From sequence record PV544171.1: a DNA stretch of 64,000 nucleotides; one strand, written 5' to 3'. This DNA is from Enterococcus phage AllMyExes. Under the pieces are notes generated by a model, which searched no databases, had not been told where the DNA came from, and saw nothing but the letters and a program-made list of their open reading frames with translations. Positions 1 to 64,000 of the stretch are shown here, piece after piece; within the stretch, counting starts at the first letter, position 1; every line of letters starts with the position of its first letter. Made by a program: the position numbers and the translations under genes.

Positions 1-2915
1 TAGCAGAAAGAACTTATGATGAGTCTGGTTCATATCGTGTTCGTGGTTTTGATATGTACACAGAAGTTCATCCAACAGACCCTAACAATAAAATTCAGTT
101 AGTTGTCGATTCAGGTCGAGCATATGTTTTAGGTTTTAAAGTAGATAAACCTACAACTACTCGTATTGATATTGAGAAGTCAAGAGAGTTAGAAACAATC
201 AATAACGAAGGTTTCTACTATAGCAATGCAACTCGTAAAAATAAATTAGGTAATTCCCCAGTATCTTCTGTAGACCGTGTAACCGCACAAGTTGAAGTTG
301 CTAAAGAACAGGTTTCTCGTGGGGTCGTAGGTGGAGGCACCGATTACCTTAAAAACACCTCTGTAACAAAAGTTATCCGTGTATGGACTGAGGGTTCAGG
401 AGCACAGGAGTACAAACAAGGTGAAGACTTCCAATTAGTAAATGGTCAAGCAATATCTTGGGCACCTACAGGGCAAGAACCTCCTGCAGGGGGAACCTAC
501 TTCGTTCAATATGTTTATAATAAAACAATGATTGAAAATACAGATTACAAAGTTGTAATTACTGGTGAAGGCGATGCTAGGGAATGGTATATTGACTTTA
601 ACGAGATGACAGGTTCTAAACCAGTCGATGAATCACTTGTTAACGTAGACTATAAATACTTCTTAGCTCGTAAAGACCTAATTGTATTAGACCATAACGG
701 GAATTTCACTGTCCATAAAGGACAACCTAATGCTCTAAGACTAGTAGAGGCACCTAACCATGTAGACCCATTAGTTTTAGCTATTGGTACAGTAGTAGTT
801 TACCCAGACTCAAATACTGCTGATGCTAAACAATGGACAATCACACGTCTAACAATGGAAGAACTACAGAAGTTATCTGTTCGTGTGGAAAACATGGAGT
901 ATAACCAAGCAGTGTTCTACTTAGACCAACCGGCAATGGCAGGAGAAAACCCTATCTATCTACGTGGAGTATTCTCGGATGCGTTTATCTCACTAGATAA
1001 ATATGACGTTAGTCACCCAGATGCCACAATTGCTTTTGACTTTGACACAGCAGAAATAACATTGCCTTATGCAGAAATTAATAAAACAGTTCCAACAATT
1101 ATCGAAGGTTCTAGTGAAGCACATGTGTGGGGTAGACTAGTAACAGCACCGTTTACCGAAGAAGTGGGTATTAGACAGCCATTTGCTACGGAAGCAATGA
1201 ACGTTAACCCATACAACACCTTTAACAAACAGGGTGCCTTAAAGCTAAACCCTTCTGCAGATAACTGGATTGAAGATGAGCGTATCACAGTTACCAAAGA
1301 AGAAACATCTACTATGACTGTTCGTCAATGGTGGAGACATGGTGGAGCATCTTGGACAAACGATGAGATGAACATGGTATCTAACATCACGCTCGACCCC
1401 GGACAATCTTGGGGAGGTGCCTCTGGTACAGAAGACCAACGTAAACAAGGGTTATCCGGTTCTACTTTAACCAGTGGCGGTCAGCAAACCAAAGAATCAA
1501 TGATTGAGTTTATGAGACAAATTGATGTTGAGGTTTACGCAGAGAACTTGCAACCTAATGCTAACAACTTATACGTAACATTCGATGGCTTGAGAGTACC
1601 TGTTACCCCATCTTCTGGTTACCGTAAAGGTGCCACAGAAGGTACTGGTATGGCAAATGCAGACGGAACATTTAAAGGGGTATTTAAAATACCTGCAGGA
1701 GTTCGTTGTGGTACTCGTGAAGTATCTGTTAGAAACGATACAAACTTAGCAAGTACTACGTTCACTGCGCAAGGTACGTTAAAAACAACTGAGGATATTA
1801 TCATAAAAACCCATGTTACTATTAACTTGGTTGACCCTTTGGCACAATCATTCAGTTTTAACACTAACAGAGTTGCAACAAGCTTTGATGTATTCTTTGC
1901 ATCTAAGGATAACAGTACAAATATTATTTGTCAAGTACGTGGAATATCAGAAGGTGGGCAACCTAATAAAACTGTGTATGCTGAAAGAGTGTTAAAACCT
2001 TCCGAAATCAAAGTATCAGATGATGCAAGTGTTCCTACGAAAATCAGTTTTGATGACCCACTAATGTGTAAAGCAGGTCAAGAATACTGTTTGGTATTCA
2101 TTACTGACTCTGATAAATACACAATGTGGATTGCAACTATGGGTCAAAATAGAGTAGACGAACCAACACAAACAGTAACATCAAACCCTTACTTGGAAGG
2201 TGTCCTATACAGTTCATCTAACGCAAGTGCATGGTCTATTCACCAACTGTCTGATTTGAAGTTCACTGTATACACGGCTAAATTTAACGAAGAAGCTGTA
2301 CTTGAGTTCGATGTTATGAAGAACGTTAATGTAGACCGTATAGTGTTAATGTCTACCTACCTAACACCTGCAAACACTGGTTGTAGATGGGATATGAAAC
2401 TAGTCCTTGATAATGAGCCTGCAGGTACAACAGTAGATGATAAACCTTGGTTACCTATTGCTAACTACGTAGACTTAGATGTTAACCAGTTAGCTCGTGA
2501 GGCTAAGCTTAGAGCAACATTTAAAGCTAACCAATACATCTCACCAATGCTATCCTTGGACGACATTATGTTCGCAGGATTTTTAACAGCATTGAAAGGT
2601 AGCTATGTATCTCGTACAATAGATTTAACAGAGGCTCCATACAACACGGTTAAAATGTCATATGAACAATTTACACCTGCCGGAACTGTTGTGACTGCTA
2701 AATATAGTACAGATGAAGGTAAAACATGGAAGACATTTACAGTACAGCCTACAACAACACAACGTACACAAGACTTTGTTCGTGTAGACTATGTTGAAAA
2801 GATTAATACGGGTGGGACATTTAAGTCCATTAAATTCCGTCTTGATATGACGACCCAAAACTCCTTCCTCCGTCCAAGAGTAAGAAGACTTATGACTAAC
2901 ATGACAGATAAATAG
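1..2915 (+). CDS. Large virion structural protein, 5'-partial (putative tail fibre / baseplate-associated protein)
   Basis: The reading frame is open from the window start. There is no in-frame stop upstream of the first ATG at 54, so the gene begins outside the window. It ends at TAA 2913-2915 and is at least 953 aa. Composition is Thr/Ser/Asn/Gly/Val-rich and beta-rich. A strong hairpin terminator follows. It sits directly upstream of the helicase that opens the replication module, as in SPO1-like genomes. Confidence 0.4.
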   Translation, partial: AERTYDESGSYRVRGFDMYTEVHPTDPNNKIQLVVDSGRAYVLGFKVDKPTTTRIDIEKSRELETINNEGFYYSNATRKNKLGNSPVSSVDRVTAQVEVAKEQVSRGVVGGGTDYLKNTSVTKVIRVWTEGSGAQEYKQGEDFQLVNGQAISWAPTGQEPPAGGTYFVQYVYNKTMIENTDYKVVITGEGDAREWYIDFNEMTGSKPVDESLVNVDYKYFLARKDLIVLDHNGNFTVHKGQPNALRLVEAPNHVDPLVLAIGTVVVYPDSNTADAKQWTITRLTMEELQKLSVRVENMEYNQAVFYLDQPAMAGENPIYLRGVFSDAFISLDKYDVSHPDATIAFDFDTAEITLPYAEINKTVPTIIEGSSEAHVWGRLVTAPFTEEVGIRQPFATEAMNVNPYNTFNKQGALKLNPSADNWIEDERITVTKEETSTMTVRQWWRHGGASWTNDEMNMVSNITLDPGQSWGGASGTEDQRKQGLSGSTLTSGGQQTKESMIEFMRQIDVEVYAENLQPNANNLYVTFDGLRVPVTPSSGYRKGATEGTGMANADGTFKGVFKIPAGVRCGTREVSVRNDTNLASTTFTAQGTLKTTEDIIIKTHVTINLVDPLAQSFSFNTNRVATSFDVFFASKDNSTNIICQVRGISEGGQPNKTVYAERVLKPSEIKVSDDASVPTKISFDDPLMCKAGQEYCLVFITDSDKYTMWIATMGQNRVDEPTQTVTSNPYLEGVLYSSSNASAWSIHQLSDLKFTVYTAKFNEEAVLEFDVMKNVNVDRIVLMSTYLTPANTGCRWDMKLVLDNEPAGTTVDDKPWLPIANYVDLDVNQLAREAKLRATFKANQYISPMLSLDDIMFAGFLTALKGSYVSRTIDLTEAPYNTVKMSYEQFTPAGTVVTAKYSTDEGKTWKTFTVQPTTTQRTQDFVRVDYVEKINTGGTFKSIKFRLDMTTQNSFLRPRVRRLMTNMTDK

Positions 2916-2932
2916 CAACAGAATAAGTATAA

Positions 2933-2977
2933 TAGACTCTATATGTTATAATAGACATATAGAGTCTATTTTTTTTG
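2933..2977 (+). terminator. Rho-independent terminator
   Basis: A perfect 13-bp inverted repeat, tagactctatatg ... catatagagtcta, is followed by a T8 run immediately after the stop of the large structural gene. Confidence 0.8.
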
Positions 2978-2992
2978 TTAGGAGGAATAAAA

Positions 2993-3199
2993 TTGCCAGA
3001 AACACATAGACAAACAAGCTCAGGTGCACTTATATTTAAACCAACTATAGCTGAACAAGAGCATAAAAATGCTATGGAATCTATAAAACAAGAGAGAACA
3101 GAGCTAGAGAAAGAACTAGCTAATGTTAAAGCTATCAAAGATGAGTTGTCAAAAGAGCTAGCAGATATTAAACAACTGAAAGACGAATTATCAAAATAG
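2993..3199 (+). CDS. Small coiled-coil protein with heptad-like 'ELxKELA(D/N)(I/V)K' repeats
   Basis: The RBS aggagg (2979-2984) is followed by a TTG start. The ORF-track start at 2975 is in frame with it. The C-terminus repeats KDELSKELADIKQLKDELSK. This is a low-complexity coiled coil. Confidence 0.35.
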   Translation: MPETHRQTSSGALIFKPTIAEQEHKNAMESIKQERTELEKELANVKAIKDELSKELADIKQLKDELSK

Positions 3200-3235
3200 T
3201 TTCTAAATTGTCCTATTTAGGATTTCTGGTTCCCT

Positions 3236-3300
3236 TATATTATTAACTAATATATTTAAATAACTATATATAAAATATATAATATATAAATAATATATAA
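3236..3300. repeat. AT-only (TATA/TAAATA)n low-complexity tract
   Basis: The sequence is ...tatatttaaataactatatataaaatatataatatataaataatatataataag.... It lies upstream of a consensus promoter and may act as an UP element or bent DNA. Confidence 0.5.
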
Positions 3301-3348
3301 TAAGACTACGAAAAACATAAAATAGGACAAATCAACTCTGTATACACC

Positions 3349-3376
3349 TTGACAATTACCTGCTATGTGATATAAT
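3349..3376 (+). promoter_or_regulatory. Sigma-A-type promoter (TTGACA-16-TATAAT)
   Basis: TTGACA is at 3349-3354 and TATAAT at 3371-3376. It lies upstream of the helicase gene, whose RBS is aaaggag. Confidence 0.65.
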
Positions 3377-3453
3377 GAATATATTGATTATACTAAGGTG
3401 GGTATGTCAAGGAGCATGTATACTAATCTAACTTAAAGGAGATTTATTAATAA

Positions 3454-5226
3454 ATGAGACTAGTAGTAGATATTATGCATACTCAGATAAGGTATGAAGA
3501 TTCGGAAAATTATCTTAGACCAGAAATCCATAAGGTAATGCATTCAGAATTAGGTGTTAAAGCAGATGGATACCAATTCAGCCCTGCGTATAAAGCGGGT
3601 TACTGGGATGGTATTATTGATTTTTTTGATAAAGAAAATGATACGTTCCCCACAGGGTTACTACCCCATGTAGAGACAATATTAGGGAATCTCCAATCAA
3701 CTTTATCAAAGTCAGGTTATATTTTTCAGTTTGAAATAATTGATGATAGACCTGATGAGTTCATGTCAGTAGAGGACATGGATAAGGAGATAGTACTTAA
3801 TGGAGATAACAATGACAAGATAACATTAAGAGACTATCAATATGAATCTGTGGAGCAAGTTATTAAGAACAGAATAGGTATTGTAAACGTTAGTACTGGT
3901 GGAGGTAAAACAGAAATAGCATCAGGGCTTATACAACAAATAACCCCTTACTTAGAGTCAGGAGAGCGTATTGCATTTTTTACGAATAGTTCTTCTATTT
4001 TTTCACAGTCAATTGACCGTATTGAGAAAAGACTTGGAATAAAAGTAGGTGCTTTTGGTGCAGGTAAGAAGGACATTCAGCAAGTTACTTTTGTAATGAT
4101 ACCTACGATTGTATCTGCAATATCTGCAGACCCAGAGGCTAAGCTTAAGCTGACTGCTAAAGAAAGAATGTACAAGAAAATTGCTAAGGATATAGCTCCA
4201 AAATTTGAAAGAGGGTTTAACCAAAGGAGTTTGCTTGAAGGATACCTAAATAACTTTCAAGTTAAGACAAAAGCAGACTTGCAGTTGAAACATGAACTAG
4301 AAGAAATTTTTTATTCATGTGGTACGAATAAGCAGGTTATTATGAAAATGAAAGGGTATCAAGCAGAATACCAAAAGATTGTTGAAAAGAAAAATGGTAA
4401 AGTTCTTAAGAAGTACAATGAGGCTATGGAGTTTTTAGATTCCATATCTGTAATGATTGTGGATGAGGCTCACCATACGAGTTCAGATACTTGGTATAAA
4501 GTGTTAACATCTTGTAATAACGCTCAGTATAGAATGGCACTTACTGGTTCGATTGACCGTACAAATCATGTGCTTTGGCAAAGACTTCAAGCTATATTCG
4601 GGGAGATTACGACCAAGGTGTCTAACAACACACTCATTGAATTAGGTCACTCAGCTAAACCTAAAATAACAATATTTCCTATTATAGCCCCTGTAGATAT
4701 TCAAACCACTACGTATATGGATGCCTATCAAAAAGGTATAGTAGACAACGAATATAGAAATTCTCTTATTGCAAAGTTGACTAAGAAGATGTATGATAAA
4801 GGTAATGGGATTTTAATTATAATTAATCGTATAGAGCACGGAGAGGCTATTAGTAACTTGCTAAAAGAAGAGGGAGTAGCTCACTACTTTATCAATGGAC
4901 AACTTGAAAATGATTTAAGGGATGAAAAAATTCAGGACATGCGTGATGGGGCACTTAAAGTAATGATTTCTTCTACGATTATAGATGAAGGTGTTGACAT
5001 TTCAGGGATTGACACATTAATTCTTGGTGCAGGAGGTAAGTCCTTAAGGCAGACACTACAACGTGTTGGTCGGGGCTTACGTAAGAAAAAAACAGGAGAA
5101 AACAAAGTAGAAGTATTCGATTTTTATGATTTAACAAACAAACATTTGAAAAAACATTCAGAGCAGAGAAGAAAAATATATGAAGATGAGCAATTTGAAA
5201 TTGTTGATATTCCTATTCCTAAATAA
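3454..5226 (+). CDS. Superfamily-2 DNA/RNA helicase (DEAH-type)
   Basis: Motif I VSTGGGKT, motif II MIVDEAHH, motif III LTGS and motif VI QTLQRVGRGLRK are all present. It is 590 aa. Confidence 0.8.
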   Translation: MRLVVDIMHTQIRYEDSENYLRPEIHKVMHSELGVKADGYQFSPAYKAGYWDGIIDFFDKENDTFPTGLLPHVETILGNLQSTLSKSGYIFQFEIIDDRPDEFMSVEDMDKEIVLNGDNNDKITLRDYQYESVEQVIKNRIGIVNVSTGGGKTEIASGLIQQITPYLESGERIAFFTNSSSIFSQSIDRIEKRLGIKVGAFGAGKKDIQQVTFVMIPTIVSAISADPEAKLKLTAKERMYKKIAKDIAPKFERGFNQRSLLEGYLNNFQVKTKADLQLKHELEEIFYSCGTNKQVIMKMKGYQAEYQKIVEKKNGKVLKKYNEAMEFLDSISVMIVDEAHHTSSDTWYKVLTSCNNAQYRMALTGSIDRTNHVLWQRLQAIFGEITTKVSNNTLIELGHSAKPKITIFPIIAPVDIQTTTYMDAYQKGIVDNEYRNSLIAKLTKKMYDKGNGILIIINRIEHGEAISNLLKEEGVAHYFINGQLENDLRDEKIQDMRDGALKVMISSTIIDEGVDISGIDTLILGAGGKSLRQTLQRVGRGLRKKKTGENKVEVFDFYDLTNKHLKKHSEQRRKIYEDEQFEIVDIPIPK

Positions 5227-5253
5227 CTATAATAAAGAAAGGGTGGCATACAA

Positions 5254-6882
5254 TTGCAAAGTCCATGCCTAAATATTGAATTAAAAGAAAAATTTAAATT
5301 AAACAAAGGTATAACAGACTTTTTAGAGAGAGTTGCAGATAAATCTCAGAGATGGGGTGAAACAGTAGCCTCCCCTATCCGTAAAACGGATATGGCAAAA
5401 GAGACTGGAAAAAACCCTAGAACAATTACAAGATATATTAATCAATTAGAGGAACTAGGTTTAATAAAAACCGAAACAAAAAGAGGAATGAATGGAGGGA
5501 CTTTAGTCGTGTTTAACACAGATATGCTTAATTTTGAGCCAAAGGAAAATCCTATCACGTCTGATACTAAACAAGCAAAGGAGATTAGAGAACAAGTCTT
5601 CCCTAAAGCCCCAACTAAAGTACCAAAACGCAGATATAGAACAAAAGCGGAGATAGCTGAGGCACGTATACTTAGTGAAAAACTTAAAAAACGTGAAGAC
5701 ATTTTAAATGATAAAATTGAGTTTAACGTTGTTACTAGAAGTTTTTTCGACAGTTTTGACGAACCAGAAGCGTACTTTAAAGGCTATTTAATTTCAAGAA
5801 TGTATAATGCTTATGTGACAATCATTCCTTATGAAAAATATAATAGACTGAAAAATTTAGATGAGAAAAAGGCTAAGCAACAACTACGAGCATACGAAAG
5901 CTCTTACAATTACGATGTGTTGCCTAGAAGATTTGTTGGGACACCTCAGTACAAAAAATTTGTAGAGCTAGCTAAATATTGTGAAGAGAATAATATCAAT
6001 CCTTTAGTTTATTTAACAGTTCAATTTGATAGAACAGAGTTTTTGATTTCTGTAGGTAAAGCACGGGTAGGGGCTACACCCTATGTAAATACTTTGTTAT
6101 GTGCAGAGGCTAAAGAGGCTTACACAAATAGAAAACTGTTCTACAGAATGTTACAGAACCAATATGGATTGTATACGTCTATCAATTCAGAAGCTACTTA
6201 TTATGGTGCAACTTATCCAATTATTTCAGGACTATTGAATGCTTACAATATGCCACAGAAGGACTTGTCACAGTTAGACACTGCTATTTGTGACTTAGAA
6301 TATAAAAAAGATATTGACAAAAAAGCAGGTACGTTGTACTCTTATTATACAGCAACACTTAAATCGTTAGATGAATCTGACGTATCTAGTGAAGCTAAAG
6401 AAAGTATTGCTAACTTCTTGAAAGAACAAGTTGCAAACTTTTCTAGTAAACGTGGACTAACTTCAACACAGTATGCCTTAGCATTCCCTATTCAGATAAA
6501 CTCTGCACGCAGTTTATTAATGAATGAGGAAGACGAAGAACTACTTTATTTATTGTTAGGTAACCAGTCACGATTATCTAATGTAACAAATGATGAAGCT
6601 GAAATGTTTATTAAACAAGGTAGAAAATTAAGTATGTCTTGGTGGGGCTCACAGAACTTCTCAAGAACAATGTTCATGTTAGCGGACTACTATGGGTTTA
6701 AAACAAATATATCTAAGTTAGGTATGTACATTAAAGAATTTGGTGAGGAGAAAATTCCTTTAGATTCTGTAGGTATGTTAGATGTAAATAGAATCTATGA
6801 TGTCTTAATGACTGAACAAGAGATTTTAGAGATTGACAAAAGTAACTGGGAGAACCAAAAAGATATGCGTGACGACAAATAA
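5254..6882 (+). CDS. HTH-containing protein, putative replication initiation / origin-binding protein
   Basis: It has a TTG start after the RBS aaagggtgg. The N-terminal winged-HTH-like segment reads PRTITRYINQLEELGLIKTETKRG. It sits between two helicase genes. The function is inferred from position only. Confidence 0.35.
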   Translation: MQSPCLNIELKEKFKLNKGITDFLERVADKSQRWGETVASPIRKTDMAKETGKNPRTITRYINQLEELGLIKTETKRGMNGGTLVVFNTDMLNFEPKENPITSDTKQAKEIREQVFPKAPTKVPKRRYRTKAEIAEARILSEKLKKREDILNDKIEFNVVTRSFFDSFDEPEAYFKGYLISRMYNAYVTIIPYEKYNRLKNLDEKKAKQQLRAYESSYNYDVLPRRFVGTPQYKKFVELAKYCEENNINPLVYLTVQFDRTEFLISVGKARVGATPYVNTLLCAEAKEAYTNRKLFYRMLQNQYGLYTSINSEATYYGATYPIISGLLNAYNMPQKDLSQLDTAICDLEYKKDIDKKAGTLYSYYTATLKSLDESDVSSEAKESIANFLKEQVANFSSKRGLTSTQYALAFPIQINSARSLLMNEEDEELLYLLLGNQSRLSNVTNDEAEMFIKQGRKLSMSWWGSQNFSRTMFMLADYYGFKTNISKLGMYIKEFGEEKIPLDSVGMLDVNRIYDVLMTEQEILEIDKSNWENQKDMRDDK

Positions 6883-6914
6883 GAAATATAAATGGGAGAG
6901 GGACGGATAGTAAG

Positions 6915-8387
6915 ATGAGTCAAATTCAAAAACAAGTTATTTATAGAGCATTAAGTGAGCCATTCTTTGCAAAGGAAATTCTAAGTAAAATTCCAATGGA
7001 TGAGTTTAAAGATTCTGGATATGAGATGATTGTTTCTACAATCAACTTATATTACAGAACACATGATGAGAGCTTAGAGGAACAGAGTTTATTAACACTA
7101 GTAGAAGATAAGATGTTAAAACAAAACAAAAGTTTGGAAGCTCAAAACAAAGTCTTTGAGGTAGTTAGCGACTTATACGAACTAGAGAACGAAGATGTAG
7201 ACTCAGAAGTTATCAGTGAGAACATTCAGAACTACGTTCGTAAGGTACTAACACGAGAAGCAATCATGAAATCTGTAACAAATGAAGGCACACTAGGCTC
7301 TGATAGTAATATTCAACAGCTAATGGATGACTTGAGAGACATTCTTACTATCGAGACAGCAGGCAATAATTCAGAATTGCTAGACTTCTTCGATGACGTA
7401 GATAAAAAGATGGAGTTACTTGCAAACTTGCAACAAAACAAATACCCAACTGGCTTCACAGCCATTGATGCTATTTCCGATGGTGGGCTAGCTCGTGGAG
7501 AAGTCGGGATGGTTGTTGCGCCTACTGGTGGTGGTAAAACTACTTGGGCAGTTAACCAAGCTAGAAACTATGTTGTACGTGGTTTAAATGTTCTTTATGT
7601 TCCTTTAGAGGAAAAAGTAGACCGTATGATTGTTCGTTTTGAACAATTATTATCACAACAAAGTAAGAAGAACATCTTAGTTGATGGTGAATTGAATAAA
7701 GACTTGTATACCCAAATCCAACAGGCGTATGGAGCAGGTAAAGAACAGATGAATTGGGGTAACCTTTGGATTCGTAAATATAAACCACAAGAGCTAACAC
7801 CTAGCGGTTTATCTCAGTTAATCTCCGATGTAATGATTCGTAAAGGACAGCAAATTGATGTTGTCATTATTGACTACCCAGATTTAATGAAAAACCCTCA
7901 TGCAAGCGGAAGCAATGGTGAATCAGATGCAGGAGGTAAACTGTATGAAGATATTCGTGCGATTGCACAAGAATATGATTTTGTTTGTTGGACGTTATCC
8001 CAGTTGAACCGAGCAAGCTATGGTCAAGATATTAAAAATGCAGGAGCTATCGAAGGTTCTAAACGTAAAATGAACGCAGTAGAACTTATTTTTACATTAA
8101 ACCAAACATCAGAGGAGTTTAGTAACGGATATTTGAGAGCTTATGTAGATAAGTTACGTAATAATAGTGGGATTGCCTATGATAAAATGTTGTATTTTAA
8201 AGTACTCCCAGAAACTATGACTATTAGAGATGAAACACCAGAAGAACGAGCAGAACATGAAGCACTGTTAGCAGATAATGCGATGAATAGAGCAAGTAGC
8301 CATTCTGATGAGAATAACTACACAGCAAACGATGTTAATAAAAAGATAAGTAATTTGAATAATACCCTTTCAGGAGGTTGGAATTAA
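6915..8387 (+). CDS. DnaB-like replicative helicase (RecA-fold ATPase)
   Basis: Walker A is VAPTGGGKTT. Walker B-like VVIIDYPD and an H-motif region are present. An N-terminal helical domain is also present. It is 490 aa. Confidence 0.65.
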   Translation: MSQIQKQVIYRALSEPFFAKEILSKIPMDEFKDSGYEMIVSTINLYYRTHDESLEEQSLLTLVEDKMLKQNKSLEAQNKVFEVVSDLYELENEDVDSEVISENIQNYVRKVLTREAIMKSVTNEGTLGSDSNIQQLMDDLRDILTIETAGNNSELLDFFDDVDKKMELLANLQQNKYPTGFTAIDAISDGGLARGEVGMVVAPTGGGKTTWAVNQARNYVVRGLNVLYVPLEEKVDRMIVRFEQLLSQQSKKNILVDGELNKDLYTQIQQAYGAGKEQMNWGNLWIRKYKPQELTPSGLSQLISDVMIRKGQQIDVVIIDYPDLMKNPHASGSNGESDAGGKLYEDIRAIAQEYDFVCWTLSQLNRASYGQDIKNAGAIEGSKRKMNAVELIFTLNQTSEEFSNGYLRAYVDKLRNNSGIAYDKMLYFKVLPETMTIRDETPEERAEHEALLADNAMNRASSHSDENNYTANDVNKKISNLNNTLSGGWN

Positions 8388-9442
8388 TGAAACATATTAT
8401 TAATTTTTCAGATTTTCATATGCACTTTTTTAAAGATTTTTCAAAACCAGACCCAGAGTATGGAACTGATAGGGCAAAAGAGCAAATTACTATATTAGAC
8501 AACTTGATGAACTATGCACGAAACAAAAATGGGGATGTTTTATTTAATGGGGACATGTTCCATAAACGAGTATCTATTGATGTTAGAATATTTAATATGT
8601 TATTTCAAGTAATTAGTAGTTACCCCGATGTCGATGTTATCATGGTCAGTGGTAATCATGATAAGGTAACTAACTCTCTATATTCAGATAGTGCTTTAGC
8701 ACCATTTAGTGCTTTACCAAATGTTACAGTTTGTTCTACGTTAAACAAGATTGTGAAAGATGATTATACGTTGTATGCTGTTAGCTATGGGGAAGAGGTC
8801 GAAGAGATGAAAGCTTGGATAAAAGAACAAGCTGACAATTTAGACCATGAAACAGTTAATATTCTAAGTGCACACATTGGTGTAGATGGTTCATCTACTG
8901 GGAAGTACTCCCATACACTTGGTGGTGCTTTTAAAGTAGCTGATTTATACCCTGACAAGTTTGACATAGTTACATTGGGTCACTATCATAAACGACAATT
9001 TTTGGGAAACCTATCTAATGTGTTTTATGTGGGCAATACCTTACAGACTTCTTTTGCGGATGAAGGTCAAGAAAAAGGTTTTTATGATATTACTATAGAG
9101 GGTAAGAAGTGGGAACAAAAATTTATTAAAACTGACTATACTCCGTTTGAAACAGTAACAGCTGATAGTCCATCAACAACAGGTTCTATGGAGAAATCTT
9201 ATATCCAGTTTATCGGTAATGTGGACGAGGTTGAGGCTGTGAAGAGAATAAAAGAAGAGAACAACTTAAGTAATATTAGAATAAAAGTTCAGAAGGACTA
9301 TCATGTTGAGCCACGTATAAACATAACAGCAGGTTCGACACCTAGTGAAGTTGTCAATGCATTTATTAGTAAAAAGTACCCTAACGCAAAAATAATTAAA
9401 GAAAAAGCTCTCGACTGTTTGAGAGAAGCAATGGAAGTGTAA
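8378..9442 (+). CDS. sbcD: Mre11/SbcD-like nuclease (calcineurin-like metallophosphoesterase)
   Basis: Phosphoesterase motifs DFH, GDMFH, GNHD and GHYH are present. It overlaps the upstream gene by 10 nt and is followed by a Rad50-like gene. Confidence 0.75.
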   Translation: MELMKHIINFSDFHMHFFKDFSKPDPEYGTDRAKEQITILDNLMNYARNKNGDVLFNGDMFHKRVSIDVRIFNMLFQVISSYPDVDVIMVSGNHDKVTNSLYSDSALAPFSALPNVTVCSTLNKIVKDDYTLYAVSYGEEVEEMKAWIKEQADNLDHETVNILSAHIGVDGSSTGKYSHTLGGAFKVADLYPDKFDIVTLGHYHKRQFLGNLSNVFYVGNTLQTSFADEGQEKGFYDITIEGKKWEQKFIKTDYTPFETVTADSPSTTGSMEKSYIQFIGNVDEVEAVKRIKEENNLSNIRIKVQKDYHVEPRINITAGSTPSEVVNAFISKKYPNAKIIKEKALDCLREAMEV

Positions 9443-9452
9443 TAATTGTTCA

Positions 9453-9476
9453 GCCTAGATATATCTAGGCTTTTTT
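9453..9476 (+). terminator. Rho-independent terminator
   Basis: The hairpin gcctagat-at-atctaggc is followed by tttttt. Confidence 0.7.
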
Positions 9477-9487
9477 GCGTTGTACTA

Positions 9488-9516
9488 TTGACTTTATTAG
9501 TATTTTGAAGTATAAT
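9488..9516 (+). promoter_or_regulatory. Sigma-A-type promoter (TTGACT-17-TATAAT)
   Basis: TTGACT is at 9488-9493 and TATAAT at 9511-9516. Confidence 0.6.
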
Positions 9517-9557
9517 ATGTTTATTGAAATAATTAATTAATATTTTGGGAGGAAAAG

Positions 9558-11450
9558 ATGTTAAAGTTTAAACGAGTTAGCGCAGAGAACTATATGTCCA
9601 TTGGCTCTGTATCTATTGATTTAGACAACCAAGGACTCGTACTTATCGAAGGTATAAATGATACAAACGAAACATTTCAGAGTAATGGCTCAGGTAAAAG
9701 TACTTTACTGTCTACCGTTACTTATGCATTGTATGGAGCTACCCCTAGTGGTTTGAAAGCTGATGCTGTAATTAATAAACAAGCAAAGAAAAATATGTCA
9801 GTGATTTTAGAATTTGAAAAAGATGGGGTACCATATCGTATCGAACGTTATCGTAAACACTCTAAACATAAAAATACTACTAGATTTTTCCAAGGAACAA
9901 ATGATATAACTCAGAAATCTGTAGCAGACACCGACAAAAAGATTCAAGATGTGTTCGGTATTGACTACCTGACTTATGCTAATAGTATCATGTATGGTCA
10001 GGGTAACGTAGAAATATTTGCTACAGCGACTGATAAGGGTAAAAAACAAATCTTAGAGAATTTAGCTGATATTGGTGTTTACCGATATGCACAGGATGTT
10101 GCTAAAGAAAGAGCACAAAAAGCACTAGCTCTTGCAGAAGAGCTGAACAGACAGTACATTGCTAAGACATATGAAAAAGATGGGTTAACTCAATCTTATA
10201 ATAGTGCTTTACAACAATACGAGAATACAGAAAAGCTGATTCAACAAAAAGAGAGTGAGTTAGCTAATGCAGAATTAGCTATTAAACAAAGTGAGAAGAA
10301 TTTATCAGAGGGAAGAGCACTACGTGAACCCGAATTAGAAAAGCTAAGAGAGCAGATGGCACAACTAACTTCCCCTGCAGACGTTCGTGAAATTGATGTA
10401 GAAGTTGAAACACAGTATTCTAACGTTAGTAGATTGTCTAGTGCAAAAACACAGAATGATACTGCTATTGAGAAATTAAAAAAAGAACTAGAAGATGTTA
10501 AAACAAATACAAATTGCTACCTATGTGGTGCTTTATTGAGTCCACAGCATAGAGAACAAGAAATTCAACGCATTCAAAGAGAAATAGCGGATAAAGAAGT
10601 GTTTATCGAAAAGCTTAATAGTGCATTAGCAGTGTATTCCCCTCTGTTAGAGCAAGCAAGAGCTAAACAAGAGGAAGCAAGAAAAGCTATTCAAGAACAT
10701 ACTAATATTTATCATAAACTTAATGGTGAAATGAATGCGTTGTATCATGAGATAGATACATTAGAGAACACATTGAACACCTCTATTAATAATAGGGACA
10801 GCATTAAGGATATGTTAGCAAGACTACAAGAAATACCTAAACCTCAGTATGACTATGACAAAGACCGAGAAATAGAAGATGAACTAAATAACATTAATCA
10901 ATTAAAGTTAGATGCCGAAGAAGAAGCTAGTCAATATAAAACTATTGCACAAGAAATTTTCTCCAATAAAGGCATACGCTCTGAGGTACTTGACCTAGTT
11001 ACACCTTTCTTAAATGAAAGAGCAAACCATTACTTATCTACCCTTTCAGGTTCAGATATTGAAATAAACTTTAGTACCCAAACAGAGAAAGCAGATGGTA
11101 GTTTAGCTGATAAGTTTGACTTAGAGGTAGTGAATGGCTCTGGTGGAAACACATATCAAGCAAACTCCGAGGGAGAGAAGAAGAGAATTGATTTAGCAAT
11201 ATCTTTTGCTATTCAAGATTTAGTTCAGTCAAAAGCAAACATTGCTGTTAATTTAGGTTTGTACGATGAGTGTTTTGATGGTTTAGATGCAATTGGTTGT
11301 GAGAACGTTATTAAAATATTGAAAGAACGCCAAAAGAACATTAGTAGTATTTTCGTAATAACTCACTCGGAGAACTTGAAGCCATTGTTTGAGAACGTAA
11401 TCACTATGAAAAAAGTTCAAGGTCGTTCTTACCTTGAAGAAAGTAAATAG
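9558..11450 (+). CDS. sbcC: Rad50/SbcC-like SMC ATPase
   Basis: Walker A is QSNGSGKSTLL. Long coiled-coil arms are present. A central CxxC zinc hook reads NCYLCG. The signature-like segment is EGEKKRIDLAISFA. Walker B is LYDECFDGLD and the H-loop is VITHS. Confidence 0.8.
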   Translation: MLKFKRVSAENYMSIGSVSIDLDNQGLVLIEGINDTNETFQSNGSGKSTLLSTVTYALYGATPSGLKADAVINKQAKKNMSVILEFEKDGVPYRIERYRKHSKHKNTTRFFQGTNDITQKSVADTDKKIQDVFGIDYLTYANSIMYGQGNVEIFATATDKGKKQILENLADIGVYRYAQDVAKERAQKALALAEELNRQYIAKTYEKDGLTQSYNSALQQYENTEKLIQQKESELANAELAIKQSEKNLSEGRALREPELEKLREQMAQLTSPADVREIDVEVETQYSNVSRLSSAKTQNDTAIEKLKKELEDVKTNTNCYLCGALLSPQHREQEIQRIQREIADKEVFIEKLNSALAVYSPLLEQARAKQEEARKAIQEHTNIYHKLNGEMNALYHEIDTLENTLNTSINNRDSIKDMLARLQEIPKPQYDYDKDREIEDELNNINQLKLDAEEEASQYKTIAQEIFSNKGIRSEVLDLVTPFLNERANHYLSTLSGSDIEINFSTQTEKADGSLADKFDLEVVNGSGGNTYQANSEGEKKRIDLAISFAIQDLVQSKANIAVNLGLYDECFDGLDAIGCENVIKILKERQKNISSIFVITHSENLKPLFENVITMKKVQGRSYLEESK

Positions 11451-11458
11451 GTGATTAC

Positions 11459-12124
11459 ATGAAGATTTATACATTAAGTAGAGAGTTAAACGAAGGTACT
11501 ATATTTGTACCTACAAGTAGTAGTAATGAAGGGAAACTATTTAGCTTCCCGTTAGAGACACTGTTCGATTGGTACCCTTGTTGCCCAAGATATGAGTATC
11601 AGTATAGTACTTCTCGAAAAAAACTATATTTGAGATTGTTAGACTCAGACAAAACATTAGTAGCTAGATACGGTGTTGTGGATAATAAAAAGAGAGTTAT
11701 TTCAAAAATAGCTTGCTTTAATGAGAATGAATGGTATAATGAAGAAGTGGCAAATGAGAATGCAGAGTTGTTTAACTTTGCTGAACAATATGACATTGTT
11801 ACACCTTTAAAAGACGATTATACATTAAAAGAAGTAGATGATAGCATTTCTAAAGTACTGGATATTCTTGATTTACTTTATACAAACCAAAAAGTTAAAG
11901 TAGAGGAAGAGCTCATAAATAAAGTGGATACTCTACAATTGAGCAAGCCAGACTCAGATGAACTTAAACAAGCGTATAAGGACATATCTGAGTATATGCG
12001 ATTAGACAGAGAGGAAAAGGCTACTTATGTGTTAAGCAGGTCACTAGACTCTTTAAATAGTGTTTATGAAAAATTTGGTAATGTGTATACAATGTTAAAT
12101 ATTATGAGGAAAGTAGTGGCTTAA
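11459..12124 (+). CDS. Hypothetical protein
   Basis: A 221-aa ORF is tightly packed between the sbcC-like and primase genes. No motif was recognised. Confidence 0.5.
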   Translation: MKIYTLSRELNEGTIFVPTSSSNEGKLFSFPLETLFDWYPCCPRYEYQYSTSRKKLYLRLLDSDKTLVARYGVVDNKKRVISKIACFNENEWYNEEVANENAELFNFAEQYDIVTPLKDDYTLKEVDDSISKVLDILDLLYTNQKVKVEEELINKVDTLQLSKPDSDELKQAYKDISEYMRLDREEKATYVLSRSLDSLNSVYEKFGNVYTMLNIMRKVVA

Positions 12125-13183
12125 ATGTTTACAGACTTGTTATCTAACGAATTAGGTTCACCTAAATATGCAGTAAGGGACTACAGGTACAATTGCCCTT
12201 TTTGCGACTACGATACTAAGTATAAGTTTTATGTTAGGGTAGAAGAAGGACACCCAAAGAATAACTTATGGCATTGTTTTAAGTGTGGTAGTTCAGGTAA
12301 CCCAGTATCTTTTGTAATGAAGTATTACAACGTGTCTTTTAAAGAAGCGCTAGAGATATTAGAAGAATATGGCTATAGGTTTAATAATAAAAATTATGTG
12401 CCTAAATCAGATAAGTTAACTGATGAGGAATACTTATTACTTCTTCTAGGTTCGTTAGGTAAGCCAAAAGAAGAAACTAAACAAGCTAAAAAAGAGTTAG
12501 TAGCACCCCCACTGCCAGATGGTTTTAAACTACTAAGCCAGAACCTGAGAGAGCCAGAAGCGTACCCTTTCTTATTATACTGTAATAAGAGGGGGTTTAC
12601 ATTGAATGATATTTATATGCACAATATTGGATATGTAAAAGATTCTTGGGTACCCTTAGAAAATGGTAAGTCAGTCAGACTCAAAGACCACTTAGTTTTT
12701 TTAACTCATGGAAAAGATGGTAAGTATCAATATTGGAATACTAGAGCTATTGGGGAAAGCTTTATTAAGTCTTTGAACGCTCCAAGTAAAGAGGGTGAGC
12801 ATTCAAAAAAGGATACTATATTTAATATTAATAGAGCTAGTCAAACCCCTCAGATAGTTATAACAGAAGGTGTTCCAGATGCATTAACAATTGGTGAGTC
12901 TGGTGTAGGTACTTTTGGTAAACAAGTGACTGACGAGCAAGTTGAACTTATTTTAGATAGTGTGAATGAAGAGCAAAAAATATTTATCTATTTAGATAAA
13001 GATGCTAAAAAAGAAATTAAGAAGTTAGCAGAGAAACTATATAAGAGACATAACGAGACTTATGTAGTTATAAGCCCAACAACTCAAGATGCAAATAGTC
13101 TAGGGAGAGAAGAAGCTTGGAATATTATAAATAACTACTCTGTAAAAGCAGATGGAGTAGGGTTAATAAAATTAATGTTATAG
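12125..13183 (+). CDS. DNA primase (CHC2 zinc finger + TOPRIM)
   Basis: The zinc finger is CPFC...H...CFKCG. The TOPRIM motif is ITEGVPDALT, followed by DKD acidic residues. Confidence 0.75.
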   Translation: MFTDLLSNELGSPKYAVRDYRYNCPFCDYDTKYKFYVRVEEGHPKNNLWHCFKCGSSGNPVSFVMKYYNVSFKEALEILEEYGYRFNNKNYVPKSDKLTDEEYLLLLLGSLGKPKEETKQAKKELVAPPLPDGFKLLSQNLREPEAYPFLLYCNKRGFTLNDIYMHNIGYVKDSWVPLENGKSVRLKDHLVFLTHGKDGKYQYWNTRAIGESFIKSLNAPSKEGEHSKKDTIFNINRASQTPQIVITEGVPDALTIGESGVGTFGKQVTDEQVELILDSVNEEQKIFIYLDKDAKKEIKKLAEKLYKRHNETYVVISPTTQDANSLGREEAWNIINNYSVKADGVGLIKLML

Positions 13184-13199
13184 ATAGGAGAGGGAAAAA

Positions 13200-13832
13200 A
13201 TGAGGTATACACTAGAAGATTTACATGCAGGTATGAAACTACGCTGTACAGATGATAAAGAGTTTAGCCATTGGACTACTGGTAAAATCTATGAGCTAAA
13301 GGAAGACCCTGCAGGTCGCATGTATATTAGGGACGACAACGGAGGGAAAGTCTGTGATACAAGCATCTTATCACGTTTAAATGGCAACACAGGGAACGCA
13401 GAATTTGAGGTTGTTGCTAAGGTGATAAAGGATACAGGTTACACAGAAGAAGACCTTGAAGAAGGGATGTTACTTCACTGTAAAGATGATATGAACCTCC
13501 CATGGTGGGCTACAGGGCAAACCTATGAAATCTATAAGGGTGAAAAAGGAATTTTATTTACTAAGTCAGGAGACGGTAACCAATACTGTGCTAAAGAAAT
13601 AGTAGCTCGATTAAATGGTGGTGCAAGCGGGTCTTTTGAATTACTAGAAAGACCACATAAAGCAGAGTTGGAAAAGAAAGTAGAAGCAAGAATTAAGGAA
13701 CTAGAAAAAGAGAAACGGCGTTTATTCGACAAGCAACAGCAACTTAAGGTGGAAGAAAGTGAAGTAGCTGTAGAAATCAGTAAACTACGTGAAGCATTAA
13801 AAGCAATTGACATACTAAGAGAATTTGAATAA
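13200..13832 (+). CDS. Member of a 'GMKLRCTD' N-domain / C-terminal coiled-coil paralog family
   Basis: The N-terminus LEDLHAGMKLRCTDDKEF is duplicated internally (LEEGMLLHCKDDMN). The C-terminus ends in a conserved coiled coil, ...LFDKQQQL...LREALKAIDILREFE. Paralogs lie at 48426, 49061 and 49916. Confidence 0.6.
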   Translation: MRYTLEDLHAGMKLRCTDDKEFSHWTTGKIYELKEDPAGRMYIRDDNGGKVCDTSILSRLNGNTGNAEFEVVAKVIKDTGYTEEDLEEGMLLHCKDDMNLPWWATGQTYEIYKGEKGILFTKSGDGNQYCAKEIVARLNGGASGSFELLERPHKAELEKKVEARIKELEKEKRRLFDKQQQLKVEESEVAVEISKLREALKAIDILREFE

Positions 13833-13857
13833 GAATCACTATAGGAGGCTAACAAGG

Positions 13858-14742
13858 ATGGGAAGAGTATCAGTATATTTTCTAAATAGCAGAAATATTA
13901 TGGATGAGGATGAGACAAAGCGTACTTATCATGGAACATTTAACTCGATGAAAGAAGCAGAGCAGTCAGTTCGTGACTGGTGGAAAGCAAATGACTTTAA
14001 GTGTAGTACCCTTAGAATTATTGAAGGTACTGAGGATGGGATTGTTCGTTGGGACTACGGAAACCATACTGGGTTCTATCTATTTGTACCAGAAGGTGCT
14101 GTAGTAAAATACACAATCCGTGAAGGCGCTAAGAAACCAAAACGAGGAAGAGAAAATGATGTAGCACATGACTTATTTACAGCAGACGATGGGGTGGTTA
14201 TTCCCGGGAGATTAGGTTCAAATGTTATTTCTACTGGAATAAAAACATCGTTTGACCCCAAACAATATGGTTTATTCATTAACCCTCGAGGTGGTATGAT
14301 GAAATACCCAATCACTTTAGGAAACACACAAGGTGTAGTGGAAGGGGAATATCGTGGAGAGGTTGGTTTGCCACTTAAAAATACGTTCTCTTTACAATTA
14401 GATGCAAGAGCTGTTTCTAAGAACGTTTTAACAATCAATGAAGAAGGTAAACTTATTAACATCCCAGTAACAGTAGCTCGGTCAATGTATCCAAGCTTCA
14501 ATACTCTTTATGAAAAACAGCTAGAGAAGCTAAGTGAGGAACTACAGCTAGTCTATGGAGGAGAAGTTAGAATATCTAATGCTGATGAGTATGTGGTTGC
14601 GGGAACACTATTTATCCCAAAAGGCACTCGTTTATGCCAAGCTTTCTTACTACCACGATACGACACACAGTTTGTTGAAGTATCAGCGTTAGGCACAACT
14701 GAACGAGGAGAAGGCGCATATGGTTCATCTGGGGTGGTATAG
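13858..14742 (+). CDS. dUTPase-like / dCTP-deaminase-fold nucleotide pyrophosphatase
   Basis: The ATG follows the RBS taggagg. The ORF-track start at 13825 would be TTG and is less likely. Motif III-like GVVEGEYRGEVGLPLKN and a beta-rich jelly-roll-like sequence are present. The assignment is tentative. Confidence 0.45.
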   Translation: MGRVSVYFLNSRNIMDEDETKRTYHGTFNSMKEAEQSVRDWWKANDFKCSTLRIIEGTEDGIVRWDYGNHTGFYLFVPEGAVVKYTIREGAKKPKRGRENDVAHDLFTADDGVVIPGRLGSNVISTGIKTSFDPKQYGLFINPRGGMMKYPITLGNTQGVVEGEYRGEVGLPLKNTFSLQLDARAVSKNVLTINEEGKLINIPVTVARSMYPSFNTLYEKQLEKLSEELQLVYGGEVRISNADEYVVAGTLFIPKGTRLCQAFLLPRYDTQFVEVSALGTTERGEGAYGSSGVV

Positions 14743-14744
14743 CC

Positions 14745-14975
14745 ATGCTCATCCCAGAATTTAAACCACCATTATTGTACGTTATGGGTAGCTTTTCTGT
14801 TATGTTAGAAAAACACCAGTGCAGTGTAACTTTTGATTTAAGAGAGCCTTATTTAGGTACCTCTTACGATAAAATAGTGAAGCTTATTAAAATGACTTAC
14901 CCAAACTACAGCTTAACTTATGTAGGGATGACAGATAATAAATATAAGTTCACATTAAAGAATAAGGAGGACTAG
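14745..14975 (+). CDS. Hypothetical small protein
   Basis: A 76-aa ORF, tightly packed. Confidence 0.45.
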   Translation: MLIPEFKPPLLYVMGSFSVMLEKHQCSVTFDLREPYLGTSYDKIVKLIKMTYPNYSLTYVGMTDNKYKFTLKNKED

Positions 14976-14976
14976 C

Positions 14977-15285
14977 ATGTACACCAAGAAAGAAGAAGTA
15001 GTAACAGTTAAACACCTAGTTGATAAAGAGCAAATTAGAGTAGGGGACATAGTAGGTTACAAAAAGATTATTAGAGGGTTCGATGCAAAAAGAGTAAAAG
15101 ACACACTCTCAGTAACAAATCAAATAGGTGTAGTTTCTCGTGTATGTGACGAGTATATTACTGTTCATGACTTTTTTGATAAATGCTCACGAGAAATATG
15201 GGCAAAGACATTTGAAAATTTAGAAGTTCGCAAAATAGAGGACGGCAACAGCCTACTACGGAGGTACGAAAATGAATTTCGTTGA
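14977..15285 (+). CDS. Hypothetical small protein
   Basis: A 102-aa ORF. The RBS is aaggagg. Confidence 0.55.
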   Translation: MYTKKEEVVTVKHLVDKEQIRVGDIVGYKKIIRGFDAKRVKDTLSVTNQIGVVSRVCDEYITVHDFFDKCSREIWAKTFENLEVRKIEDGNSLLRRYENEFR

Positions 15286-15583
15286 TTATTTTAATCAGAT
15301 GCAGAATTTAGTGATTGAAGAAAAAACAGATGAGTATGTTTTACTAGAGAAAGAACATGGTCAAAAGTATGTGACATATCAAGAGCTAGAAGGAGCGTTA
15401 AGCACAGTAGCACGCAACACTGCATTTATGGTAGAGAATTATAACCTTATGCAAGATATTAATTTAAAAATTGTATTGAAAAAATTAAAAGACAGTGGTA
15501 CAATTACAGAAGAGCTTGAAAAAGAGATTCTTAAAGAGTTCAAAAATATTGAAAGTTTAATGGAGGACGAAACATATGAGTAA
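15272..15583 (+). CDS. Hypothetical small protein
   Basis: A 103-aa ORF that overlaps the upstream gene by 14 nt. Confidence 0.5.
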   Translation: MNFVDYFNQMQNLVIEEKTDEYVLLEKEHGQKYVTYQELEGALSTVARNTAFMVENYNLMQDINLKIVLKKLKDSGTITEELEKEILKEFKNIESLMEDETYE

Positions 15584-15947
15584 AGAGAGTAAACGCAACA
15601 AACGTATCGGGGAGTTATCGGAAGCAGACATGAGAGTGTGGGCTGAGTGGTTAGCCACAGGGCAGGTTCATGATAAAAACCACCAAAAACAGTTAGAACG
15701 CTTAAGTAAACGTTCAGTATCATTATCTGATGTAACTACTATTGTCGAATTTATGGGCAAACGGAATGATGGTTATATTTCTTCTTTAATTGAACAGCAG
15801 GCTGTATTTGACAATTTATTAACAAAACTAGGTGTAACGGAAGAAAACCGCTTAGAGGCTAAGGCAGAGTATGAAAAAGAGTTGAATGCTATTCAAGAAA
15901 AAATCCAAAAAGAGTTAGAGTCTATTAAAGAAAATAAAGAAAAATAA
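15576..15947 (+). CDS. Hypothetical coiled-coil protein
   Basis: A 123-aa ORF that overlaps upstream by 8 nt. Confidence 0.5.
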   Translation: MSKESKRNKRIGELSEADMRVWAEWLATGQVHDKNHQKQLERLSKRSVSLSDVTTIVEFMGKRNDGYISSLIEQQAVFDNLLTKLGVTEENRLEAKAEYEKELNAIQEKIQKELESIKENKEK

Positions 15948-15966
15948 TATGAAAGAGGTTAGCTGA

Positions 15967-16635
15967 ATGACAGACTACAGCGCAGTAGGCAAGAAAAGTC
16001 GTAACAAAGGCGGACGTTTTGAACGTCAAATGGCTAAAGAACTCACAGAGTGGTGGGGATATGAGTTTAACCGAGTACCTGCTTCTGGGGGGCTTCACTG
16101 GGCTTCTAGTAATAACGTTGCCGGGGACATTGTAGTCCCTAGCGATGCTAACTTCCCATTTGTTATAGAATGTAAAAATCGTGAAGACTGGACGATTGAA
16201 AACTTGTTCTTAAATAACAAAGAAATTAAGAACTGGTGGGCGCAAGTTGTGGGGGATGCAAAAGAAACGAAAAATATCCCACTACTTATATTTACTAGAA
16301 ACAGAGCAAAGAATTTTGTTACTATGGCATATAATGAAAAACTTGTTAATGAGATTGAAAAAAGAGGTTACCCTTTGATGGTCTCTAACATAACATATGT
16401 AGACGACTACAAGGATACTCATTGTTACAAGACATTTACTACAGTTTTAGATGCAATAACTAGCTTTAAGCCTTATGGTAGCAAAGACAAAGACTACTTT
16501 TTATTTTATTTTCCTAGTGACTATAACTGGGAAGATAGTCTAGTTTATGAAACAACCATAATGGATGATGCTAAACAAATGGATGCAGAGGATTCACTAG
16601 ATGCACTAGTTAATTCTTATTTAGGAGGAGAATAG
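15967..16635 (+). CDS. PD-(D/E)xK-type nuclease, putative Holliday-junction resolvase / recombination endonuclease
   Basis: The basic N-terminus reads GKKSRNKGGRFERQ. A D...ECK catalytic-like core reads VPSDANFPFVIECKNRED. It resembles the RecU / phage resolvase arrangement. This is an inference. Confidence 0.4.
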   Translation: MTDYSAVGKKSRNKGGRFERQMAKELTEWWGYEFNRVPASGGLHWASSNNVAGDIVVPSDANFPFVIECKNREDWTIENLFLNNKEIKNWWAQVVGDAKETKNIPLLIFTRNRAKNFVTMAYNEKLVNEIEKRGYPLMVSNITYVDDYKDTHCYKTFTTVLDAITSFKPYGSKDKDYFLFYFPSDYNWEDSLVYETTIMDDAKQMDAEDSLDALVNSYLGGE

Positions 16636-16636
16636 T

Positions 16637-16936
16637 ATGGCTAAAACATATCAGGAAGCTCTAGCAACAGTACAGTCGTATCTCGAATCAGATAGTGTAA
16701 TGAAAGAAACCTCAAGTATATCTGTTAGTTTCTCAGCTAACTGGACAGGTGAGCGGGAAGACTACGTTATTGATACATTGACATACGACATTGATTTACG
16801 AGTATTCAGCTTAGAAACTGCACATGTTGTAGCTATAGGGAAGAAACTACCTCAAGATAGCAATGAGCATGCTGAACTCCTTAAAAGACTTAAAAAAGAA
16901 TTTAAACAAGCTTCTAAAAAACTACGGGAGGACTAG
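16637..16936 (+). CDS. Hypothetical small protein
   Basis: A 99-aa ORF. Confidence 0.5.
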   Translation: MAKTYQEALATVQSYLESDSVMKETSSISVSFSANWTGEREDYVIDTLTYDIDLRVFSLETAHVVAIGKKLPQDSNEHAELLKRLKKEFKQASKKLRED

Positions 16937-16941
16937 AGTAG

Positions 16942-17421
16942 ATGATAGACAACGTTAATAGCCCTAGTCATTATACGCAAGGAGAAATAGAGGTAATAGA
17001 GGTTATAGAATATATTACTGCTAAGTACCCTGCGGAAATTAGATACCATTTAGGAAATGTTATTAAGTATATTTGTCGAGCACCTTTCAAGGGAAAGCTA
17101 CAAGAAGACCTTAACAAAAGTTCTTGGTACTTGAAACGAGCACAACTGGTTTTAACACAGTCACCAAGTAGCTATACAGGTAAGTGTAAGAAATTTTTAG
17201 AGAATTTCCTATTTAAGAATAGCCATATCAGAGATGCTCAGCTAATAGAAATTCCAGAAGAACCTATTATTGAGAAATTTTTATTTCAAACAGCACAGAG
17301 TTACAATAAAGAACAGCAAAACTATATTATTTCAGCCTTAATGGAATTAAACAGTAGGTCAGGTGATGTGAAAACTGTTCTTGAAAATACAGAAAACTAT
17401 TTAAAATTTATTACAACTTAG
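16942..17421 (+). CDS. DUF3310-like phage protein
   Basis: The N-terminus NSPSHYTQGEIEVIEVIEYI matches the characteristic 'PxHY...IE.I..I' opening of the DUF3310 family common in phages. Confidence 0.45.
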   Translation: MIDNVNSPSHYTQGEIEVIEVIEYITAKYPAEIRYHLGNVIKYICRAPFKGKLQEDLNKSSWYLKRAQLVLTQSPSSYTGKCKKFLENFLFKNSHIRDAQLIEIPEEPIIEKFLFQTAQSYNKEQQNYIISALMELNSRSGDVKTVLENTENYLKFITT

Positions 17422-17513
17422 TACAATATAATGCTCTTTCTACGAAAAGCTATCTTTTATATTTATGGTATAATAGAGATAGGGAAATTAAAAAGTAGAA
17501 GGAGCATTTTATA

Positions 17514-18308
17514 ATGACAAAAGCACCCAGAGTGAAAAGACTTAATATTTATAACACTGACCGGTACTTTAATATTAATTTAATGAAAAAAGAAGATATA
17601 GCAAAAAAAATTAAAGTTAACCGATTGAATGAAGAAGAGATAGAGAGGGAGATGGATGAACTAGCAAACAACCCATTGAAGACCCCTATAGGTTACATGG
17701 ATAGAACAAATGAAAAATCTTATATACTTTATCAAGAAAAGTATACGAACGACAGACTTATTCAGAAATTATTTAAACATGCGGGCTCTGTGTCCTATTA
17801 CACAGATACAATCGTACCATACTACATAATTGAGCAAATATCTAAGAATTTAACAAGTGAAGTAATCTATCCTACAAAAAATAGCTATGAGAACAGAGAG
17901 ATTGAAAATGTTCAACTAGCTTTCACTGCCTGCCCTGTAACGATTGATTGCCCAGTAGTGCTACCTGATGTTAGCCCGTATGATGTGTTATTTGCACTAC
18001 ACCCTCTAAAAACAAATGTAGACAAGATTCAAATATCGTTTCCTTGTCTTACAGAAGAAGAGTTCGATACTAGACATGAAGAATACTACCACAAAGTAGG
18101 TAACCACTATGAGGTTAAATCAGAGTACAAATATAAATTCTTTAAGTATGTACAAACTTCCTTATCTATTTGGGCTATGAACATTTGGTTAGTGTGCGAT
18201 AGTGATGAGGACTACAATAAAATAGACAGATATATTCAGAAAGAAAAAATTAAACGTAATGCTAACAGAGAGCGTGCATTAAAGAGAAAGGGTAATCAGG
18301 ATGAGTAA
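17514..18308 (+). CDS. Hypothetical protein
   Basis: A 264-aa ORF. It is preceded by a TGnTATAAT-like extended -10, tggtataat, near 17463. Confidence 0.5.
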   Translation: MTKAPRVKRLNIYNTDRYFNINLMKKEDIAKKIKVNRLNEEEIEREMDELANNPLKTPIGYMDRTNEKSYILYQEKYTNDRLIQKLFKHAGSVSYYTDTIVPYYIIEQISKNLTSEVIYPTKNSYENREIENVQLAFTACPVTIDCPVVLPDVSPYDVLFALHPLKTNVDKIQISFPCLTEEEFDTRHEEYYHKVGNHYEVKSEYKYKFFKYVQTSLSIWAMNIWLVCDSDEDYNKIDRYIQKEKIKRNANRERALKRKGNQDE

Positions 18309-18612
18309 AGATAAAACGATTAACCGAACAGACATAGCTCGAACAATCTCTCACCATACTGGTTATCGAATGAAAGATATATTGAAGATTTTAGAAGTAG
18401 AAGATGAAGTAGTAGCTCAAGCAGTATCACAAGGTATCTCTGTAAAGAATCACAAATTATGGAAACTAAACATTAAAAAAAAGCCAGAGAAGGTAGCATG
18501 GGATGGTATAAACTCTAAAAGTTTTATACAACCTGAGAAATATGTAGTTAAATTTGTACCATTATCTAAGTTGAAAGAGTCAATAGACACTTATAATAAA
18601 GAGAGCAAATAA
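18301..18612 (+). CDS. HU/IHF-family histone-like DNA-binding protein (SPO1 TF1-like)
   Basis: It is 103 aa. The helix-arm-helix pattern, TDIARTISHHTGYRMKDI...VKNHKLWKL...KVAWDGINSKSF..PEKYVVKFVP, aligns with the HU beta-arm architecture. Confidence 0.5.
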   Translation: MSKDKTINRTDIARTISHHTGYRMKDILKILEVEDEVVAQAVSQGISVKNHKLWKLNIKKKPEKVAWDGINSKSFIQPEKYVVKFVPLSKLKESIDTYNKESK

Positions 18613-18626
18613 AGCTCTCTTTTTTG
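18601..18626 (+). terminator. Rho-independent terminator
   Basis: The hairpin gagagc-aaataaa-gctctc is followed by tttttt. Confidence 0.7.
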
Positions 18627-18637
18627 CTCTTTCTATA

Positions 18638-18666
18638 TTGACAAATAACATAATACAAAGTATACT
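18638..18666 (+). promoter_or_regulatory. Sigma-A-type promoter (TTGACA-17-TATACT)
   Basis: TTGACA is at 18638-18643 and TATACT at 18661-18666. It lies upstream of the DNA polymerase gene. Confidence 0.6.
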
Positions 18667-18701
18667 AGTGTCATAGAGCAACAGAGAGGAGAAAAGTGTA
18701 A

Positions 18702-21077
18702 TTGAAAATTCTATTCTTACAAGAGTATATTAGAGAAAATCATGTCCATAATGGAAAGAACGGACAAACAGTTGATTTTAAAAGAACAGAAATGGGTAAA
18801 AAACTCACGGGTCTGTTAAATACAATAGGGCTGACAGGTAGGGACTATGCTGTAGACTATGTGTACGACATGATTCCGGAAGTACAGAAAGTTAACCCTA
18901 GAACAGGTAAACCAATTAAGTATAAGACACCTACGTTAAGACAGCGTAAAGAACCAGAGGAACGGTTACTCAGACGTTTAATGAAATACAAACCAGATAT
19001 TATCATCCCAATGGGGGAGATGGGTTGTAAAAATTTATTAGGAAGTACTTCTATCACAAAGAATAGAGGAGTACCAACTAAGAAAACAATTACGAATGAG
19101 AACATACTGAGAACGGCTGATGAGCAAGGACTTGAGGTAGACGAAGTAGTAGACTCTTTTGAAACTTGGGTACTACCTATGTTTAGTATGGAATACTGGA
19201 CAGCTAACCCAAACATTGAGAACTTTATCATGGCGGATATTGATACATTGGGTAAGTTTGTTCAAGAAGGGGAACAAGCATTTATACCTAAAAAAGTAGA
19301 TTACGAATTTGTTGATAACATTGAACGTGTAAGACAAATTTTCGGTTTTTTAGACAAAACGAAGCCAGTAACTGCATGGGACTTGGAGACAAATAGTTTA
19401 CGTGGTGACTTATTAGGAGCTAAGCCTCTTGTAATGTCTATGAGTTGGCTAGAGGGGCAAGGTGTGACTATACCGTTAGAACACCATGAAGCTAAATGGA
19501 GCCCAGAAGAACTTAACGAAATATATGACTTATTTGAGAAGTTTTTAGCGGACAGACAGCAACCAAAAGTAGGACAAAATATCCAGTTCGATATTAGATT
19601 CTTAATGAACACAAAAGGATTTACAGAGTTTGAAGACAACAGAGATACAAAAATTGCTTACTATCTAATTGTTTCTCAGAAAGTAGACACTTCAAAACGA
19701 CTATCCGATATTGCATATGAATTAACAGATATGGGAGGCTATGACGAACCGTTAGAGCAGTATAAAAAACAGTATAAAGAGGACTATATTGCTCGTAAGA
19801 AAGCAGAGATTGATGCTTTCAAAGAAGCTGAAAAAGAACGAGTAGAGGGTGAGTTCAAGATAGCAATGGATAGATATAAGCAAGAAGTTAAAGAAGCTAA
19901 GCTTATTGGTAAACCTACTAAGTCCATTATTAAACCAGTAAAAGAAAAAGTTGTAGTACCTAAGAAATCGGATATTAAACTTATTAATGAGATTGACGGT
20001 GGTAACTTTAACTACGACTGGATTCCATTAGAAATTATGCACCCATATGCTAGTGGAGATGTCGATTGCTGTCTACGTATCTATAATGTTCTATATAAAC
20101 GAATTGAGGAACATCCTAAGATGTTGGGATTATGGTTGGGCTTTTATCCTAGACTAACAGCAACATTAGCACACATCGAGGCTTCTGGTGTTCTATTAGA
20201 CTCTGAATACGCAGAATTAGTAGAGAACATCTATACAGAAGAAGAACATCGGTTGCTTAATGAAATTAGAAAGTTACCAGAAGTAAAAGAAGTAGAAGAT
20301 GAACATATGATGTTCTACAAAGAGGGGCTTAAAGAAATGACAAAGCCTGTCAAAGATAGAGATGCCTCTGTTGCCAGACTACGAGATAAATATAAAATTA
20401 CTGATAGTGAGAACAAAGTACATTTTAAACCAAGTTCGTCTGAACATAAGGGTAGACTGCTATTTAAAGTAATGGGACTTACACTACCTTATGATAAAGA
20501 ATCTATTAAAAAAGAAACTTTTGACAATGGGGTACCAGAACATCAGCTAACATGGAGAGATTATAAAACAGATAAACATGCACTAGCTTATATTGCAGAA
20601 AATTATCCAGAGGCTAAACATGTTGCTGAACTTTTGCTAGAGTATTCTAAAGTAAACACACTAAAAAATAACTTTGCTCAAAAGTTACCTAAATTAGCAT
20701 CTAACAAAGATGGCATGATTCATGGTTCATATAACAGTACAGGTACAGAATCTACACGATTGAGTGCAAACAACCCGAATATGCAACAATTAAGTAGTAA
20801 GGTTGGAGACCCTAGACGTTTTGACTATAAATATCCAATTAAACGTTTATTTAGAACAAGATTTGAGGGAGGCGGAATGCTACAACTAGACTACTCCGCC
20901 CTAGAAATGCGTATTTTAGGTTTGATTGCAAAAGATAAAGCAATGACACAAGCATTTATTAATGGTGAAGATATGCATGAGGCAACTGCATCTCTTGTAT
21001 GGAAGTTACCTAAAGATAATGTACCAAAAGATATGCGACAACGTGCGAAGAGTGTCAACTTCGGCATCGCTTACGGT
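18702..21077 (+). CDS. Family-A DNA polymerase (Pol I-like), exon 1 (3'-5' exo and N-terminal polymerase domains to motif B)
   Basis: It has a TTG start. It ends in motif B, RQRAKSVNFGIAYG. The reading frame then runs into a stop at 21102, while the Pol I homology resumes about 450 nt downstream in another frame. The exon boundary is approximate, within about 10 nt. Confidence 0.8.
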
Positions 21078-21531
21078 AAACACAATTGCCGTCTTGTAGC
21101 GTAAGCTACTCGATTAAACTTACCTAAACGGGCATAGCTGAATAATCAATAAGCTGATAAGAGAACCTAAGTCCTGAAAAGGATAGAGGCAATCCCGTGC
21201 TAAGTTGCTATAGTAAAAGAAGAGTGTAGGTAGCTAGAATACTTACAGGGTAGTGACGTATGTGGTGTACTGGTAAGCACTGCATATCTGAACCTTTATA
21301 GGGTTATGTGTGAACTCCTCAAACCAGTAAAGAAAACACACTATAGCATAAATGCCGAACGACTATCGAAAAGTGAGTAGCTGTCGAGAGGACACCTACA
21401 ATATAACTGAGTAGAGTACACCAACAGGTGGAAATGGTAAGGCTCCTAGAGTAACGACTAGGAGCGTGATATAGTCTAAGCCCCTAATAAATATCGGGAA
21501 ACCGAGGGTATAACTGGAAAGTCCTTTTTCA
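21078..21531 (+). other. Group I self-splicing intron (ORF-less) interrupting the DNA polymerase gene
   Basis: The segment is about 450 nt with no ORF. A candidate P7 pairing, acgacuag ... auagucuaag, lies near 21455-21480. Pol I homology is continuous across it, ...NFGIAYG | I(A/S)PKLGVTVEEAERIFEEYF.... SPO1-family phages are known to carry group I introns in the polymerase gene. Boundaries are approximate. Confidence 0.7.
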
Positions 21532-22212
21532 ATTGCACCTAAGTTAGGTGTAACTGTAGAAGAAGCAGAGCGTATTTTTGAAGAGTACTTTGCAAGTAAG
21601 CCAAGTATTAAACAATTTATTGAAGAGACACATCAATTTGCTCAACGTTATGGCTACGTAGAAACACTACAAGGACATCGTAGACTATTGCGTGACTCAT
21701 TCTCTAAAGATAAGAAAGTATTTAATGGCGCAATGCGTAAATCAGTAAATACAATCATTCAAGGAACTGGTGCCTACTTAACTAACCTATCAATGGTATA
21801 CATTGACGAGTATATCAGAAAACACAATAAGCGTTCACGTATTGTTATCACTGTACATGACTCACTTGTTATTGATTGCCCACGTGATGAAGTGGACGAG
21901 ATGGCAAAAGTGGCTAAATATATTATGGAGAACTTGCCAATTGATTTCTTAATGATTGAGTGGGAAGGTAAAGAGATGCGTTACCCTATTGTGGCAGATG
22001 TAGAGATTGGGGAGAATTACAATGATATGGTTGATTATGATGCAGAAATTATCAACGAGTTTGCTTCTTACCGAGGATACGTAAAATACTTCAAAGACCA
22101 AGCTAAGATTAAAGATTACTATGATAACAAACTTATCTCAGAAGAGCAAAAAGACCAAGGTATCAAAGTTATCCAAGATGCAATAGAGTCATATAAACAA
22201 ATGACAATTTAA
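21532..22212 (+). CDS. Family-A DNA polymerase, exon 2 (motif C / C-terminal palm-thumb)
   Basis: The in-frame sequence IAPKLGVTVEEAERIFEEYFASKPSIKQFIEETHQFAQRYGYVETLQGHRR begins upstream of the first ATG at 21688. Motif C is VITVHDSLVID. The frame ends at 22212. Confidence 0.75.
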   Translation: MAPKLGVTVEEAERIFEEYFASKPSIKQFIEETHQFAQRYGYVETLQGHRRLLRDSFSKDKKVFNGAMRKSVNTIIQGTGAYLTNLSMVYIDEYIRKHNKRSRIVITVHDSLVIDCPRDEVDEMAKVAKYIMENLPIDFLMIEWEGKEMRYPIVADVEIGENYNDMVDYDAEIINEFASYRGYVKYFKDQAKIKDYYDNKLISEEQKDQGIKVIQDAIESYKQMTI

Positions 22213-22234
22213 TAAAAAAATGTTAAAAATAGCT

Positions 22235-22263
22235 TGACTATTGACGTATAGTATGTTATTATA
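22235..22263 (+). promoter_or_regulatory. Sigma-A-type promoter (TTGACT-17-TATTAT)
   Basis: TTGACT is at 22235-22240 and TATTAT at 22258-22263. Confidence 0.5.
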
Positions 22264-22314
22264 ATATGGCAGACAAGTTTTCTGTATTAATACAAGAAGG
22301 GGGAGTTAGAGAGT

Positions 22315-22857
22315 GTGCTTAATTTACGAGTAGATGATTTAGAGTTCAAAACAATTAAAATTATTGATGATAACGGAGAAGTTGTGACACATGATTTACA
22401 AACAGAGTTACAAGTCAATGAATTTAATGTGAGAACAGCATTTTTAGAGCAACCTGCTAAGTATACTTATTGGACTTCGATACTAGAGCGCTTGCGCATG
22501 TATCAAGAAAACTATGAGTTAAAAGCAGAGAAGAAGAAAGCAGAACTATATGAGCCTTCTCGGGTTGCCTTAATCAATCAAGGAGTAGCTAAACCTACAA
22601 AAGACCAGATTGAGGCACAGATTATGTTAGATGAAGACTATTACAAACTTAGACAGAGTATAGTTAACCTATCATTTAACGTGAGACAACTGCAATATAT
22701 AGTTAAAGCTTTTGAACAAAGAAAAGATATGCTTATTCAGTATGGAGCAGACCTTCGTAGGGAATATGAGTATAGCCAAAAGGTTAGTATGCCAGACCCA
22801 ATGAAAAATAAGGTAAATAATGGTTTCTCAGACTTTCAATGGAATTTAGAACAGTAA
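22315..22857 (+). CDS. Hypothetical protein (replication-module)
   Basis: A 180-aa ORF with a GTG start after the RBS aagaaggggg. Confidence 0.5.
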   Translation: MLNLRVDDLEFKTIKIIDDNGEVVTHDLQTELQVNEFNVRTAFLEQPAKYTYWTSILERLRMYQENYELKAEKKKAELYEPSRVALINQGVAKPTKDQIEAQIMLDEDYYKLRQSIVNLSFNVRQLQYIVKAFEQRKDMLIQYGADLRREYEYSQKVSMPDPMKNKVNNGFSDFQWNLEQ

Positions 22858-22912
22858 AATTAGTGATAAAAAAAATAATATAATATAAAAAAATAGAAAT
22901 GGAGAAATTTAA

Positions 22913-24202
22913 ATGAATTTTCAAGAACAATTACAACAACAATTAAAACAACAAAATATTGGAGAACGTGAAGCGGTAGACTACCCATCAAATCATTTAA
23001 AACATAAAGAATTATACTTCCCTAAAGCAGAAAATGGTCAACCATCAACTCTATATGTACGTGTGTTACCTCCTGCAGTACCGGGAGAAAACTATAATGT
23101 TAGCGCTCGTGAGGCATTCTTAACAACTCGTAATCGTAATGGTAAAGATTTAAAGAGCAACTTTATCTTTTCAGAACACCCTAATGCAGAAGACATCTTA
23201 GAACAAGCTATGATTCGTTGGAACGCAGAAAATCGTGTACCAAACCCTTATAGCCGTAATACAAAACCTCGTCAACGTTACTACGTTAACGTAGTGCAGT
23301 TAATTATTAACCAACAAACAGGAGAAGTTAGCTACGAAACAGATTCTAATGGTCAGCTAATGGTTCGTTTACTTAAGTTACCACAAACAGCTTGCATGGC
23401 TATTAATGAGAGCTTAAGTAACCCAATGTTACGTCCACAGTTTTCACCTGATGTACCAGAAGAAGTAGCACAATACAGCTTCATCTCTTCTGCAGATGCG
23501 TTCCCTATTTCAATTACAAAACCACCACGTAGTAACAAACCTACTTCGTACAATGTACAAGTGATTAGTAATCGTAGCTTAGGTGCATTACCACAAGGTT
23601 GGGAAAACTTATTAGAAGACTTGAAATACCAAGCTACACCTTCTGTAGAGTATAATCGTGAGTTTATTGAGTACTTTATTGATGTAGTAGACGGGAAAGA
23701 ACCTGTGCATCAAGGAGCTCAAAGTCAAGGAACCCAAGCTCCACAATTTAATCAGCAACCAGTACAGCCTCAATTTAATCAACAGCCTGTACAACCACAA
23801 TTTAACCAACAACCTGTACAACCAATGCAACAAAATACTGGTTGGTCGCCACAGCAAAGCCAACCACAACAACCTGCTACAGGTTTTAACGCAACGAACA
23901 TGGGGACACCTCCAAACATTAATGGAGGGTTTAACCAACAACCTGTACAACAACCTGTACAACAGCAACAACCGATGGGTTCTTTCAATGAACAACCAGT
24001 GACAGACCCTTCCACCATTTCTGATGCGGATATGCCTTTCAATATGCAGTCCATGCCTGATGTATCACCACAACAAAATGCTGTACCTGAGCAACCTGTG
24101 ACTAATACACCAGAGCCAGTCAGCCAACCAGTTGTTAACCAACAGCCAAATAACACACCTAGTGTAGACGACCTATTAGCAGGTATGGTAGGCAACGTTT
24201 AA
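22913..24202 (+). CDS. Putative single-stranded DNA-binding protein with Q/P-rich low-complexity C-terminal half
   Basis: It is 429 aa. It sits between the polymerase and RecA genes. The C-terminal half carries a tandem QFNQQPVQP x3 repeat and an acidic 'SDADMPF' motif that resembles the SSB 'DDDIPF' tail. The assignment is tentative. Confidence 0.35.
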   Translation: MNFQEQLQQQLKQQNIGEREAVDYPSNHLKHKELYFPKAENGQPSTLYVRVLPPAVPGENYNVSAREAFLTTRNRNGKDLKSNFIFSEHPNAEDILEQAMIRWNAENRVPNPYSRNTKPRQRYYVNVVQLIINQQTGEVSYETDSNGQLMVRLLKLPQTACMAINESLSNPMLRPQFSPDVPEEVAQYSFISSADAFPISITKPPRSNKPTSYNVQVISNRSLGALPQGWENLLEDLKYQATPSVEYNREFIEYFIDVVDGKEPVHQGAQSQGTQAPQFNQQPVQPQFNQQPVQPQFNQQPVQPMQQNTGWSPQQSQPQQPATGFNATNMGTPPNINGGFNQQPVQQPVQQQQPMGSFNEQPVTDPSTISDADMPFNMQSMPDVSPQQNAVPEQPVTNTPEPVSQPVVNQQPNNTPSVDDLLAGMVGNV

Positions 24203-24220
24203 CAATAATGAAACAGTTAG

Positions 24221-24242
24221 GAGGGGCATACTGCCCCTTTTA
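24221..24242 (+). terminator. Rho-independent terminator
   Basis: The hairpin aggggca-tac-tgcccct is followed by ttt. Confidence 0.6.
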
Positions 24243-24286
24243 ATTCTGTGTTAACTATCCAAAATATTTAGTAGGAGTGAATAATA

Positions 24287-25534
24287 TTGGCAAGAAAAAG
24301 AAAAAGTGAAGAAATAGATTTTGGAACTATCGATTTGACAAAAGAGGTAGGGCTAACTACATTTACGGACACAAAGTTCTCTAATGTATCAGACAGACTA
24401 CCAACAATGATTCCACAACTTGATTACATTTTAGGTGGAGGATTGCCATTTGGACGTATGGTCGAGGTCTTTGGTAAGAACTCTAGTGGTAAGTCCACTT
24501 TAGCAGTTCATCTGACAAAGGTAGCACAGATGCTAGATGTACCAACTGTATGGATTGACGTTGAGGGTACCGCAGACCCAGAACGCTTAGCAGAATTAGG
24601 AGTAGACTTTAGTGCAGGCGGGGTATTCATGGTAGAACCTAAACAGAACAAAGACGGTAGTAAGGATACAATCACGGTAGAACGTGTAGCAGAAGAGTTA
24701 CAACGACTTCTACCAGTATTCAGTAAGCTTGGAAAACCTGTATTAATTATTTGGGACTCGGTAGCGCAAACAGCTTCTGAGAAAGAGTTAGAAAAAGGTG
24801 TAGGTAACCAACAGCCCGGAATTAAGGCAAAAGCAATGGCACAGTTTGCTCAAATCATTGCACCTTTAATGACAAACTCAAAAGCATTATTTATTGCTAT
24901 TAACCAAGCACGTGATGAGCTAGGTAGTATGTTTGGTGGAGTAGATTCCCCCGGAGGACACGCCTTACATCACTGGGCTAGCTTACGATTAGAAGTAGTT
25001 AAAGCAAGTCAGATTAAGAATAAAGAGCTGAATGCATTCGGTGCGGAGGAAGAGACTTATGTAGGGCATATTCTACGTGTTAAAACGGCAAAATCAAAAG
25101 TGTCTCGTCCTAATCAAAAAGCGGAAATGTATTTAATGTCAGATACAGGTCTGAACTTAGAGGAAAACATTTATCGTTCATGTTTTGCAACTAATAAGCA
25201 GTATGCTTTGATTAGTGGAGGCACATGGAAGTCTTATACAACGGATGCAGGACAAGAGATTAAATTCAATTCAGACAAAGCTTGGGTGGCTTATTTACGT
25301 TCAGAAGAGGGAAGACCTGTTCGAGACGAACTATTTGCTAAAATGATGGTACGCTCATTCCCACATCGTTATGCCCCATTTAATAATGAGGACGTGGACG
25401 TATGCAAAATTCCATTATATGAATTTACTAAAGAATATATGGAAAATCATAAGGAACAACCTAACCAAGCTACTAAAGAAGAAGTCCCCGAAACAGGAAC
25501 AGATGTTTCAGATTTACTTAAACAGGTAGACTAA
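24287..25534 (+). CDS. RecA/UvsX-like recombinase
   Basis: It has a TTG start. Walker A is FGKNSSGKSTLAV. Walker B-like LIIWDSVAQT is present. The loop-2-like segment is AINQARDELGSMFGG. Confidence 0.75.
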   Translation: MARKRKSEEIDFGTIDLTKEVGLTTFTDTKFSNVSDRLPTMIPQLDYILGGGLPFGRMVEVFGKNSSGKSTLAVHLTKVAQMLDVPTVWIDVEGTADPERLAELGVDFSAGGVFMVEPKQNKDGSKDTITVERVAEELQRLLPVFSKLGKPVLIIWDSVAQTASEKELEKGVGNQQPGIKAKAMAQFAQIIAPLMTNSKALFIAINQARDELGSMFGGVDSPGGHALHHWASLRLEVVKASQIKNKELNAFGAEEETYVGHILRVKTAKSKVSRPNQKAEMYLMSDTGLNLEENIYRSCFATNKQYALISGGTWKSYTTDAGQEIKFNSDKAWVAYLRSEEGRPVRDELFAKMMVRSFPHRYAPFNNEDVDVCKIPLYEFTKEYMENHKEQPNQATKEEVPETGTDVSDLLKQVD

Positions 25535-25540
25535 CAGATA

Positions 25541-25564
25541 AGGGGGCAATTAGCCCCTTTATTA
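25541..25564 (+). terminator. Rho-independent terminator (weak U-tract)
   Basis: The hairpin agggggc-aatta-gccccct is followed by ttatt. Confidence 0.5.
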
Positions 25565-25587
25565 GCTATAAAGGAGAGGAACTTATT

Positions 25588-25974
25588 TTGCGCAAAGGAC
25601 TAGCACCTAACCCATTTTTTGAAATATTAGAAAAACATCAAGACTCCTCTAAACGTACTATGACTATGAACAACAGTGGTACACCTAGTTCACTACAACC
25701 AATAAGAGATATGTTCTTAAAGGCAATGAGAGAAGGTAAGAGAGTCCTAATAGAGAACTCTGACTTAAGTAGTGCGAACTCTGTTGTTATAGAGATAGAA
25801 TATGTAGGTAATCGTTGGTGTTTAGGTTATCAACGAGTCTTATTTTATGGTATGGAGTTAAAAATACCACACACTATCCACTTCTGCGATGTATATGGAG
25901 CCTACGGGCACGATGCTCAGAAGGTTAAGAGACAAGTTAAGGTAGTGTTCGAGGGGGACAACCCTTTTGAGTAG
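25588..25974 (+). CDS. Hypothetical protein, putative late-transcription co-factor (gp33-like by position)
   Basis: It is 128 aa and overlaps the downstream sigma-like gene by 8 nt, which implies translational coupling. The function is inferred from position only. Confidence 0.35.
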   Translation: MRKGLAPNPFFEILEKHQDSSKRTMTMNNSGTPSSLQPIRDMFLKAMREGKRVLIENSDLSSANSVVIEIEYVGNRWCLGYQRVLFYGMELKIPHTIHFCDVYGAYGHDAQKVKRQVKVVFEGDNPFE

Positions 25975-26581
25975 AGATGTTCAAAAAGAGGAAAAAGAAA
26001 TACGTAATGGTAATCGGTTTATTACAGAGACTCATGGAAAAGGAGTGTTTCCTAGAGATGTAGACCGATTGTATCATAAGTATAGTAACCTTAGATATAA
26101 AGTCTATAACACTCATAAAGATTCGTTCAATAGTGAGGCTTCACGTAAGGAGCTCAAGAGCTATATTGATGAGCAATTTATAAAGTTAACAAAAGAGTAT
26201 GATATAAATGGAGAGGTAGACTTTCCGGGATATATTAAAAAAGCTCTGAATTTACGAGTAAGGCACAGCTATGTAAAAGGACGGTTCCGAGATACCGCTA
26301 GAGAACGTCTAGGCACCCAAGATAACGAAGTAGAGTTATTGTTAGGGATTGACGATAGCTCTCAGGCAGATATTGAGGATGCAGAACTTATTGAATCGTT
26401 ATTATCAAAAGCCAATTTTTCAGAAATTGAATTAGCAGTATTTCAGCAGTTAATTCAAGGAACAGTAAGGGATGCTCGTATTATTACTGAATTGTCAGAA
26501 AACTACGGGGTGTCTAAGAAAGCCGTAAAAGATGCTATAAAAAATGTTCGTGAGTTTGTCTTAATAAATTTAACAGATTAG
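25967..26581 (+). CDS. Phage sigma-70-family RNA polymerase sigma factor (gp34-like)
   Basis: It is 204 aa. The C-terminal region-4-like HTH reads ELAVFQQLIQGTVRDARIITELSENYGVSKKAVKDAIKNV. An N-terminal region-2-like aromatic segment is also present. Confidence 0.55.
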   Translation: MSRDVQKEEKEIRNGNRFITETHGKGVFPRDVDRLYHKYSNLRYKVYNTHKDSFNSEASRKELKSYIDEQFIKLTKEYDINGEVDFPGYIKKALNLRVRHSYVKGRFRDTARERLGTQDNEVELLLGIDDSSQADIEDAELIESLLSKANFSEIELAVFQQLIQGTVRDARIITELSENYGVSKKAVKDAIKNVREFVLINLTD

Positions 26582-26586
26582 AGTAA

Positions 26587-26650
26587 TACCTCCTTTATGT
26601 CTGCTATATTAGCAGTAGAAACATAAAGGAGGTATTTTTTAGTGGAACAA
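26587..26650 (+). terminator. Rho-independent terminator (long hairpin)
   Basis: The 14-bp stem tacctcctttatgt ... acataaaggaggta is followed by tttttt. Confidence 0.75.
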
Positions 26651-26917
26651 AACAACACTGGCAAGTATGCACCATTTATTCGTTTAATTGTGATGGGAAT
26701 CTCATTTGTAGCAACTGGTTTGACTACAATATTTGGTTGGGAACCTTTACCATTCACAGACGAACAAATGAACCAAGGTTTAATGTTAGTACTATCTGTA
26801 GGTCTTGCCATCTACAACTGGTACAAAAACAACGCTGTAACTTCTTATGGTAAAGCAAAAGAAGAAGCAGGAAAAGAAGTAGTCGGAACTAGACAAGACT
26901 TCAAAAACAGAGACTAA
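26642..26917 (+). CDS. Small membrane protein (2 predicted TM helices)
   Basis: It has a GTG start after aaggaggt. The hydrophobic segments are FIRLIVMGISFVATGLTTIFGW and LMLVLSVGLAIYNWY. Confidence 0.5.
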   Translation: MEQNNTGKYAPFIRLIVMGISFVATGLTTIFGWEPLPFTDEQMNQGLMLVLSVGLAIYNWYKNNAVTSYGKAKEEAGKEVVGTRQDFKNRD

Positions 26918-26964
26918 GTACGAGGGGTGTAACCCCTCCTTAGTTAATACAAAGGAGCTTCGAC

Positions 26965-27927
26965 ATGAAGATAGACGAGATAAGCAAATTAGAATTGCCT
27001 AATCTATTTGGAAAATTCCTTGTGGTAGAGACTATTTCGGATGGGTACACTGGAACCGTATCTGGTCACTATAACTACGAGATAGACCAAAAATCTGAGG
27101 AAACTTATATTTACCCTGTATTTTGGAATGATAAGCTTAACAAATTTATTAGGTCAGATGAATTAGTTGTATACACTAATAAAAATAAAGTATACTATGT
27201 TTGTAAAACAACTATAGACCCATATAATCATGCAGTAGTAGATGAGCTCACAGTAGAGGAAGGTATGGACAAAGATAAGCGTACCCTTCAAGCGTTTAAA
27301 CTTTTTGTAAATGACCTATTCTCATTTGGTAGCTACAATATCTTTCTAACAGGTAACCTATCATTAGAAAATAACCCTGATATTGTTCTAGTTAGTAGTG
27401 TATCATTAAACAAACAGACCGCTAAAATGTACACAGAACGGACATTAGAACTAACTGCTACGATTCTACCAGAGGGTGCTACAAACAAAAAAGTTAGTTT
27501 CTCAGTAGATAAACCAGAACTATTAGGGTTAACAGTCTCTGACAATAAAGCAACTGTCACAAGTAAAGATAAGGCAGGTACTGCAATTGTTACCGTAACT
27601 ACTGAGGACGGAGACCACACTGACAAGTGTACAATTCAGATAGAAGAATACATAAAAGTTACAGGAATTAATGTTAGTGGAGAATCTGCTTTAGAAAAAG
27701 GCAAGACGTACAAATTTACTGCTAGTATTGTACCTGATACTGCAACGAATCCTAAATTTACTTGGTCTTCTAGTAATGACACCATAGCTAGTGTTAACGC
27801 AAGTGGTGACGTTGTAGCTTTAGCATTAGGTGAAGCAGACATTATAGCAACAACTGAGGAAGGTAGCCATGTAGGTAAGGTACATGTTACCGTATCAGAC
27901 CCAGAACCAGTAGAACCAACTGAATAA
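26965..27927 (+). CDS. Bacterial Ig-like (Big_2) domain protein, probable virion decoration/adhesin
   Basis: Two Big_2-like repeats are present (TATILPEGATNKKVSFSVDKPELLGLTV...TAIVTVTTEDGDH and FTASIVPDTATNPKFTWSSSNDTIASVNASGDV). The N-terminal domain is paralogous to 27948..28391. Confidence 0.6.
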   Translation: MKIDEISKLELPNLFGKFLVVETISDGYTGTVSGHYNYEIDQKSEETYIYPVFWNDKLNKFIRSDELVVYTNKNKVYYVCKTTIDPYNHAVVDELTVEEGMDKDKRTLQAFKLFVNDLFSFGSYNIFLTGNLSLENNPDIVLVSSVSLNKQTAKMYTERTLELTATILPEGATNKKVSFSVDKPELLGLTVSDNKATVTSKDKAGTAIVTVTTEDGDHTDKCTIQIEEYIKVTGINVSGESALEKGKTYKFTASIVPDTATNPKFTWSSSNDTIASVNASGDVVALALGEADIIATTEEGSHVGKVHVTVSDPEPVEPTE

Positions 27928-27947
27928 CATAGAAAAGAGGAAAGAAA

Positions 27948-28391
27948 ATGGCTAAAGAAATATTAAATATTGAAGACCTGTTAAAACCAGAGACACTAGA
28001 AGTAGCAATAGATGGTAAATACCTTATTGTACCAACATTGTCGGATGGGTTTACAGGTACAGTAGCAGGTGGATATGCATATGCTGTTACAAAAAAAGGA
28101 ACAGACTATACAGTTAACGAATTAATTTATAACAAAAAGGATAATACATTTAAACCTTCTGATGAACCGATTATTATAACTGATGATAATGAAATATTCT
28201 TCATTACTCGTACATTAGAAGACCCATATAATTACCCTGTAGTTGCTACAGAGAAACTTAAAACTAAAGATGTAAAAGAAAAACAAGTTTTACAAGCGTT
28301 CTTAGCATTTGCTGATGACAGATTTAAGTTAGGTGTTTACAATGTGTTCTTAGCAGATGAACCATTTGTGTATGGGGACAAAACAGAATAG
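27948..28391 (+). CDS. Paralog of the N-terminal domain of the Ig-like protein
   Basis: Compare LIVPTLSDGFTGTVAGGYAYAVT...EDPYNYPVVATE...VLQAFLAFADDRFKLGVYNVFL with LVVETISDGYTGTVSGHYNYEID...IDPYNHAVVDE...TLQAFKLFVNDLFSFGSYNIFL. Confidence 0.6.
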   Translation: MAKEILNIEDLLKPETLEVAIDGKYLIVPTLSDGFTGTVAGGYAYAVTKKGTDYTVNELIYNKKDNTFKPSDEPIIITDDNEIFFITRTLEDPYNYPVVATEKLKTKDVKEKQVLQAFLAFADDRFKLGVYNVFLADEPFVYGDKTE

Positions 28392-28401
28392 TTTCATTAT
28401 A

Positions 28402-28429
28402 AGAGACCCGTTAAGGTCTCTTTTTTTTT
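28402..28429 (+). terminator. Rho-independent terminator
   Basis: The hairpin gagacc-cgttaa-ggtctc is followed by ttttttttt. Confidence 0.75.
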
Positions 28430-28439
28430 GTATATAGTG

Positions 28440-28468
28440 TTGACAATGTTGTAGTTTAGTTATATACT
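28440..28468 (+). promoter_or_regulatory. Sigma-A-type promoter (TTGACA-17-TATACT)
   Basis: TTGACA is at 28440-28445 and TATACT at 28463-28468. Confidence 0.6.
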
Positions 28469-28497
28469 ATACTTATACTGTATAAGGAGGTAACCAC

Positions 28498-28803
28498 ATG
28501 AACGACAATAAGGAAAAATGTATTAAACAAGGAATACGAAATACTTATAAAGGGTACGATATTTTATTAGATGAAGAGAATGGATTTTTCTATGTTAGCG
28601 TACTTGACCCAGATGGCAAAGAAATCATTAGTGGGTTTGTAGAGGCGGATAAACCTATTGAAGAATACTATAAAGAGCTCCTAAGTAAATGCGACCAAGA
28701 CATATTATTCAAAGACCTTTTAAGACCCTTAAATGGACGTAGAGACACTGAACGTACAGACATACGTTTTTTTAAAAAGAGATGGTGGGGTATAAGTAAA
28801 TGA
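28498..28803 (+). CDS. Hypothetical small protein
   Basis: A 101-aa ORF with the RBS aaggagg. Confidence 0.55.
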   Translation: MNDNKEKCIKQGIRNTYKGYDILLDEENGFFYVSVLDPDGKEIISGFVEADKPIEEYYKELLSKCDQDILFKDLLRPLNGRRDTERTDIRFFKKRWWGISK

Positions 28804-28828
28804 CAAAGATAAAACTTATTACAAAAAA
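28785..28828 (+). repeat. 44-bp direct repeat, copy 1 (RBS + first 11 codons 'MTKIKLITKKN')
   Basis: The sequence tggggtataaGtaaatgacaaagataaaacttattacaaaaaa is repeated at 29598-29641 with one mismatch. Confidence 0.85.
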
Positions 28829-29588
28829 AAATAAGAGAGGTCAGCACAATATGGGAAAAAAGTTAGAATTAAATAAGATTCACAAAATTTCTTGGGAGAA
28901 GGGGTTTTCAAGCCTAGACGACGGTTCAATAGACCTAATTATAACGTCACCTCCATATAATCTAGGAGGCAGATTTCATACAGGTAACACTGTATATAAA
29001 GCTTACAACACATACAATGATAATATCCCAGAAAAAGAATATCAGCAAAACCAGATAGATTTCTTAAATGCTTGTTACGACAAATTAGAGGAAAATGGGA
29101 GCTTGTTTTACAACCATAAACCTAGAATAAAAAATGGGGTGTGTACTCACCCATTGGAGTGGATACTTCAATCAAAATTTATTTTGAAACAAGAGATTGT
29201 TTGGAGGAATGGAGGTCAGAATTTCGATAAAATAAGATTTTACCCTCTAACCGAGAGAGTATATTGGCTAGTTAAGAATCCAAAAACAAAACTGCATAAT
29301 GCTTTAGGTTTATCTGATATATGGGAGTTTAAGAACAGAAAGAGACATAAAATCCATAAAGCAACATTCCCAATTGAGCTACCCAAATCAATAATTTCAT
29401 GTTTTCCTAACGCTAAAACAATACTAGACCCATATATGGGTGTTGGTACGACTGCAAAAGCTGTAATTGAATTGAATAAGCAAGATGGTGGAAACAGAGA
29501 TTTCTTAGGATTTGAAATTGACGAACTTTATATAAATGATTTTTATAAAGAAATTACAGAAGATAACAAACTTATTGATAATAACTAG
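28800..29588 (+). CDS. DNA methyltransferase, beta-class amino-MTase (N6-adenine or N4-cytosine)
   Basis: Motif IV DLIITSPPYN lies N-terminal to motif I DPYMGVGTTAKA. It is 262 aa. Confidence 0.75.
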   Translation: MTKIKLITKKNKRGQHNMGKKLELNKIHKISWEKGFSSLDDGSIDLIITSPPYNLGGRFHTGNTVYKAYNTYNDNIPEKEYQQNQIDFLNACYDKLEENGSLFYNHKPRIKNGVCTHPLEWILQSKFILKQEIVWRNGGQNFDKIRFYPLTERVYWLVKNPKTKLHNALGLSDIWEFKNRKRHKIHKATFPIELPKSIISCFPNAKTILDPYMGVGTTAKAVIELNKQDGGNRDFLGFEIDELYINDFYKEITEDNKLIDNN

Positions 29589-29597
29589 AGATAAACA

Positions 29598-29641
29598 GTG
29601 GGGTATAATTAAATGACAAAGATAAAACTTATTACAAAAAA
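29598..29641 (+). repeat. 44-bp direct repeat, copy 2
   Basis: This is the same sequence as 28785-28828. It provides the RBS and the first 11 codons of the downstream gene. Confidence 0.85.
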
Positions 29642-30566
29642 GAACACCCAAGGCTATGTCATGAACACGCTGTTACGCAGGTTCTATAAGGACATTGTAG
29701 ATGTAGAATTTCTTAATAAATTCAATCTACCTGATATTCACAACCATATAGGAGAATATGATGCTGTTATTATAGCAGGGTTTCCTTTCTTTGAAAGCCA
29801 ACGAGGTGCATTAGATACAGCATTATCATCTATGGATAACCCATTTAGCAAGGTGTACCATTTAGCAACATTTGGAGACACCTATCGTAATGAGGGTAGT
29901 TTTCGTTCATTTGTAGATGAAGTTGTAAGCCCTGTTGGACACTTTTCAGAGTTGATAATCGACTTAGTTAAGTTCACTAACACAGGTACAAAAGAGGACG
30001 AGGATAAGGTAATAGCGCTTGCTAAAACTATGCTAGACTTTTCTAAAGATATTATAGAAGAGACAGACAACTACAATCGTTATGAAGTAACAGACAGAAC
30101 TATCTCTTGGGTTCTTCTTGTAGATTTGCTTGGAGAAAATCTTTATAAGGTAGCAGAACCTTGTAAAGAGCTAGGCACTATCTTGAAAGAACAAGAAGTA
30201 CTTGTAGATGCCTTGAACATAAATATGCAGGACTATGTGCTAAGAACAATAGGGAAGATGTCTGCAAACGTCATTAATGGAACAGTGGTTTGTTTTGGTT
30301 ATGCAGAACAGCATGTTAACGAAGTAGCCCATAAATTAATTAATTTTTATAAGTCACATAACTATCAAAAAGTTATTGTCTTTATTGGTAGACACACAAA
30401 AGGTGACGACATGTTTAGTGTAAGGAGCTATGGTGTGAATGCCGGAGAGGTTGTCTATAAAGTTCATAATGGTAAAGGGAAAGATACAACGGCAACCGTC
30501 TTCTTAGGTAAACCTAGTGAAGCTGTAAATAACACACTGTTAAGTGTGCTTTCTGAAATCTTATAG
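29613..30566 (+). CDS. Hypothetical protein (N-terminus duplicated from the MTase gene start)
   Basis: It is 317 aa. It shares MTKIKLITKKN with the upstream gene at the DNA level. Confidence 0.5.
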   Translation: MTKIKLITKKNTQGYVMNTLLRRFYKDIVDVEFLNKFNLPDIHNHIGEYDAVIIAGFPFFESQRGALDTALSSMDNPFSKVYHLATFGDTYRNEGSFRSFVDEVVSPVGHFSELIIDLVKFTNTGTKEDEDKVIALAKTMLDFSKDIIEETDNYNRYEVTDRTISWVLLVDLLGENLYKVAEPCKELGTILKEQEVLVDALNINMQDYVLRTIGKMSANVINGTVVCFGYAEQHVNEVAHKLINFYKSHNYQKVIVFIGRHTKGDDMFSVRSYGVNAGEVVYKVHNGKGKDTTATVFLGKPSEAVNNTLLSVLSEIL

Positions 30567-30619
30567 TTTAACTTTGTGGTATAATAAAGATAGATAAATT
30601 TTGATAGGAGTGTAAATTT

Positions 30620-31903
30620 TTGAAAAACAACGAACCTTTAGAGAAGTTATTAGACAAATTAGATGAACCAAGAATTTTACAAACAATTATTATAGGTAGT
30701 TTACAACGGAGCTTTAATCGAGTACACGTTGGTAAATTTAATAAACTAGCACAGGAGTTTGACTTAGATAAGGAGAACCTGTATAGCTTAAAGGCACTAG
30801 TTAAGGAAATTGAAGAAGATAAAGAGTTACACGAACTTTACGAAGCTAGCATGGCAGGCAAAATTACGCTAGAGGCTGTTCGTAAAGTATTGTTACAAGA
30901 TGATAAATCATCGTTTGATGTACTGTCTTCTTACGTAGTAGAGAATCAAGCAGTGCTAGCCCGTAACCGAGAGTTCGGTAAGTTACAACGTGAGGGAGCT
31001 TATCTTGACCATTTAATTAGTGGTTTGAAAACATACTTATTAGCTGAACTAAAAGACATGTCTAGTTTAAAATATATCAATAAAAATTTAAAGGCACCGA
31101 AAGTATCCTCAGACCGAGAACTTATTCTGTGCCTATCCGACTGGCATATTGGTGCTTTTGTTAATAACATTGACACAGGTGGATACAACTTTGAAATCTT
31201 TAAAGAACGACTTGAAAAGTTATTAGAAGAAGTATTCCAAGTGGCTATGGAACAGGATATTAAGAAAATTCATGTTTACCATATTGGGGATATTATTGAA
31301 CACATTAATATGCGTAATGTTAACCAAGCATTTGAAGCGGAGTTTCCTGCTACGGAACAGATTGCTAAAGGAATTAGAGTTCTTGCTGATACACTTAATT
31401 TACTAGCTAAGGCAGAATTTGAAGTGTCTTTCGGTATGGTTGGTGGTAACCACGACCGTTTCCAAGGTAACAAAAATGATAAAATTCATAATGATAATGT
31501 GGCTTATCTTGTAGTAGACCAACTTCATTTCTTACAAGAATTAGGGGCGTTAAACAAAGATATTAAACTTGTAGACAACAGAAGTGATGTTTATAGTTTT
31601 AAAGATACAGTTGCAGGGAAACGTATTAAAGTAACGCATGGTGACACTGAGGGCAAAAAAGTAGATGTTAAAATCCCTAAACATATCAAAGATGAAGTTA
31701 TTGACTACCTAATCATGGGACACATTCATACAACACGTATTATTCAAGAAGACTTTTCAAGATTCCATGTGTATGTTGGCTCTCCTATGGGGGCAAATAA
31801 CTACTCAGCAGAGAATAACTTGCCAACAACAAGCCCTGCACAGCTAATTATGGTATTAGACCCTGAGCGTGATACACCACAATTCATGCCAGTATTCTTA
31901 TAG
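30620..31903 (+). CDS. Calcineurin-like metallophosphoesterase (second Mre11-like / phosphodiesterase)
   Basis: It has a TTG start. Motifs DWH, GDIIEH, GGNHD and GHIHT are present. The N-terminal 150 aa are helical. Confidence 0.55.
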   Translation: MKNNEPLEKLLDKLDEPRILQTIIIGSLQRSFNRVHVGKFNKLAQEFDLDKENLYSLKALVKEIEEDKELHELYEASMAGKITLEAVRKVLLQDDKSSFDVLSSYVVENQAVLARNREFGKLQREGAYLDHLISGLKTYLLAELKDMSSLKYINKNLKAPKVSSDRELILCLSDWHIGAFVNNIDTGGYNFEIFKERLEKLLEEVFQVAMEQDIKKIHVYHIGDIIEHINMRNVNQAFEAEFPATEQIAKGIRVLADTLNLLAKAEFEVSFGMVGGNHDRFQGNKNDKIHNDNVAYLVVDQLHFLQELGALNKDIKLVDNRSDVYSFKDTVAGKRIKVTHGDTEGKKVDVKIPKHIKDEVIDYLIMGHIHTTRIIQEDFSRFHVYVGSPMGANNYSAENNLPTTSPAQLIMVLDPERDTPQFMPVFL

Positions 31904-31914
31904 GAGGTACCTGT

Positions 31915-32289
31915 ATGGAAGGTAATTTAGTTTATATTTTATTGGCTATTGCATATGTAGGTGAAGGTATAACTGCCTTTACTAATACTAAGCGTAAAGA
32001 AAGATACATGATTGAAGAAGGAGAGGCTCCTTTGCCACGTAGCTCTTATGTATTTTTAGGTATTAACTACCTTTTAAGAATAGCTATAGCAATTTCTCTT
32101 ATCTTCATCATACCAACTAGCTTGCAACTTAACGTAACAGGTATTGCTTTGTTCACACTAATGGTATTTGTAGTTCCTTTTATAGCAAGAATTATCGAAG
32201 TTGTTATTAGAACTGCAATTGTTCGTTATGTTCAAAAACAATATATTAAGCAGTTAGAAGAACGAAAAGGTAAAAGAGAGACTAACTAG
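31915..32289 (+). CDS. Membrane protein (3 predicted TM helices)
   Basis: The hydrophobic segments are LVYILLAIAYVG, IAISLIFIIPT and IALFTLMVFVVPFIA. Confidence 0.5.
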   Translation: MEGNLVYILLAIAYVGEGITAFTNTKRKERYMIEEGEAPLPRSSYVFLGINYLLRIAIAISLIFIIPTSLQLNVTGIALFTLMVFVVPFIARIIEVVIRTAIVRYVQKQYIKQLEERKGKRETN

Positions 32290-32299
32290 TCTCTTTTTT
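32276..32299 (+). terminator. Rho-independent terminator
   Basis: The hairpin gagagact-aact-agtctct is followed by tttttt. Confidence 0.65.
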
Positions 32300-32327
32300 G
32301 CTATATTGAATAATGAGGTGACTAAGT

Positions 32328-32948
32328 ATGAATTTTACAGAAGTAATAAGCCCTAATGGGGAGACATCATTAATAGATGTAAACAACCCACCAACATTAA
32401 TCAGACGTGGGGTCTTATCTATTAAAACAAAGGTTAATAATGAAGTGAAGGAAACCCCTGTCTATATTGTTGAACTAGCTGAGGAGCTAACGGGTACTGA
32501 TGTAGTATCTGTCTATAAAGTAAAAGAGATTGGAGATTCTATCCAAAAAGACTACATTGAAGAAAAAGTGACCCCTAGGTTCAAAAGCACAACATATCTG
32601 GGTGAACTAGCGCAAAAGATTAAAGGACGGTCGATAAAGGAACAACGAAGAGTTGAAACAAAACCACCGTTATTCCTAGCCCCAGTAGTTAATGGAATTG
32701 ATACATTCACAGGAATCGAAGGTAAGGGTTTCTACGAACGTGAAGAGGACAGACATATTCTACTACCTGATGGAAAACCGGGCATAGCCTATGGAGATAA
32801 TACAGGGGTTTTTATCGGTTTGAGCTCGATTAAGTGGGACAAGGCATATGTAGACGTGGAGTCTATAACAAAGGGTTACTTGTCGCAGAAACAGATATGG
32901 TTTAACCTAGATGGTCAAAGACCACAATTTAGAAGTGAGACACTATAA
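32328..32948 (+). CDS. Hypothetical protein
   Basis: A 206-aa ORF with the RBS tgaggtg. Confidence 0.5.
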   Translation: MNFTEVISPNGETSLIDVNNPPTLIRRGVLSIKTKVNNEVKETPVYIVELAEELTGTDVVSVYKVKEIGDSIQKDYIEEKVTPRFKSTTYLGELAQKIKGRSIKEQRRVETKPPLFLAPVVNGIDTFTGIEGKGFYEREEDRHILLPDGKPGIAYGDNTGVFIGLSSIKWDKAYVDVESITKGYLSQKQIWFNLDGQRPQFRSETL

Positions 32949-33688
32949 TGACAGATAAACAATTTTATGAGGCAGATATTCAAGAATTAATTTTAAATAA
33001 GCAAAGAATATTCGGAGACATAGGAAAGAGTGCTATCGTTTTTGAGAAAGCAATCATGCAAGGTAATACAATATGCGATTGCCTAGTCTTCACAGAAAAA
33101 CGAGGGCTCATTGGCATAGAGATAAAAACTGAGCGTGACTCGACAAAAAGATTAAATAAACAACTATCTGATTATGAAAAGGTGTGTGACTATGTATATG
33201 TATTATGCCACGACAACCATGTACCTAAAGTAGAACAAATACTTACTAGACATAATCATAAGCACGTAGGTATTCTAGCTTACACAGAGTTCATGGGAGA
33301 GGCAATGTTAGGTGAGTATAAACAACCTAGCCGTTCCCCTAAAAAATCAGCTTATCATATGTTAAATATCTTGTGGAAAGAAGATTTAATAAGAATGCTT
33401 GGTACATTCAGACGGTATGGTGATAGGCTAGAAGCTAATGGAGCTAAGGTTATGAAAACAAACAGCCGTTCTGGTGGGGTATCTGGGCTTTATGTTAAAT
33501 CTACGACTGCTAGAAGAATGACTAAACCTGAACTCATTAATAATTTAATAAATAGAGTAGGCGGTACCGAAGAGGCTACGAGAGTGTTCTGTGATGTGTT
33601 TATCCATAATAGGAATCACCCAGAGAAAGCAATTAAGTTAAGACATTTTAAAGCAAAAGAGAATAGGGGTGACCTAGATGGGGTTTAA
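32948..33688 (+). CDS. Hypothetical protein with PD-(D/E)xK-like motif
   Basis: The segment ICDCLVFTEKRGLIGIEIKTERD carries a D...E.K arrangement typical of the restriction-endonuclease fold. The call is tentative. Confidence 0.35.
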   Translation: MTDKQFYEADIQELILNKQRIFGDIGKSAIVFEKAIMQGNTICDCLVFTEKRGLIGIEIKTERDSTKRLNKQLSDYEKVCDYVYVLCHDNHVPKVEQILTRHNHKHVGILAYTEFMGEAMLGEYKQPSRSPKKSAYHMLNILWKEDLIRMLGTFRRYGDRLEANGAKVMKTNSRSGGVSGLYVKSTTARRMTKPELINNLINRVGGTEEATRVFCDVFIHNRNHPEKAIKLRHFKAKENRGDLDGV

Positions 33689-34184
33689 AGGTGCAAAATA
33701 TGGTTCTTGGAATACTGTAGTTGGTAAGAACTATGTAGGTACTGGGGGCAGAACAAGTGGTAGTAACACAAAACGGCTGTCCACAAAAGGCTACTACCAA
33801 GTAGGATTTGTTAAAGAATATCAGAACTTGACAGAAAAAGATATTATGTTAAAATTAGAGTATGGAAAAGACTTAGTGTCTAGTTACACTGGTGTACCTG
33901 CAGATATGATTAAGCTACGTAAGAAGAAAGAGGAGCAAACCCTAGCATCTTTAGACACAGTTTATTATGTTAGCATTGGTAAGGAACCTGTAGGTAAGCT
34001 GTCTATACGAGCTCAGAGACGTTTTAGAGAGGTAGGGTTAACATTTATATACCTAGAGAAGAACTACGTACAGAGGAAGCTTAGAGGCGGTAATGTACGT
34101 AGTGTAGGGTATACTAACGCAACCAAATCTCAGAAACGTAAAGCAGATAGACGGAAGAGCAATAAGTCTAAAACAACTAGATAG
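33678..34184 (+). CDS. Hypothetical basic protein
   Basis: It is 168 aa with a very basic C-terminus (KSQKRKADRRKSNKSKTTR). It overlaps the upstream gene by 11 nt. Confidence 0.45.
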   Translation: MGFKGAKYGSWNTVVGKNYVGTGGRTSGSNTKRLSTKGYYQVGFVKEYQNLTEKDIMLKLEYGKDLVSSYTGVPADMIKLRKKKEEQTLASLDTVYYVSIGKEPVGKLSIRAQRRFREVGLTFIYLEKNYVQRKLRGGNVRSVGYTNATKSQKRKADRRKSNKSKTTR

Positions 34185-34197
34185 ATGGAGGACTACT

Positions 34198-34548
34198 ATG
34201 AGTATTTATGATGAGCTAATTGGTAAAAGTGTTATAGCCCTAGAATATGCGGAGGATGGATGTGAGGCAAGCCTTGTACTAAATGATGGGTCATGCTTAA
34301 AAGTATCTTGTAACCCAGAGCCAGACTGTTGTGGTTATAACGATTTTGAAGTTATTCTTCCAGATGGTTTTGATTTCACAGATAACATTATTACAAAAGT
34401 TGAAGATAATAGTGAAGAATGTTACGGTGGTTCAACAGTTAGGATAGGTATTTTTACCAATGATGCACGGATAGCTATTGAAGGGGACTACGGAAGTGGT
34501 TCTGGGTGGAACTATGGAGAGTATGTAGACGTAGAAATTGTAAAATAA
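34198..34548 (+). CDS. Hypothetical small Cys-containing protein
   Basis: A 116-aa ORF with a CNPEPDCCGY segment. Confidence 0.45.
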   Translation: MSIYDELIGKSVIALEYAEDGCEASLVLNDGSCLKVSCNPEPDCCGYNDFEVILPDGFDFTDNIITKVEDNSEECYGGSTVRIGIFTNDARIAIEGDYGSGSGWNYGEYVDVEIVK

Positions 34549-34572
34549 TTTACTATTAGATGGAGGTAAGCT

Positions 34573-35430
34573 ATGCTTAAAAAAGGGAAAGAAGTAACAC
34601 TAAGAAAATTTTATAATATTATCACAGATAAGGAATCAGTATTACTAGGGGCACGCTACACAAGCTCAATAATGACTACAGATATTCCTATTACAACAAC
34701 TTTTGAAGATGTTGAGGTAGACCTTAAGAAAGAAACAGTTGCAGGAACTATTTCATTCAGACCAGTAGGAGAAAGACAGATTAATGCATTAAGTTTACTA
34801 AAAGAAGCAAGCACAGCTTATGGAGGTTATGGAGAGTTCCTAGATGATACTATTGAGAAACCTTTAATCAATAGTGATTTTGCAGTAGATGTTAGCCTAG
34901 CAGACTCTGCTTTCTCTAACCTACAAGAGATTCCATTTAACCTATATATGTCCTCTCCAAAAGTTTTTTATACAGAAGTATCAATTAGAGGGCGTAAACA
35001 TATGCAATATGTATTAGAGGATGAGTCTTCTAGCGGTGTAACAAGTACGTTAGCACTGGTATTCCGTAAAAAATTGTATGATGGGGAAACATTGCTAGGT
35101 GTGCATACTTACACCGAAGCACTAGCAAGAGTAGAGGGAATTAAAGTATTACAGTTTATCGCAAACGGTTCTGTACTAGAACAAGTAGTCGGTGCAGTGT
35201 CTGTTTTAGGGGGTAGCACAGGAACAACCCTGTTCCCTATGTTTGACGATATGGTGATGCAATTTGTGATGATTGAGTCTGTTCCTTGGGTGCACATTTC
35301 TTGTGATACAGGAGCAATTGCTTTTAAGGAGGAAGACATCCGCAATGTAACCATTAAGTCAGCTAGACCGGGAGAATATAAGGTGACTATCTACTTGCTA
35401 GACGAAAAAGTTACATTATTAATTGGATAA
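34573..35430 (+). CDS. Hypothetical protein
   Basis: A 285-aa ORF with the RBS atggaggt. Confidence 0.5.
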   Translation: MLKKGKEVTLRKFYNIITDKESVLLGARYTSSIMTTDIPITTTFEDVEVDLKKETVAGTISFRPVGERQINALSLLKEASTAYGGYGEFLDDTIEKPLINSDFAVDVSLADSAFSNLQEIPFNLYMSSPKVFYTEVSIRGRKHMQYVLEDESSSGVTSTLALVFRKKLYDGETLLGVHTYTEALARVEGIKVLQFIANGSVLEQVVGAVSVLGGSTGTTLFPMFDDMVMQFVMIESVPWVHISCDTGAIAFKEEDIRNVTIKSARPGEYKVTIYLLDEKVTLLIG

Positions 35431-35438
35431 AATTTTAA

Positions 35439-35475
35439 AGGAAGTTGACAATATATGTTGACTTCCTTTTTTGTA
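35439..35475 (+). terminator. Rho-independent terminator
   Basis: The hairpin ggaagttgaca-atatat-gttgacttcc, which includes G-U pairs, is followed by tttttt. Confidence 0.6.
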
Positions 35476-35533
35476 TATGCTAAGATAACTACAGTTGGAT
35501 AAAAAATAAATGGTATAGAGGGAGAGATTTAAC

Positions 35534-36379
35534 ATGGACTACAAAACAAAGGTATATGTAGGAGCGCTTAGTTGGTTAGGTACTTTAGGAGAGAAACGAT
35601 ATTTAGGGCAAATGCGTGATGTATTAGCTGTGTACGAGCTAGGTAGTCGATACGCAGGTTACTATACAGAAGATAGTGATTATGACTATATGGTTGTATA
35701 CATGCCGTCCCCTTATGATTTAATGCATCCTACAACAATCTATAAACAGGAAACAGAGATTGATGGAAATAAGGTAGAGGTAAAATATATGTCTATCGTG
35801 GAATATGTTTACCGTATTGAAAATGGAGATTTAGAGGCTTTACAAATGCTAAATGCCACAAGCTCCCAAAGTTTCTTCGGAGAGTCTATTGAAGGTATTG
35901 ACAATAAGCGTACTCGTTTAGTTACGTATATGAAAGAGCTAGAATACAGAAGAGAAACATTTACTTATTTAGCACCAGAGAAATTGTTTAGAGGAATTAA
36001 TGGTCGTATTAAAGCCACAAAAGCACGTATGGATAAGGCTATTGAGAATGACGATATGGAAGTAGCGGTAAAATGTGCTATCCTTATTCGTTATTTTATG
36101 GACTTACTAGTTGTGCTAGCGGACGGGGAATCTATTCGTGAAGGTCTTACGTTCTCTCCTATTATTGCAAATATCATTAGAGAGTTTAGGGAAGACTGTG
36201 AGTCAGCACAGGCTAAGACACTTATCAGTACTGCACAAGTGCTATTAGAGGCGGATAGAGAAGAGATTTTAAATAGTATTAAAGACCATGGGTTATCAGA
36301 TGGTTACGCTCAATCAGTTAGACAATATAGTTTAACAGGTCGATTGATAGATGTACTATTAGGAGGATATTATGATTAA
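35534..36379 (+). CDS. Nucleotidyltransferase-fold protein (Pol-beta/minimal NTase superfamily motif)
   Basis: The segment ELGSRYAGYYTEDSDYDYMVV fits the h-G-[GS]-x(9-13)-D-h-[DE]-h NTase signature (GS-x10-DSDYD). It is 281 aa and overlaps the downstream gene by 8 nt. Confidence 0.4.
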   Translation: MDYKTKVYVGALSWLGTLGEKRYLGQMRDVLAVYELGSRYAGYYTEDSDYDYMVVYMPSPYDLMHPTTIYKQETEIDGNKVEVKYMSIVEYVYRIENGDLEALQMLNATSSQSFFGESIEGIDNKRTRLVTYMKELEYRRETFTYLAPEKLFRGINGRIKATKARMDKAIENDDMEVAVKCAILIRYFMDLLVVLADGESIREGLTFSPIIANIIREFREDCESAQAKTLISTAQVLLEADREEILNSIKDHGLSDGYAQSVRQYSLTGRLIDVLLGGYYD

Positions 36380-38009
36380 GTTAGAACAAAATAAAGAAAT
36401 CTTAGATATATTTAATAGAAAAGGAAAAGTAACAGATAAAGTAGAAGAATCTGCCAAAATTATGCTAGAATTAGACCACGATTATGACTTTGGTACAGGA
36501 GACATTGCTTATACAGAGCGTGGCACAGATAAGAAAGGACGTTTCTACCTAGAAAGTCACTTGTTTATCCATAAGATTATGCCTTATGGGTTCATCTTAA
36601 ATGCGGTAGTAAGTAAAGTACACTATGGAGACCAAGAGGAGACCTTAGAACGAGAGGTATCTCGTGTATATGAGCTAGAATATAACCTACGAGATAAGGT
36701 AGCTGTGCTGATTAAGAATGGTAAACCACTAAACTTCTCAGAAAATAACATTAGTAACATGTTTTCTGGGCACGTAGCAAAGAATATTCTTGAACAATTA
36801 GATACAATGTCTGGTTCAGATATGTATGTGTCCGTGTATGAACGAGTTAGTCGGGTGAAAGACGAACAAATCGGTAAAGTATCTCGTTTCTTTGACCGAT
36901 TGATGAAGTATAACAAGATTGAATTAATTTACAAGAGCGGTGTTCCTAAAGACTTTGCTTTGGCTTACGCTTATCGAGTAGTTGTTGTAGGTGAAGGGAA
37001 AAGTAGAAATAAATGGTATGAACCTATAAAGAATGTGAACTATTTAGACAAGGAACAAACAAATCCGACTAAGCACTTAGGTATCCCAAAGTCTATCTTC
37101 AAGATTATTTGTGAAGGCGGACTAGAGTGGACATTCTACCAAAAAATGGCTAGTCGTTTCCATAAGTCAGTGGATAACAGAAGTATTGTAAAAACCCCTG
37201 AATCTCCTACTGCTATGAAGAAGGCAGAGAAAGAGGTTGCTAAGCTACGACAAGCCTATGCTCGTTTTGGTGGGGTATTGTACAACCTTTATCAGTTTAC
37301 TAAAGAACTAGACGAACAATATGGTATCTCTCGTAGTAAAGATATTATCCAAATAGAGTGGGAACCTATATACGACCATATTATTGCAGGAGTAGTTAAC
37401 GATGAATATAACAGTACAACTACTTATGATATTTCTATGGTTGCAAACCTAGACTTCTATAGAACTGTTCGTTATCTCTACTATCAAGTATACGTTGAGC
37501 AAGGACTTACTTCACAAGCAGAGGCTAGGTACACATACAGAGACTACTTGAGAGCACACCATTATATGAATGCGGTACCTGTTAAGTACCCTAAAGCTCT
37601 TAAGACTGCTCATGACATTATTAATATGAATTACCGAACAATGAAAGATGAGGTATTGAATAATAACTTTGCAAGTAGCGTAGCTAAATATAAAGATTTA
37701 GAAGAAGTATCAGTTAGAGGTAACTATATTGTTAAAGTTCCTGATAGTGTGGAAGACTTAACTAAAGAAGGTTCTAGTTTACACCACTGTGTTGCTACTT
37801 ATGCTCGTCAAGTGGCAGAAGGTTCTACTCGTATTTTGTTTATGAGAGACAAGCAAGAGCCAGACACTAGTCTAGTTACTTTTGAGGTAAAAAATAATAA
37901 ACTAGTACAAGCAAGGGGACTAGCTAACCGTGAATTGACAAATAAGGAGCAAGAGTTCTTAGACAAATGGCTAGTCAAAGCAGAAATTGGTAAGTACTCA
38001 TTTGTTTAA
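36372..38009 (+). CDS. Hypothetical protein (545 aa) co-transcribed with NTase-fold protein
   Basis: It is translationally coupled to the upstream gene. A conserved-looking C-terminal segment reads GSSLHHCVATYARQVAEGSTRILFMRD. The function is unknown. Confidence 0.5.
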   Translation: MIKLEQNKEILDIFNRKGKVTDKVEESAKIMLELDHDYDFGTGDIAYTERGTDKKGRFYLESHLFIHKIMPYGFILNAVVSKVHYGDQEETLEREVSRVYELEYNLRDKVAVLIKNGKPLNFSENNISNMFSGHVAKNILEQLDTMSGSDMYVSVYERVSRVKDEQIGKVSRFFDRLMKYNKIELIYKSGVPKDFALAYAYRVVVVGEGKSRNKWYEPIKNVNYLDKEQTNPTKHLGIPKSIFKIICEGGLEWTFYQKMASRFHKSVDNRSIVKTPESPTAMKKAEKEVAKLRQAYARFGGVLYNLYQFTKELDEQYGISRSKDIIQIEWEPIYDHIIAGVVNDEYNSTTTYDISMVANLDFYRTVRYLYYQVYVEQGLTSQAEARYTYRDYLRAHHYMNAVPVKYPKALKTAHDIINMNYRTMKDEVLNNNFASSVAKYKDLEEVSVRGNYIVKVPDSVEDLTKEGSSLHHCVATYARQVAEGSTRILFMRDKQEPDTSLVTFEVKNNKLVQARGLANRELTNKEQEFLDKWLVKAEIGKYSFV

Positions 38010-38156
38010 AAAGGTGAAATATGAGGTGTGTATAGACCAATTCACAATGAAAAAAGTACACTAAACAGTTGTTATTTCATTATTAGGTAAAACAACTTAT
38101 TTTAGATAGCTGATATTGACCGACAAATATTTCATAATGATTTAGCTGTTAAAGTT

Positions 38157-38187
38157 ACAAAAACCCTACTAATATGTGGGGTTTTTG
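38157..38187 (+). terminator. Rho-independent terminator
   Basis: The hairpin aaaaccc-tactaatatgt-ggggtttt is followed by tg. Confidence 0.55.
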
Positions 38188-38318
38188 CTTGTTTCAATTA
38201 CATATGAAATTTTACAGATGTTCTGCTATATTAGTTACAGAAGCTAATAAAACAAAGGGTTTCGACCCTTAAAAATGATATTTCATATAATTAAAAGTTG
38301 AAGGAGTTTATAACTAAA

Positions 38319-39008
38319 ATGGCTAAAAAAGAAGTGAATAACAGTTCAGTATTACTGAATCTATACAATAATAAATTGCTTGTATCTAAGGTAGACGAGG
38401 CGTTAGACGAGGGTAAACCATACGATTTCATTATTGCTTTTTGTAAAGAGAAGTTCGATTTTGAAATTAATAAACCCGCATTATCTAGGTACAAAGAGAA
38501 ACGAAGAGAGTCTTTAGAAACAGGAGTAGACTTGGAATCACTACTTGACAAACGTAGAAAATCAGGTAAAATTATTGATATTAAGTCTAAAGAGGTAACC
38601 CCACTTCCTAATGAAACATACGATAACACATTTGGACAAGTGGAACAGATATACAATGATGTAGAGGTGTTAGACACAATCATACAAAAAGGTTTTAACT
38701 CTCTAAAAGAGGTAGACTATGTTGAAGCCCCACTTGCTATGAAAGCAATTGAAGTAAAAGCTAAGATAACAGCTAACCAGTTCCAAGGTCTAAGTCTAAC
38801 AGGTTTAAGAGAGCTAAGATTAAGACAGTCTGCTAAAGAACAAGCAATGACTGAGATTATTCTACAGTTTATTCCAGAAGAACAGCATGAAGAGGTATTC
38901 AACGCAATTGAATCAGCAGAGAAAGAGTTCTATGAAAACTTAGATTTAACAGAGGAAGACCAAAGAATCACTAAAGCGTTGCAAGCATCAGGTATGGATA
39001 TAATTTAG
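38319..39008 (+). CDS. Hypothetical protein
   Basis: The ATG at 38319 follows the RBS gaaggag. The ORF-track start at 38298 is less likely. It is 229 aa. Confidence 0.5.
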   Translation: MAKKEVNNSSVLLNLYNNKLLVSKVDEALDEGKPYDFIIAFCKEKFDFEINKPALSRYKEKRRESLETGVDLESLLDKRRKSGKIIDIKSKEVTPLPNETYDNTFGQVEQIYNDVEVLDTIIQKGFNSLKEVDYVEAPLAMKAIEVKAKITANQFQGLSLTGLRELRLRQSAKEQAMTEIILQFIPEEQHEEVFNAIESAEKEFYENLDLTEEDQRITKALQASGMDII

Positions 39009-39018
39009 GAGGGTTATA

Positions 39019-39486
39019 ATGGTTGAAAATTTGAGAGAGGTAAATTATAAAACGTTAACCTTAGAAGAAAGTTTACATGCATTACTTGAAGGGAAGACCC
39101 TTATTGTAAAAGGGCTAGAACAAAGACGTAAGTTAGATGTGCTAGTAAGGATTTTCTCAGAAGGTGTTGTACCTGTTACGCAGATAAGTTATGATACAAC
39201 CCCTGCGGATGGTTATTGGAGAACAGGATATTGGCAGATATACGATTTGCCAATTAATGCCCTTAGCACATACCCATGTTTTATCTATGATGATTTAAAT
39301 ACGGATGAACTCCCTAAATTTATGATAGGGGACACTGTTTACTACACAAGTAAAGAGGACTCTATCAAAGATTCCGCCATTGTAATCAGTGTATACAAAG
39401 ACGATGCTAACAATAAGTGGTACTACAAGTTAAGTAGAGATAACGAAATATATGCAGAGAGTGAGATTAGAAGAGACAGGTTGTAA
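39019..39486 (+). CDS. Hypothetical protein
   Basis: A 155-aa ORF with the RBS aggaggg. Confidence 0.5.
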   Translation: MVENLREVNYKTLTLEESLHALLEGKTLIVKGLEQRRKLDVLVRIFSEGVVPVTQISYDTTPADGYWRTGYWQIYDLPINALSTYPCFIYDDLNTDELPKFMIGDTVYYTSKEDSIKDSAIVISVYKDDANNKWYYKLSRDNEIYAESEIRRDRL

Positions 39487-39514
39487 GCCTGCCTCTTTTT
39501 TTTTAAATTTATTG

Positions 39515-39543
39515 TTGACAAATATCTATAACTTTGTTATAGT
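39515..39543 (+). promoter_or_regulatory. Sigma-A-type promoter (TTGACA-17-TATAGT)
   Basis: TTGACA is at 39515-39520 and TATAGT at 39538-39543. It follows a hairpin with a T9 run at about 39470-39500. Confidence 0.55.
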
Positions 39544-39583
39544 ATAAATATCAAGGATATTGATAATAAATTTTGGAGGTGCC

Positions 39584-41860
39584 ATGATGGCAAATATTTT
39601 AGACACATTAAAGTGGTTAGATAAAGGGGACAAAGTTACTATTGAATTTGATAAAGAGCGGTCGAAGTATGCAAAACTGACTTTGCACGATTCATCAGCT
39701 AAGACAAATATTGTCCGTAACATTGTTTTTTATGATTTAGACAAAGGAGTGTATGCTTACACTGGTGAATACACCCCTGTATGGGATAACTTATTAGATG
39801 ATATGCGTAAGACACAAGGCGCAGAACCTGAAATTAAGACTACAAAAGTAAATCAGTTAGCTACCTATGAAGATGCCTTAAAGTTTATTGAAACAAATGG
39901 TACGTTTTATGTAATTGGTGAGGAAGTAATTGTTAAGGTTAAAGATGCAAAAGAGCTAGCATTGATGTTAATGTACTTTAGAGATGCTATTGAAGAACTA
40001 AGAGGAGAATACGACCCTAAAAAACATCATGTAGATATGACAATTGAATTATCAAAAGATGTTTTGAAAAAAATGGCAGTACCTAGACATGAATTAGACT
40101 TATCTTTAGGTGGCTTAATGAGAGCTGTATCACATAATGTTGGAGAAGACCTTTTTGAAACTCTTGGGTTTGACTACATGAAGCAAGCTTGGGAAGTCTT
40201 AGTTAATTGCTTGTCACTAGACACTATCCATGAGGTACCTTTCCGTGTGCTAGACGAATTAGAGAAAGTAACAGATAGCATGTCTACTACAGACCATATT
40301 GTTACCTTGTATGCCGGTAGAGAACTTAAAAAATTCTATTCAGAGGAAGAGTACTTTGATGTAATCACACACAATTTAGCTGATGTGATTATGGATTGGT
40401 CAACTATTTTTACTACAGCTGTTCTTAATAATACAGAAGATGATGAACACCTTAAAGAGTTACAGCTTAACTTTGAGAGATTCAAGTTAGATGTAGCAGA
40501 GGTTCTATTAGGTAATGTTGCAAGACATTTGCTATATGCAGGAGTTACCGATAGCTTTAACGAAGTTAACCATTATGTTGTCGGAGCAGGTAACCTGATT
40601 AGAACAGAAGGTTTGGTTAGAATAGAAGAATTAACTGGGACATTAGACGACTCTAAAGACGGAGATAGCTCTGAAACAGATAATAAAGAGTCATTAGATG
40701 ACATCTTTACAAATACAGGTGATGATGGTGTTGAAGACTTTACAAAAGAAGTAGACGAGCTTGCCATGTTTGAGAACGAACATGCTGAGGAACTTTTGGA
40801 AGTCAATAACAAATTAAAAGATAATCAAGAGTTATTACGTAAAACTGTGGAGGCGATGGGTATGGCTTCTTACTCTACTATTGATTCATCATTTGAACAA
40901 GAGGAAGAAACAGATAGCAACCACACAGAGACTTGTGAGGATACCAGAGCTTTCCAAATGTTAAGCTATGCAGTACGTTCAGGAGACAAATTACTTGAAC
41001 GTGTAGAGAATCACCCACAAACTGAAAAAGGGTTGAGAATGGCTAAAGATTCTCTAAAAGAGTTTGACCATACAGTTAAACCAGAATTAGAAGCTTATTT
41101 AAAAGCAGAAGAGTTAGCGGAAGACGTTGATAGACATGCAATTGTAACTACAATTATCCGTATCAAGGACACTATGGAAGCAGATATGGACGGCTGTACC
41201 GACCCAGTAGAGCAAGGTTTATTCTACGCAGGAAGCCTAAATATGTTAGAAGAAATGGAATCATTGTTACGGGCTAGCAATAGAGGTTATGGTTGGGACG
41301 TAACAGCTATCTATCTTATCTTGTCCATTGAACTAGCTTATGGGACTTACGGGTTGTCTGATTTAGACTTTACAATTAAAAATAAAGAGGAAACTCGTAA
41401 AGAAGAACAAGATGCAATTAATGGCATTGTAAACTTCTTAGCCAATCTTTTAAATACAGTACTAGAAGAAGAATCAGAATCAGAAGAAACAACTGTAGTA
41501 GTCGAAGAGGAAGAAGAGGGTAAGGATGACTTCTCACTATCTACAGAAGACACTGCTAAGCTATTGGCAGACTGGTCAAATGGTCTACCTACGTATGTCG
41601 TTACTCGTAAATACGGAATTAGTATGGGAGCTTTATACTCTATCTTATATGCAAATGGGGCAGACGTTAAATCTTCTAAAGTAGCAGAACGAGTGGCTCA
41701 TGTGGAAAATGACAAAGATATGTTAAACGCAGTCATTCGAGACTACAAGAAAGGTACTCGTTTAGTAGATATTTATACTAAATACAAATTATATAAAAAT
41801 GGTTTGTTCTATCTTTTAGATAAATATCGAGTTCCACGTAGAGGACATACAAAGAAATAA
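39584..41860 (+). CDS. Large highly acidic protein with C-terminal HTH-like segment
   Basis: The ATG at 39584 follows the RBS ggaggtg. It is about 758 aa. Long D/E-rich tracts are present (EEESESEETTVVVEEEEEGKDDF). The C-terminus reads LADWSNGLPTYVVTRKYGISMGALYSILY. Confidence 0.55.
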   Translation: MMANILDTLKWLDKGDKVTIEFDKERSKYAKLTLHDSSAKTNIVRNIVFYDLDKGVYAYTGEYTPVWDNLLDDMRKTQGAEPEIKTTKVNQLATYEDALKFIETNGTFYVIGEEVIVKVKDAKELALMLMYFRDAIEELRGEYDPKKHHVDMTIELSKDVLKKMAVPRHELDLSLGGLMRAVSHNVGEDLFETLGFDYMKQAWEVLVNCLSLDTIHEVPFRVLDELEKVTDSMSTTDHIVTLYAGRELKKFYSEEEYFDVITHNLADVIMDWSTIFTTAVLNNTEDDEHLKELQLNFERFKLDVAEVLLGNVARHLLYAGVTDSFNEVNHYVVGAGNLIRTEGLVRIEELTGTLDDSKDGDSSETDNKESLDDIFTNTGDDGVEDFTKEVDELAMFENEHAEELLEVNNKLKDNQELLRKTVEAMGMASYSTIDSSFEQEEETDSNHTETCEDTRAFQMLSYAVRSGDKLLERVENHPQTEKGLRMAKDSLKEFDHTVKPELEAYLKAEELAEDVDRHAIVTTIIRIKDTMEADMDGCTDPVEQGLFYAGSLNMLEEMESLLRASNRGYGWDVTAIYLILSIELAYGTYGLSDLDFTIKNKEETRKEEQDAINGIVNFLANLLNTVLEEESESEETTVVVEEEEEGKDDFSLSTEDTAKLLADWSNGLPTYVVTRKYGISMGALYSILYANGADVKSSKVAERVAHVENDKDMLNAVIRDYKKGTRLVDIYTKYKLYKNGLFYLLDKYRVPRRGHTKK

Positions 41861-41919
41861 CAATGATTAAGGTAGTGGTGTTCAACTACTACCTAATCTT
41901 TTATTAGGGAGGAACTTAA

Positions 41920-42126
41920 TTGATTCTTTTTATATTTAGCATTATTACAATGCTATCCATGTTCTTACTATATTTGTTTGGGATGGCTTCCGTAGCTCTA
42001 CTTCAACTAGGACTCCTTATAGGTAGTCAAAATGATATAGCTAAAGGCATGCACTCTTTGCTTTTCACAGGTGTCGCACTTACTGTAGTCACCGAAATAA
42101 CTAAGCAGTGTTTACTATTATTTTAA
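41920..42126 (+). CDS. Small membrane protein
   Basis: It has a TTG start after gggagg. Two hydrophobic helices are present. Confidence 0.4.
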   Translation: MILFIFSIITMLSMFLLYLFGMASVALLQLGLLIGSQNDIAKGMHSLLFTGVALTVVTEITKQCLLLF

Positions 42127-42148
42127 AAAAAAAATTGGAGGATTTAGC

Positions 42149-42655
42149 ATGTTGTTTTTTATTGTTTTAGCAGTATTTATAGGCGGGCTTGCTTTATGGG
42201 GAATGTATGATAGTTATGGGTACCTAGACTGGACTTCATGGTTATTTAGTATTGTGGTAGGCTCTGCTGTAGCTACTTTTTTCACACTGGCAGTGGTCGG
42301 AATTACTTTCGATGTTGCACCAAGTCATGGGGTAACGAAAAGCTATGAACTACACCCTATCTATGAGAACAGTAAAGTAGCTGTAGAGGCTAAAAAAGAC
42401 CAGTTTGAGATTAATGTAGATGGCGGTTTGACAGCTATCGATGCAGAAGGCACTACTATCTTATCTACTAAAGGAGAGATTAAACCTAAAATTGTGTTTA
42501 CAGAGAACTATATAAACACCAACTGGTGGACTCGTTTCCTAGGTATAGCAGATAAGGTAAAAGACACCTCATCAGTTCTTTATTTAGACTCAGATACCTT
42601 AGTGTACAATAAGCCGGAAAAGAACAGTAGCGCACCAGATTTAAAAATTAAATAA
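42149..42655 (+). CDS. Membrane protein (2-3 TM helices) with extracytoplasmic C-terminal domain
   Basis: The hydrophobic segments are MLFFIVLAVFIGGLALWGMY and LFSIVVGSAVATFFTLAVVGITF. The RBS is ttggagg. Confidence 0.5.
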   Translation: MLFFIVLAVFIGGLALWGMYDSYGYLDWTSWLFSIVVGSAVATFFTLAVVGITFDVAPSHGVTKSYELHPIYENSKVAVEAKKDQFEINVDGGLTAIDAEGTTILSTKGEIKPKIVFTENYINTNWWTRFLGIADKVKDTSSVLYLDSDTLVYNKPEKNSSAPDLKIK

Positions 42656-42665
42656 ATAATTTAGA

Positions 42666-42694
42666 AAAGGGGCTTGCATAAAGCCTCTTTTTAT
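42666..42694 (+). terminator. Rho-independent terminator
   Basis: The hairpin aggggctt-gcata-aagcctct is followed by ttttt. Confidence 0.55.
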
Positions 42695-42728
42695 GTTAGT
42701 ATGTATTTATAGATAGGAGGTAAGCAAT

Positions 42729-42899
42729 ATGTCTTATACGAAAAGAGCGTTAGGAGCTAGAGGATATGACTTTGACACAATGTCTATGCTAGAGAAGATG
42801 AATGCTTTACTAGAACTATTAGAAGAACCAGAATTTCAAGAACAGATGAGGAAAGAGTATGAAGAGTTTTCTAAGGAGTGTGCTACAAATGGAGAATGA
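42729..42899 (+). CDS. Small hypothetical protein (56 aa), below ORF-track cutoff
   Basis: It has a strong RBS, ataggaggt, plus an ATG. It overlaps the next ORF. Confidence 0.45.
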   Translation: MSYTKRALGARGYDFDTMSMLEKMNALLELLEEPEFQEQMRKEYEEFSKECATNGE

Positions 42900-43164
42900 A
42901 AAGTTGGAGTCTTACTTTATGAAAGAGATTGCACCTATTTTAGATGAAATAGAGATGAGTGAAGAGTTGATAAAGGGAATGGAGGAGAACAACAACCCAT
43001 CCGATATGATTACAGTCTCTTTTACAAAAGAGGAAGTAAACATACTTGTGGCAATGTTAGACCTTGAGTTACCTAGATTAGACAGTGGTTCTGAATTGTT
43101 TAGCCCTAATCTGGTAAGGGAAGCTAAACTACAATTAATTAAGAACAAGCTAACTTCAAAATGA
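42859..43164 (+). CDS. Hypothetical small protein
   Basis: A 101-aa ORF. The alternative in-frame start at 42889 would overlap the upstream small ORF by 11 nt. Confidence 0.45.
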   Translation: MKSFLRSVLQMENEKLESYFMKEIAPILDEIEMSEELIKGMEENNNPSDMITVSFTKEEVNILVAMLDLELPRLDSGSELFSPNLVREAKLQLIKNKLTSK

Positions 43165-43209
43165 TTTCTCACTAGAATTAATTAGTGAGAAAAAAATTAA
43201 ATAAAACTA

Positions 43210-43271
43210 TTGACAAATAACAAAACATGATGTAAACTAAGTTTATAAGATAAAGAAGAGGAGAGATACAC
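43210..43271 (+). promoter_or_regulatory. Early promoter + conserved leader repeat (copy identical to 44631..44693)
   Basis: TTGACA is at 43210 and TAAACT at -10. The leader is gtttataagataaagaagaggagagat and the ATG is at 43272. A 58-bp exact match exists with the copy at 44630. Confidence 0.7.
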
Positions 43272-43523
43272 ATGAATGAACAAAAGAAAGTATATGCAAA
43301 ATTAACAGAGGACGAGGCAGTATTTGCTTGTGAACTAGGAGATAAAATTAAACAAATTAGAGAGAGCCAAGAGCTATCTCGATTAGAACTTGCAAAACGA
43401 GCAAAAGTAGACCACTCAACATTAATCTTAATTGAACAAGGTAAACGACTACCAACATTACGTATTATGATGAAGTTGAGCAAAGCGCTACACCGAGAAC
43501 TAGCTATTAGCTTTACAGATTAA
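43272..43523 (+). CDS. XRE-family helix-turn-helix transcriptional regulator
   Basis: The HTH_3 pattern reads LGDKIKQIRESQELSRLELAKRAKVDHSTLILIEQGKRLPTLRIMMKLSKAL. It is 83 aa. Confidence 0.7.
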   Translation: MNEQKKVYAKLTEDEAVFACELGDKIKQIRESQELSRLELAKRAKVDHSTLILIEQGKRLPTLRIMMKLSKALHRELAISFTD

Positions 43524-43534
43524 GGAGGGGCATC

Positions 43535-43822
43535 ATGAAAGGGAGCCTAGATTATTACAACTATTTGTACCAAACAATTGAAAATCGACCTACGGAGGAG
43601 CTAGATGTCCTTTATGATGGTCTTTATAAAAAAGCCGGTGACCTGTTTGCAATAGATAACTTCCAAGGAGTTAAAGAAGGCAGACTAATTTTAAAAATAT
43701 TAAAGGCTATTAGAGAAGAAATTAATAGTAGAATTGATGAAGAAATTGACATTTACTTGTATAATATCTATGACAGTGTATCAGATGAAGACAAACGAGT
43801 AAATTGGCTATATGAGGTGTAA
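43535..43822 (+). CDS. Hypothetical small protein
   Basis: A 95-aa ORF with the RBS aaggagggg. Confidence 0.5.
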   Translation: MKGSLDYYNYLYQTIENRPTEELDVLYDGLYKKAGDLFAIDNFQGVKEGRLILKILKAIREEINSRIDEEIDIYLYNIYDSVSDEDKRVNWLYEV

Positions 43823-43824
43823 GT

Positions 43825-44613
43825 ATGTTTAGTGTTGTTAAGGCTGACAGCTATGTTAAATCAGACATAGAAATGTATGAATTTAAGAATGTAAAAAGTT
43901 TGGCATTGACTAAGAAAGAGAAAGAACTATGGTCAGGCAAAATTGCTAAATATGCTAATGAGTTTATTGTAGATGCTTATGGAGACTACCATGGTAATAA
44001 AATACCTGAAATAGATGTTGTAATCAATGGTAAGCTAAGAAGAACCCTAGGTTCTTTTGTCCAATTCACTAACACAAACAAACACTGTATAGAGATAAAT
44101 GGTAGGTTTGTTAAAGAAGTTATTCTATTACAAGAAACACCCTTAGCTCAAAGAGCGCTTGATATTTTAATGGATGTAGCCAGACATGAAGCTATCCACT
44201 ATACACTTTGTTATTTAAATAGTTTAAGTGGGGGAGACCTACCAACGTTCAACTACCATGACGGTGGGGAAGACTTTGAAAAAGATTTATGTTTGACAGG
44301 AACTTCACCTAGTGGCGCTACGAAAGAAGAGTATATTTATAGTTCTTTTACACTAGGAGCCATCAGATGCCGACACCATAGTACTTGCCCTGAATGTGGG
44401 TTGGAAACATACATGTATACACGAGGACGGTACTATTGCTATAATGGGTGTGTAGGGGATAACGGTAGAAAAATTATATTTAGACCACAAGGTGATATTG
44501 CAATTTATATTGATGAACCAAAATCTAAAGCTAAACCAAAAGTAGAGGAAGCTCTGAAAGACTATAAAGGAGCGTTAAAGCTACCTTATACAGGTACAGA
44601 AGAAATAAAATAA
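43825..44613 (+). CDS. HExxH zinc metallopeptidase with C-terminal Cys4 zinc ribbon (SprT-like / ImmA-like)
   Basis: HEAIH lies within DVARHEAIHYTLCYL. The C-terminal ribbon is CPECG...CYNGC. It is 262 aa. Confidence 0.5.
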   Translation: MFSVVKADSYVKSDIEMYEFKNVKSLALTKKEKELWSGKIAKYANEFIVDAYGDYHGNKIPEIDVVINGKLRRTLGSFVQFTNTNKHCIEINGRFVKEVILLQETPLAQRALDILMDVARHEAIHYTLCYLNSLSGGDLPTFNYHDGGEDFEKDLCLTGTSPSGATKEEYIYSSFTLGAIRCRHHSTCPECGLETYMYTRGRYYCYNGCVGDNGRKIIFRPQGDIAIYIDEPKSKAKPKVEEALKDYKGALKLPYTGTEEIK

Positions 44614-44630
44614 AAAAATAGTTAAATGTA

Positions 44631-44693
44631 TTGACAAATAACAAAACATGATGTAAACTAAGTTTATAAGATAAAGAAGAGGAGAGATTTATT
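44631..44693 (+). promoter_or_regulatory. Early promoter + conserved leader repeat
   Basis: TTGACA is at 44631. It has the same 58-bp sequence as the copy at 43209. The ATG is at 44694. Confidence 0.7.
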
Positions 44694-45767
44694 ATGGCAT
44701 ACGTAACAAATATTGATGTAGTAGCAGATGGGTTAGATTTATATAATGGGAACTATGTGGTAGAACGAGGTCAAGTAGTTACTTTTAAACTACATGTAGC
44801 GACATGGAACAATGAGCCTACACCCGAAAATGCTTATGCGATTATTCGTAATAATGGAATAGATTATAAGAGTAAGGTTGATGAATTTGGCAATGCAGAG
44901 GTTACCTTCCCAGTTAATGGTCGTCCTGACCAAGTAACAACTAGCATCTTTGCATTAACTTCTGGATATGAGGGGGATATGCCTCGTGTAATGTCAGCTA
45001 TCTTTAGTGACGAAACAGAAATTAAACAAACTGTAATGAACGTTACAGCATCTATTAATGGGGAGCCAGTTAGTCGTGAAGGTGTATTTTTAGAACGAGA
45101 CCAAGTAGTCACTGTAGATGTTAAAGCAACATTATCTACAGGTAAGTTCTGGGAAGGCGCACAGGTAGGCGTGTACAATAACAACACGGAATACTTAGGT
45201 GACCTAGATGCAGATGGTTATGGTTCAGTAACTTTCCAAGTAAAAGGAAAACAAGGGATGGACACATCAGCTATCTACGTATTCGTTAAAGACCATGAAC
45301 GAGAAGCTACACTAACAGTTCCTGTGAAGTTCACTAATACTACTGCTACTACAGAAACTTCTACAGAAGAGTCGTCTACTGTTGATACGACTACAGGAAC
45401 AGAGGAGCCTTCTACTACGGATACAACAACTGTAGAAAGCTCTACAACGGATTCTACGTCCTCTACAGTAGATTCTACAGAAAGTACAGTAGAAAGCTCT
45501 ACAGAGCAAACAGTGACCAATGAAGACACTTCTACTGATTCAGAGGTAGTTGAAACTACAGAAACTTCCCAAGTAGCAGGCTACACAGAGTCTACTTCTA
45601 GTTCTACAGAGTCTAAAGAAGTTAAGGAAACTCATACTAGCACTACAGAACCTGCTAAAGAGTTGCCATCTACAGGCACAGAGGTAGATTATGGGCTTGT
45701 TGGGTTCGGTGGTGTAACATTAACAGTTGTAGTGGCACTAGTAATTAAAAAATTGTTGAATAAGTAA
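44694..45767 (+). CDS. Ser/Thr-rich protein with C-terminal LPxTG-type cell-wall sorting signal (LPSTG + hydrophobic segment + KKLLNK)
   Basis: The C-terminus is KELPSTGTEVDYGLVGFGGVTLTVVVALVIKKLLNK. About 120 aa form a T/S/E-rich stalk. The N-terminal region of about 200 aa is globular. There is no N-terminal signal peptide. Confidence 0.6.
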   Translation: MAYVTNIDVVADGLDLYNGNYVVERGQVVTFKLHVATWNNEPTPENAYAIIRNNGIDYKSKVDEFGNAEVTFPVNGRPDQVTTSIFALTSGYEGDMPRVMSAIFSDETEIKQTVMNVTASINGEPVSREGVFLERDQVVTVDVKATLSTGKFWEGAQVGVYNNNTEYLGDLDADGYGSVTFQVKGKQGMDTSAIYVFVKDHEREATLTVPVKFTNTTATTETSTEESSTVDTTTGTEEPSTTDTTTVESSTTDSTSSTVDSTESTVESSTEQTVTNEDTSTDSEVVETTETSQVAGYTESTSSSTESKEVKETHTSTTEPAKELPSTGTEVDYGLVGFGGVTLTVVVALVIKKLLNK

Positions 45768-45835
45768 GAAACACAATATTGCGACCCTCATTAATTGGGG
45801 GTTGCAAATTATATTATTTTTTTTAAATAAACCTA

Positions 45836-45892
45836 TTGACATTTAACAAACTATAAGGTAAACTAAGTTCATAAGATAAAGGAGGGAAACAA
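45836..45892 (+). promoter_or_regulatory. Early promoter + leader (diverged family member)
   Basis: TTGACA is at 45836 and TAAACT at -10. The leader is gttcataagataaaggagggaaacaa and the ATG is at 45893. An upstream hairpin with a T-run lies at about 45781-45825. Confidence 0.6.
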
Positions 45893-46195
45893 ATGAGTCA
45901 AGTAAGCAAACATGGAGAAAAACGTGTACGTGAACGTGTAGGAGTGAATAAGAGTTCGGTAGACCGTCAGTTTTACTTAGCGTTAGAACGAGGATACCGA
46001 CAACATGAGCTAACAGGACGTTTAAAGAAATGGGTAGTATCAAGAGTATTTAACTCTAAGTACCCTCAAACATGTATTTTATATAATGGTAAATGCTTCA
46101 TTGTTAGCAGTGAAGGTACACTAGTTACTGTGTTAAACATCCCAAGTAATTTACTAAAAGATTTTGCAAAATTATCTAAGAAAAGAGGAAAATAA
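45893..46195 (+). CDS. Hypothetical small early protein
   Basis: A 100-aa ORF and the first gene of a tightly packed operon. Confidence 0.55.
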   Translation: MSQVSKHGEKRVRERVGVNKSSVDRQFYLALERGYRQHELTGRLKKWVVSRVFNSKYPQTCILYNGKCFIVSSEGTLVTVLNIPSNLLKDFAKLSKKRGK

Positions 46196-46196
46196 A

Positions 46197-46499
46197 ATGG
46201 ATATTATGGATATTGAGTTTTTAGAAGAACATAAACAATTAGTAAAAGAACATGTAGAACAAGAATTAAAATTAATGCACCCTCTTAAGAAGTTACAAGT
46301 AATGACAGACTGGTTAGGAGATACAGAAGACAAGCTTTCTCAAGGAGACTTAGATTACTTCAATGACTTAACAGAAACAGAGCTAATAGAGGCAATGGAT
46401 GCTAGTGAGATTGTAGAGTTTTATTCAGATAACTTGTTAGATTTTATTGACTACTACAATATTGATTTAACTGGTTTAGAGGAACAGCTAGGTGTGTAA
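46197..46499 (+). CDS. Hypothetical small acidic early protein
   Basis: The ATG is at 46197, 1 nt after the upstream stop. The RBS is aaagaggaaaa. Confidence 0.5.
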   Translation: MDIMDIEFLEEHKQLVKEHVEQELKLMHPLKKLQVMTDWLGDTEDKLSQGDLDYFNDLTETELIEAMDASEIVEFYSDNLLDFIDYYNIDLTGLEEQLGV

Positions 46500-46501
46500 C
46501 C

Positions 46502-46786
46502 ATGGATAAGGCTGAAAAGGTAGATAACATTGTAAGACAGGTCGCAGGGGCTATTATTAAAACAACTGCAAAAGCAGCTTTTATTGTTTTTGTTTTAACC
46601 TTTGCAGGTGTTTTAGTAAGTTATTGTAGTTATTCATTTTTAACAAATGTAGGCTGGTTTACCCTACCTATGGTGGTATCAGTAGACTTGCTGTATGTTG
46701 CAATACTGTTAGGTGGACTAGCTTTTATATTTGTAGAGGTATACAAGGTAGTTTTAGAAGTGAAAAAGATAGTTAAACGAGGTTAG
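46502..46786 (+). CDS. Small membrane protein (2-3 TM)
   Basis: The hydrophobic segments are AAFIVFVLTFAGVLVSY and LLYVAILLGGLAFIFV. Confidence 0.5.
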   Translation: MDKAEKVDNIVRQVAGAIIKTTAKAAFIVFVLTFAGVLVSYCSYSFLTNVGWFTLPMVVSVDLLYVAILLGGLAFIFVEVYKVVLEVKKIVKRG

Positions 46787-46807
46787 AAAATATAGGAGGA
46801 ACTTATT

Positions 46808-47161
46808 ATGAATAAAAAAGTAGAGGAAATGACAATGGAAGAAAAGGATAAAGCGCTAATTGCAATGGGACTTATTGATGTAACACAAGAATTGGACTGG
46901 TTAGTGTTAGCTACTTGTGAAGACTGTGGGGAAGAGTATGAAGAAGAAGACTGTGCAGAGTGTGAGCATTGTGGTGGAGAAGACTTTATGATTGAAACAG
47001 GACTAGAGGGTACTCGTTGTGGACGTTGTGATAGCTACTTTGAGATGTGGGATGACTACTTTGAGTTTGAGAACGAAGGTAACCCATACAAAGATAAGCG
47101 TATCTGTGAACATTGTCATGATGAACTAGTATCTATGGGAATGGAAGAAAAGAAATTTTAA
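46808..47161 (+). CDS. Small Cys-rich protein with multiple CxxC zinc-ribbon motifs
   Basis: Motifs CEDCG, CAECEHCG, CGRCD and CEHCH are present. The RBS is taggagga. Confidence 0.55.
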   Translation: MNKKVEEMTMEEKDKALIAMGLIDVTQELDWLVLATCEDCGEEYEEEDCAECEHCGGEDFMIETGLEGTRCGRCDSYFEMWDDYFEFENEGNPYKDKRICEHCHDELVSMGMEEKKF

Positions 47162-47187
47162 AATATTACTAAGAAGGAGACTTAATC

Positions 47188-47565
47188 ATGAACGAATTAG
47201 AGGAACTTAAGAATACGCTGACTAGGCAAAAGCTTTCAATGTTGGAAAGTTACGAAATGAGAGAAGCATCATTTTGGATAATGTTTAATGGGACAATGCG
47301 TACTATCATGTCAGTAGCTGTAGTAGCCTTTGTGAGCTACGCTAAGCATGTAAGACCAGATAATGTAGCCACATGGTTTCTAGCTCTGATTTGGGTTATT
47401 TTCCTAGCAGAAGGTGCTAAAGGTGCTTATGATGCTATTGCATTCGGTATTCACCGCAAAAAATTTGCTAAACATATTAAAAATATGCGTGGAATAATCA
47501 CAATCACACAATTACTTATTAAAGAAGACGAAGAGAAATTAAACGAGGGTAAACTAGATGAGTAA
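47188..47565 (+). CDS. Small membrane protein
   Basis: The RBS is aaggag. The hydrophobic segments are IMSVAVVAFVSYA and WFLALIWVIFLA. Confidence 0.5.
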   Translation: MNELEELKNTLTRQKLSMLESYEMREASFWIMFNGTMRTIMSVAVVAFVSYAKHVRPDNVATWFLALIWVIFLAEGAKGAYDAIAFGIHRKKFAKHIKNMRGIITITQLLIKEDEEKLNEGKLDE

Positions 47566-47788
47566 AGATGAGAAATTAGTTGAGTGGTTTGTAGTTGCTT
47601 TAATGGTGATTATGTGGTTGCTTATCACGTTTAGTATCCTGTACACAATAGTTTCCTTACCTTTCATGGTACATGAAGGGGACTGGCTAGGGATTGTACG
47701 AAACGTACTACTGGACATTATAGTATTGGTAATTGGGGTTGTCGCTACATGGTTGCAATTAAGATTTAAAAAAGGAATGGAGGAATAA
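47558..47788 (+). CDS. Small membrane protein (2 TM)
   Basis: It overlaps the upstream gene by 8 nt. The hydrophobic segments are WFVVALMVIMWLLITFSILYTIV and LLDIIVLVIGVVATWL. Confidence 0.5.
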   Translation: MSKDEKLVEWFVVALMVIMWLLITFSILYTIVSLPFMVHEGDWLGIVRNVLLDIIVLVIGVVATWLQLRFKKGMEE

Positions 47789-47791
47789 TTA

Positions 47792-48166
47792 ATGGGATAT
47801 TTAGAGAGTGCAATTGAAGAAATTGAACGAGTACTACTAGGAAATAAAAGTCGTGACACCGAAGAAGTTTATTTAAACAATGCAATTCGGTATATCAAAA
47901 AAGAGTTAAAGAAAAAAGAGGTAGAGCCAACGTGGTTAAATGAACCACAGACATTGTTCCTTAATTGGTTTAACGAATTATACGCAGTAGGTGGTTTAAC
48001 TCATGTAACAGAGGCAGTAGGTTTTTTAGAATCCACAGGAGGTAGAATTAAGTATCCAGAAGCATATTCTGCTTTCAGTAATTTAAGTGAGAATGAATTG
48101 CTTGAGGTTTACAGTAAATTTTATACAGGGTTATTCTTAAAAGCACAAGGAGGTGAATTAGAATGA
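47792..48166 (+). CDS. Hypothetical small early protein
   Basis: A 124-aa ORF with the RBS ggaatggagg. Confidence 0.5.
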   Translation: MGYLESAIEEIERVLLGNKSRDTEEVYLNNAIRYIKKELKKKEVEPTWLNEPQTLFLNWFNELYAVGGLTHVTEAVGFLESTGGRIKYPEAYSAFSNLSENELLEVYSKFYTGLFLKAQGGELE

Positions 48167-48420
48167 ACTTTCATGGTAAAGTATTTCATGATAAAGTATT
48201 TGACATTCTTTCTCGTGATTACCCTGATTGGCAGAGGTATCAGACAGAGAAACGACCACATCCCAATGAGCTTAGAAAAGACTTTGCCATTGATAGTACA
48301 GATAGTAGATATGAAGAGTATGTTATGGGAGAGTTTAATGTAGAAACGGCTAGCGGAGATGTTAAAGTATACGCAGTAGGAATTAGAAGAGTAGTTCATA
48401 AAAGAGCTGAGGAGGAGTAA
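48163..48420 (+). CDS. Hypothetical small early protein
   Basis: An 85-aa ORF with a 4-nt overlap. Confidence 0.5.
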   Translation: MNFHGKVFHDKVFDILSRDYPDWQRYQTEKRPHPNELRKDFAIDSTDSRYEEYVMGEFNVETASGDVKVYAVGIRRVVHKRAEEE

Positions 48421-48425
48421 ATCAA

Positions 48426-49019
48426 GTGGAGTACACAGAGAAAGACATTAAAGAAGGTATGAAGTTACGTTGCACAGATAATAGTAATGTAGGTTACTGG
48501 GAAGTTGATAAGGTTTACGAGGTAACACGTAATAAAGACCTTGGCTTAGTTATCGCAGGGGAAGGTGAAAGGAGTCACAGAACCGTAAAGTATATTTTAG
48601 GGGTGTTAAATGGTGACAGCAAAATTAAATTTGAAGTTGTAGAGGAAAAGCCTGTACGATTTGCTAAGGTAACTTGTGTATACCCTCCTGATAGAGGTCT
48701 TGTAGAGGTTGGGCATTGTTACAAAGTACTTAAAGAGTTCCCTGAGGGACGTGTGCGTATTTACCTTAATAGTAAACTAGGGAACCATGTGTTACTCCCA
48801 GACCAGTTTGTCTTTGTAGATGAGCCATCAAATGATGGAGAAAAAGACGTAGAAGAGCTAGATGTAGAAGCTAAGATTCTAGCCAAGATTGAACAGTTAA
48901 CAGCAGAAGCAGAACAACTGTTTGCTAAACGTGACCGTGTAAATGAGCAAGCACTTAACTTAAATGCAAAAGCTCGTAAGTTAGAAGAATCTTTAGAGGT
49001 ACTAAGGGAGTACATGTAG
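48426..49019 (+). CDS. Paralog of the 13200..13832 coiled-coil family
   Basis: It has a GTG start. Compare MEYTEKDIKEGMKLRCTDNSNVGYW with MRYTLEDLHAGMKLRCTDDKEFSHW. The C-terminus ...QLFAKRDRV...LEESLEVLREYM matches the family coiled coil. Confidence 0.55.
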   Translation: MEYTEKDIKEGMKLRCTDNSNVGYWEVDKVYEVTRNKDLGLVIAGEGERSHRTVKYILGVLNGDSKIKFEVVEEKPVRFAKVTCVYPPDRGLVEVGHCYKVLKEFPEGRVRIYLNSKLGNHVLLPDQFVFVDEPSNDGEKDVEELDVEAKILAKIEQLTAEAEQLFAKRDRVNEQALNLNAKARKLEESLEVLREYM

Positions 49020-49060
49020 CTAAGTGTTTTTATGATTACATCTATTAAGGAGATGAGAGA

Positions 49061-49903
49061 ATGATTTATTATATTAATTTTTTAGAAGATTTCGCATCAA
49101 GTTGGAGTGCAGATAAGCGTTATCGTGTTCGTAGAATTATGACAACTGGTAGCTACGCTATTATTGACAACTACGGTCATGTCAGGTTTAGCAGTGACAC
49201 AGCACGAGGTGTTCTTAAGAATATAGAGCAGGAGTATGCCACTCATAAGGTTGAGCTTACACTAGCAGAAGAAGAAACAACGAATAAGCCTAGGTTTAAA
49301 GTAGGGGAACGAGTGAAAGTGTCTAATGATTTACAGGCATCCGGGATAGAATATAAGACTCACATAGCCTCTAAGATGCTAGGCTATGCAGGTAATGAGG
49401 CTACTATTACACGTGTTTGGGGGAGTAACGTACGCTACTTTATTAACATCGATGGTATACATCAAGATTGGTGTTGGACGGAGGATATGTTAGATAAGAT
49501 TGAAGAAGAGCCTACACTATCTGTTAGATGTGTTGAGACAGTTCACCCCTTTTGGACAAAAGGTAAAGACTACGAGATAAACCTTACATCCGATGGTCGC
49601 TATCGGGTCTGGGATGATGAGGAAGATGGTAGCAGTGGCAAATCCATAAAAGAACTACTGGACGTTATTAATAGTAGCGGTAACAAATTTGAGCTACTAG
49701 ATGAAACACCCTCAGAAGCAGAACCTAGACTAAACCATGACATGTCTGACTTAGAGAAGATAGAGGCTAAGATTACTGCCTTATCGGAAGAATCTTATCA
49801 GTTGTTCGAGAAGAGTGAAGAGTTAAGTACTAGAGCAATTGAACTGCAAGATGAGTCAATAGCTTTAGAAGAAGCATTGTATACTATTAAACAATATTTA
49901 TAG
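49061..49903 (+). CDS. Coiled-coil family member (divergent N-terminal domain)
   Basis: The C-terminus KITALSEESYQLFEKSEELSTRAIELQDESIALEEALYTIKQYL matches the family tail. Confidence 0.5.
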   Translation: MIYYINFLEDFASSWSADKRYRVRRIMTTGSYAIIDNYGHVRFSSDTARGVLKNIEQEYATHKVELTLAEEETTNKPRFKVGERVKVSNDLQASGIEYKTHIASKMLGYAGNEATITRVWGSNVRYFINIDGIHQDWCWTEDMLDKIEEEPTLSVRCVETVHPFWTKGKDYEINLTSDGRYRVWDDEEDGSSGKSIKELLDVINSSGNKFELLDETPSEAEPRLNHDMSDLEKIEAKITALSEESYQLFEKSEELSTRAIELQDESIALEEALYTIKQYL

Positions 49904-49915
49904 GAGGAGATTTAA

Positions 49916-50545
49916 ATGCGTAAAAATGTAATTTGTAGATTAGAATGTGTTTCAAAAGACAAAGATAGCTTAGGTGAATGGACTGTAGATAATATTTACC
50001 CTGTGTTTGAATCAGAACTAGGGAAAGTATATATCCTCGATGATGAAGGTACCACTTGTTCCAGAGATAGCGTGTCTCTTATTATCTCTAGTATGGCTAG
50101 CTTTGGGGTAACATTTAGGGTAGCAAAAGATAAAGCAGAAGACCCTATCCCTAGCAATCCACAAAGCAGTACATCATTAGAAATAGTTAAAGGGTATGAA
50201 CACTTAGCGGAGTTTATAGACTCATTAAGTAGCAACCAACGTGTAGTGTCTCACTCAGTAGACCCTAACTCTCAATGGCACTATATCATTTATGAAACTA
50301 AGTCAGCTGAATTGGGCGGAGTAACCTTAGAGGAACTACTAGACACACTAGTGTATAATGTACATGTTGTAGTGATGGAACGTAGTAAGAGAACATACGA
50401 GCCACTAGAAAGTCACACGTTTAAGTGGGAATATGGAACAAAGAATACCGAGGATTGGGAAAAAATTGTACCTTTATTAGGTTGCAAGGTGTTTACTACT
50501 AACCTCAATAGTAACCGAGGGTTCCATATTACTATTTTGAAATAA
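49916..50545 (+). CDS. Hypothetical protein, N-terminus related to the GMKLRCTD family
   Basis: It opens MRKNVICRLECVSKDKDSLGEWTVDNIYPV. No coiled-coil tail is present. Confidence 0.45.
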   Translation: MRKNVICRLECVSKDKDSLGEWTVDNIYPVFESELGKVYILDDEGTTCSRDSVSLIISSMASFGVTFRVAKDKAEDPIPSNPQSSTSLEIVKGYEHLAEFIDSLSSNQRVVSHSVDPNSQWHYIIYETKSAELGGVTLEELLDTLVYNVHVVVMERSKRTYEPLESHTFKWEYGTKNTEDWEKIVPLLGCKVFTTNLNSNRGFHITILK

Positions 50546-50549
50546 ACTG

Positions 50550-50578
50550 TTGACAACTACTATAGTCCATGCTATAGT
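50550..50578 (+). promoter_or_regulatory. Sigma-A-type promoter (TTGACA-17-TATAGT)
   Basis: TTGACA is at 50550-50555 and TATAGT at 50573-50578. Confidence 0.55.
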
Positions 50579-50622
50579 AGGTACATAGATAAAAAACAAA
50601 CAATATTAGGAGGTAACGTAAA

Positions 50623-50865
50623 GTGAAAGAAACAGAAAAGAAGTATAGCAGAAAGTATAAGGGGCTAGAATTTGAAATTATTATCACTTATTACCCTGAA
50701 CAAGACATGTATTTTGTAATTGTAGCGAACGGACAGTATCGTACACTAACTAAGGTTACAGGGAAAGAGTGGGGAATGAGTCCTCATACAAAGGAAGCTG
50801 TTATTGAGATGGCACTTGATACATGCTACACCTATATTGAAAATCAAGAAGCGCAAAAGAACTAG
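50623..50865 (+). CDS. Hypothetical small early protein
   Basis: It has a GTG start after the RBS taggaggt. It is 80 aa. Confidence 0.5.
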   Translation: MKETEKKYSRKYKGLEFEIIITYYPEQDMYFVIVANGQYRTLTKVTGKEWGMSPHTKEAVIEMALDTCYTYIENQEAQKN

Positions 50866-50879
50866 ATTAAGGAGGGGTT

Positions 50880-51023
50880 ATGATGGTAGGGGATTTCATT
50901 TTATGGTTTAAACAAGCATGGAAAGAAACATTCTGTATTCATGACTACACGGTTAAAGGTGTGTACAAAACACTAGATAACCATGGGTACTTAAAATGTA
51001 AAAAGTGTGGAAGAATTAAATAG
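50880..51023 (+). CDS. Small zinc-ribbon-like protein (47 aa), below ORF-track cutoff
   Basis: The RBS is aaggagggg. The C-terminus is H..YLKCKKCGRIK. The stop overlaps the next gene's RBS. Confidence 0.45.
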   Translation: MMVGDFILWFKQAWKETFCIHDYTVKGVYKTLDNHGYLKCKKCGRIK

Positions 51024-51035
51024 GAGGACAACAAC

Positions 51036-51368
51036 ATGAACCAGAGACAGATTAAAAAACGAATGAAGAAAGTTTTAGCTATTTTAAATGAGGTAGAAGT
51101 TGTAGATTCAGATTACGATTCAGGTATGGTATTGTATGTAGACGTTGAGGATAACGAGCAGAATAGAGATATTATTAAAGAGGTATGCGGAATCTTAGGT
51201 CTTGATAAAGAGAAGTTTATTGCAGAGTGCAAAGAATCAAGACTCTATGAGGAAACATTGAATTTAGCAAGTTGTTGGCACTATCTTATGCAAAAAGAAC
51301 CTAAAAAACTTACTATTTGGCATAGTGTTAGTAAAGGGTTCTCTTTAGAAAGATACAGTGAAGATTGA
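51036..51368 (+). CDS. Hypothetical small early protein
   Basis: A 110-aa ORF with the RBS taggagga. Confidence 0.5.
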   Translation: MNQRQIKKRMKKVLAILNEVEVVDSDYDSGMVLYVDVEDNEQNRDIIKEVCGILGLDKEKFIAECKESRLYEETLNLASCWHYLMQKEPKKLTIWHSVSKGFSLERYSED

Positions 51369-51432
51369 GTATTGTTATATGAGAAGTGTTGGGCTGTCGT
51401 TATCAGATTTTATTTAAGGAGATGAAATACTA

Positions 51433-52074
51433 ATGTTTAAAAAAGATAAAAAAGAAGAAAAGACTTATAGAGAAGGAGACCTTCTTAAGGCTGTAGGAGG
51501 TTATTATCCGGATGCTAGGTTGAGTTTAGGAATCACATATCCATTGTATAAAACCACCAATGAGGGTTGGTATATTATCAATAACGAAGGTAGTCGGGTA
51601 ACCTTAATCGAAATGGATGCTTTAGGCATTGACTACGCTGTGATGGAAGAACCCTTATTAGAATTAAAAGAAGGAGACCCATTACTAGTCGTGTCCGACC
51701 TTAAGAGAGGTGTTCGAGGCTTAGCAGGTGCAGAAGTACAGTGTTTAAACATTACCGGTGAAATGGCTTCACTAGCAGGTACAGTTGTTCATTATGATAA
51801 AGATATGAGCCATATTGCAAAGGGGCTGTTCACTGTTAAAGAGAACGATTCTTATTGGTGTGTAGCGATTGCTATTCCACTAAATAAAGTAGCTGACCCT
51901 GATTTTGCATTAGAGCATTTGCTTGCTACGTTAAATAAAAAAGCCTCTACTAAACGTCTGATATTGAATGAGATAAAATATGATTTAAACCTTCTTCACA
52001 AAGAGCTAGACGAGGTGTCCAACGAAGTAGAGAAGCTAACAAAAAACATTGAAACAATCTATAATAACCGGTAG
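51433..52074 (+). CDS. Hypothetical early protein
   Basis: A 213-aa ORF with the RBS aaggagatg. Confidence 0.5.
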   Translation: MFKKDKKEEKTYREGDLLKAVGGYYPDARLSLGITYPLYKTTNEGWYIINNEGSRVTLIEMDALGIDYAVMEEPLLELKEGDPLLVVSDLKRGVRGLAGAEVQCLNITGEMASLAGTVVHYDKDMSHIAKGLFTVKENDSYWCVAIAIPLNKVADPDFALEHLLATLNKKASTKRLILNEIKYDLNLLHKELDEVSNEVEKLTKNIETIYNNR

Positions 52075-52085
52075 GAGGTACTTAG

Positions 52086-52529
52086 ATGAGTATGCCGAGT
52101 GATTTAGGGAAAACATTAAAGAAACCTATTGCAATAAATAAGAACCCTGATTTTTATGAGTTAGCGGTAGGTGGTAAAGTTATCTACAACGAAGAAGTAA
52201 TGGAGATTGCTAAAGCTTTCTCTAATAAGAAGACTAAGTATTACCTGTTAAACACACGGAGTAACAAACAAGTATGTGTGCCAGTGTACCATGTAAGACC
52301 TTATGATACCCAAGTAGAAGGTCTTAAACTAGGTGATGTCCTAGATGCTATGCACATTATGACAACTGTAACGTTAAGGGCAGTGAACAAGCACGGGTTT
52401 GCTGTCGATGAGGATATTATTGAATGTTTAGTAGATGACATCCCAGAAAATGCGCTTATTGTTACCAGTGAGGTATCCCGTATTCAGCCAGAGGATTTTG
52501 GTAAGGTAACTATTGACTATTTTGTTTAG
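52086..52529 (+). CDS. Hypothetical early protein
   Basis: A 147-aa ORF with the RBS taggaggt. Confidence 0.5.
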   Translation: MSMPSDLGKTLKKPIAINKNPDFYELAVGGKVIYNEEVMEIAKAFSNKKTKYYLLNTRSNKQVCVPVYHVRPYDTQVEGLKLGDVLDAMHIMTTVTLRAVNKHGFAVDEDIIECLVDDIPENALIVTSEVSRIQPEDFGKVTIDYFV

Positions 52530-52690
52530 ATATGTTAGGATAGACTTAAGATAGGATAGGATAAACTTAGGATGCACTTTGGTTTAGGATAGGTTTAGGA
52601 TAGGTTTAGGATAGGTTTAGGATAAGATAGGATACAGGATAGGATAAACTTAGGATAGACTTAGGATGCACTTTGGTTTAGGATAGGATG
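52530..52690. repeat. Tandem short-period repeat array ('aggatagg(ttt)' units, with a ~35-bp sub-unit 'ggataaacttaggatgcactttggtttaggatagg' present twice)
   Basis: The array was read directly. It reads ggataggataaacttaggatgcactttggtttaggataggtttaggataggtttaggataggtttaggataagataggatacaggataggataaacttaggatagacttaggatgcactttggtttaggataggatggggg. Confidence 0.85.
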
Positions 52691-53134
52691 GGGGATATGA
52701 CTATGAGTTACGTTAATGAGTTTGAAACAATTGGAGATTGGTTAGATAGAGAAATTTATGATGTGTTACTAAGAGATGGGCATGATATTGACGAATTAGA
52801 TAATTGGGGAATGGCTTTATCTGCCTTAAGTGAAGGTTACGTTCTAACAGATGGACTTGACAAACCATTCCTAGAGTTAACTAGAGAAGACCTAGTAGCA
52901 GGCTACAACCACTTTAAAGAAGAACTGAATGGGTGGTTACGAGGGGGTAAACTGCTAGAAGTCTCTGATAACTTATCTACAATTCAGGGGTTCAGTTTTG
53001 ACCATGACGATGTTTTATTCTTAGAGGATAACAACAAAGCTTATGCAATGCTAGTAGGTATTATCATTGAATCAAGAGACACATATAAAAATGGTTTCTG
53101 TAAGGGTCACTATGTAATACCTTACCAAGATTGA
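52688..53134 (+). CDS. Hypothetical early protein
   Basis: It is 148 aa. The first ATG lies within the repeat array, so the true start may be the ATG at about 52700-52706. Confidence 0.45.
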   Translation: MGDMTMSYVNEFETIGDWLDREIYDVLLRDGHDIDELDNWGMALSALSEGYVLTDGLDKPFLELTREDLVAGYNHFKEELNGWLRGGKLLEVSDNLSTIQGFSFDHDDVLFLEDNNKAYAMLVGIIIESRDTYKNGFCKGHYVIPYQD

Positions 53135-53167
53135 GTTAGCCTTATGGCTAGCTTTTTCTTTTACCTT

Positions 53168-53273
53168 AAGTAGCAGGCTACAAAATCTCCTAAGTAGCTG
53201 GCTACAAAACGAAAAATCCTCTAAGTAGCAGGTTGCAAAATGAGAAATCCTCTAAGTAGCAGGCTACAAAATC
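53168..53273. repeat. Four 20-bp iterons 'taagtagc(a/t)gg(c/t)t(a/g)caaaa(t/c)', each containing the dyad gtagc-NN-gctac
   Basis: Copies lie at 53168-53187, 53191-53210, 53223-53242 and 53254-53273. The spacers are ctcc, gaaaaatcctc and gagaaatcctc. A GC-rich stem-loop follows at about 53275-53340. Confidence 0.8.
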
Positions 53274-53403
53274 CGGATGCGCCCGGCTAGCGGTGGAGAG
53301 CCAAGCCATGCGGGTTCACCTTAATAGCTACCGTCCCCAGATTGTCGGTTTTTCTCCCTTTATATAGTAAGAAAAATTATTTAAAAAAAATGAACTTTTC
53401 TAT

Positions 53404-53489
53404 TGACAAAAAACAAAAGCTAGTATAATATAGAGCGTGTAAGGAACAACAACAATAAAAAAAAATAAAGATAAAGGGGCGCTATTAAA
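53404..53489 (+). promoter_or_regulatory. Early promoter + leader (family member, longer leader)
   Basis: TTGACA is at 53404 and TATAAT at 53424-53429. The ATG is at 53490. Confidence 0.55.
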
Positions 53490-53789
53490 ATGAACAAGTA
53501 TAAATTTACCTATGCAGACATTAAAAACCTACCAGAGGAAGAAAAAGAAAAAGAATTAAAAAATCGGTGTGGTGTTTTAGCGGTAGAATGCTTAAGCACT
53601 AAACAGCTACAAAAGAAAAAACCTCGGTTTATGGTTTTCTTAGATACTATTATTTTTGATAGTACCGCAGAAACAGGCGGACAATACGCAACGGCAACCG
53701 TTAAAACCGAACCGATAGGGGACGGACGTTTTCGAGTGTGTGACGGTTGGGGACAGCTTTCTAATGGAATTATTGAACTGTTAAAATAA
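53490..53789 (+). CDS. Hypothetical small early protein
   Basis: A 99-aa ORF with the RBS aaagggg. Confidence 0.5.
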   Translation: MNKYKFTYADIKNLPEEEKEKELKNRCGVLAVECLSTKQLQKKKPRFMVFLDTIIFDSTAETGGQYATATVKTEPIGDGRFRVCDGWGQLSNGIIELLK

Positions 53790-53806
53790 TTTATAAAAAA
53801 AAACTA

Positions 53807-53868
53807 TTGACAAATAACAAAAGATAAACTACAATAAACTTGTCAGATAAAGAAAGGAAGTTATAAAC
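53807..53868 (+). promoter_or_regulatory. Early promoter + conserved leader repeat
   Basis: It reads aaactattgacaaataacaaaagataaactacaataaacttgtcagataaagaaaggaagttataaacATG. Confidence 0.65.
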
Positions 53869-54159
53869 ATGTTTAAAAGATTAGAAGAGTACCGCAAAAA
53901 TTTATCTAATGAAGAACTTAAAATTTTCAACAATACAATGAAGCTATTAAATGATAATAAGACAGACTTTCAAGAAAGAACAAAAAATTTTGATAAAGAA
54001 CTACAATATACAGAGCTAGAAAATGAAAAAGAAAAAATTTTGATAGTATTAGACACTATTCGAGTGAGTAACGAAAATTACAAGAATGTTATATCTGAAA
54101 ACTTATATCATTCTATTAAAGAAATGACAATTATTTTTGAGTTACTTTATAACTTATAG
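53869..54159 (+). CDS. Hypothetical small early protein
   Basis: A 96-aa ORF. Confidence 0.5.
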   Translation: MFKRLEEYRKNLSNEELKIFNNTMKLLNDNKTDFQERTKNFDKELQYTELENEKEKILIVLDTIRVSNENYKNVISENLYHSIKEMTIIFELLYNL

Positions 54160-54179
54160 AAAAAAATTAATCAAAACTA

Positions 54180-54235
54180 TTGACAAAAAACAAAAGATAG
54201 TGTATTATAAATTTATAAGATAAAGAAAGGAAGTT
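54180..54235 (+). promoter_or_regulatory. Early promoter + conserved leader repeat
   Basis: TTGACA is at 54180. The -10 region is gtgtattataaat. The leader is tttataagataaagaaaggaagttatgaacATG. Confidence 0.65.
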
Positions 54236-54565
54236 ATGAACATGAATGAATTAGAAGCAGTGAAAGAATGGAATAATAAAATTGAGGAACAACAAGAAGT
54301 GCTAAACAAGGTTATTACTACTTTTTATAAAGAAATCGACTTAAAGGTTAAAATGGTAAACCGTGGCTTGCTAGGTCAGTTATCAGCTTTTAACGAACTA
54401 AAAGGAATGTTATTAGGCATTGAGCTAATAGCAAAGGTTATTGCACCCGATAACGTGCTACCTATTACAACCCACAATTTTTTAGAAAATTTATTTCTAG
54501 GGGATAACGAACAACGGGCATATGCAAAAGAATACCTAGACGGCTTTTTAAAATCAGTAGAATAA
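54236..54565 (+). CDS. Hypothetical small early protein (N-terminus MNMNELE shared with 56270 gene)
   Basis: A 109-aa ORF. Confidence 0.5.
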   Translation: MNMNELEAVKEWNNKIEEQQEVLNKVITTFYKEIDLKVKMVNRGLLGQLSAFNELKGMLLGIELIAKVIAPDNVLPITTHNFLENLFLGDNEQRAYAKEYLDGFLKSVE

Positions 54566-54600
54566 GGGGAGGAAAATTTTCCTCCTTTACATAAAAAAAA
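54566..54600 (+). terminator. Conserved hairpin element 'gggagg-N-cctcctttacata(g)aaaaaaa' (putative terminator / transcript-end element), copy 1
   Basis: The hairpin is ggggaggaaaattttcctcc followed by tttacataaaaaaaa. Only 3 U follow the stem, so termination may be partial. Confidence 0.5.
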
Positions 54601-54603
54601 TAG

Positions 54604-54660
54604 TTGACAAGTTAAAAGAACCATGATAACATATAAATGTAAACAAGGGAGGGGCTTTAT
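54604..54660 (+). promoter_or_regulatory. Early promoter + leader (diverged)
   Basis: TTGACA is at 54604 and TAACAT-like at -10. The RBS is aagggagggg and the ATG is at 54661. Confidence 0.45.
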
Positions 54661-54801
54661 ATGATGAACGGACTAAAAAGACTTATGAAAGCTAAACGAT
54701 ACAAGAAAGAAGTAAAAGAAATTATCACTATGCAAAAGAAAGCAATAAACGAACTAGAAACATTAAATAAAAATTTAAAATTAATTAATCAAAACTATTG
54801 A
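54661..54801 (+). CDS. Small basic protein (46 aa), below ORF-track cutoff
   Basis: It reads MMNGLKRLMKAKRYKKEVKEIITMQKKAINELETLNKNLKLINQNY. The stop TGA lies inside the next promoter's TTGACA. Confidence 0.4.
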   Translation: MMNGLKRLMKAKRYKKEVKEIITMQKKAINELETLNKNLKLINQNY

Positions 54802-54859
54802 CAAATAACAAGAACTAATGTATAGTAAACTTATCAGATAGAGGGAGGGAGGTTTAAAC
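54798..54859 (+). promoter_or_regulatory. Early promoter + conserved leader repeat
   Basis: TTGACA is at 54798. The leader is cttatcagatagagggagggaggtttaaacATG. Confidence 0.6.
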
Positions 54860-55126
54860 ATGACAAAAGAAGAGCTAAAAAGTTACTTAGAGAATTATAA
54901 CAAGCCTTTTTCAACTAGTATGGATAATGTTTTCTCACTGTTTATAAACGATGTGAGAGCCGTTGCAGATGATTTTAGAAAAGGTGAAGCGTTTATATAT
55001 ACATGTGCCGAACTTATAGAGGAACAAGCCGAAACGCTAGAAAAAAGTGACTTAGAGGAATTAGAAGAAAAATCGGGAGAAAGCCTTGTTATACAGGACA
55101 TAAACGGCTATTTATATTTTGTTTAA
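54860..55126 (+). CDS. Hypothetical small early protein
   Basis: An 88-aa ORF. Confidence 0.5.
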   Translation: MTKEELKSYLENYNKPFSTSMDNVFSLFINDVRAVADDFRKGEAFIYTCAELIEEQAETLEKSDLEELEEKSGESLVIQDINGYLYFV

Positions 55127-55134
55127 AAAAACTA

Positions 55135-55196
55135 TTGACAAATAACAAAAGATAAACTATAATAAACTTGTCAGATAAAGAAAGGAAGTTTTAAAT
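55135..55196 (+). promoter_or_regulatory. Early promoter + conserved leader repeat
   Basis: It is near-identical to the 53807 copy (ttgacaaataacaaaagataaactataataaacttgtcagataaagaaaggaagttttaaatATG). Confidence 0.65.
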
Positions 55197-55424
55197 ATGA
55201 TTATCGCAGAAAATGAGTTATACTTAGTTAAAAATCCATTAAATGAGTGGGATATGAACTACCATTTAATTGAAAAAGAAACAGGAAAAGACTTTTTGAT
55301 TGATATAGGTGACGTGGCAGACAATGAAGAAGAAAGAGAAAAATATGAATTAGGTTTACTATTTTCAGACTTGAAAAATCTTATAGTTGATTTGCTTATT
55401 GAGTATAGTTGGAAAACTATTTAA
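55197..55424 (+). CDS. Hypothetical small early protein
   Basis: A 75-aa ORF. Confidence 0.5.
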   Translation: MIIAENELYLVKNPLNEWDMNYHLIEKETGKDFLIDIGDVADNEEEREKYELGLLFSDLKNLIVDLLIEYSWKTI

Positions 55425-55444
55425 AAAAAAATTAATCAAAACTA

Positions 55445-55506
55445 TTGACAAAAAACAAAAGATAGTGTATTATAGGTTTATAAGATAAAGAGAGGAAGTT
55501 ATTGAC
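55445..55506 (+). promoter_or_regulatory. Early promoter + conserved leader repeat
   Basis: It reads ttgacaaaaaacaaaagatagtgtattataggtttataagataaagagaggaagttattgacATG. Confidence 0.65.
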
Positions 55507-55800
55507 ATGACAGAACAACAATTTAAAAAAGAGCATTTATTAGAACCAACAGAATGGCGTAGTGGGGGCTACTTAGACACTAGTAAAATCAATCAAAAAC
55601 AATCTTACTATATCGAGTCAAGACCTCGTGTATATGGTGGCTGTTATGTTTACCAATATGTTACAATGAAAGATGGCACGGTCTACGAGCTTTACAGCAT
55701 GACGGCAAGCACTAGAGGAATTGTTGCACATAACTGCCACGCTAGAAACGTATTACAAAGAGATGTAAAACAATATAGAGATAGTGCTATTCATTATTAA
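55507..55800 (+). CDS. Hypothetical small early protein
   Basis: A 97-aa ORF. Confidence 0.5.
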   Translation: MTEQQFKKEHLLEPTEWRSGGYLDTSKINQKQSYYIESRPRVYGGCYVYQYVTMKDGTVYELYSMTASTRGIVAHNCHARNVLQRDVKQYRDSAIHY

Positions 55801-55836
55801 GGAGGGGAGGGCTTTCCTCCTTTACATAGAAAAAAA
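55801..55836 (+). terminator. Conserved hairpin element, copy 2
   Basis: It reads ggaggggagggctttcctcc-tttacatagaaaaaaa. Confidence 0.5.
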
Positions 55837-55848
55837 TTGTCTTTTCTA

Positions 55849-55910
55849 TTGACAAATAACAACAATTGATATATACTTAATTCATAAGATAAAGAGAGGA
55901 AGTTTTAAAT
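55849..55910 (+). promoter_or_regulatory. Early promoter + conserved leader repeat
   Basis: TTGACA is at 55849. The leader is ttaattcataagataaagagaggaagttttaaatATG. Confidence 0.6.
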
Positions 55911-56117
55911 ATGAAATTATCTGATATTATTCTAGTAGGTTTATTAGTTAGCGTTGTACTACTTTGGGGCTACCTTAGCATTATGATTTGCTTACAAGTT
56001 TTCAGAGCGTTGGGCGGTTGGGATATTAGAACGTTAACGGTTTGCAGTGGTTTGCTATTTGCTTATGTTTTCGGTTTAAAAGGAATTTGGGAACAAGGGA
56101 TAGGGAAAAATAAATAA
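55911..56117 (+). CDS. Small membrane protein (2 TM)
   Basis: The hydrophobic segments are IILVGLLVSVVLLWGYLSIMICL and LTVCSGLLFAYVFGL. Confidence 0.5.
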   Translation: MKLSDIILVGLLVSVVLLWGYLSIMICLQVFRALGGWDIRTLTVCSGLLFAYVFGLKGIWEQGIGKNK

Positions 56118-56136
56118 AAAAAATTAATCAAAACTA

Positions 56137-56193
56137 TTGACAAAAAACAAAAGATAGTGTATTATAGGTTTATAAGATAAAGAGAGGAAGTTA
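56137..56193 (+). promoter_or_regulatory. Orphan copy of the promoter-leader repeat (first unit of a 77-bp tandem duplication)
   Basis: The full promoter + leader ends in ...gataaagagaggaagtt and is followed directly by the second copy rather than by an ATG. Confidence 0.6.
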
Positions 56194-56213
56194 AAAAAAA
56201 TTAATCAAAACTA

Positions 56214-56269
56214 TTGACAAAAAACAAAAGATAGTGTATTATAGGTTTATAAGATAAAGAGAGGAAGTT
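56214..56269 (+). promoter_or_regulatory. Early promoter + conserved leader repeat (second unit of tandem duplication)
   Basis: TTGACA is at 56214. The leader is ...gataaagagaggaagttatgaacATG. Confidence 0.65.
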
Positions 56270-56521
56270 ATGAACATGAATGAATTAGAATGTATTTACG
56301 ACAGTAGAAAGAGCTTTTATGGAAAAGCTAACCTAGTAGAAGAGGAAAACGGTATTTCTCTTTATTCATATGATACAAAAGTTGCGACAATTTACACTAA
56401 TGGACTAGCAAAGGTTTTCGGTACGTACTCACAGACAACGTTGCGACATATTAAGGAATTTTTTAAGCAAAACGGACTAAAAGCAGACACTAAAAAACAA
56501 ATTGAAAAAGATTATCTATAA
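56270..56521 (+). CDS. Hypothetical small early protein (N-terminus MNMNELE)
   Basis: An 83-aa ORF. Confidence 0.5.
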   Translation: MNMNELECIYDSRKSFYGKANLVEEENGISLYSYDTKVATIYTNGLAKVFGTYSQTTLRHIKEFFKQNGLKADTKKQIEKDYL

Positions 56522-56550
56522 AGGAAGAAGGGGGAGAAGAATAGAAAAAC

Positions 56551-56580
56551 GGGGGAGGGGCTTCCTCCCTTTACATAGAC
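56551..56580 (+). terminator. Conserved hairpin element, copy 3
   Basis: It reads gggggaggggcttcctccc-tttacatagac. Confidence 0.45.
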
Positions 56581-56594
56581 TAGGGGGGCTTGAG

Positions 56595-56801
56595 ATGACG
56601 ACAGAGGAGAAAGCACTAAACATTGCAGAGAATAGAGGTATAACAGATTATAAGGTTAAAGGGAACGTATTAAGCTATTATACTAGTTATCCAATGGAAC
56701 GGTGTACATACCTCGTAACTATTGACATTGAAACGCTAGAAGAAGAAAGAAAAGAACTCAAAAAATATTATAAAAAAGGCTTGCAAAATGCTTGCTTATA
56801 A
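56595..56801 (+). CDS. Hypothetical small early protein
   Basis: The ATG at 56595 follows the RBS agggggg. The ORF-track start at 56502 overlaps the upstream gene and the hairpin and is less likely. Confidence 0.45.
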   Translation: MTTEEKALNIAENRGITDYKVKGNVLSYYTSYPMERCTYLVTIDIETLEEERKELKKYYKKGLQNACL

Positions 56802-56819
56802 TCTATAATATAAAGAGGG

Positions 56820-57158
56820 GTGGCGGTTACTATTAATAATAGAATAAAAAAATTGCAATATGAAAGAATCAGAAAGCTAGAAAAGAGAAAAAGAGGTGAA
56901 CCACCTGAATTTATTTTCAACGGTAACTATTCATTGGAAGAAATAGAATTATTCTTACATTTTAGAAAAAAAAGTGAGGGCAAAAAAATGTTAAAAACAG
57001 AAGAAATTAATAATTCAGAGCATACAGGATACCTTATACTAGATGGAGATAATCTAGTTGTGCGAGTAGAGAAAAATAGAGAAACAGGGGAAACCTTTTG
57101 TTATGTTTATGCAGATAGCAATGATGATGATTTTACAGCAAAATTTAAAATTGAATAG
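56820..57158 (+). CDS. Hypothetical small early protein (start uncertain)
   Basis: The GTG at 56820 abuts an RBS-like aaagagggg. The alternative ATG at 56986 (RBS gtgaggg) would give 56 aa. Confidence 0.4.
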   Translation: MAVTINNRIKKLQYERIRKLEKRKRGEPPEFIFNGNYSLEEIELFLHFRKKSEGKKMLKTEEINNSEHTGYLILDGDNLVVRVEKNRETGETFCYVYADSNDDDFTAKFKIE

Positions 57159-57167
57159 TCAAAACTA

Positions 57168-57228
57168 TTGACAAATAACAAAAGATAGACTATAATAGGC
57201 TTATAAGATAAAGAAAGGAATGGTAAAG
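57168..57228 (+). promoter_or_regulatory. Early promoter + conserved leader repeat
   Basis: TTGACA is at 57168. The leader is gcttataagataaagaaaggaatggtaaagATG. Confidence 0.6.
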
Positions 57229-57525
57229 ATGACAAAAACAGAACTACAATATAAAAAAGCAATAGGAGTTGCAATCTTTGCAACAAGTGGAAAGGATAAA
57301 AAGCAACTAGGAAACGTGGCACCGTTTAGCATTTATGAGATTTTAGAAATTGACTTAAATAAAAATCGGGTATATTATGCTTTAAATTGTGGGGAACGAC
57401 ATGCAGTATGCTTTACTAAACTACGCAAAGAAGAAGAAACAGGGAACGATTTTATTTTAATCAATAAACAACCATTTTTCTTAAAAGATATGCACAAAGG
57501 TTTAAGTTGGTCAAAAAGTTTATAA
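57229..57525 (+). CDS. Hypothetical small early protein
   Basis: The ATG at 57229 is placed by analogy with the other leaders. The ORF-track start is 57220. Confidence 0.5.
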   Translation: MTKTELQYKKAIGVAIFATSGKDKKQLGNVAPFSIYEILEIDLNKNRVYYALNCGERHAVCFTKLRKEEETGNDFILINKQPFFLKDMHKGLSWSKSL

Positions 57526-57532
57526 AAAACTA

Positions 57533-57594
57533 TTGACAAATAACAATAACTAATATACAATAGGTTTATAAAATAAAGAGAGGAAGTTTTTAAC
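57533..57594 (+). promoter_or_regulatory. Early promoter + conserved leader repeat
   Basis: TTGACA is at 57533. The leader is gtttataaaataaagagaggaagtttttaacATG. Confidence 0.6.
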
Positions 57595-58029
57595 ATGACA
57601 AAAGAAAACAACGTATTTTTAAATGAAAAAGAACTAATGAAAGAAATTATCGAAACTTTGGAAAATGGTTTTGATGGTTGTTACTGCGACTTGCACAGTG
57701 AAGTTTTTAACTATGGTACAAATACAGATACCGAGGAATTAGAAGAATATGGAATTTTTAACGCAATTGGAGAAATACAAGAATACGAAGAAGAAAATTT
57801 TGGGGAGGTTTTGACAGACCTTGGGAACGCTTCGGCAGTTGCTGATATGCTTTACTATATTAAAGGCTACGAGTTTTTATATGGTAGATTAGACTTTAAT
57901 GATGTTTTAGCAGATGTTGCAGAGGGGCTAAAATTAGATAAAGACTTATGGAACGAGGAAGCCACCGAGGAAGTGAACAAGGCTATTATTGAGTGTTTAA
58001 AAAAAGAAGTGCCTTATTTAATAGATTAG
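57595..58029 (+). CDS. Hypothetical small acidic early protein
   Basis: A 144-aa ORF. Confidence 0.5.
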   Translation: MTKENNVFLNEKELMKEIIETLENGFDGCYCDLHSEVFNYGTNTDTEELEEYGIFNAIGEIQEYEEENFGEVLTDLGNASAVADMLYYIKGYEFLYGRLDFNDVLADVAEGLKLDKDLWNEEATEEVNKAIIECLKKEVPYLID

Positions 58030-58035
58030 AAAAAC

Positions 58036-58070
58036 AGGGAGGAGTTTCCTCCCTTTACATAGAAAAAAAA
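58036..58070 (+). terminator. Conserved hairpin element, copy 4
   Basis: It reads agggaggagtttcctccc-tttacatagaaaaaaaa. Confidence 0.5.
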
Positions 58071-58094
58071 TATAAAATAAGGGAAGTGCTAAAC

Positions 58095-58220
58095 ATGGAA
58101 ACATTAGAAAAATTCGGTTATACATGGCAAGGAATGAAAGAAGTTACAAAAGAAGAAGCAGAGAAAAACATTAAGAACGGGGTCGGCACTTTTCTATTAT
58201 ATCCAGATAACAACAATTGA
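58095..58220 (+). CDS. Small hypothetical protein (41 aa), below ORF-track cutoff
   Basis: The RBS aagggaag is followed by an ATG. It reads METLEKFGYTWQGMKEVTKEEAEKNIKNGVGTFLLYPDNNN. Confidence 0.4.
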   Translation: METLEKFGYTWQGMKEVTKEEAEKNIKNGVGTFLLYPDNNN

Positions 58221-58420
58221 AGCAGTGAAAGAAAGCAATGCAATATTAGATAAAGTATTGAGAGCTTGCAACTTGTTACCAACTGAAAAGAACGTGCAAA
58301 CAGCTAAAAACTTTTTAGAAGAACAAGGCTTTAAAGTAGAAGCTAGTAAAGAGTTAGCGGGAAAATACCTTGTAAAATTTTCAATTTAATAATAAAGAAT
58401 GAAGAGGGGAAGTTATAAAA

Positions 58421-58618
58421 ATGAAACTAACAGAAAAGGAACTAAACACAATTTTAAGAGATGATGAAACAGGGAACGGGGGAGCGGCTTTCTTAGGTGA
58501 AACACTAGCCGACTTCTTAGAAGAATCAGGTATTGACTTTACAAACCTAACTATTTTAGAAGTAAATGAATTACTAGAAAATAATGGAATTGAACCAATT
58601 GAGGTAGTGCCATGTTAA
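58421..58618 (+). CDS. Hypothetical small acidic early protein
   Basis: A 65-aa ORF with the RBS agaggggaag. Confidence 0.5.
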   Translation: MKLTEKELNTILRDDETGNGGAAFLGETLADFLEESGIDFTNLTILEVNELLENNGIEPIEVVPC

Positions 58619-58815
58619 AAAATATCAAAAAATCAGATAAACTTACTAGAAAAGATATACAAGGCTTTTGGGGAGATGAAACAAAAACATTAGAAGAATG
58701 GTATAAGTCAATTTCAAAAGAATCAGACACCGAAAAAATAGAAACTACTAAAATGATTAATACATTGAAAGAATATGCAAATAACAACGAATTTCATTTC
58801 GTAAAAGAAAAGTAA
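58612..58815 (+). CDS. Hypothetical small early protein
   Basis: A 67-aa ORF with an 8-nt overlap. Confidence 0.45.
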   Translation: MLKNIKKSDKLTRKDIQGFWGDETKTLEEWYKSISKESDTEKIETTKMINTLKEYANNNEFHFVKEK

Positions 58816-58852
58816 GGACAATAACAAACACTATTAAGGAGGAACAAGAAGA

Positions 58853-59044
58853 ATGGAACAATTAAAAGGGCTAACAATTAGAGAATTGATTAAGAAACTA
58901 GAAGAAGTGCCAGAAGAAAATAAGGACTTGCCTATTTATACTTTTGAAAATGAAAACTCTTTACTTATTAAAGATGTTTCATTATATGATGAAAATGCTA
59001 AACACTCACAAGAAAACCCGTTAAGTTTTGATGTAATCAGATAA
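58853..59044 (+). CDS. Hypothetical small early protein
   Basis: A 63-aa ORF with the RBS aaggaggaa. Confidence 0.5.
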   Translation: MEQLKGLTIRELIKKLEEVPEENKDLPIYTFENENSLLIKDVSLYDENAKHSQENPLSFDVIR

Positions 59045-59056
59045 GGAGGAGGAAAG

Positions 59057-59416
59057 ATGAACAGCTTTACAGATAAACAAGCTAAACAGGTAAAAAGAAG
59101 TAAAGAAATAAAACTAGTGGAAGAAGTAAGAAGAGAAAACGTAAAGAAACGCTTTTCGGAGGAAGTGAAAAAGTACTTAGAAAAAGGGTATACAATCAGA
59201 CTAGAAAATAAAGTTTTTCCATTTGCTTTAATGTCTATTGACCTAGAAAAAGGGGAAAAGGTCATAAGTCTTATTCTTGTGAACGAATATGATGGAATAG
59301 CAAACTATACTGTAATGAAAAAGGTTACCTTAAGAGAAAAAGGGAATAGAGCTATCCTAAAAAGAACGCTAACGGATAAAGATGTAAAAATAATAAGTTT
59401 ATGGAAAGGAATATAA
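59057..59416 (+). CDS. Hypothetical small basic early protein
   Basis: A 119-aa ORF with the RBS aaggaggagg. Confidence 0.5.
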   Translation: MNSFTDKQAKQVKRSKEIKLVEEVRRENVKKRFSEEVKKYLEKGYTIRLENKVFPFALMSIDLEKGEKVISLILVNEYDGIANYTVMKKVTLREKGNRAILKRTLTDKDVKIISLWKGI

Positions 59417-59420
59417 AAGA

Positions 59421-59522
59421 ATGAGTGTATACAGTTTAAAATTACTAGCAATCTTAGGGATAGTATTATTCTTTTCAGTTATCGGGATAGTGTACGATAA
59501 TAAACAGGACGAAAAGAAATAA
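59421..59522 (+). CDS. Small hydrophobic peptide (33 aa, single TM), below ORF-track cutoff
   Basis: It reads MSVYSLKLLAILGIVLFFSVIGIVYDNKQDEKK. It lies 4 nt after the upstream stop. Confidence 0.35.
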   Translation: MSVYSLKLLAILGIVLFFSVIGIVYDNKQDEKK

Positions 59523-59559
59523 ATATATAAAGAGGTAAAGAGATAAGGAACTATAGAAC

Positions 59560-59800
59560 TATAAAACTATATACACTTATAGGGGAAGAGATGGAGGAGG
59601 GGAGGAGGTAAAGGAAAGAAGAGGGAGAAAGAAAGCAATAAGGAATAAGGCAATAAAGAAAAAAAGTTGTTTACCTATATACTTATACACCTATGTACCT
59701 ATATACAGATAGCCACTAACAAGCAATAGTAAGGGAATAAAGGAATAAGAGAGAGAGGAAAGAGGAAAGAGGAAAGAGGAAAAAAAGTTGTTTACCTGAG
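59560..59800. repeat. Polypurine (A/G-rich) tract with (aggaaag)n repeats and two copies of 'aaaaaagttgtttacct'
   Basis: The plus strand is nearly pyrimidine-free: ...ggaggaggggaggaggtaaaggaaagaagagggagaaagaaagcaataaggaataaggcaataaagaaaaaaagttgtttacct ... gagagagaggaaagaggaaagaggaaagaggaaaaaaagttgtttacct. Confidence 0.8.
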
Positions 59801-60341
59801 ATTTTAAAGAACCGACCTCATCAGAAACCCGACAAGGGGGCGCATAAGTCTATTTCAAAATAATCTGAAATAAGTATAGTTATTACTGTTTATAGATGAT
59901 TATCCTTAAATATCTGAAAATAGGGGCGTTTATCTTATTATATAGTTAGCTATCTTACACTATTAATCATCTAGCCTATTACTGCATTCATTGCTATTAT
60001 ATTCTATATAGGGAGCGCTTATACTGTTTATAGTGTAATTATGAGGGGAACGGCTAGGAACGCTTATACGGGCTTATAGGGGGCTTTAAATGCATAGGCT
60101 ATTTATACATATATTAGAATACACAAGGAGGAGGGGCAGAAAGTTAGTAGGTTAGACTGTTAAAAACAAACGGGGGCTAGATGCACATTGTTATTTTACT
60201 GATTGAGTTAGGTTAGCTAGCTAAAATAAGAATGCTATTGTAGCAACGTTTATAAGAAATAGGGGTGTACTTTTCCCCTAGGGAGGTTTTAAAAGGGTAT
60301 AAAATTCTTTTGTTATTTAATTAAAAATTTCATCTTAGCTA

Positions 60342-60405
60342 TTGACTTTTAACAATAACTATTGTATAGTTAACTTGTAAGATAAAGAGAGGGGAAAACT
60401 TAAAA
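60342..60405 (+). promoter_or_regulatory. Early promoter + conserved leader repeat (TTGACT variant)
   Basis: It reads ttgacttttaacaataactattgtatagttaacttgtaagataaagagaggggaaaacttaaaaATG. Confidence 0.6.
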
Positions 60406-60672
60406 ATGAAATTAAAAGAATTTATCAAACTAGCAGAATCAAAGGGCGCTACATTAGAGGCATATAACGAGCTAGGAGGTTATGAACTAACTAGAGGGGA
60501 CATAGTAGACCAGAATCCCGTTTTAATTGCTTACATGCAAGGGACTCACAGCGTAGAAATATCAAACGAGGAACTAGAAAACAAAGAGTTAACAGAGCTA
60601 GCGTTTGTCTATAAAAATGCAAGTTTTATTTATCCAAACGAAAAAGAATTATTGTCAGGACTAGGACTATAG
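60406..60672 (+). CDS. Hypothetical small early protein
   Basis: An 88-aa ORF. Confidence 0.5.
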   Translation: MKLKEFIKLAESKGATLEAYNELGGYELTRGDIVDQNPVLIAYMQGTHSVEISNEELENKELTELAFVYKNASFIYPNEKELLSGLGL

Positions 60673-60769
60673 CACAACGGCGTATAAAGCCCGTAACTAA
60701 GTTTTAACGGGCTTTATATATAAATACATTATGAGGGCTTATAAGGGCTTATGAGGGGGACTAATAAGA

Positions 60770-60937
60770 ATGCTAGAGGTGGGCAAATTTGTACGAGGTA
60801 ATAACGGCGCAAGAACTTGGGTGGGTCAGATTGTAGGTATAGACAGGCTAGCGGGGGAATATCGTGTGCGTGACGTTGTAACAGGAATATACTTTTATGT
60901 ATCTTGTAGCGCTGTTTATGAATGCGCTAGACCATAA
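60770..60937 (+). CDS. Small hypothetical protein (55 aa), below ORF-track cutoff
   Basis: The RBS gaggggg is followed by an ATG. It reads MLEVGKFVRGNNGARTWVGQIVGIDRLAGEYRVRDVVTGIYFYVSCSAVYECARP. Confidence 0.4.
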   Translation: MLEVGKFVRGNNGARTWVGQIVGIDRLAGEYRVRDVVTGIYFYVSCSAVYECARP

Positions 60938-60968
60938 AACATTTAATAAAAAAATTTCATCTTATCTA

Positions 60969-61030
60969 TTGACTTTTAACAATAACTATTATACAATAGG
61001 TTTATCAGATAGAGAGAGGAAGTTACAAAC
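60969..61030 (+). promoter_or_regulatory. Early promoter + conserved leader repeat (TTGACT variant)
   Basis: It reads ttgacttttaacaataactattatacaataggtttatcagatagagagaggaagttacaaacATG. Confidence 0.6.
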
Positions 61031-61207
61031 ATGGAATACAACACATTAGACGAATTACTAGAAGAGGAATACAGCACACTAGACGAATTGCTAGACAGTG
61101 AAGAATTTAAAAAACAAATGAACAACCTTAATCACGTTCCGCAAATGCAACCGCAAAGCCACAACAGCAATACGCTAGCAGACACGGGACGTTATCCAGA
61201 AAAATAA
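61031..61207 (+). CDS. Small acidic protein (58 aa), below ORF-track cutoff
   Basis: It reads MEYNTLDELLEEEYSTLDELLDSEEFKKQMNNLNHVPQMQPQSHNSNTLADTGRYPEK and has an internal TLDELL repeat. Confidence 0.45.
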   Translation: MEYNTLDELLEEEYSTLDELLDSEEFKKQMNNLNHVPQMQPQSHNSNTLADTGRYPEK

Positions 61208-61286
61208 AATTGAAAAAAAAGGGGTTGACAAGTTCAGCCCCTAATGATATACTAGGTACATAAGATAGATAGGGAGGAATTTTATA

Positions 61287-61421
61287 ATGACAATCGAACA
61301 GATTAACGCAGAAGTAAAACAACAAGAAATGCTTGGTAACAAATTAGAAGTAATTCAGTTAGGTAATGATATTTACATGTATATTAACGGTGAACCATAC
61401 AAAACAATCGAATTAATTTAA
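61287..61421 (+). CDS. Small protein (44 aa, N-terminus MTIEQ), below ORF-track cutoff
   Basis: The RBS is tagggagga. A paralogous start lies at the 61502 gene. Confidence 0.4.
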   Translation: MTIEQINAEVKQQEMLGNKLEVIQLGNDIYMYINGEPYKTIELI

Positions 61422-61439
61422 AAAGTTTCATCTTTTCTA

Positions 61440-61501
61440 TTGACAAATAACAACAGCTAGTATATAATAGGTTTATAAGATAAAGAGAGGGAGTTATTAC
61501 T
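61440..61501 (+). promoter_or_regulatory. Early promoter + conserved leader repeat
   Basis: It reads ttgacaaataacaacagctagtatataataggtttataagataaagagagggagttattactATG. Confidence 0.6.
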
Positions 61502-61660
61502 ATGACAATCGAACAAGTGAAAGACTACGGCAAAGCATACGGAAAAGAGCTATCAACTAAGGAAGTAAAAGAATTTTTTGAGAAACACAACGACATGCCT
61601 TCACTAATGGACTTAGCAAAGTTTTGCGGGGCAATGAACGAGGACGGAACAAAAAATTAA
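61502..61660 (+). CDS. Small protein (52 aa, N-terminus MTIEQ), below ORF-track cutoff
   Basis: It reads MTIEQVKDYGKAYGKELSTKEVKEFFEKHNDMPSLMDLAKFCGAMNEDGTKN. Confidence 0.45.
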   Translation: MTIEQVKDYGKAYGKELSTKEVKEFFEKHNDMPSLMDLAKFCGAMNEDGTKN

Positions 61661-61670
61661 AAAAAAACTA

Positions 61671-61794
61671 TTGACAAATAACAAAACATAATGTAATATA
61701 ATAAGTGTAAGAGGGAAAGGGTTAAACCTAAAAAGGAAAATGAGTACTTCTTTCTTACACAATACATATCAGATAAAGAGAGGAAGTTATTACT
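61671..61794 (+). promoter_or_regulatory. Early promoter + leader carrying an inserted hairpin (gtgtaaga...tcttacac)
   Basis: TTGACA is at 61671. About 55 nt of extra leader sequence with an 8-bp inverted repeat precede the conserved ...atcagataaagagaggaagttattactATG. Confidence 0.55.
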
Positions 61795-62034
61795 ATGACG
61801 CCAGAACTAGCAGAAATGAACCTAACTAAAAATGATAGCCCATTTTCGTTTATTAATGAATCAGGTGTTTTCATTGAACCGATTAAGAACCCGTTTTCTT
61901 GTGAGGGTACTTATTTACAAGCTTGTAAGGACGTAGCGGGAGAGCTAGAAACAAATAAAGAGGTAGGGAACGAAATCGACAACTATTTAAAAATGCAGAA
62001 TTGGCTAAATAAGTTAGCATATGAATATATTTAA
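61795..62034 (+). CDS. Hypothetical small early protein
   Basis: A 79-aa ORF. Confidence 0.5.
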   Translation: MTPELAEMNLTKNDSPFSFINESGVFIEPIKNPFSCEGTYLQACKDVAGELETNKEVGNEIDNYLKMQNWLNKLAYEYI

Positions 62035-62052
62035 AAAGTTTCATCTTTTCTA

Positions 62053-62113
62053 TTGACAAATAACAACAATTAGTATAATATAATAGGTGTAAGAGAGAGG
62101 GAGGAATTTCATA
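62053..62113 (+). promoter_or_regulatory. Early promoter + conserved leader repeat
   Basis: It reads ttgacaaataacaacaattagtataatataataggtgtaagagagagggaggaatttcataATG. Confidence 0.6.
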
Positions 62114-62338
62114 ATGAAATCAATTATCATCAAACAAATCAAGGACGGTTACAAAGGCATTTTAGAACGTAGGAACAACGGTTGGGCAGATGAGGAACTA
62201 AACAGCTACACAACAGGCGTAAGCAATACACTATTCGAGCTTATAAACGACTTACAAGACAATGGTGTTATCAGTGAAGAGGAAGCCGAAGAAATCGAAG
62301 AAGTATTTTCAAACACTATCGATATATTAAATTTTTAA
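62114..62338 (+). CDS. Hypothetical small acidic early protein
   Basis: A 74-aa ORF. Confidence 0.5.
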   Translation: MKSIIIKQIKDGYKGILERRNNGWADEELNSYTTGVSNTLFELINDLQDNGVISEEEAEEIEEVFSNTIDILNF

Positions 62339-62347
62339 ATAAAGTTA

Positions 62348-62435
62348 TTGACAAAAAACAATAACTAGTGTAGTATAATAAGTGTAAGGAGGAATAAACC
62401 TCTTTACACCACACAACAGAAAGGAAGTTTTTACT
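62348..62435 (+). promoter_or_regulatory. Early promoter + leader with inserted hairpin (gtgtaaggagg...cctctttacac)
   Basis: TTGACA is at 62348. The -10 is gtgtagtataat. The hairpin precedes cagaaaggaagtttttactATG. Confidence 0.55.
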
Positions 62436-63131
62436 ATGACAGAATGGGCAAACATGAATAAAGAAGAGGTACTAGAATTACTTAATGATTGGTTTGGCGT
62501 TAGTGACTATGATACAGTTATGGAAGAAGCAGAAGAGATGAAACAAGTCACCTTTACAGGTAGCACAAACCGACCTTTATTAGGTGGTAACAATGACTTA
62601 ATCGGTTTACCTCAATTCTTTAAAGACAATGAAGCAGAATCAGAGTTCCCAACTTATGAAGAATTACTAGAGGAACTAGAGAAAGATACATGGAATCTTG
62701 AAGCAGAGGACAACACTTATAACTACGGCGGTTTCTTAGAACGTGAAATGGACTTTAAAACTATTCAGGCAGAAAATTCAGACACGACTATTGCATTCTT
62801 TGCAATCCATACGGGGGTAGATGTGAGAGCGGGCTACTCAAAAGCAATCCCAGTTATTTTTGAAACTTATTACGATTTTCAAGAGTTCCTAGGTAACTAC
62901 TTTTATAGTCAAGGTTACTATGCTTTTAAACACGACAACAAGGAATACACAATCAGTTTAGATGTTTCGGCTACCTCGGAATATGTACGAATTTATATAA
63001 CTGATAATAATAACAACGAGTTACAACTAGACTACGAACAAGAAACTTGTATGGACTTAGACAAAGAGAGCGTAGCAGAATACCTGACTAGCCAAGGAAT
63101 TGAGTTTAAAGACTTGAAACCTGCATTGTAA
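62436..63131 (+). CDS. Hypothetical acidic early protein
   Basis: A 231-aa ORF. Confidence 0.5.
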   Translation: MTEWANMNKEEVLELLNDWFGVSDYDTVMEEAEEMKQVTFTGSTNRPLLGGNNDLIGLPQFFKDNEAESEFPTYEELLEELEKDTWNLEAEDNTYNYGGFLEREMDFKTIQAENSDTTIAFFAIHTGVDVRAGYSKAIPVIFETYYDFQEFLGNYFYSQGYYAFKHDNKEYTISLDVSATSEYVRIYITDNNNNELQLDYEQETCMDLDKESVAEYLTSQGIEFKDLKPAL

Positions 63132-63237
63132 CCATATAAGGCACTAGGGAGCTTATACAATAGAGCTACAAGCTTCCTAGTGTAATTATAAGGTAAATAA
63201 CTAGAAACGCTTATACGAAAGAATAGGGGGCTTTAAA

Positions 63238-63486
63238 ATGAAGTTTAAACGAGCAATCGAGGAATTGGAAGAGAAAGAGGGAATCACCTTAGAACCAGAA
63301 TATAACGGGGTATATACAGTTAAGGGCTACTATTCTAACTTAGAGGTATTACATTGTAGCGACTACGATGAAGAATATAATAACGAGGAACTAGAGGACT
63401 GCCATTTACATGAACTTGTATTCAGGTATGAGGGAGAGCAAGCATATAAGAGCGGATATTATGAACTGCTAAAATTATTGAGTTAA
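63238..63486 (+). CDS. Hypothetical small acidic early protein
   Basis: It is 82 aa. It is preceded by the alternative leader aacgcttatacgaaagaatagggggctttaaaATG. Confidence 0.5.
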   Translation: MKFKRAIEELEEKEGITLEPEYNGVYTVKGYYSNLEVLHCSDYDEEYNNEELEDCHLHELVFRYEGEQAYKSGYYELLKLLS

Positions 63487-63490
63487 TCTA

Positions 63491-63562
63491 TTGACAAAAA
63501 ACAAAAACTTTGGTATTCTATATTTGTAAGATAAATAAAACAAATGAAAGAGAGTGTTAAGA
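63491..63562 (+). promoter_or_regulatory. Early promoter + leader (family member)
   Basis: It reads ttgacaaaaaacaaaaactttggtattctatatttgtaagataaataaaacaaatgaaagagagtgttaagaATG. Confidence 0.5.
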
Positions 63563-63712
63563 ATGGAAACTAACAAAGCATATGAAAGACTATTGAAAGA
63601 AGTAGAACTATTACAAAATGATTTAATGGATATTGAAGACTATTCAGAAGAGGTTTACCAAGCTTTCCAGAAAGTAATTGACGAATTAGAATATGTGATA
63701 GAAGAGGGATAG
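63563..63712 (+). CDS. Small acidic protein (49 aa), below ORF-track cutoff
   Basis: It reads METNKAYERLLKEVELLQNDLMDIEDYSEEVYQAFQKVIDELEYVIEEG. Confidence 0.4.
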   Translation: METNKAYERLLKEVELLQNDLMDIEDYSEEVYQAFQKVIDELEYVIEEG

Positions 63713-63930
63713 ACCGATATTATAGGACTAGACCATTTGACCTCCCCCCGTGGTTTTTTGACCGTACTTTGGGGGTGGGGCTATTTGCCTACCCCGACCC
63801 TCGGGTACCTATTTTTTCTAGGAAAATTATTTTTTATATATTTAGAAAGTCAACACCCTACATATAAAGTCAACATAAGGGCTCACCCTAGGGCTCCTAT
63901 ATAGGCTCACCTAAATACCGCCATATAAAA

Positions 63931-63972
63931 AGACCCCTCCCCGTTGATAAGGATAGGGTCTTTTTTATTTAT
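63931..63972 (+). terminator. Rho-independent terminator
   Basis: The hairpin agacccctccccgttgataaggatagggtct is followed by ttttttatttat. Confidence 0.55.
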
Positions 63973-64000
63973 CCGTCTGCCCTATGATTGGTTATTAGGT

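Follow-up and report, generated by a model that had tools for sequence, protein, structure and literature searches.

A methyltransferase gene bracketed by direct copies of a gene boundary in an EF24C-like Enterococcus phage, the probable product of one recent insertion

Classical lambdoid morons, in the concept of Hendrix and Juhala, bring their own promoter and terminator. Orphan phage methyltransferases, whose usual role is anti-restriction, include the Dam enzymes of T4 and P1 and the multispecific methyltransferases of Bacillus phages; N4CMT is a eukaryotic methyltransferase of bacterial origin with an added chromodomain. In T4-type phages, modular shuffling mediated by PeSLs and the formation of mini-circles have been described (Arbiol et al. 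2010, PMC2839356; Comeau et al. 2014, PMC4122927).

We analysed a 64,000-nt stretch of Enterococcus phage AllMyExes (PV544171.1), hereafter the window, which derives from an EF24C-like Enterococcus myophage of the genus Kochikohdavirus (Herelleviridae/Brockvirinae) and in which a methyltransferase (MTase) gene lies between the homologues of gp070 and gp071. As with lambdoid morons, this is an extra, dispensable gene between genes that are adjacent in relatives, with a slightly lower GC content and a possible benefit to the phage; unlike them, the insert has no promoter or terminator, is read in the resident operon and is accompanied by a 60-nt target duplication. The resemblance to PeSL systems lies in the presence of an accessory open reading frame (ORF) between direct repeats of expression signals, such that recombination between the repeats deletes or mobilises the ORF, and in the setting, a large lytic myovirus with UvsX-type recombination. 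PeSLs, however, are promoter-plus-stem-loop cassettes found at many sites, whereas here a gene end, a ribosome-binding site and a gene start were duplicated once, giving a repeat with two copies in 64 kb and no hairpin. The MTase is solitary like other orphan phage enzymes, has no partner nuclease, resides in a virulent phage and varies in presence among close relatives, but its sequence points to N4-methylcytosine (m4C) rather than m6A or m5C. It shares a beta-class motif order, an SPPY motif IV and a similar length with N4CMT of Adineta vaga (PDB 8S9M/8S9N; PMC10406627), which is only a distant homologue, so that its recognition sequence cannot be transferred.

Direct target repeats also flank the DNA inserted by transposons and IS elements, but the duplication here is 60 nt rather than 2–14 bp, and terminal inverted repeats and a transposase are lacking. 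A repeat search of the window found no inverted repeats at the ends of the insert, and the MTase is its only ORF; the transposon and homing-endonuclease readings were rejected for want of an inverted repeat, a second ORF and a nuclease. A restriction-modification system was rejected because there is no nuclease beside the MTase: no nuclease gene is adjacent, and its neighbours, gp070 and the DHH-like gp071, are both present in MTase-less phages. The features of the locus are listed in Table 1.

Table 1. Coordinates of features at the MTase locus, numbered from the first nucleotide of the window.
Feature	Position	Strand	Remarks
Terminator-like hairpin followed by T-run	28401..28422	+	closes the upstream unit
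Sigma-70-like promoter, TTGACA-17-TATACT	28440..28468	+	11/12; consensus match only
gp070 homologue (EF24C ORF070, phrog_20613)	28498..28803	+	unknown function; conserved position; TGA overlaps ATG 28800
Left 60-nt copy of the duplicated gene boundary	28769..28828	+	outer 16 nt are the EF24C-type (type A) allele
Left core repeat	28785..28831	+	end of gp070, GGGG ribosome-binding site, ATG and 10 codons of gp071
A9 homopolymer at the left novel joint	28823..28831	+	sets the frame of the leftover gp071 start relative to the MTase
Imported DNA	28829..29581	+	753 nt, 32.5% GC, absent from empty-site phages
Shine-Dalgarno-like GAGAGG, the MTase's own	28835..28840	+	10 nt upstream of ATG 28851; read from sequence
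MTase coding sequence from its native start	28851..29588	+	245 aa; beta-class N6_N4_Mtase
Right 60-nt copy	29582..29641	+	identical to the BG143 single copy (type C allele plus core); MTase stop lies inside
Right core repeat	29598..29644	+	47 nt, 45/47 identical to the left copy
gp071 homologue (DHH/DHHA1-like 'exopolyphosphatase', phrog_1850)	29613..30566	+	conserved across Herelleviridae

A repeat search of the window identified the core repeat as a two-copy direct repeat with a start-to-start distance of 813 nt. A 43–44-nt pattern with K at its variable base, scanned across the 64 kb with up to three mismatches allowed, gave only two matches, both exact, at 28786–28828 and 29599–29641, and dinucleotide-preserving shuffles (n=100) gave 0.00. 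As had been reported in a first-pass annotation that placed the copies at 28785–28828 and 29598–29641, the MTase is bracketed by a direct repeat; none is expected by chance. The ORFs at 28800–29588 (262 aa) and 29613–30566 (317 aa) also have the same N-terminus, MTKIKLITKKN, as that annotation had noted, but the match extends one residue too far to be explained by the repeat: nucleotide identity stops after ACAAAAAA, at 28828/29641, and codon 11 differs between the copies (AAT vs AAC), so the shared 11th residue is coincidental. The 3' end of the upstream gene, its final five codons plus stop, also falls within the repeat, whose longest exactly repeated run in the window is 32 nt. In-register similarity continues 5' of the core (10/18, P = 0.03; 29/60, P = 0.004) but was judged weak because the two sequences are in different reading frames, and a deeper duplication was not accepted on this basis.

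A megablast search with positions 28000–31000 returned 37 phage records, all of them Kochikohdavirus. Two, phage 53 and vB_Efa29212_3e (hereafter 3e), cover the full query and have the MTase; in the remaining 35 GenBank records, from approximately 29 distinct phages, the alignment is split in two, the junction is single-copy and the MTase is missing, and these records are 811–813 nt shorter at the locus. In these empty-site phages gp070 abuts or overlaps gp071 and the repeat sequence is present once. Two further carriers, one Logan contig and one 142-kb metagenome contig, bring the number to five including the window. The first-pass annotation had predicted a product of repeat-to-repeat deletion, which is exactly the form of the single-copy junction in the 35 relatives, and heterogeneity in the presence of the gene, which is borne out between isolates, with five genomes having it and approximately 29 phages lacking it; an arrangement common to all relatives with diverged repeats, named there as the refuting outcome, is not what the related genomes show.

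The extent of the duplication was determined against BG143, the closest empty-site phage. Across 50 kb, BG143 aligns with the window as two HSPs flanking the cassette, and a single 60-nt segment of BG143 aligns both to the left 60-nt copy in the window and to the right one, leaving an unmatched remainder of 753 nt; the 813 nt is thus made up of 753 nt imported and 60 nt duplicated. The 60-nt unit runs from the 3' end of gp070 through the ribosome-binding site to codon 10 of gp071. An earlier description of the repeat as a duplication of the ribosome-binding site and start codons of the downstream gene is correct for these elements, but the BG143 alignment gives a length of 60 nt rather than 44 and adds the 3' end of the upstream gene. 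In the left copy, the outer 16 nt now represent a different allele from the one in the right copy. All five carriers have a common right junction, ...ATTGATAA|TAACTAGAGATAAACAGTGGGG..., with the MTase stop codon TAG (29586–29588) inside the right copy, and all five have at this junction the 17-nt stretch TAACTAGAGATAAACAG, which among the empty sites occurs in BG143 alone. The BG143 record contains many annotated genes that are split and so may be of uneven quality. All other indels of more than 100 nt between the window and either BG143 or phage 53 have junction overlaps of at most 4 nt across the 50 kb, indicating that the long bracketing repeats are specific to this cassette and reflect a one-off event; a general cassette mechanism was excluded on the same comparison.

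Four alleles of the gp070 3' end can be distinguished, and the last ~20 nt of this gene are thus naturally hypervariable. Type A, the EF24C form, is assigned to 15 empty records (by sequence for EF24C only, and by identity band for the others), and type B, a third form, to 19 (sequence checked in four); type C is found at the single empty site of BG143 among the 35 records, and type D in a Logan contig recovered by a gp070 variant search, which yielded no type-C protein. At the left junction the window has type A, and the four remaining carriers have type B. The MTase DNA of the window and phage 53 is 100% identical and their left alleles differ, which places a crossover between 28784 and 28829, inside the left repeat, and constitutes direct evidence from genome comparison that the repeat recombines in nature. 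The predicted primary product of insertion, with the type-C allele at both junctions, had 0 matches in an exact-pattern scan of IMG/VR and was not found in metagenomes, where one more carrier was encountered instead, whose left side is type B.

The native start of the MTase, to judge from its relatives, is the internal ATG at 28851 and not the ATG in the left repeat copy. All 11 aligned homologues (68–81% identity) start within three residues of Met18 of the window ORF, the annotations of phage 53 and 3e place the start at the equivalent position, and the left-copy start has been lost in relatives. The A-run has lengths of A9, A9, A9, A8 and A7 in the five carriers, and an in-frame leftover gp071 start requires both a nine-base run and an intact ATG, as in the window and OJJD01; phage 53, with A8, has a 21-codon upstream ORF, the ATG is replaced by ATT in 3e and the Logan contig, and 3e additionally has A7. 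The in-frame MTKIKLITKKN extension is therefore frameshifted or without its ATG in three of the four other carriers, and the left copy, on the evidence of these frameshifts and the ATG to ATT change, is decaying in sister genomes. Some of the poly-A length differences could be homopolymer sequencing errors. The longest identical run between the copies, 32 nt in the window, is ~16 nt in 3e and ERR11509239, and this shortening should stabilise the gene, with less deletion expected in 3e, whose two copies differ at 3 positions.

A consensus scan found no promoter-like site between 28804 and 28850, weak 9/12 matches occur at the chance rate, and no + strand terminator was found by scan after the MTase (29588). 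With no promoter or terminator of its own, the insert is best regarded as part of the gp070–gp071 operon, and the strong sigma-70-like promoter upstream of gp070 probably drives all three genes. The proposal in the first-pass annotation that the gene is a moron is accordingly not upheld in the strict sense: it is an extra gene between neighbours that are adjacent in relatives, yet it lies within an operon.

We consider it likely that these observations reflect, together, a single recent illegitimate insertion with duplication of its target, expression in the operon, later spread and loss, and a putative protection by m4C. In one recent illegitimate event, 753 nt of foreign DNA would have entered the gp070/gp071 boundary of a Kochikohdavirus, bringing an orphan DNA methyltransferase of the beta class together with a ribosome-binding site for it. 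The two novel joints would lie 60 nt apart in the target, the left one inside the A-run at codon 10–11 of gp071 and the right one at TAACTAG, 31 nt 5' of the gp071 start codon, with the result that the 60-nt boundary was duplicated. The right copy would thereby retain gp071 with its native ribosome-binding site and N-terminus, and the left copy would retain the end of gp070 and leave a redundant gp071 start before the MTase; given that gp071 belongs to the conserved core, survival would be limited to products of this non-disruptive kind. The MTase would be transcribed from the gp070 promoter and translated from ATG 28851, and the window, with its run of nine A residues, probably also makes a form that is 17 residues longer. 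Spread would have proceeded by homologous recombination in the flanks between co-infecting phages, with one or more crossovers falling inside the left repeat, and loss may occur by recombination between the repeats, a course that the carrier and empty-site genomes bear out in part. Relatives annotate UvsX-, UvsY-, SSB-, RusA- and SbcCD-like genes, and the presence of these functions in the phage family fits later spread and loss by homologous recombination. The enzyme would probably place N4-methylcytosine on the phage DNA and so protect it from host restriction.

The principal competing account, possible if unlikely, concerns the status of BG143. It holds that the duplication is only ~47–50 nt, that the 17 nt of TAACTAGAGATAAACAG are derived from the donor, and that BG143 is a secondary deletion derivative of a carrier, formed by a crossover resolved just outside the perfect repeat and in register with it; BG143 could, in other words, be a revertant instead of a representative of the target lineage. 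Both flanks of BG143 are nearly identical to those of the window, which makes the difference between the two recent, and the right flank of BG143 nests within the diversity of the carriers (99.2% to the window, which is 98.2% to 3e). It is also the sole type-C empty site, and the phage has a full recombination kit. Weighing against a revertant, the BG143 junction is exactly the length of the common type-B junction, a result that a random illegitimate deletion would rarely give and that favours a pre-existing allele or a precise in-register event; a homologous crossover would be expected within the 32–44 nt of identity and not 17 nt outside it, where the similarity is 10/18; and given the hypervariability of the gp070 3' end, a pre-existing type-C allele would be unremarkable.

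Recombination inside the repeat, as seen between the window and phage 53, is also what would be expected if the cassette had arrived by Campbell-type integration of a small circle consisting of the MTase and one copy of the boundary, a PeSL-like mini-circle, with the repeats serving as the recombination site rather than arising as a by-product of illegitimate joining. A circle and a single crossover yield exactly a repeat-insert-repeat arrangement, and T4-type phages make and package such circles (PMC2839356). This origin nevertheless leaves the first linkage of the MTase to the boundary segment unexplained, and the segment, of which the 64 kb contain just two copies, is no dispersed regulatory cassette; we regard it as improbable. 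Quite improbable, too, is a more elaborate joint reading, in which the MTase is a reversible, recombination-mobilised cassette combined with an A-run phase switch and populations of mixed methylation. Excision would yield an 813-bp circle containing one repeat copy, which could enter any co-infecting Kochikohdavirus again through one crossover at the conserved gp070/gp071 boundary, and slippage in the A7–A9 run at the left joint would switch MTase translation from an N-terminally extended fusion to coupling with an upstream ORF, and back. If this were true, the mixed methylation states would be a hedge against methylation-dependent host nucleases.

That the MTase was present in the ancestor of the genus and was lost from most lineages by repeat-mediated deletion is highly improbable. 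Deletion between the repeats would give the empty junction exactly, and the left-flank alleles do differ among carriers. The MTase DNA is, however, 99.5–100% identical among carriers, a divergence of at most 0.5% to be set against two gp071 haplotypes ~7% apart, every carrier belonging to a single one of these, and BG143 is there 99.2–99.3% identical to the window and phage 53. In the sister genus Schiekvirus this junction is without an insert, and the only member of that genus with a related MTase (81% aa) has it at another locus, without repeats. The low divergence of the MTase, its single gp071 haplotype and the uninserted Schiekvirus junction argue for one recent acquisition and not an ancestral gene. 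The arrangement is not an assembly artefact, since four further independent assemblies show the same structure: short-read assembly graphs are indeed broken at the repeat, but the five assemblies come from different laboratories and platforms and share the structure with small independent differences, which leaves an artefactual or chimeric repeat vanishingly unlikely.

Two Logan contigs (64,984 nt and 1,970 nt) that encode exactly the gp070 of the window both terminate at ...CTTATTACAAAA, an end point within the 32-nt exactly repeated run, and an MTase-less Logan contig continues straight through the position of the repeat. A 31-mer graph, as used for the Logan assemblies, would break there if the repeat had two continuations in the sample. 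The two broken contigs are likely to be additional carriers with the type-A left side of the window; they are not proof of mixed populations.

The MTase matches Pfam PF01555 (N6_N4_Mtase) with 107.5 bits against a cut-off of 26.7 (E = 1.3e-30; profile positions 1–219 of 221) and phrog_67, 'DNA methyltransferase', at 5e-37. Motif IV, SPPY (28947–28958; within ITSPPYNLGG, residues 48–57 of the 262-aa ORF), precedes motif I, DPYMGVGTT (29427–29453; residues 210–218), which is the beta-class order, and both motifs are conserved in 12 homologues, with S50, P52 and Y53 invariant and P51 nearly so. The Pfam score and the motif order confirm the beta-class amino-methyltransferase assignment made in the first-pass annotation. 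GenBank labels the gene 'adenine-specific, MboIIA'. The best match among solved structures is the cytosine-N4 enzyme N4CMT (E = 4e-26, residues 8–236), with which the MTase has TSPPYN in common, followed by unnamed methyltransferases at ~1e-9 and by the m6A enzymes M.MboIIA and CcrM at ~1e-7; the NCBIfam adenine models score 43 bits, far under their cut-offs of 292–830. The SPPY of N4CMT has been contrasted with the DPPY of adenine enzymes (PMC10406627). Given the SPPY motif IV and N4CMT as the best solved homologue, we favour m4C over the annotated m6A, and for annotation purposes the gene looks like an m4C enzyme. A role in protecting phage DNA from host restriction is plausible by analogy with other orphan phage methyltransferases.

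No donor closer than 81% aa was found by tblastn against phages or in a 5.8-billion-protein search, GTDB genomes and IMG/VR. The 81% homologue, in Schiekvirus EfsSzw-1, is at a different locus, after the primase, and has no bracketing repeat; relatives at 68–78% aa have ThyX as a neighbour or lie between NrdD and dUTPase, which are again different contexts. Among bacteria the top match, from metagenome-assembled genomes, reaches 51%, and no Enterococcus chromosomal homologue was found. The occurrence of related MTases at different loci in other large phages marks this, on the comparison of sequences, as a mobile gene, and the matches, taken together with the MTase and gp071 identities among carriers and the Schiekvirus junction, indicate a phage donor and one recent acquisition on one gp071 background.

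This is clearly ordinary accessory-gene gain and loss, a well-resolved fresh example of a familiar type, and a literature search found no paper describing the insertion. It provides a natural example of a large virulent phage gaining an in-operon gene with its neighbours unbroken, in which the joints, the target duplication and the empty site can all be read, and the different stages of repeat decay in sister genomes illustrate the fixation of an insertion. Its usefulness lies in annotation and in the genome stability of therapeutic phages. Kochikohdaviruses are used therapeutically, and phage 53 was a component of a cocktail against vancomycin-resistant Enterococcus (PMC10998888); a variable MTase may alter host range across strains with different restriction systems, and carrier stocks with near-perfect repeats may be genetically unstable at this locus.

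PeSL-like promoter cassettes are present elsewhere in the window (43–64 kb) and are not involved in the MTase insertion. The Schiekvirus homologues of gp071 align from residue 1 and conserve the N-terminal ITKKN.QGYV, and phrog_1850 matches gp071 from residue 2, showing that the N-terminus of gp071 is real coding sequence. The start of gp071 is mis-set in some records.

Over its terminal ~20 nt, gp070 occurs in four sharply distinct alleles (types A-D), which were seen in the window and at the matching position in sequences L003, L004, L006-L009 and L079; genomes that differ in this allele are otherwise 95–99% identical. The alleles alter the C-terminal 3–11 residues of the protein, and with them the position of the gp070 end relative to the gp071 ATG ranges between an overlap of 4 nt and a gap of 28 nt. 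Two Logan contigs encoding exactly the window's gp070 (L077 and L078) terminate at their 3′ ends within the 32-nt exact repeat, where short-read graph assemblies stop; assemblies breaking at this point are from samples containing an AllMyExes-type phage. Because graph assemblies break inside the repeat, automated assemblies may be fragmented or mis-joined at the methyltransferase locus.

Public annotations of this locus also warrant attention. The methyltransferase of phage 53, a carrier of the cassette, is labelled 'adenine specific, MboIIA', contrary to its sequence, which points to m4C. Both in phage 53 and in the gene call of a Logan carrier contig (L010), the second ATG is taken as the start of gp071, which gives a 906-nt gene lacking 16 conserved N-terminal residues. 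The exonuclease gene gp072, which starts with TTG, is preceded at a distance of 35 nt by TGGTATAAT, a canonical extended -10 element that suggests an internal promoter directly after gp071; this element was not reported by a two-hexamer promoter scan.

In BG143 (L075), the closest empty-site phage, the annotation divides each of the helicase, DNA polymerase, SSB and UvsX genes into several short CDSs. An insert of HNH or intron type sits at some of these breaks, but others may reflect frameshift errors, and the record should therefore be treated with caution at the level of single bases.

The DNA polymerase frame of the window is broken into two ORFs by an intron-like 440-nt segment that is absent from phage 53, in which the gene is a single CDS of 3072 nt; at the same site the insert in BG143 is larger and includes an HNH endonuclease. 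No group I or group II intron model matched the 440-nt segment. It does contain the sole Rfam match in the whole window, to the 'drum' RNA RF02958 (46.5 bits versus a gathering score of 43).

Coordinates of features in the window and in compared records
Record	Feature	Coordinates
Window	gp070 variable 3′ end	28767-28784
Window	DNA polymerase ORFs	18702-21104, 21688-22212
Window	440-nt segment	21080-21517
Window	RF02958 match (+)	21248-21344
Window	extended -10 element	30577-30585
Window	gp072 start	30620
Window	cassette region	43190-63567
Window	cassette copies (examples)	54160-54256, 55425-55521, 56117-56290, 61420-61516
Window	three tandem 27-nt units	23741-23821
Window	iteron-like array	52553-52698
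Window	three tandem 31-nt units	53182-53274
Phage 53 (L001)	methyltransferase	2350-3087
Phage 53 (L001)	gp071 as called	3160-4065
Logan L010	gp071 as called	3811-4716
BG143 (L075)	split-gene regions (examples)	1290-1860, 17863-21925, 23998-25544

At least 17 copies of a 70–100-nt cassette, each 5′ of a small ORF and composed of CTATTGACAAATAACAA, a -10 box, TATAAGATAAAGAGAGGAAGTT and an ATG, are dispersed through what looks like an early-gene region with promoter and ribosome-binding-site cassettes resembling the PeSLs (promoter-plus-stem-loop cassettes) of T4-type phages. Two copies, at 56117 and 56194, form a tandem pair spaced by 77 nt, and the copy at 56194 shares 97% identity with the one at 54160, including the first codons. 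Among other repeats, the 27-nt units are, as read, in frame and would encode PQFNQQPVQ-like repeats, and the iteron-like array consists of degenerate AGGATAGG / TTTAGGATAGG units, densely arrayed at a spacing of 11–17 nt.

Follow-up and report, generated by a model that had tools for sequence, protein, structure and literature searches.

Phage SPO1 has a terminal-redundancy module in which small early genes are grouped together, served by several sigma-A promoters and by good ribosome sites. In T4-type phages, the promoter-early stem-loop (PeSL) regulatory cassettes are repeated intergenic motifs in which an early promoter of host consensus, whose upstream tract is AT-rich, is combined with a Shine-Dalgarno (SD) sequence and a start codon; they are concentrated ahead of ORFans in hyperplastic regions, and the insertions, deletions and replacements that separate close relatives fall at these motifs (Arbiol et al., 2010, PMC2839356; Comeau et al., 2014, PMC4122927). 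The 64,000-nucleotide stretch of Enterococcus phage AllMyExes (PV544171.1) that we analyzed, hereafter the window, contains a 20-kb array of small genes with several of these features, which by analogy we regard as a Gram-positive counterpart of the PeSL cassettes within an early region of the SPO1 type. The array differs from the PeSL systems in its host and phage family, in that most of its units have no stem-loop (only the one at 61225 has a stem over its -35) whereas four hairpin repeats, distinct from the units, precede only a subset of the genes, in that conservation reaches through the transcribed leader, and in that units and whole cassettes are common to unrelated siphoviruses. With SPO1 it shares the virus family and the location of small, presumably early genes at or in the terminal repeat; however, a long common promoter-leader unit and the exchange of cassettes lie outside the description of SPO1. 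Sigma-70-type early promoters have also been reported for Kayvirus (PMC10383478), and those of the related Herelleviridae Listeria phage CKA15 are SigA-type with an AT-rich UP element (PMC12282133). The -35 TTGAC(A/T), the 17-bp spacer, the UP element and the concentration of gene gain and loss toward the genome ends are all features that AllMyExes has in common with these phages (PMC10383478, PMC12282133). In CKA15, the genes located on the terminal repeats or next to them were measured to peak at 5 min (PMC12282133), a timing that we extend to AllMyExes by analogy. Their motifs, however, are described as promoter hexamers only, with a TRTG/TG extension, whereas conservation here covers ~80 bp including spacer and leader and the TG extension is not general. 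Further likenesses are found in the ribosome-binding 5' stabilizers of Firmicute mRNAs, among them the polypurine one of SP82, a phage of the SPO1 group with a purine-rich, strongly SD-like sequence near the 5' end of an early transcript (Hue et al., 1995, as summarized in PMC7509114 and PMC3997798), a resemblance in composition and position and not, on those summaries, in sequence homology, and in halovirus HF2, whose repeated intergenic sequence families act as promoters, although, as outlined in PMC8707807, that virus is archaeal and so is its promoter type.

At the DNA level, 113 records of Enterococcus phages from the phiEF24C/Kochikohdavirus group match the window, and AllMyExes is a phiEF24C-like Enterococcus myovirus (Kochikohdavirus, Herelleviridae). 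Its core (20-43 kb), in which one relative's record annotates a putative phage sigma factor, is 96-98% covered in relatives at an identity of ~98%, whereas coverage is at most 52% for 43-63.9 kb and at most 58% for 53.1-64 kb; by these alignments, the array region is hyperplastic. The annotated "right direct repeat" of EF1TV begins at the base homologous to window position ~59799, and the direct terminal repeat of AllMyExes would thus start there, its limits being set by homology; repeats of 1.9-2.8 kb have been reported within the Kochikohdavirus-type group. This putative boundary lies in a non-coding stretch of ~800 bp (59523-60322, no strand assigned) which has no ORF and contains short purine-rich tandem repeats (TRF) and an 18-nt direct repeat at about 59659 and 59780. 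Because the array runs into the terminal repeat, the sequence-only reading was apt in kind when it likened this region to the SPO1 module, but the match is partial: the repeat, which by homology holds only the last ~4 kb, leaves out the greater part of the array (43.2-59.5 kb).

The array (43272-63712, plus strand; ORF list, Pfam, PHROG) consists of 51 co-oriented small ORFs, nearly all of unknown function, in good agreement with the "some 50 mini-genes" counted earlier. They encode proteins of 33-357 aa (median 88 aa), ten of them shorter than 60 aa, 30 acidic, six TM-like and one zinc-ribbon-like. That the genes were called uncharacterised one by one also proved accurate: only 3 of the 51 proteins have a Pfam match of any kind and, among the PHROG matches listed, there is no described function except the transcription-regulator families matched by the product of the first gene (43272-43523). 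This XRE-HTH protein (HTH_3, E=4e-11), labelled "repressor" in relatives, is the one recognisable DNA-binding protein in the array. A 357-aa protein with an LPXTG anchor (44694-45767) matches Gram_pos_anchor, and Pfam and PHROG revealed neither a transposase nor an endonuclease among the array proteins. The proteins are presumed to have host-takeover or anti-defence roles.

Scanning the window with a profile made from the copies of the promoter-leader unit (nhmmer) gave 21 full copies (E 1e-18 to 9e-9), all on the plus strand, co-oriented with the genes and within 43193-63552, plus one divergent copy (TTGACA at 61225) and one leader-only remnant (61764-61799); elsewhere in the 64 kb there is a single weak partial match at 18636 (E=4e-4). 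The repeat of at least 22 copies proposed from sequence is, therefore, real, although its description was overstated. Each unit is ~80 bp long and comprises, in order, an A/T-rich upstream tract, the -35 hexamer with its conserved flanks (CTATTGACAAAWAACAA), a 17-bp spacer, the -10 hexamer, a conserved start region (TATAAGATAAAG, with the predicted mRNA 5' end at AUAAGAUAAAG), an extended SD (AGARAGGAAG), 7-9 A/T-rich nt and the ATG. Its repetition is far above chance: TTGACA-N15-19-TATNAT has 11 matches against 0.54 expected, and the leader 20-mer at no more than three mismatches has 11 against 0.04. The 17-bp spacing held in all 20 copies within the range of the promoter scan (the copy at 43210, beyond that range, is identical to 44631 across the promoter), but the promoters are not the perfect consensus they were taken for. 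While 19 of the 21 copies have TTGACA as their -35 and the other two TTGACT, TATAAT at 17-bp spacing occurs in only three, the others being one or two bases off. Nor is the leader block nearly invariant: ATAAGATAAAGAGAGGAAG is exact in only four copies, within one mismatch in eight and within three in 12 places, the leader-only remnant (61768) being counted among them. The exact identity between copies 43210 and 44631 is present and extends to 60 nt instead of 58.

Not every gene has a unit of its own, as had been supposed; one lies directly ahead of only 20 of the 51, the remaining genes being inside operons. Neither are the copies spread over ~20 kb, since three lie in 43.2-45.9 kb and 18 in 53.4-63.5 kb. 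All 21 full copies are profile matches on the plus strand. In the first group, the unit with TTGACA at 43210 (43193-43277, E=3e-14) is predicted to drive the XRE-HTH gene and two downstream genes; that at 44631 (44616-44691, also in the promoter scan) the LPXTG-anchor gene, in a cassette missing as a whole from Riverwalk; and that at 45836 (45821-45897), preceded by a strong terminator (45779-45807), is the single unit at the head of a 17-gene operon (45893-53134). The second group opens with the unit at 53403 (TTGACA; 53389-53489), whose divergent leader is longer and A-rich, ahead of gene 53490-53789. It is followed by the units at 53807 (53800-53873; gene 53869-54159), whose cassette is missing from PBEF129 and phage 53, at 54180 (54163-54247; gene 54242-54565), which is 92-95% identical to units of the Saphexavirus phages Toszka and PEF9 and whose cassette is missing from Ef2.3, where one unit aligns to both flanking window units, and at 54798 (54780-54865; gene 54860-55126), whose cassette is present among the six relatives compared only in Riverwalk and phage 53. 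Further on are the units at 55135 (55121-55201; gene 55197-55424; a perfect TTGACA-17-TATAAT, also in the promoter scan), 55445 (55427-55512; gene 55507-55800) and 55849 (55833-55914; gene 55911-56117 for a 68-aa membrane protein). The "empty" unit at 56137 (56120-56193) has no gene and belongs to an exact tandem duplication of 77 bp (56115-56270; TRF, period 77, 2.0 copies, 100% match), of which it is the first half, and the unit at 56214 (56196-56281; also TRF) precedes gene 56276-56521 and further genes. EF1TV has a single unit at this locus, and the five other relatives have a 243-249-bp gene between units matching those at 56137 and 56214.

The 12 genes of 56.2-59.5 kb have three units, the one at 56214 and those at 57168 (57151-57231; gene 57229-57525; perfect consensus, also in the promoter scan) and 57533 (57515-57600; 144-aa gene 57595-58029), the last of which, with its gene, is 75% identical in nucleotides and 68% in amino acids to a cassette of Saphexavirus Toszka. 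Within the putative terminal repeat, the first unit has TTGACT at 60342 (60323-60399; gene 60406-60672), as has the next at 60969 (60950-61035; gene 61031-61207). The divergent copy with TTGACA at 61225 (61205-61289, plus strand; gene 61287-61421; a partial profile match) has a leader of the usual type joined to a different promoter core, with a TG-extended -10 and a stem overlapping the -35. The best match of all (E=1e-18) is the perfect-consensus unit at 61440 (61421-61507; gene 61502-61660). Then come the units at 61671 (61664-61794; gene 61795-62034), in whose long leader a 5'-proximal hairpin (61706-61759) precedes the conserved block (fold -18 kcal/mol), at 62053 (62034-62115; gene 62114-62338), whose cassette has another position in the gene order of phiEF24C, Ef2.3 and phage 53, at 62348 (62329-62435; 231-aa gene 62436-63131), whose leader has a 5' hairpin (62383-62408; fold -16.4 kcal/mol, z=-3.7), and at 63491 (63473-63562; gene 63563-63712), with a divergent leader.

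How would such units act? They resemble early promoters of the host sigma-A type whose leaders are short, purine-rich and without structure, and by analogy with related phages they probably drive immediate-early expression. From the sequence and from experiments at the level of the family, we would expect the unmodified host sigma-A RNA polymerase to fire the units once the DNA enters the cell, giving numerous short mono- or oligocistronic mRNAs. The leader of ~28 nt would then load ribosomes near the 5' end for efficient translation and would probably guard the mRNA from 5'-end-dependent decay, the two long-leader variants that start with a 5' hairpin being exceptions. Ribosome binding at a strong SD stabilizes Bacillus mRNAs, including early RNA of phage SP82, according to the summary of Hue et al. 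(1995) in PMC7509114. The predicted free energies of the short leaders (0 to -2.4 kcal/mol) do not surpass those of shuffled sequence, and the leaders gave no Rfam match. Their SD pairs with the last 8-10 nt of the 16S rRNA, at its extreme 3' end, and this pairing accounts for about half of the leader conservation beyond promoter and ribosome-binding site that had been proposed as a shared signal. Internal genes mostly have AGGAGG, of similar predicted strength (-10.1 kcal/mol versus -11.3 for the units, p=0.17), so a specific "burst translation" finds no particular support.

Comparison with six relatives indicated a further role. Each has 16-27 copies of the unit, all on the plus strand. Coverage of single-gene cassettes in a given relative is essentially all-or-nothing, while segments of multi-gene operons, along with a few cassettes, are covered in part. 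Alignments end inside units in 59 of 160 cases, although units make up 8.4% of the region, and breakpoints occur at 19/19 unit junctions versus 15/31 others (Fisher p=9e-5), statistics that are inflated because unit junctions are longer and the relatives are not independent. The breakpoints at the 15 unit-less junctions mean that units are preferred and not sole joints. Single units of relatives align to two different window units. A search with the unit at 55445 as query retrieved 80 phage records, with Saphexavirus, Efquatrovirus and Schiekvirus among them; units of Toszka are 88-95% identical to those of the window and their adjoining homologous genes 72-75%. A gp118-type cassette is 95-100% identical in nucleotides in 30 of 31 matching records (the remaining one is partial, 85%), which span ~58-kb siphoviruses (Saphexavirus) and ~142-kb myoviruses, and its homology breaks within the upstream unit and just past the ATG of the next gene. 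A search with the 21-nt leader across the genomes of 185,579 species gave only two chance-like matches, neither of them in Enterococcus, which argues that the unit is not host-derived. Neither the joints nor the sharing with unrelated siphoviruses had figured in the sequence-only reading. We consider it probable that this hyperplastic early region is organized by a portable unit of ~80 bp that doubles as a cassette joint.

Might the leader (AUAAGAUAAAGAGAGGAAG) instead serve mainly for dedicated post-transcriptional control, along the lines of the sequence-only reading, as the target of a phage or host factor (for instance a RegA-like translational repressor, a RegB-like endonuclease or a small RNA) that binds or cuts it and so switches the early genes off jointly? 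The start region and leader block are conserved in four Enterococcus phage genera, and the high identity of units between phage families might be due to selection on some signal instead of recent exchange; the leader has no match in Enterococcus genomes, keeps a specific SD variant where internal genes reach similar strength with AGGAGG, and is joined to three promoter cores (the unit type, the AL3/win50550 type and that of the copy at 61225), hence behaves as a separable module. We nevertheless judge this unlikely, because the leaders have neither predicted structure nor an Rfam family, about half of the block is explained as SD, the exact block is in only 4 of 21 copies, several functional-looking copies (53403, 62053, 63491) have quite different leaders, no candidate regulator came to light, only one DNA-binding protein is recognisable in the array, and recombinational spread of a module accounts for the same pattern. 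That protein, the XRE product of 43272-43523, could itself repress all units after the early phase with CTATTGACAAAWAACAA (-35 flank and spacer, with an imperfect TTG-N8-CAA dyad) as its operator. Its gene comes first behind the first unit, it is a "repressor" by annotation in relatives, and in Kochikohdavirus as well as Schiekvirus the 5' half of the spacer (AAWAACAA in the window) is more conserved than is usual in a sigma-A promoter. Even so, such an operator is quite improbable: Toszka has the unit, yet no XRE homologue was found by tblastn in the 50 kb searched, the dyad, read directly from sequence, is weak (4/7 positions), and early shut-off in Herelleviridae is normally via phage sigma or anti-sigma factors.

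If the copies were independent strong promoters and ribosome sites converged on the host optimum, with gene turnover unrelated, the -35, spacing and SD would follow from the requirements of a strong sigma-A promoter, and the breakpoints at gene boundaries without units would be expected. This reading is already disfavoured, and we hold it very improbable: positions with no consensus role (spacer, upstream tract, first codons) are common to the copies, which form clear subfamilies with exact identities of 60-77 nt, the flanks of the unit are missing from other consensus promoters of the window (3349, 8961), breakpoints are enriched in units, and cross-family homology stops inside them. Many copies, subfamilies and occurrence in unrelated phages would also suit a selfish mobile element, MITE-like or linked to a homing endonuclease, inserting itself ahead of genes, but this we can hardly credit, since every copy has a single orientation and sits exactly at a gene start, no terminal inverted repeats or target-site duplications were seen on reading the copies by eye, the array has no transposase or endonuclease recognisable by Pfam or PHROG, and the search of genomes with the 21-nt leader gave no bacterial copies.

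The portable-unit reading adds to promoter and leader a step shown by the comparisons: repeated in one orientation at gene boundaries, the unit is the preferred joint for deleting, inserting, re-ordering and exchanging single-gene cassettes, among Kochikohdavirus strains and with unrelated Saphexavirus siphoviruses of the same host. Homology that ends within flanking units fits homologous recombination there, although the 77-bp tandem duplication is not the product expected of a simple unit-to-unit crossover. A conserved G/C hairpin repeat (GGGAGG..CCTCC, TTTACATA; repeat family D8) lies at 54562-54595 on the plus strand, with three other copies (55797-55830, 56546-56579 and 58030-58063), and at two of the hairpin junctions (56521/56595 and 58029/58095) synteny breaks off in 4-5 of the six relatives. 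Serial passage of Schiekvirus EfV12-phi1 led, in every replicate, to the loss of two adjacent array genes (PMC6365445); these genes are bracketed by units with a common 27-nt exact block, and their loss hints at experimental support for units as joints.

DNA searches assigned the window to the phiEF24C group of Enterococcus myoviruses (Herelleviridae, Brockvirinae, Kochikohdavirus), and 113 of the 117 records that matched it were Enterococcus phages. The core at 20-43 kb is found in many relatives with 96-98% coverage and ~98% identity, whereas coverage of the array region, whose genes are on the plus strand throughout, is at most 52% in relatives, and that of 53.1-64 kb at most 58%. The region is therefore a plastic end on a genome that is conserved elsewhere. 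No tRNAs were detected in the 64-kb window.

The repeat within this plastic end, an ~80-bp unit made up of a host-type promoter and an mRNA leader, is genuine. A profile made from the copies and scanned over the whole window identified 21 full units, all on the plus strand and all within 43193-63552, with an additional divergent one (61225) and, at 61764, a remnant consisting of the leader alone (units are named by the position of the -35). The numbers are far above chance, which is ruled out as the source of the repeat because the promoter pattern was observed 11 times versus 0.54 expected and the leader 11 times versus 0.04 expected. The only other match in the window was weak and partial, at 18636; here a consensus-type promoter (18636-18664) follows a terminator in the conserved core and has TTGACAAATAAC as in the units, with a different leader. 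The sequence-only reading had placed each of some 50 mini-genes behind its own copy, and this was overstated: only 20 of the 51 ORFs in the array (median length 88 aa) directly follow a unit, the copies are clustered (three at 43.2-45.9 kb, 18 at 53.4-63.5 kb) and 45.9-53.1 kb is a single operon of 17 genes. Unit 56137 has no gene and is one of the two copies in an exact tandem duplication of 77 bp (56115-56270). At this site EF1TV has one unit, and in the five other relatives compared (phiEF24C, Ef2.3, Riverwalk, PBEF129 and phage 53) two units flank a gene of 243-249 bp; the duplicated arrangement is not what would be expected of a simple crossover between units.

All 21 copies have a near-consensus -35 (TTGACA or TTGACT), a 17-bp spacer and an A/T-rich stretch in the 20 nt upstream. 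Two other descriptions given by the sequence-only reading, a perfect promoter consensus and a nearly invariant leader, went further than the copies allow: the -10 is a perfect TATAAT in only three of them and otherwise deviates by one or two bases, and four copies carry the 19-nt leader block exactly, with three or fewer mismatches at 12 places, including the leader-only remnant (61768). In an alignment of 119 distinct copies taken from seven Kochikohdavirus genomes, conservation was highest at CTATTGACAAA-AACAA, i.e., the -35 hexamer and its flanks, followed by the outer positions of the -10 hexamer and, after these, by T-T-AGATAAAG-AGGAA; copies in Schiekvirus retain CTATTGACA, AACAA and TGTAAGATAAA. 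With the start set ~7 nt past the -10, the mRNA is predicted to begin AUAAGAUAAAGAGAGGAAGUU. At their other end, 20 of the 21 copies have an AGARAGGAAG-like Shine-Dalgarno (SD) sequence, a gap of 7-9 nt and an ATG; AGARAGGAAG is complementary to the final 8-10 nt of the 16S rRNA of Firmicutes. The repeat homology extends past the start codon by a few codons, as unrelated cassette genes have common first codons (54236 and 56270, ATGAACATGAATGAATTAGAA; 61287 and 61502, ATGACAATCGAACA; 54860, 57229 and 57595, ATGACAAAAGAA/ATGACAAAAACA). The leader block is also found behind other promoter cores. Inside the 17-gene operon there is a promoter at 50537-50593 (TTGACA-17-TATAGT, with TG) which over 58 nt is 86% identical to a promoter (1966-2023) of the Efquatrovirus siphovirus AL3, and that AL3 promoter carries a leader of the unit type.

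A question arising from this conservation is “What does the leader do?” An unusually strong SD was ruled out (duplex energy -11.3 kcal/mol for the units versus a mean of -10.1 for internal genes, a difference that is not significant, p = 0.17), and so, for the short leaders, was a structured leader, as they are predicted to be unstructured. No stable stem is present in 20 of the 21 units and their short leaders, and a stem over the -35 is present only in the divergent copy 61225. An Rfam scan of 42-64 kb (E ≤ 1) returned only one spurious miRNA match. The long leaders of units 61671 and 62348 have stable 5′ hairpins beginning from UGUAAG (61706-61759 and 62383-62408, at -18 and -16.4 kcal/mol, respectively), and hairpin leaders also occur in the Schiekvirus EfV12-phi1, at about 5532 and 6434. 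In Firmicute mRNAs, a 5′-proximal bound ribosome or a 5′ hairpin protects against 5′-end-dependent decay (PMC7509114, PMC3997798). By analogy, our preferred reading is that the leader would give protection from such decay, via the ribosome or via a 5′ hairpin. That the leader is instead a dedicated post-transcriptional signal, as was proposed from its conservation, we consider quite improbable, and the data do not require such a signal. Mimicry of the host by the leader was ruled out by an exact-match scan with a 21-nt leader sequence, which found no Enterococcus match among 185,579 bacterial species at one genome per species; the leader block is, on that scan, phage-borne and not copied from a host gene. 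The only two matches in those species were in unrelated MAG contigs lacking a unit or homology and look like chance. In IMG/VR the same 21-mer matched four contigs, of which three are siphovirus genomes already known, a result that is no guide to breadth.

The six relatives have 16-27 units each, all in the matching region and on the plus strand. Taking a cassette as the sequence between successive units, we found that coverage of the single-gene cassettes in each relative was ~100% or zero, with partial coverage for multi-gene operon segments and a few cassettes. One cassette, 62053, is at another place in the gene order in three phages, and where a cassette is absent from a relative, its one unit aligns to both of the flanking units in the window. 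Alignments end inside units in 59 of 160 cases, although units are 8.4% of the region, and within gene junctions in 145 of 160. Breakpoints in at least one relative were present at 19/19 unit-bearing junctions versus 15/31 others (p = 9e-5), figures to be read with the greater length of the unit junctions and the non-independence of the relatives in mind. Operon-internal junctions and four hairpin repeats likewise act as joints. As judged from these alignments, the units are joints of cassette turnover. A four-gamete-style cross-tabulation of segment classes indicated some chimeric units (1-7 of 100 class quartets), a signal too weak to weigh.

The four hairpin repeats (family D8; GGGAGG..CCTCCC, TTTACATAGAAAAAAA) are at 54562-54595, 55797-55830, 56546-56579 and 58030-58063, and have a poor U-tract on the plus strand. 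Two of them fall where synteny breaks in four or five of the six relatives. Only the copy at 55797-55830 is immediately upstream of a unit (55849); the one at 54562 is ahead of a non-unit promoter (54604) and the other two are ahead of no promoter. Upstream of unit 53403 is a non-coding gap (53135-53400) with a 31-bp tandem repeat of 2.9 copies (53182-53272) and, after it, a stretch of unusually high G+C content (~53270-53340); overlapping Riverwalk alignments suggest that the number of 31-bp repeats varies. Passage of EfV12-phi1 for eight days led to the loss of two hypothetical genes in every replicate (PMC6365445). The lost genes (2984-3367 and 3486-3764) are in a homologous array and are bracketed by units 2916 and 3784, which have an exact block of 27 nt in common, and we infer that the loss would have been by recombination between the units.

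The unit is shared well beyond the Kochikohdavirus phages. An 82-nt unit query matched 80 phage records, including the Saphexavirus siphoviruses (genomes of ~58 kb), matched over the full length at 89% identity, and Schiekvirus, at 76-82%; in Efquatrovirus the match was to the leader part alone. The Saphexavirus siphovirus Toszka has three units within an array of small genes. Its units are 88-95% identical to those of the window and the adjoining homologous genes 72-75% identical in nucleotides and 67-68% in protein. The third Toszka cassette contains the gene that is missing at the empty unit of the window, and its protein is 95-97.5% identical to the Kochikohdavirus versions. The DNA of this cassette has 95-100% identity in 30 of 31 matching records, from both phage types (the remaining one is partial, at 85%), and the siphovirus and myovirus versions interleave by identity. 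In a three-way alignment, near-identity sets in at the upstream unit's -10/leader, continues across the gene and all of the downstream unit, and ends just past the ATG of the next gene. Such a pattern is the footprint that would be expected of recombinational exchange within units. An XRE repressor travelling with the unit was rejected, as tblastn found no homolog of the array's XRE protein in the 50 kb of Toszka searched.

Functionally, the closest system is the PeSL cassettes of T4-type phages. Both have, at the sequence level, an early promoter of host sigma-70/sigma-A consensus with an AT-rich tract, and an SD and start codon at the 3′ end of the motif (in 20/21 units). PeSLs lie in hyperplastic regions ahead of ORFans, as do all copies here (43.2-63.6 kb), and indel and replacement breakpoints fall at the motifs in both, with cross-family homology also ending inside units here. 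However, a stem-loop is part of the PeSL motif and is absent from 20/21 units, the hairpins of family D8 being separate repeats; because this defining element is missing in nearly all units, the unit is not a strict PeSL member. We found no prior description of the repeat in Enterococcus phages in a literature of incomplete coverage. A more far-reaching proposal, which we regard as speculative and unlikely, is that the unit would be an adaptor common to virulent Enterococcus phages from unrelated families (Herelleviridae, Saphexavirus and, in part, Efquatrovirus), providing both immediate-early expression and, by virtue of its conservation, a shared recombination landing pad for the trading of single anti-host genes in co-infection, with the invariant 5′ mRNA end (AUAAGAUAAAG) a signal for a host or phage factor, for instance one by which 5′-end-dependent decay is evaded or recruited. 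Conservation would then be selected and not merely a by-product of exchange.

The EF1TV record has an annotated 'right direct repeat' of 1911 bp, the first base of which aligns to window position ~59799. That position is within an ORF-free segment of ~800 bp (59523-60322) with purine-rich short tandem repeats (periods 7-8) and two direct copies of an 18-nt sequence, AAAAAAAGTTGTTTACCT, located at ~59659 and ~59780. Since the EF1TV-type repeat starts directly after the second 18-nt copy, 59523-60322 may be a terminase or end-recognition region. The window end coincides with the ends of related records or with the onset of minus-strand left-arm genes. Together with the EF1TV homology, this leads to the expectation that ~4.2 kb (about 59799-64000, with 10 genes, seven units and the divergent 61225) would be terminally repeated, leaving 41 genes upstream. 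The last stretch, 63715-64000, is non-coding, partly G+C-rich and has a small hairpin (63790-63807); presumably it is the right limit of the repeat. Terminal repeats of 1.9-2.8 kb have been reported for related phages, a range that fits with cassette turnover within the repeat.

This placement affects the proposed likeness to the SPO1 host-takeover module. The setting, the several host-polymerase early promoters, the small genes and the strong ribosome sites agree at the sequence level, whereas the SPO1 module is within the terminal redundancy and most of the array is outside the inferred repeat. In CKA15, a Herelleviridae phage of Listeria, expression peaks at 5 min for the genes on the terminal repeat and past it; their promoters are SigA-type and have UP elements, and genes are gained and lost mostly near the genome ends (PMC12282133). 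The CKA15 expression and promoters support, by analogy and nothing beyond it, the view that the array is an early module, as had been proposed.

Our main interest in the unit is the cross-family exchange of cassettes, which matters in practice for therapy with Enterococcus phages and for their engineering. Phages like phiEF24C and SAP6 are leading therapy candidates against Enterococcus faecalis and their most variable genes are in the array. If the unit is an exchange joint, cocktails that mix both phage types would be expected to swap early genes, which bears on the assessment of stability and safety. For the engineering of Enterococcus phages, the unit is a ready-to-use early expression signal that is compact and probably very strong, and it offers a simple rule for listing accessory early genes, as candidates for takeover or anti-defense functions, in >100 genomes. 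With the unit, the PeSL concept also reaches Gram-positive phages and spans phage families.

From position and precedent, the array is presumed to have a takeover or anti-defense role. Pfam matches were obtained for three of the 51 proteins: the first gene's XRE-type HTH protein, an LPXTG anchor and, marginally, a zinc ribbon. The transcription-regulator families of the XRE protein aside, the PHROGs families listed had no described function, and a PDB sequence search with gene 57595 gave no match. The acidic 231-aa protein at 62436-63131, in the inferred terminal repeat, is kept in all relatives but has only 20 close homologs; its one weak PDB match was 4xsg, a C3-like ADP-ribosyltransferase (E = 0.0035), and this lead was rejected, the alignment showing no conservation at the catalytic STS and QxE positions. 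Its AlphaFold model was unusable (pLDDT 38.6). The 262-aa protein at 43825-44613 had no Pfam or PDB sequence match; it contains HEAIH, which resembles an HExxH motif, and its C-terminal part is rich in Cys. The LPXTG cell-wall anchor is in a Ser/Thr-rich protein of 357 aa (44694-45767) with a C-terminal membrane segment, encoded behind its own unit by a virulent phage, and its cassette is missing entirely from Riverwalk.

Follow-up and report, generated by a model that had tools for sequence, protein, structure and literature searches.

As usually taught, sortase anchoring strictly requires a signal peptide at the N-terminus, and the question raised by this locus is what a complete sortase-type sorting signal is doing on a phage protein that begins without one. 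The window analyzed here is a stretch of 64,000 nt from Enterococcus phage AllMyExes (PV544171.1), a phiEF24C-like Kochikohdavirus, i.e., a lytic Enterococcus myovirus, and the gene in question lies on the plus strand at 44694–45767. It encodes a protein of 357 aa assigned to PHROG 26080 (unknown function), in which both of the termini quoted by a first-pass annotation, made from the letters of the sequence, are present. From the N-terminus to the C-terminus the product consists of two tandem Ig-like domains, an acidic Thr/Ser/Glu-rich stalk, the motif LPSTG, a 17-aa hydrophobic segment and the tail KKLLNK. The ORF is the longest of those in the window that lack Cys, and the only one of 173 ORFs of ≥50 aa to combine LPxTG with a hydrophobic tail. 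GenBank already carries an LPXTG annotation for the gene, for which there is no published function, and literature searches found no paper on its function, transcription, localization, phenotype or presence in the virion.

The C-terminus has the layout of a sortase substrate, as had been claimed in the first-pass annotation. The LPSTG motif (aa 324–328, 45663–45677, plus strand) is followed by the membrane segment LVGFGGVTLTVVVALVI (45696–45746, plus strand), which has the top 19-residue hydrophobicity in the protein, and then by the basic tail KKLLNK (45747–45764, plus strand). Only one set of 19-residue windows is strongly hydrophobic, at residues 331–351, and the charge changes from −3 before the membrane segment to +3 after it. 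Against the Pfam model Gram_pos_anchor (PF00746) the window protein scores 19.6 bits (E = 8.7e-4), just under the cut-off of 20, and with TIGR01167, for which the window protein was not listed, the orthologue from Revolver scores 17.7 against a cut-off of 15.9.

The L, P, T and G of the motif are invariant in 10 sequences, and a search for motif loss among relatives, which had been named as a refutation test, found LPSTG or LPATG in every relative. The codons have turned over synonymously (TTG/CTA/TTA for L, CCA/CCG/CCT for P, ACA/ACT for T and GGC/GGT for G), with synonymous sites in the motif region saturated between the window and Revolver, and 4/4 motif positions are invariant, compared with 10/33 of the remaining positions in the C-terminus (Fisher p = 0.015). 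Purifying selection on the LPxTG residues is clear. Among the orthologues, K352, K353, N356 and K357 of the tail are also invariant, and all substitutions in the hydrophobic segment remain hydrophobic. An LPYTG at the C-terminus of the neighboring SprT-like gene (43825–44613) was considered as a partner to this motif, but the corresponding residues in Revolver are LPFLG and no hydrophobic tail follows the motif, which was set aside as chance. With regard to a sortase encoded by the phage itself, tblastn with an approximate S. aureus SrtA sequence matched no Kochikohdavirus. The matches of that search were confined to unannotated 'phage' records (Staphylococcus, Listeria, Enterococcus, and faecal bacteriophage sp.).

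The absence of a hydrophobic signal at the other end of the protein, also reported previously, holds under closer analysis. Residues 1–20 have no hydrophobic core, zero K/R and three Asp, all 9-residue hydrophobicity windows within the first 60 residues are ≤1.5, and the first beta-strand of the AlphaFold model already occupies residues 3–11, such that the Sec signal peptide expected of sortase-A-anchored LPXTG proteins is missing. An upstream in-frame start was the other proposed refutation test, and none is present: an in-frame stop lies 9 codons 5' of the ATG (stop-DKEEERFI-M), the ATG is the first start after that stop, and hence no upstream extension, and no signal peptide, is possible. 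The same stop rules out a hidden signal peptide, and the transcript is in any case expected to begin within the promoter cassette described below. Every orthologue is likewise signal-less, starting with M[AT][YH]V, and the start of the window protein coincides with an Ig domain boundary.

The head of the protein is formed by two Ig-like beta-sandwich domains, domain 1 at aa 1–110 (44694–45023, plus strand; AlphaFold2 block-mean pLDDT 67–89) and domain 2 at aa 111–215 (45024–45338, plus strand; pLDDT 76–91), for which Foldseek returned tandem Ig and Big-1 folds. These structure matches were generic, and no solved relative was found by sequence. Domain 2 is an internal duplicate of domain 1, with 29% identity (E = 3e-8). 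Between the window and Revolver the two domains are 96% identical, with a dS of 0.89 and an omega of 0.025, in comparison with 42–70% identity for the flanking genes, and across the orthologues omega is 0.02–0.2 at dS values of 0.6 to >1. Such values indicate very strong purifying selection on the Ig domains.

The stalk that follows (aa 216–322, 45339–45659, plus strand) is delimited by its composition and by pLDDT values <50, and is predicted to be disordered. It contains 35% T, 21% S and 17% E and has a net charge of −22, in agreement with the Thr/Ser/Glu-rich character noted before, but its length is about 105–109 aa rather than the roughly 120 aa then suggested. The omega of the stalk is 0.4–0.6, yet in each of the 9 sequences measured (10 aligned) it is 108–109 aa long, through compensating indels, and the count of K/R across sequences is 0–3. 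No DNA tandem repeats were found within it. A fixed stalk length with few K/R, the change of charge across the membrane segment and the lack of Cys are all features that proteins exported and spanning the wall typically show.

The 37 phage records with an orthologue are all from Enterococcus phages (one is listed only as 'phage ENP2309'), and the gene is intact in each of them. Orthologues also make up eight protein clusters of 356–359 aa. What looked like a split gene in phage PBEF129 is the annotation of an antisense ORF over an intact gene. The GC3 of the gene is 0.25, which is the phage value, and together with the high dS this rules out a recent horizontal acquisition. Together with the selection on the Ig domains, these observations mark the gene as functional and long resident. 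No relatives were found in IMG/VR scans, and a metagenome scan produced only two further sequences, both close orthologues.

More distant homologues are few. An exhaustive HMMER search of 1.8 billion proteins found two phage proteins, P0009 and P0011 (E = 2.7e-5 and 9.1e-4), one generic Big_3_5 adhesin and nothing else, and a follow-up search added P0019 and P0020. A profile search using the five-domain alignment gave no matches, and no chromosomal or plasmid bacterial homologues of the Ig head were found in a plasmid search or in a GTDB genome scan with P0009. The first-pass annotation had recommended looking for homologues with or without signal peptides, and both kinds exist, the orthologues all being without and the four distant homologues all with. 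Each of the four comprises a signal peptide, a 12–19 aa linker, one copy of the Ig domain, a stalk and an LPxTG anchor, the last made up of LPKTG or LPETG, a membrane segment and a basic tail. Domain 1 of the window protein shares 28–30% identity with the single domain of P0009 and P0011, and domain 2 can be aligned to the P0011 domain as well. In the alignment with these homologues (A5), the window protein lacks exactly their first ~45 residues and begins at the conserved YVxNIDV.

Three of the homologues (P0009, P0019, and P0020) are from Efquatrovirus-like Enterococcus siphophage contigs, where their genes adjoin a glutaredoxin gene and converge on Amidase_2, holin, XhlA and sipho-tail genes; in one of these contigs (L009) the DNA polymerase gene has 72% nucleotide identity to that of phiSHEF2. 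P0011 is from a Lactococcus phage contig, its gene lying between TTGACA-17-TATACT promoters, and a sigma-A-type promoter is found upstream of both P0009 and P0011. All four resemble the window protein in being phage-borne, in having a homologous Ig domain (28–31% identity) and in the order of head, stalk and LPxTG anchor, whereas they have a signal peptide, a linker and one Ig domain where the window protein has two domains and neither signal peptide nor linker. Judged by these alignments, the window protein derives from a small family of sortase-type surface proteins carried by phages, as a form in which the signal peptide is missing and the domain is duplicated.

The gene has expression signals of its own. 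A promoter, leader and RBS cassette at 44629–44688 (plus strand), identified by pattern search and a promoter scan (10/12), contains a −35 element TTGACA (44631–44636), a 17-nt spacer, a −10 element TAAACT (44654–44659), a conserved leader and the RBS AGGAGAG (44680–44686), with an A-rich stretch upstream, and it ends 5 nt before the ATG. The earlier description of a perfect copy of a promoter-leader repeat is accurate, as all 60 nt are identical to 43208–43267, and pattern search found five related copies in the window against zero expected by chance. The promoter is retained at the matching position in Revolver and in contig L003. Downstream, an intrinsic terminator at 45779–45826 (plus strand) has a 12-bp stem with six G-C pairs, a 5-nt loop and a T-rich tail; compared as a whole, the stem is retained in relatives though the sequences differ, and the next promoter copy follows at 45836. 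The sigma-A-type cassette, RBS, ORF and strong terminator form a self-contained unit. In another Herelleviridae phage, early genes are found behind sigma-A-like TTGAC promoters, and late promoters are without a −35 element (PMC12282133). Early expression of the window gene is deduced from the sigma-A type of its promoter.

Taken together, these features lead us to propose, tentatively and as a possibility rather than a probability, that the gene encodes an accessory protein which is made early, is targeted to the envelope and retains a working sorting signal, plausibly for superinfection or adsorption exclusion. The gene would be transcribed alone, by host sigma-A RNA polymerase acting at the consensus-type promoter in front of it and most likely at an early stage of infection, and the hydrophobic C-terminal segment and basic tail would then bring the protein to the cytoplasmic membrane. 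The N-terminal part would become exposed outside, perhaps by signal-peptide-independent translocation or by a breach of the membrane at lysis, and host sortase A would link the protein to peptidoglycan. More speculatively, the Ig head could alter the surface of the infected cell or of its debris, the most plausible effect being to block adsorption or DNA entry of further phages. That the sorting signal would still be in use is suggested by three features that have been retained: the LPxTG residues, the length of the stalk and a charge bias of the N-out/C-in type. A close relative, contig L003, has a divergent Ig1 allele (dN 0.24), yet flanking genes that are 84–99% identical, which is consistent with a role in exclusion or specificity.

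Several points count against this envelope and exclusion reading. A C-terminal sorting signal is not known to export a protein by itself, and no signal-peptide-free route is known in Firmicutes that would take an N-terminal region of 320 aa, including two folded domains with K/R residues, across the membrane; literature searches also found no precedent for a sortase substrate without a signal peptide. The ancient and clean loss of the signal peptide suggests that export is possibly unneeded, an omega of 0.025 in the Ig domains is unusually low for an arms-race surface protein, the anchor falls just short of the Pfam cut-off and the window protein was not listed for TIGR01167, and no homology to known exclusion or defence proteins was found with PADLOC or Pfam, the PHROG being one of unknown function. 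That host sortase truly uses the LPxTG despite the missing signal peptide, with the 320-residue N-terminal region reaching the outer face of infected enterococci in a way that needs no signal peptide, is regarded as unlikely when taken as a claim of its own. Were it so, the sorting signal may act as a reverse signal-anchor, or exposure may occur only at lysis, coating the debris and sparing the progeny.

Two of the four roles suggested by the first-pass annotation, a tail-anchored membrane protein and superinfection exclusion, are still viable. As a tail-anchored protein, the product would face the cytoplasm, its C-terminal segment inserting post-translationally in an N-in/C-out orientation, with the stalk and Ig domains remaining cytoplasmic and binding a conserved partner of host or phage origin, such as one that acts in envelope synthesis, in division, in DNA entry or in organizing replication sites, and LPxTG would be kept for a reason other than sortase. 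The absence of a signal peptide from all orthologues fits this well, as does the single hydrophobic segment ending 6 residues from the C-terminus, since tail-anchored proteins have no N-terminal signal and one transmembrane segment within about 30 residues of the C-terminus. Such proteins are established in bacteria, where moderately hydrophobic C-terminal segments insert N-in/C-out without SecYEG or YidC (PMC6794478, PMC3087755). An omega of 0.025 would suit an intracellular partner that is itself conserved, and the cassette abuts the domain boundary in what looks like deliberate cytoplasmic expression of the 'mature' protein. This explanation leaves unaccounted for, however, both the invariance of L, P, T and G through synonymous turnover and the constant length of a stalk of the wall-spanning type; the acidic residues before the segment and three Lys after it oppose an N-in/C-out insertion, and the homologues outside the genus are all built for export. 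A tail anchor, the main rival to the envelope reading, is considered possible, if on the doubtful side.

The remaining explanations fare worse. A sortase decoy or inhibitor, whose LPxTG would occupy host sortase A or the sorting pathway and leave host surface proteins undisplayed during infection, agrees with the conserved motif, the early-type promoter and a phage without a detectable sortase of its own. The active site of sortase is nonetheless on the outer face, so that the motif would have to get there and the export problem is shared, and the strongly conserved Ig domains are given no role. An ordinary sortase substrate is turned over rather than being inhibitory, and the signal-peptide-bearing homologues resemble ordinary substrates, leaving this proposal of the first-pass annotation without specific support and improbable. 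Its fourth suggestion, a decoration of the virion, is more improbable still. Phage structural proteins often carry Ig-like domains, and a Hoc-like protein on the capsid or tail, with a C-terminal hydrophobic tail that is incidental or used in assembly, would agree with the tandem Ig-like fold of the AlphaFold model and the Foldseek matches. The window also has another Ig-domain protein of structural type (26965–27927), but the protein studied here is unrelated to it, and its gene is located downstream of the replication module, in a region of small genes with sigma-A-type promoters, and outside any structural module. A soluble virion component would hardly be expected to have a full sorting signal and a membrane segment, and the homologues have signal peptides. 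Finally, the gene might be a non-functional remnant captured from a phage or host, having lost its signal peptide at that time and kept its sorting signal as an undecayed relic, as could be argued from the rarity of the family and from a signal peptide cleanly absent at a domain boundary, beside a duplicated promoter cassette. With an Ig omega of 0.02–0.2 at orthologue dS of 0.6 to >1, motif codons that have changed synonymously, GC3 ameliorated to the phage value, and gene, promoter and terminator intact in all 37 records, this is the least credible of the explanations and is largely refuted by the selection analysis.

Whichever reading applies, a complete sorting signal has long been kept under selection on a protein that is unable to have a signal peptide, and its phage relatives represent the ordinary form. 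Use of the signal would mean that Gram-positive cells have an unrecognized route of export or exposure, and either version of the unlikely reading above, the reverse signal-anchor or the exposure at lysis, would feed the sortase pathway in a new manner and be a new kind of timing device for a phage surface protein. If the signal is unused, a sorting signal would have been re-purposed as a tail anchor, with Ig domains of extracellular type acting inside the cell. Sortase-type surface proteins are in either case carried by virulent phages of enterococci, and probably of lactococci, and are not confined to prophages. Phages of the phiEF24C type are leading candidates for therapy against vancomycin-resistant enterococci, and in designing cocktails it would matter if one of their genes alters the infected cell surface or excludes other phages.

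Among known systems, the LPXTG sortase-A substrates (PF00746 and TIGR01167; S. aureus protein A and the E. faecalis EF0750/EF2685 family) are similar in their C-terminal LPxTG, hydrophobic segment and basic tail, their acidic Thr/Ser-rich wall-spanning stalk and their Ig-like 'head', and the stalk and anchor of the window protein also show a weak, below-threshold HMM resemblance to NF053819. Unlike these substrates, the window protein has no defining signal peptide, is from a strictly lytic phage and has a borderline HMM score. Envelope-located superinfection-exclusion proteins include Ltp, a lipoprotein of the S. thermophilus phage TP-J34, Sie2009 of lactococcal phages and Llp of phage T5. 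The window gene is like theirs in being a small accessory gene under a promoter of its own, with a product that combines an envelope anchor and a binding module, and the benefit expected to be shared is a block on further infection, or on loss of progeny, at infected cells or debris. There is no sequence or profile similarity to them, though, and the window protein has a sortase signal in place of a lipobox or N-terminal membrane segment, with exclusion being a candidate role here. Virulence or colonization factors of the LPXTG type that are encoded by prophages, e.g., SasX of a staphylococcal prophage, are made with signal peptides, from genes by which temperate phages bring about lysogenic conversion. 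They are comparable as sortase-type surface proteins whose genes are carried by phages, together with a promoter and a terminator, in a moron-like arrangement, but the window gene is in a virulent myovirus and its product has no signal peptide. Bacterial tail-anchored proteins, lastly, share the lack of an N-terminal signal and the one hydrophobic segment at the extreme C-terminus (PMC6794478, PMC3087755). They differ in that the charges flanking the segment of the window protein predict the opposite orientation, and in that a conserved LPxTG and a wall-type stalk precede it.

The 357-aa protein quoted in the first-pass annotation is the product of the ORF at 44694-45767 (+). There is no upstream in-frame start, as an in-frame stop lies nine codons 5' of the ATG, which is the first start codon after that stop. 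A signal peptide is absent and could not be accommodated: the N-terminus contains three Asp, has neither Lys nor Arg and lacks a hydrophobic core, and the first beta-strand of the AlphaFold model begins at residue 3. The C-terminus has the layout described previously, in which LPSTG is followed by six polar residues, a 17-aa hydrophobic segment and KKLLNK, and the most hydrophobic 19-residue window of the protein falls in that segment. The Pfam Gram_pos_anchor profile reaches 19.6 bits (cut-off 20), and the TIGR01167 threshold is passed by the orthologue in the diverged Enterococcus phage Revolver. No other ORF in the window combines an LPxTG motif with a hydrophobic tail. The stalk is Thr/Ser/Glu-rich as claimed, with 35% Thr, 21% Ser and 17% Glu, but its length is approximately 108 aa and not 120; it is predicted to be disordered, with a net charge of -22. 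The charge flanking the hydrophobic segment (-3 before, +3 after) predicts an N-out/C-in orientation, and the ORF is the longest in the window to encode no Cys.

The head was predicted by AlphaFold2 to form two beta-sandwich domains (residues 1-110 and 111-215; pLDDT mostly 70-90), which share 29% identity and therefore represent an internal duplication. Foldseek matches to the head were to generic tandem Ig or Big-1 folds only, no Pfam domain exceeded threshold in the protein, no solved structure related to it by sequence was found, and its PHROG family is of unknown function. The window encodes another Ig-domain protein (320 aa, 26965-27927, +), which is labeled as a "structural protein with Ig domain" or major-tail-like (PHROG 215/341) and is encoded amid the replication and recombination genes; it has no sequence relation to the head.

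The 3.5 kb around the ORF share 96-97.5% identity with 37 complete phiEF24C-type Enterococcus phage genomes (Herelleviridae, Brockvirinae, genus Kochikohdavirus), including EF24C, ECP3, EFLK1, EF1TV and 156. Close orthologues were present in 37 phage records (eight protein clusters), all of 356-359 aa with the N-terminus M[AT][YH]V and none with a signal peptide. The key result came from an exhaustive HMMER search in which only the head served as query. P0009 (325 aa) and P0011 (288 aa) were recovered in this way, and P0019 and P0020 were added by a follow-up search. All four possess a classical signal peptide (e.g., MKKSLFTTIAIATILTAGTVKA), a linker of 12-19 aa, a single copy of the Ig domain, a stalk, and an LPKTG or LPETG anchor complete with membrane segment and basic tail. 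In the joint alignment precisely the first ~45 residues are absent from the AllMyExes protein, in which Met-Ala runs straight into the conserved YVxNIDV domain start. These homologues are phage genes too, on contigs related to lytic phage types, and none was found on plasmids, in GTDB genomes or in IMG/VR. The AllMyExes protein thus derives from a small family of sortase-type surface proteins carried by phages, and differs from the four homologues in having two Ig domains and no signal peptide.

The genes for P0009, P0019 and P0020 adjoin a glutaredoxin gene and converge on Amidase_2, holin, XhlA and siphovirus tail genes. P0020 lies at the end of an arm of contig L009 that also carries a DNA polymerase gene with 72% nucleotide identity to Enterococcus phage phiSHEF2 and relatives. 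In all three Enterococcus siphophage contigs (L006, L009 and L010), a gene for a 74-aa glutaredoxin (NrdH-like) comes directly after that for the homologue with the signal peptide, the pair converging on the lysis cassette; the Amidase_2 endolysin has a signal-peptide-like N-terminus (MKLKHLLLTIGATLALGLVGLSNEAHA), read in L006 alone of the three. The P0011 gene is on a Lactococcus phage contig, in a stretch of small genes, with a TTGACA-17-TATACT promoter on either side.

In the window, replication and recombination genes (helicase, SbcC-like nuclease, DNA polymerase, SSB, UvsX-like recombinase) extend from 1 to ~42 kb, after which come numerous small genes of no assigned function, all on the + strand. 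The promoter-leader copy was correctly described as perfect, with the 60 nt at 44629-44688 identical to 43208-43267 and identity stopping 5 nt before the ATG. It comprises TTGACA, a 17-nt spacer, TAAACT, the conserved leader and an RBS (AGGAGAG, 9 nt 5' of the ATG). Five such cassettes (TTGACA, 17 nt, TAAACT or TATAxT, ...ATAAGATAAAG, RBS) occur at 43208-43267, 44629-44688, 45836-45881, 55849-55894 and 61440-61485, all on the + strand and within the small-gene region; none would be expected in the window by chance. They resemble portable early-expression units, through which genes may be captured or shuffled. A terminator-like G+C-rich hairpin of 12 bp with a T-run lies 3' of the stop codon (45779-45807, +), directly before the next promoter copy, and promoter, gene and terminator therefore form a monocistronic unit. 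This arrangement is retained in diverged relatives, the hairpin being recognizable in each though sequences differ. Expression is presumably early; in phage CKA15 (Herelleviridae), the early genes are preceded by sigma-A-like TTGAC/TATAMT promoters, and the -35 element is missing from late promoters (PMC12282133).

The first gene after the first cassette (43272-43523, +) encodes an 83-aa XRE-type helix-turn-helix regulator, labeled "repressor" or "transcriptional regulator" in related lytic phages. Immediately 5' of the ORF, a 262-aa protein (43825-44613, +) has a HEAIH zinc-metalloprotease motif, a weak SprT-like Pfam match (E = 0.035) and a Cys-rich, zinc-ribbon-like C-terminal stretch; it ends in a second LPxTG (KLPYTGTEEIK), which is probably due to chance as Revolver has LPFLG and there is no hydrophobic tail. 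Of two further ORFs (45893-46195 and 46164-46499, +), the second begins with a TTG in the mechanical ORF list and so overlaps the first by 32 nt, and the annotated start in relatives is right after the upstream stop; the true start of this protein (100-111 aa) is uncertain. Small predicted membrane proteins with one to three hydrophobic segments are scattered in this region (41920-42655, 46502-46786, 47558-47788 and 55911-56117, +), and would be candidates if the phage brings its own membrane machinery.

The ORF is maintained genus-wide as a functional, separately transcribed gene. Between AllMyExes and Revolver, flanking genes share merely 42-70% protein identity, whereas the two Ig domains share 96% at a dS of 0.89 (omega 0.025). 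The stalk evolves faster (omega 0.4-0.6), with its length held at 108-109 aa by compensating indels and with 0-3 basic residues. The LPxTG motif is not lost in close relatives: although synonymous sites in the sorting-signal region have reached saturation, L, P, T and G never vary, and their codons have changed synonymously at all four (TTG/CTA/TTA, CCA/CCG/CCT, ACA/ACT and GGC/GGT, respectively). The x position and flanking residues do vary. All four motif positions are invariant compared with 10 of the 33 remaining C-terminal positions (p = 0.015). The GC3 of 0.25 equals that of the rest of the phage, which argues against both recent acquisition and a decaying relic. In L003, a closely related metagenomic locus whose counterpart of the ORF is at 1507-2580, flanking genes share 84-99% protein identity with those of AllMyExes and Ig1 is strongly divergent (dN 0.24), so the head may be swapped or diversify as a module; identity is 75% across the two Ig domains, with stalk and anchor far closer (dN 0.07-0.11).

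The protein would be targeted to the membrane via its hydrophobic tail. The selection acting on LPxTG, a wall-type stalk of constant length, the bias in charge and the absence of Cys tentatively suggest that the sorting signal is still used as such, although the 320-aa N-terminal region lacks a signal peptide and we know of no route that exports such a region without one. The competing reading, weighted only a little lower, is a tail-anchored protein facing the cytoplasm. It would agree with the extreme conservation of the head, and such proteins are established in bacteria (PMC6794478, PMC3087755); the conservation of LPxTG and stalk would be left without explanation. A sortase decoy would meet the same export problem as the first reading and would give the head no part; no phage-encoded sortase was detectable. 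Decoration of the virion is unlikely given the gene position, the membrane tail and the lack of relation to the other Ig-domain protein. As to function, modification of the infected-cell envelope, i.e., superinfection or adsorption exclusion, is favored speculatively because of the early-type promoter, accessory and mosaic distribution, envelope anchor and binding-type head; a PADLOC search gave no homology support for this role.

Orthologues in EFLK1, 156, 149 and EF1TV carry the GenBank label "LPXTG-motif cell wall anchor domain protein," and the motif was therefore already public at the annotation level. No paper was found on the gene, on the absence of its signal peptide, or on its timing or location. 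What is new is the make-up of the head from two Ig domains, the existence of homologues with a signal peptide in other phages, and the evidence for selection. Overall interest is moderate, and would become high should the sorting signal turn out to be used without a signal peptide. Amongst known systems, the protein is classed as a variant form of the sortase-type surface proteins.
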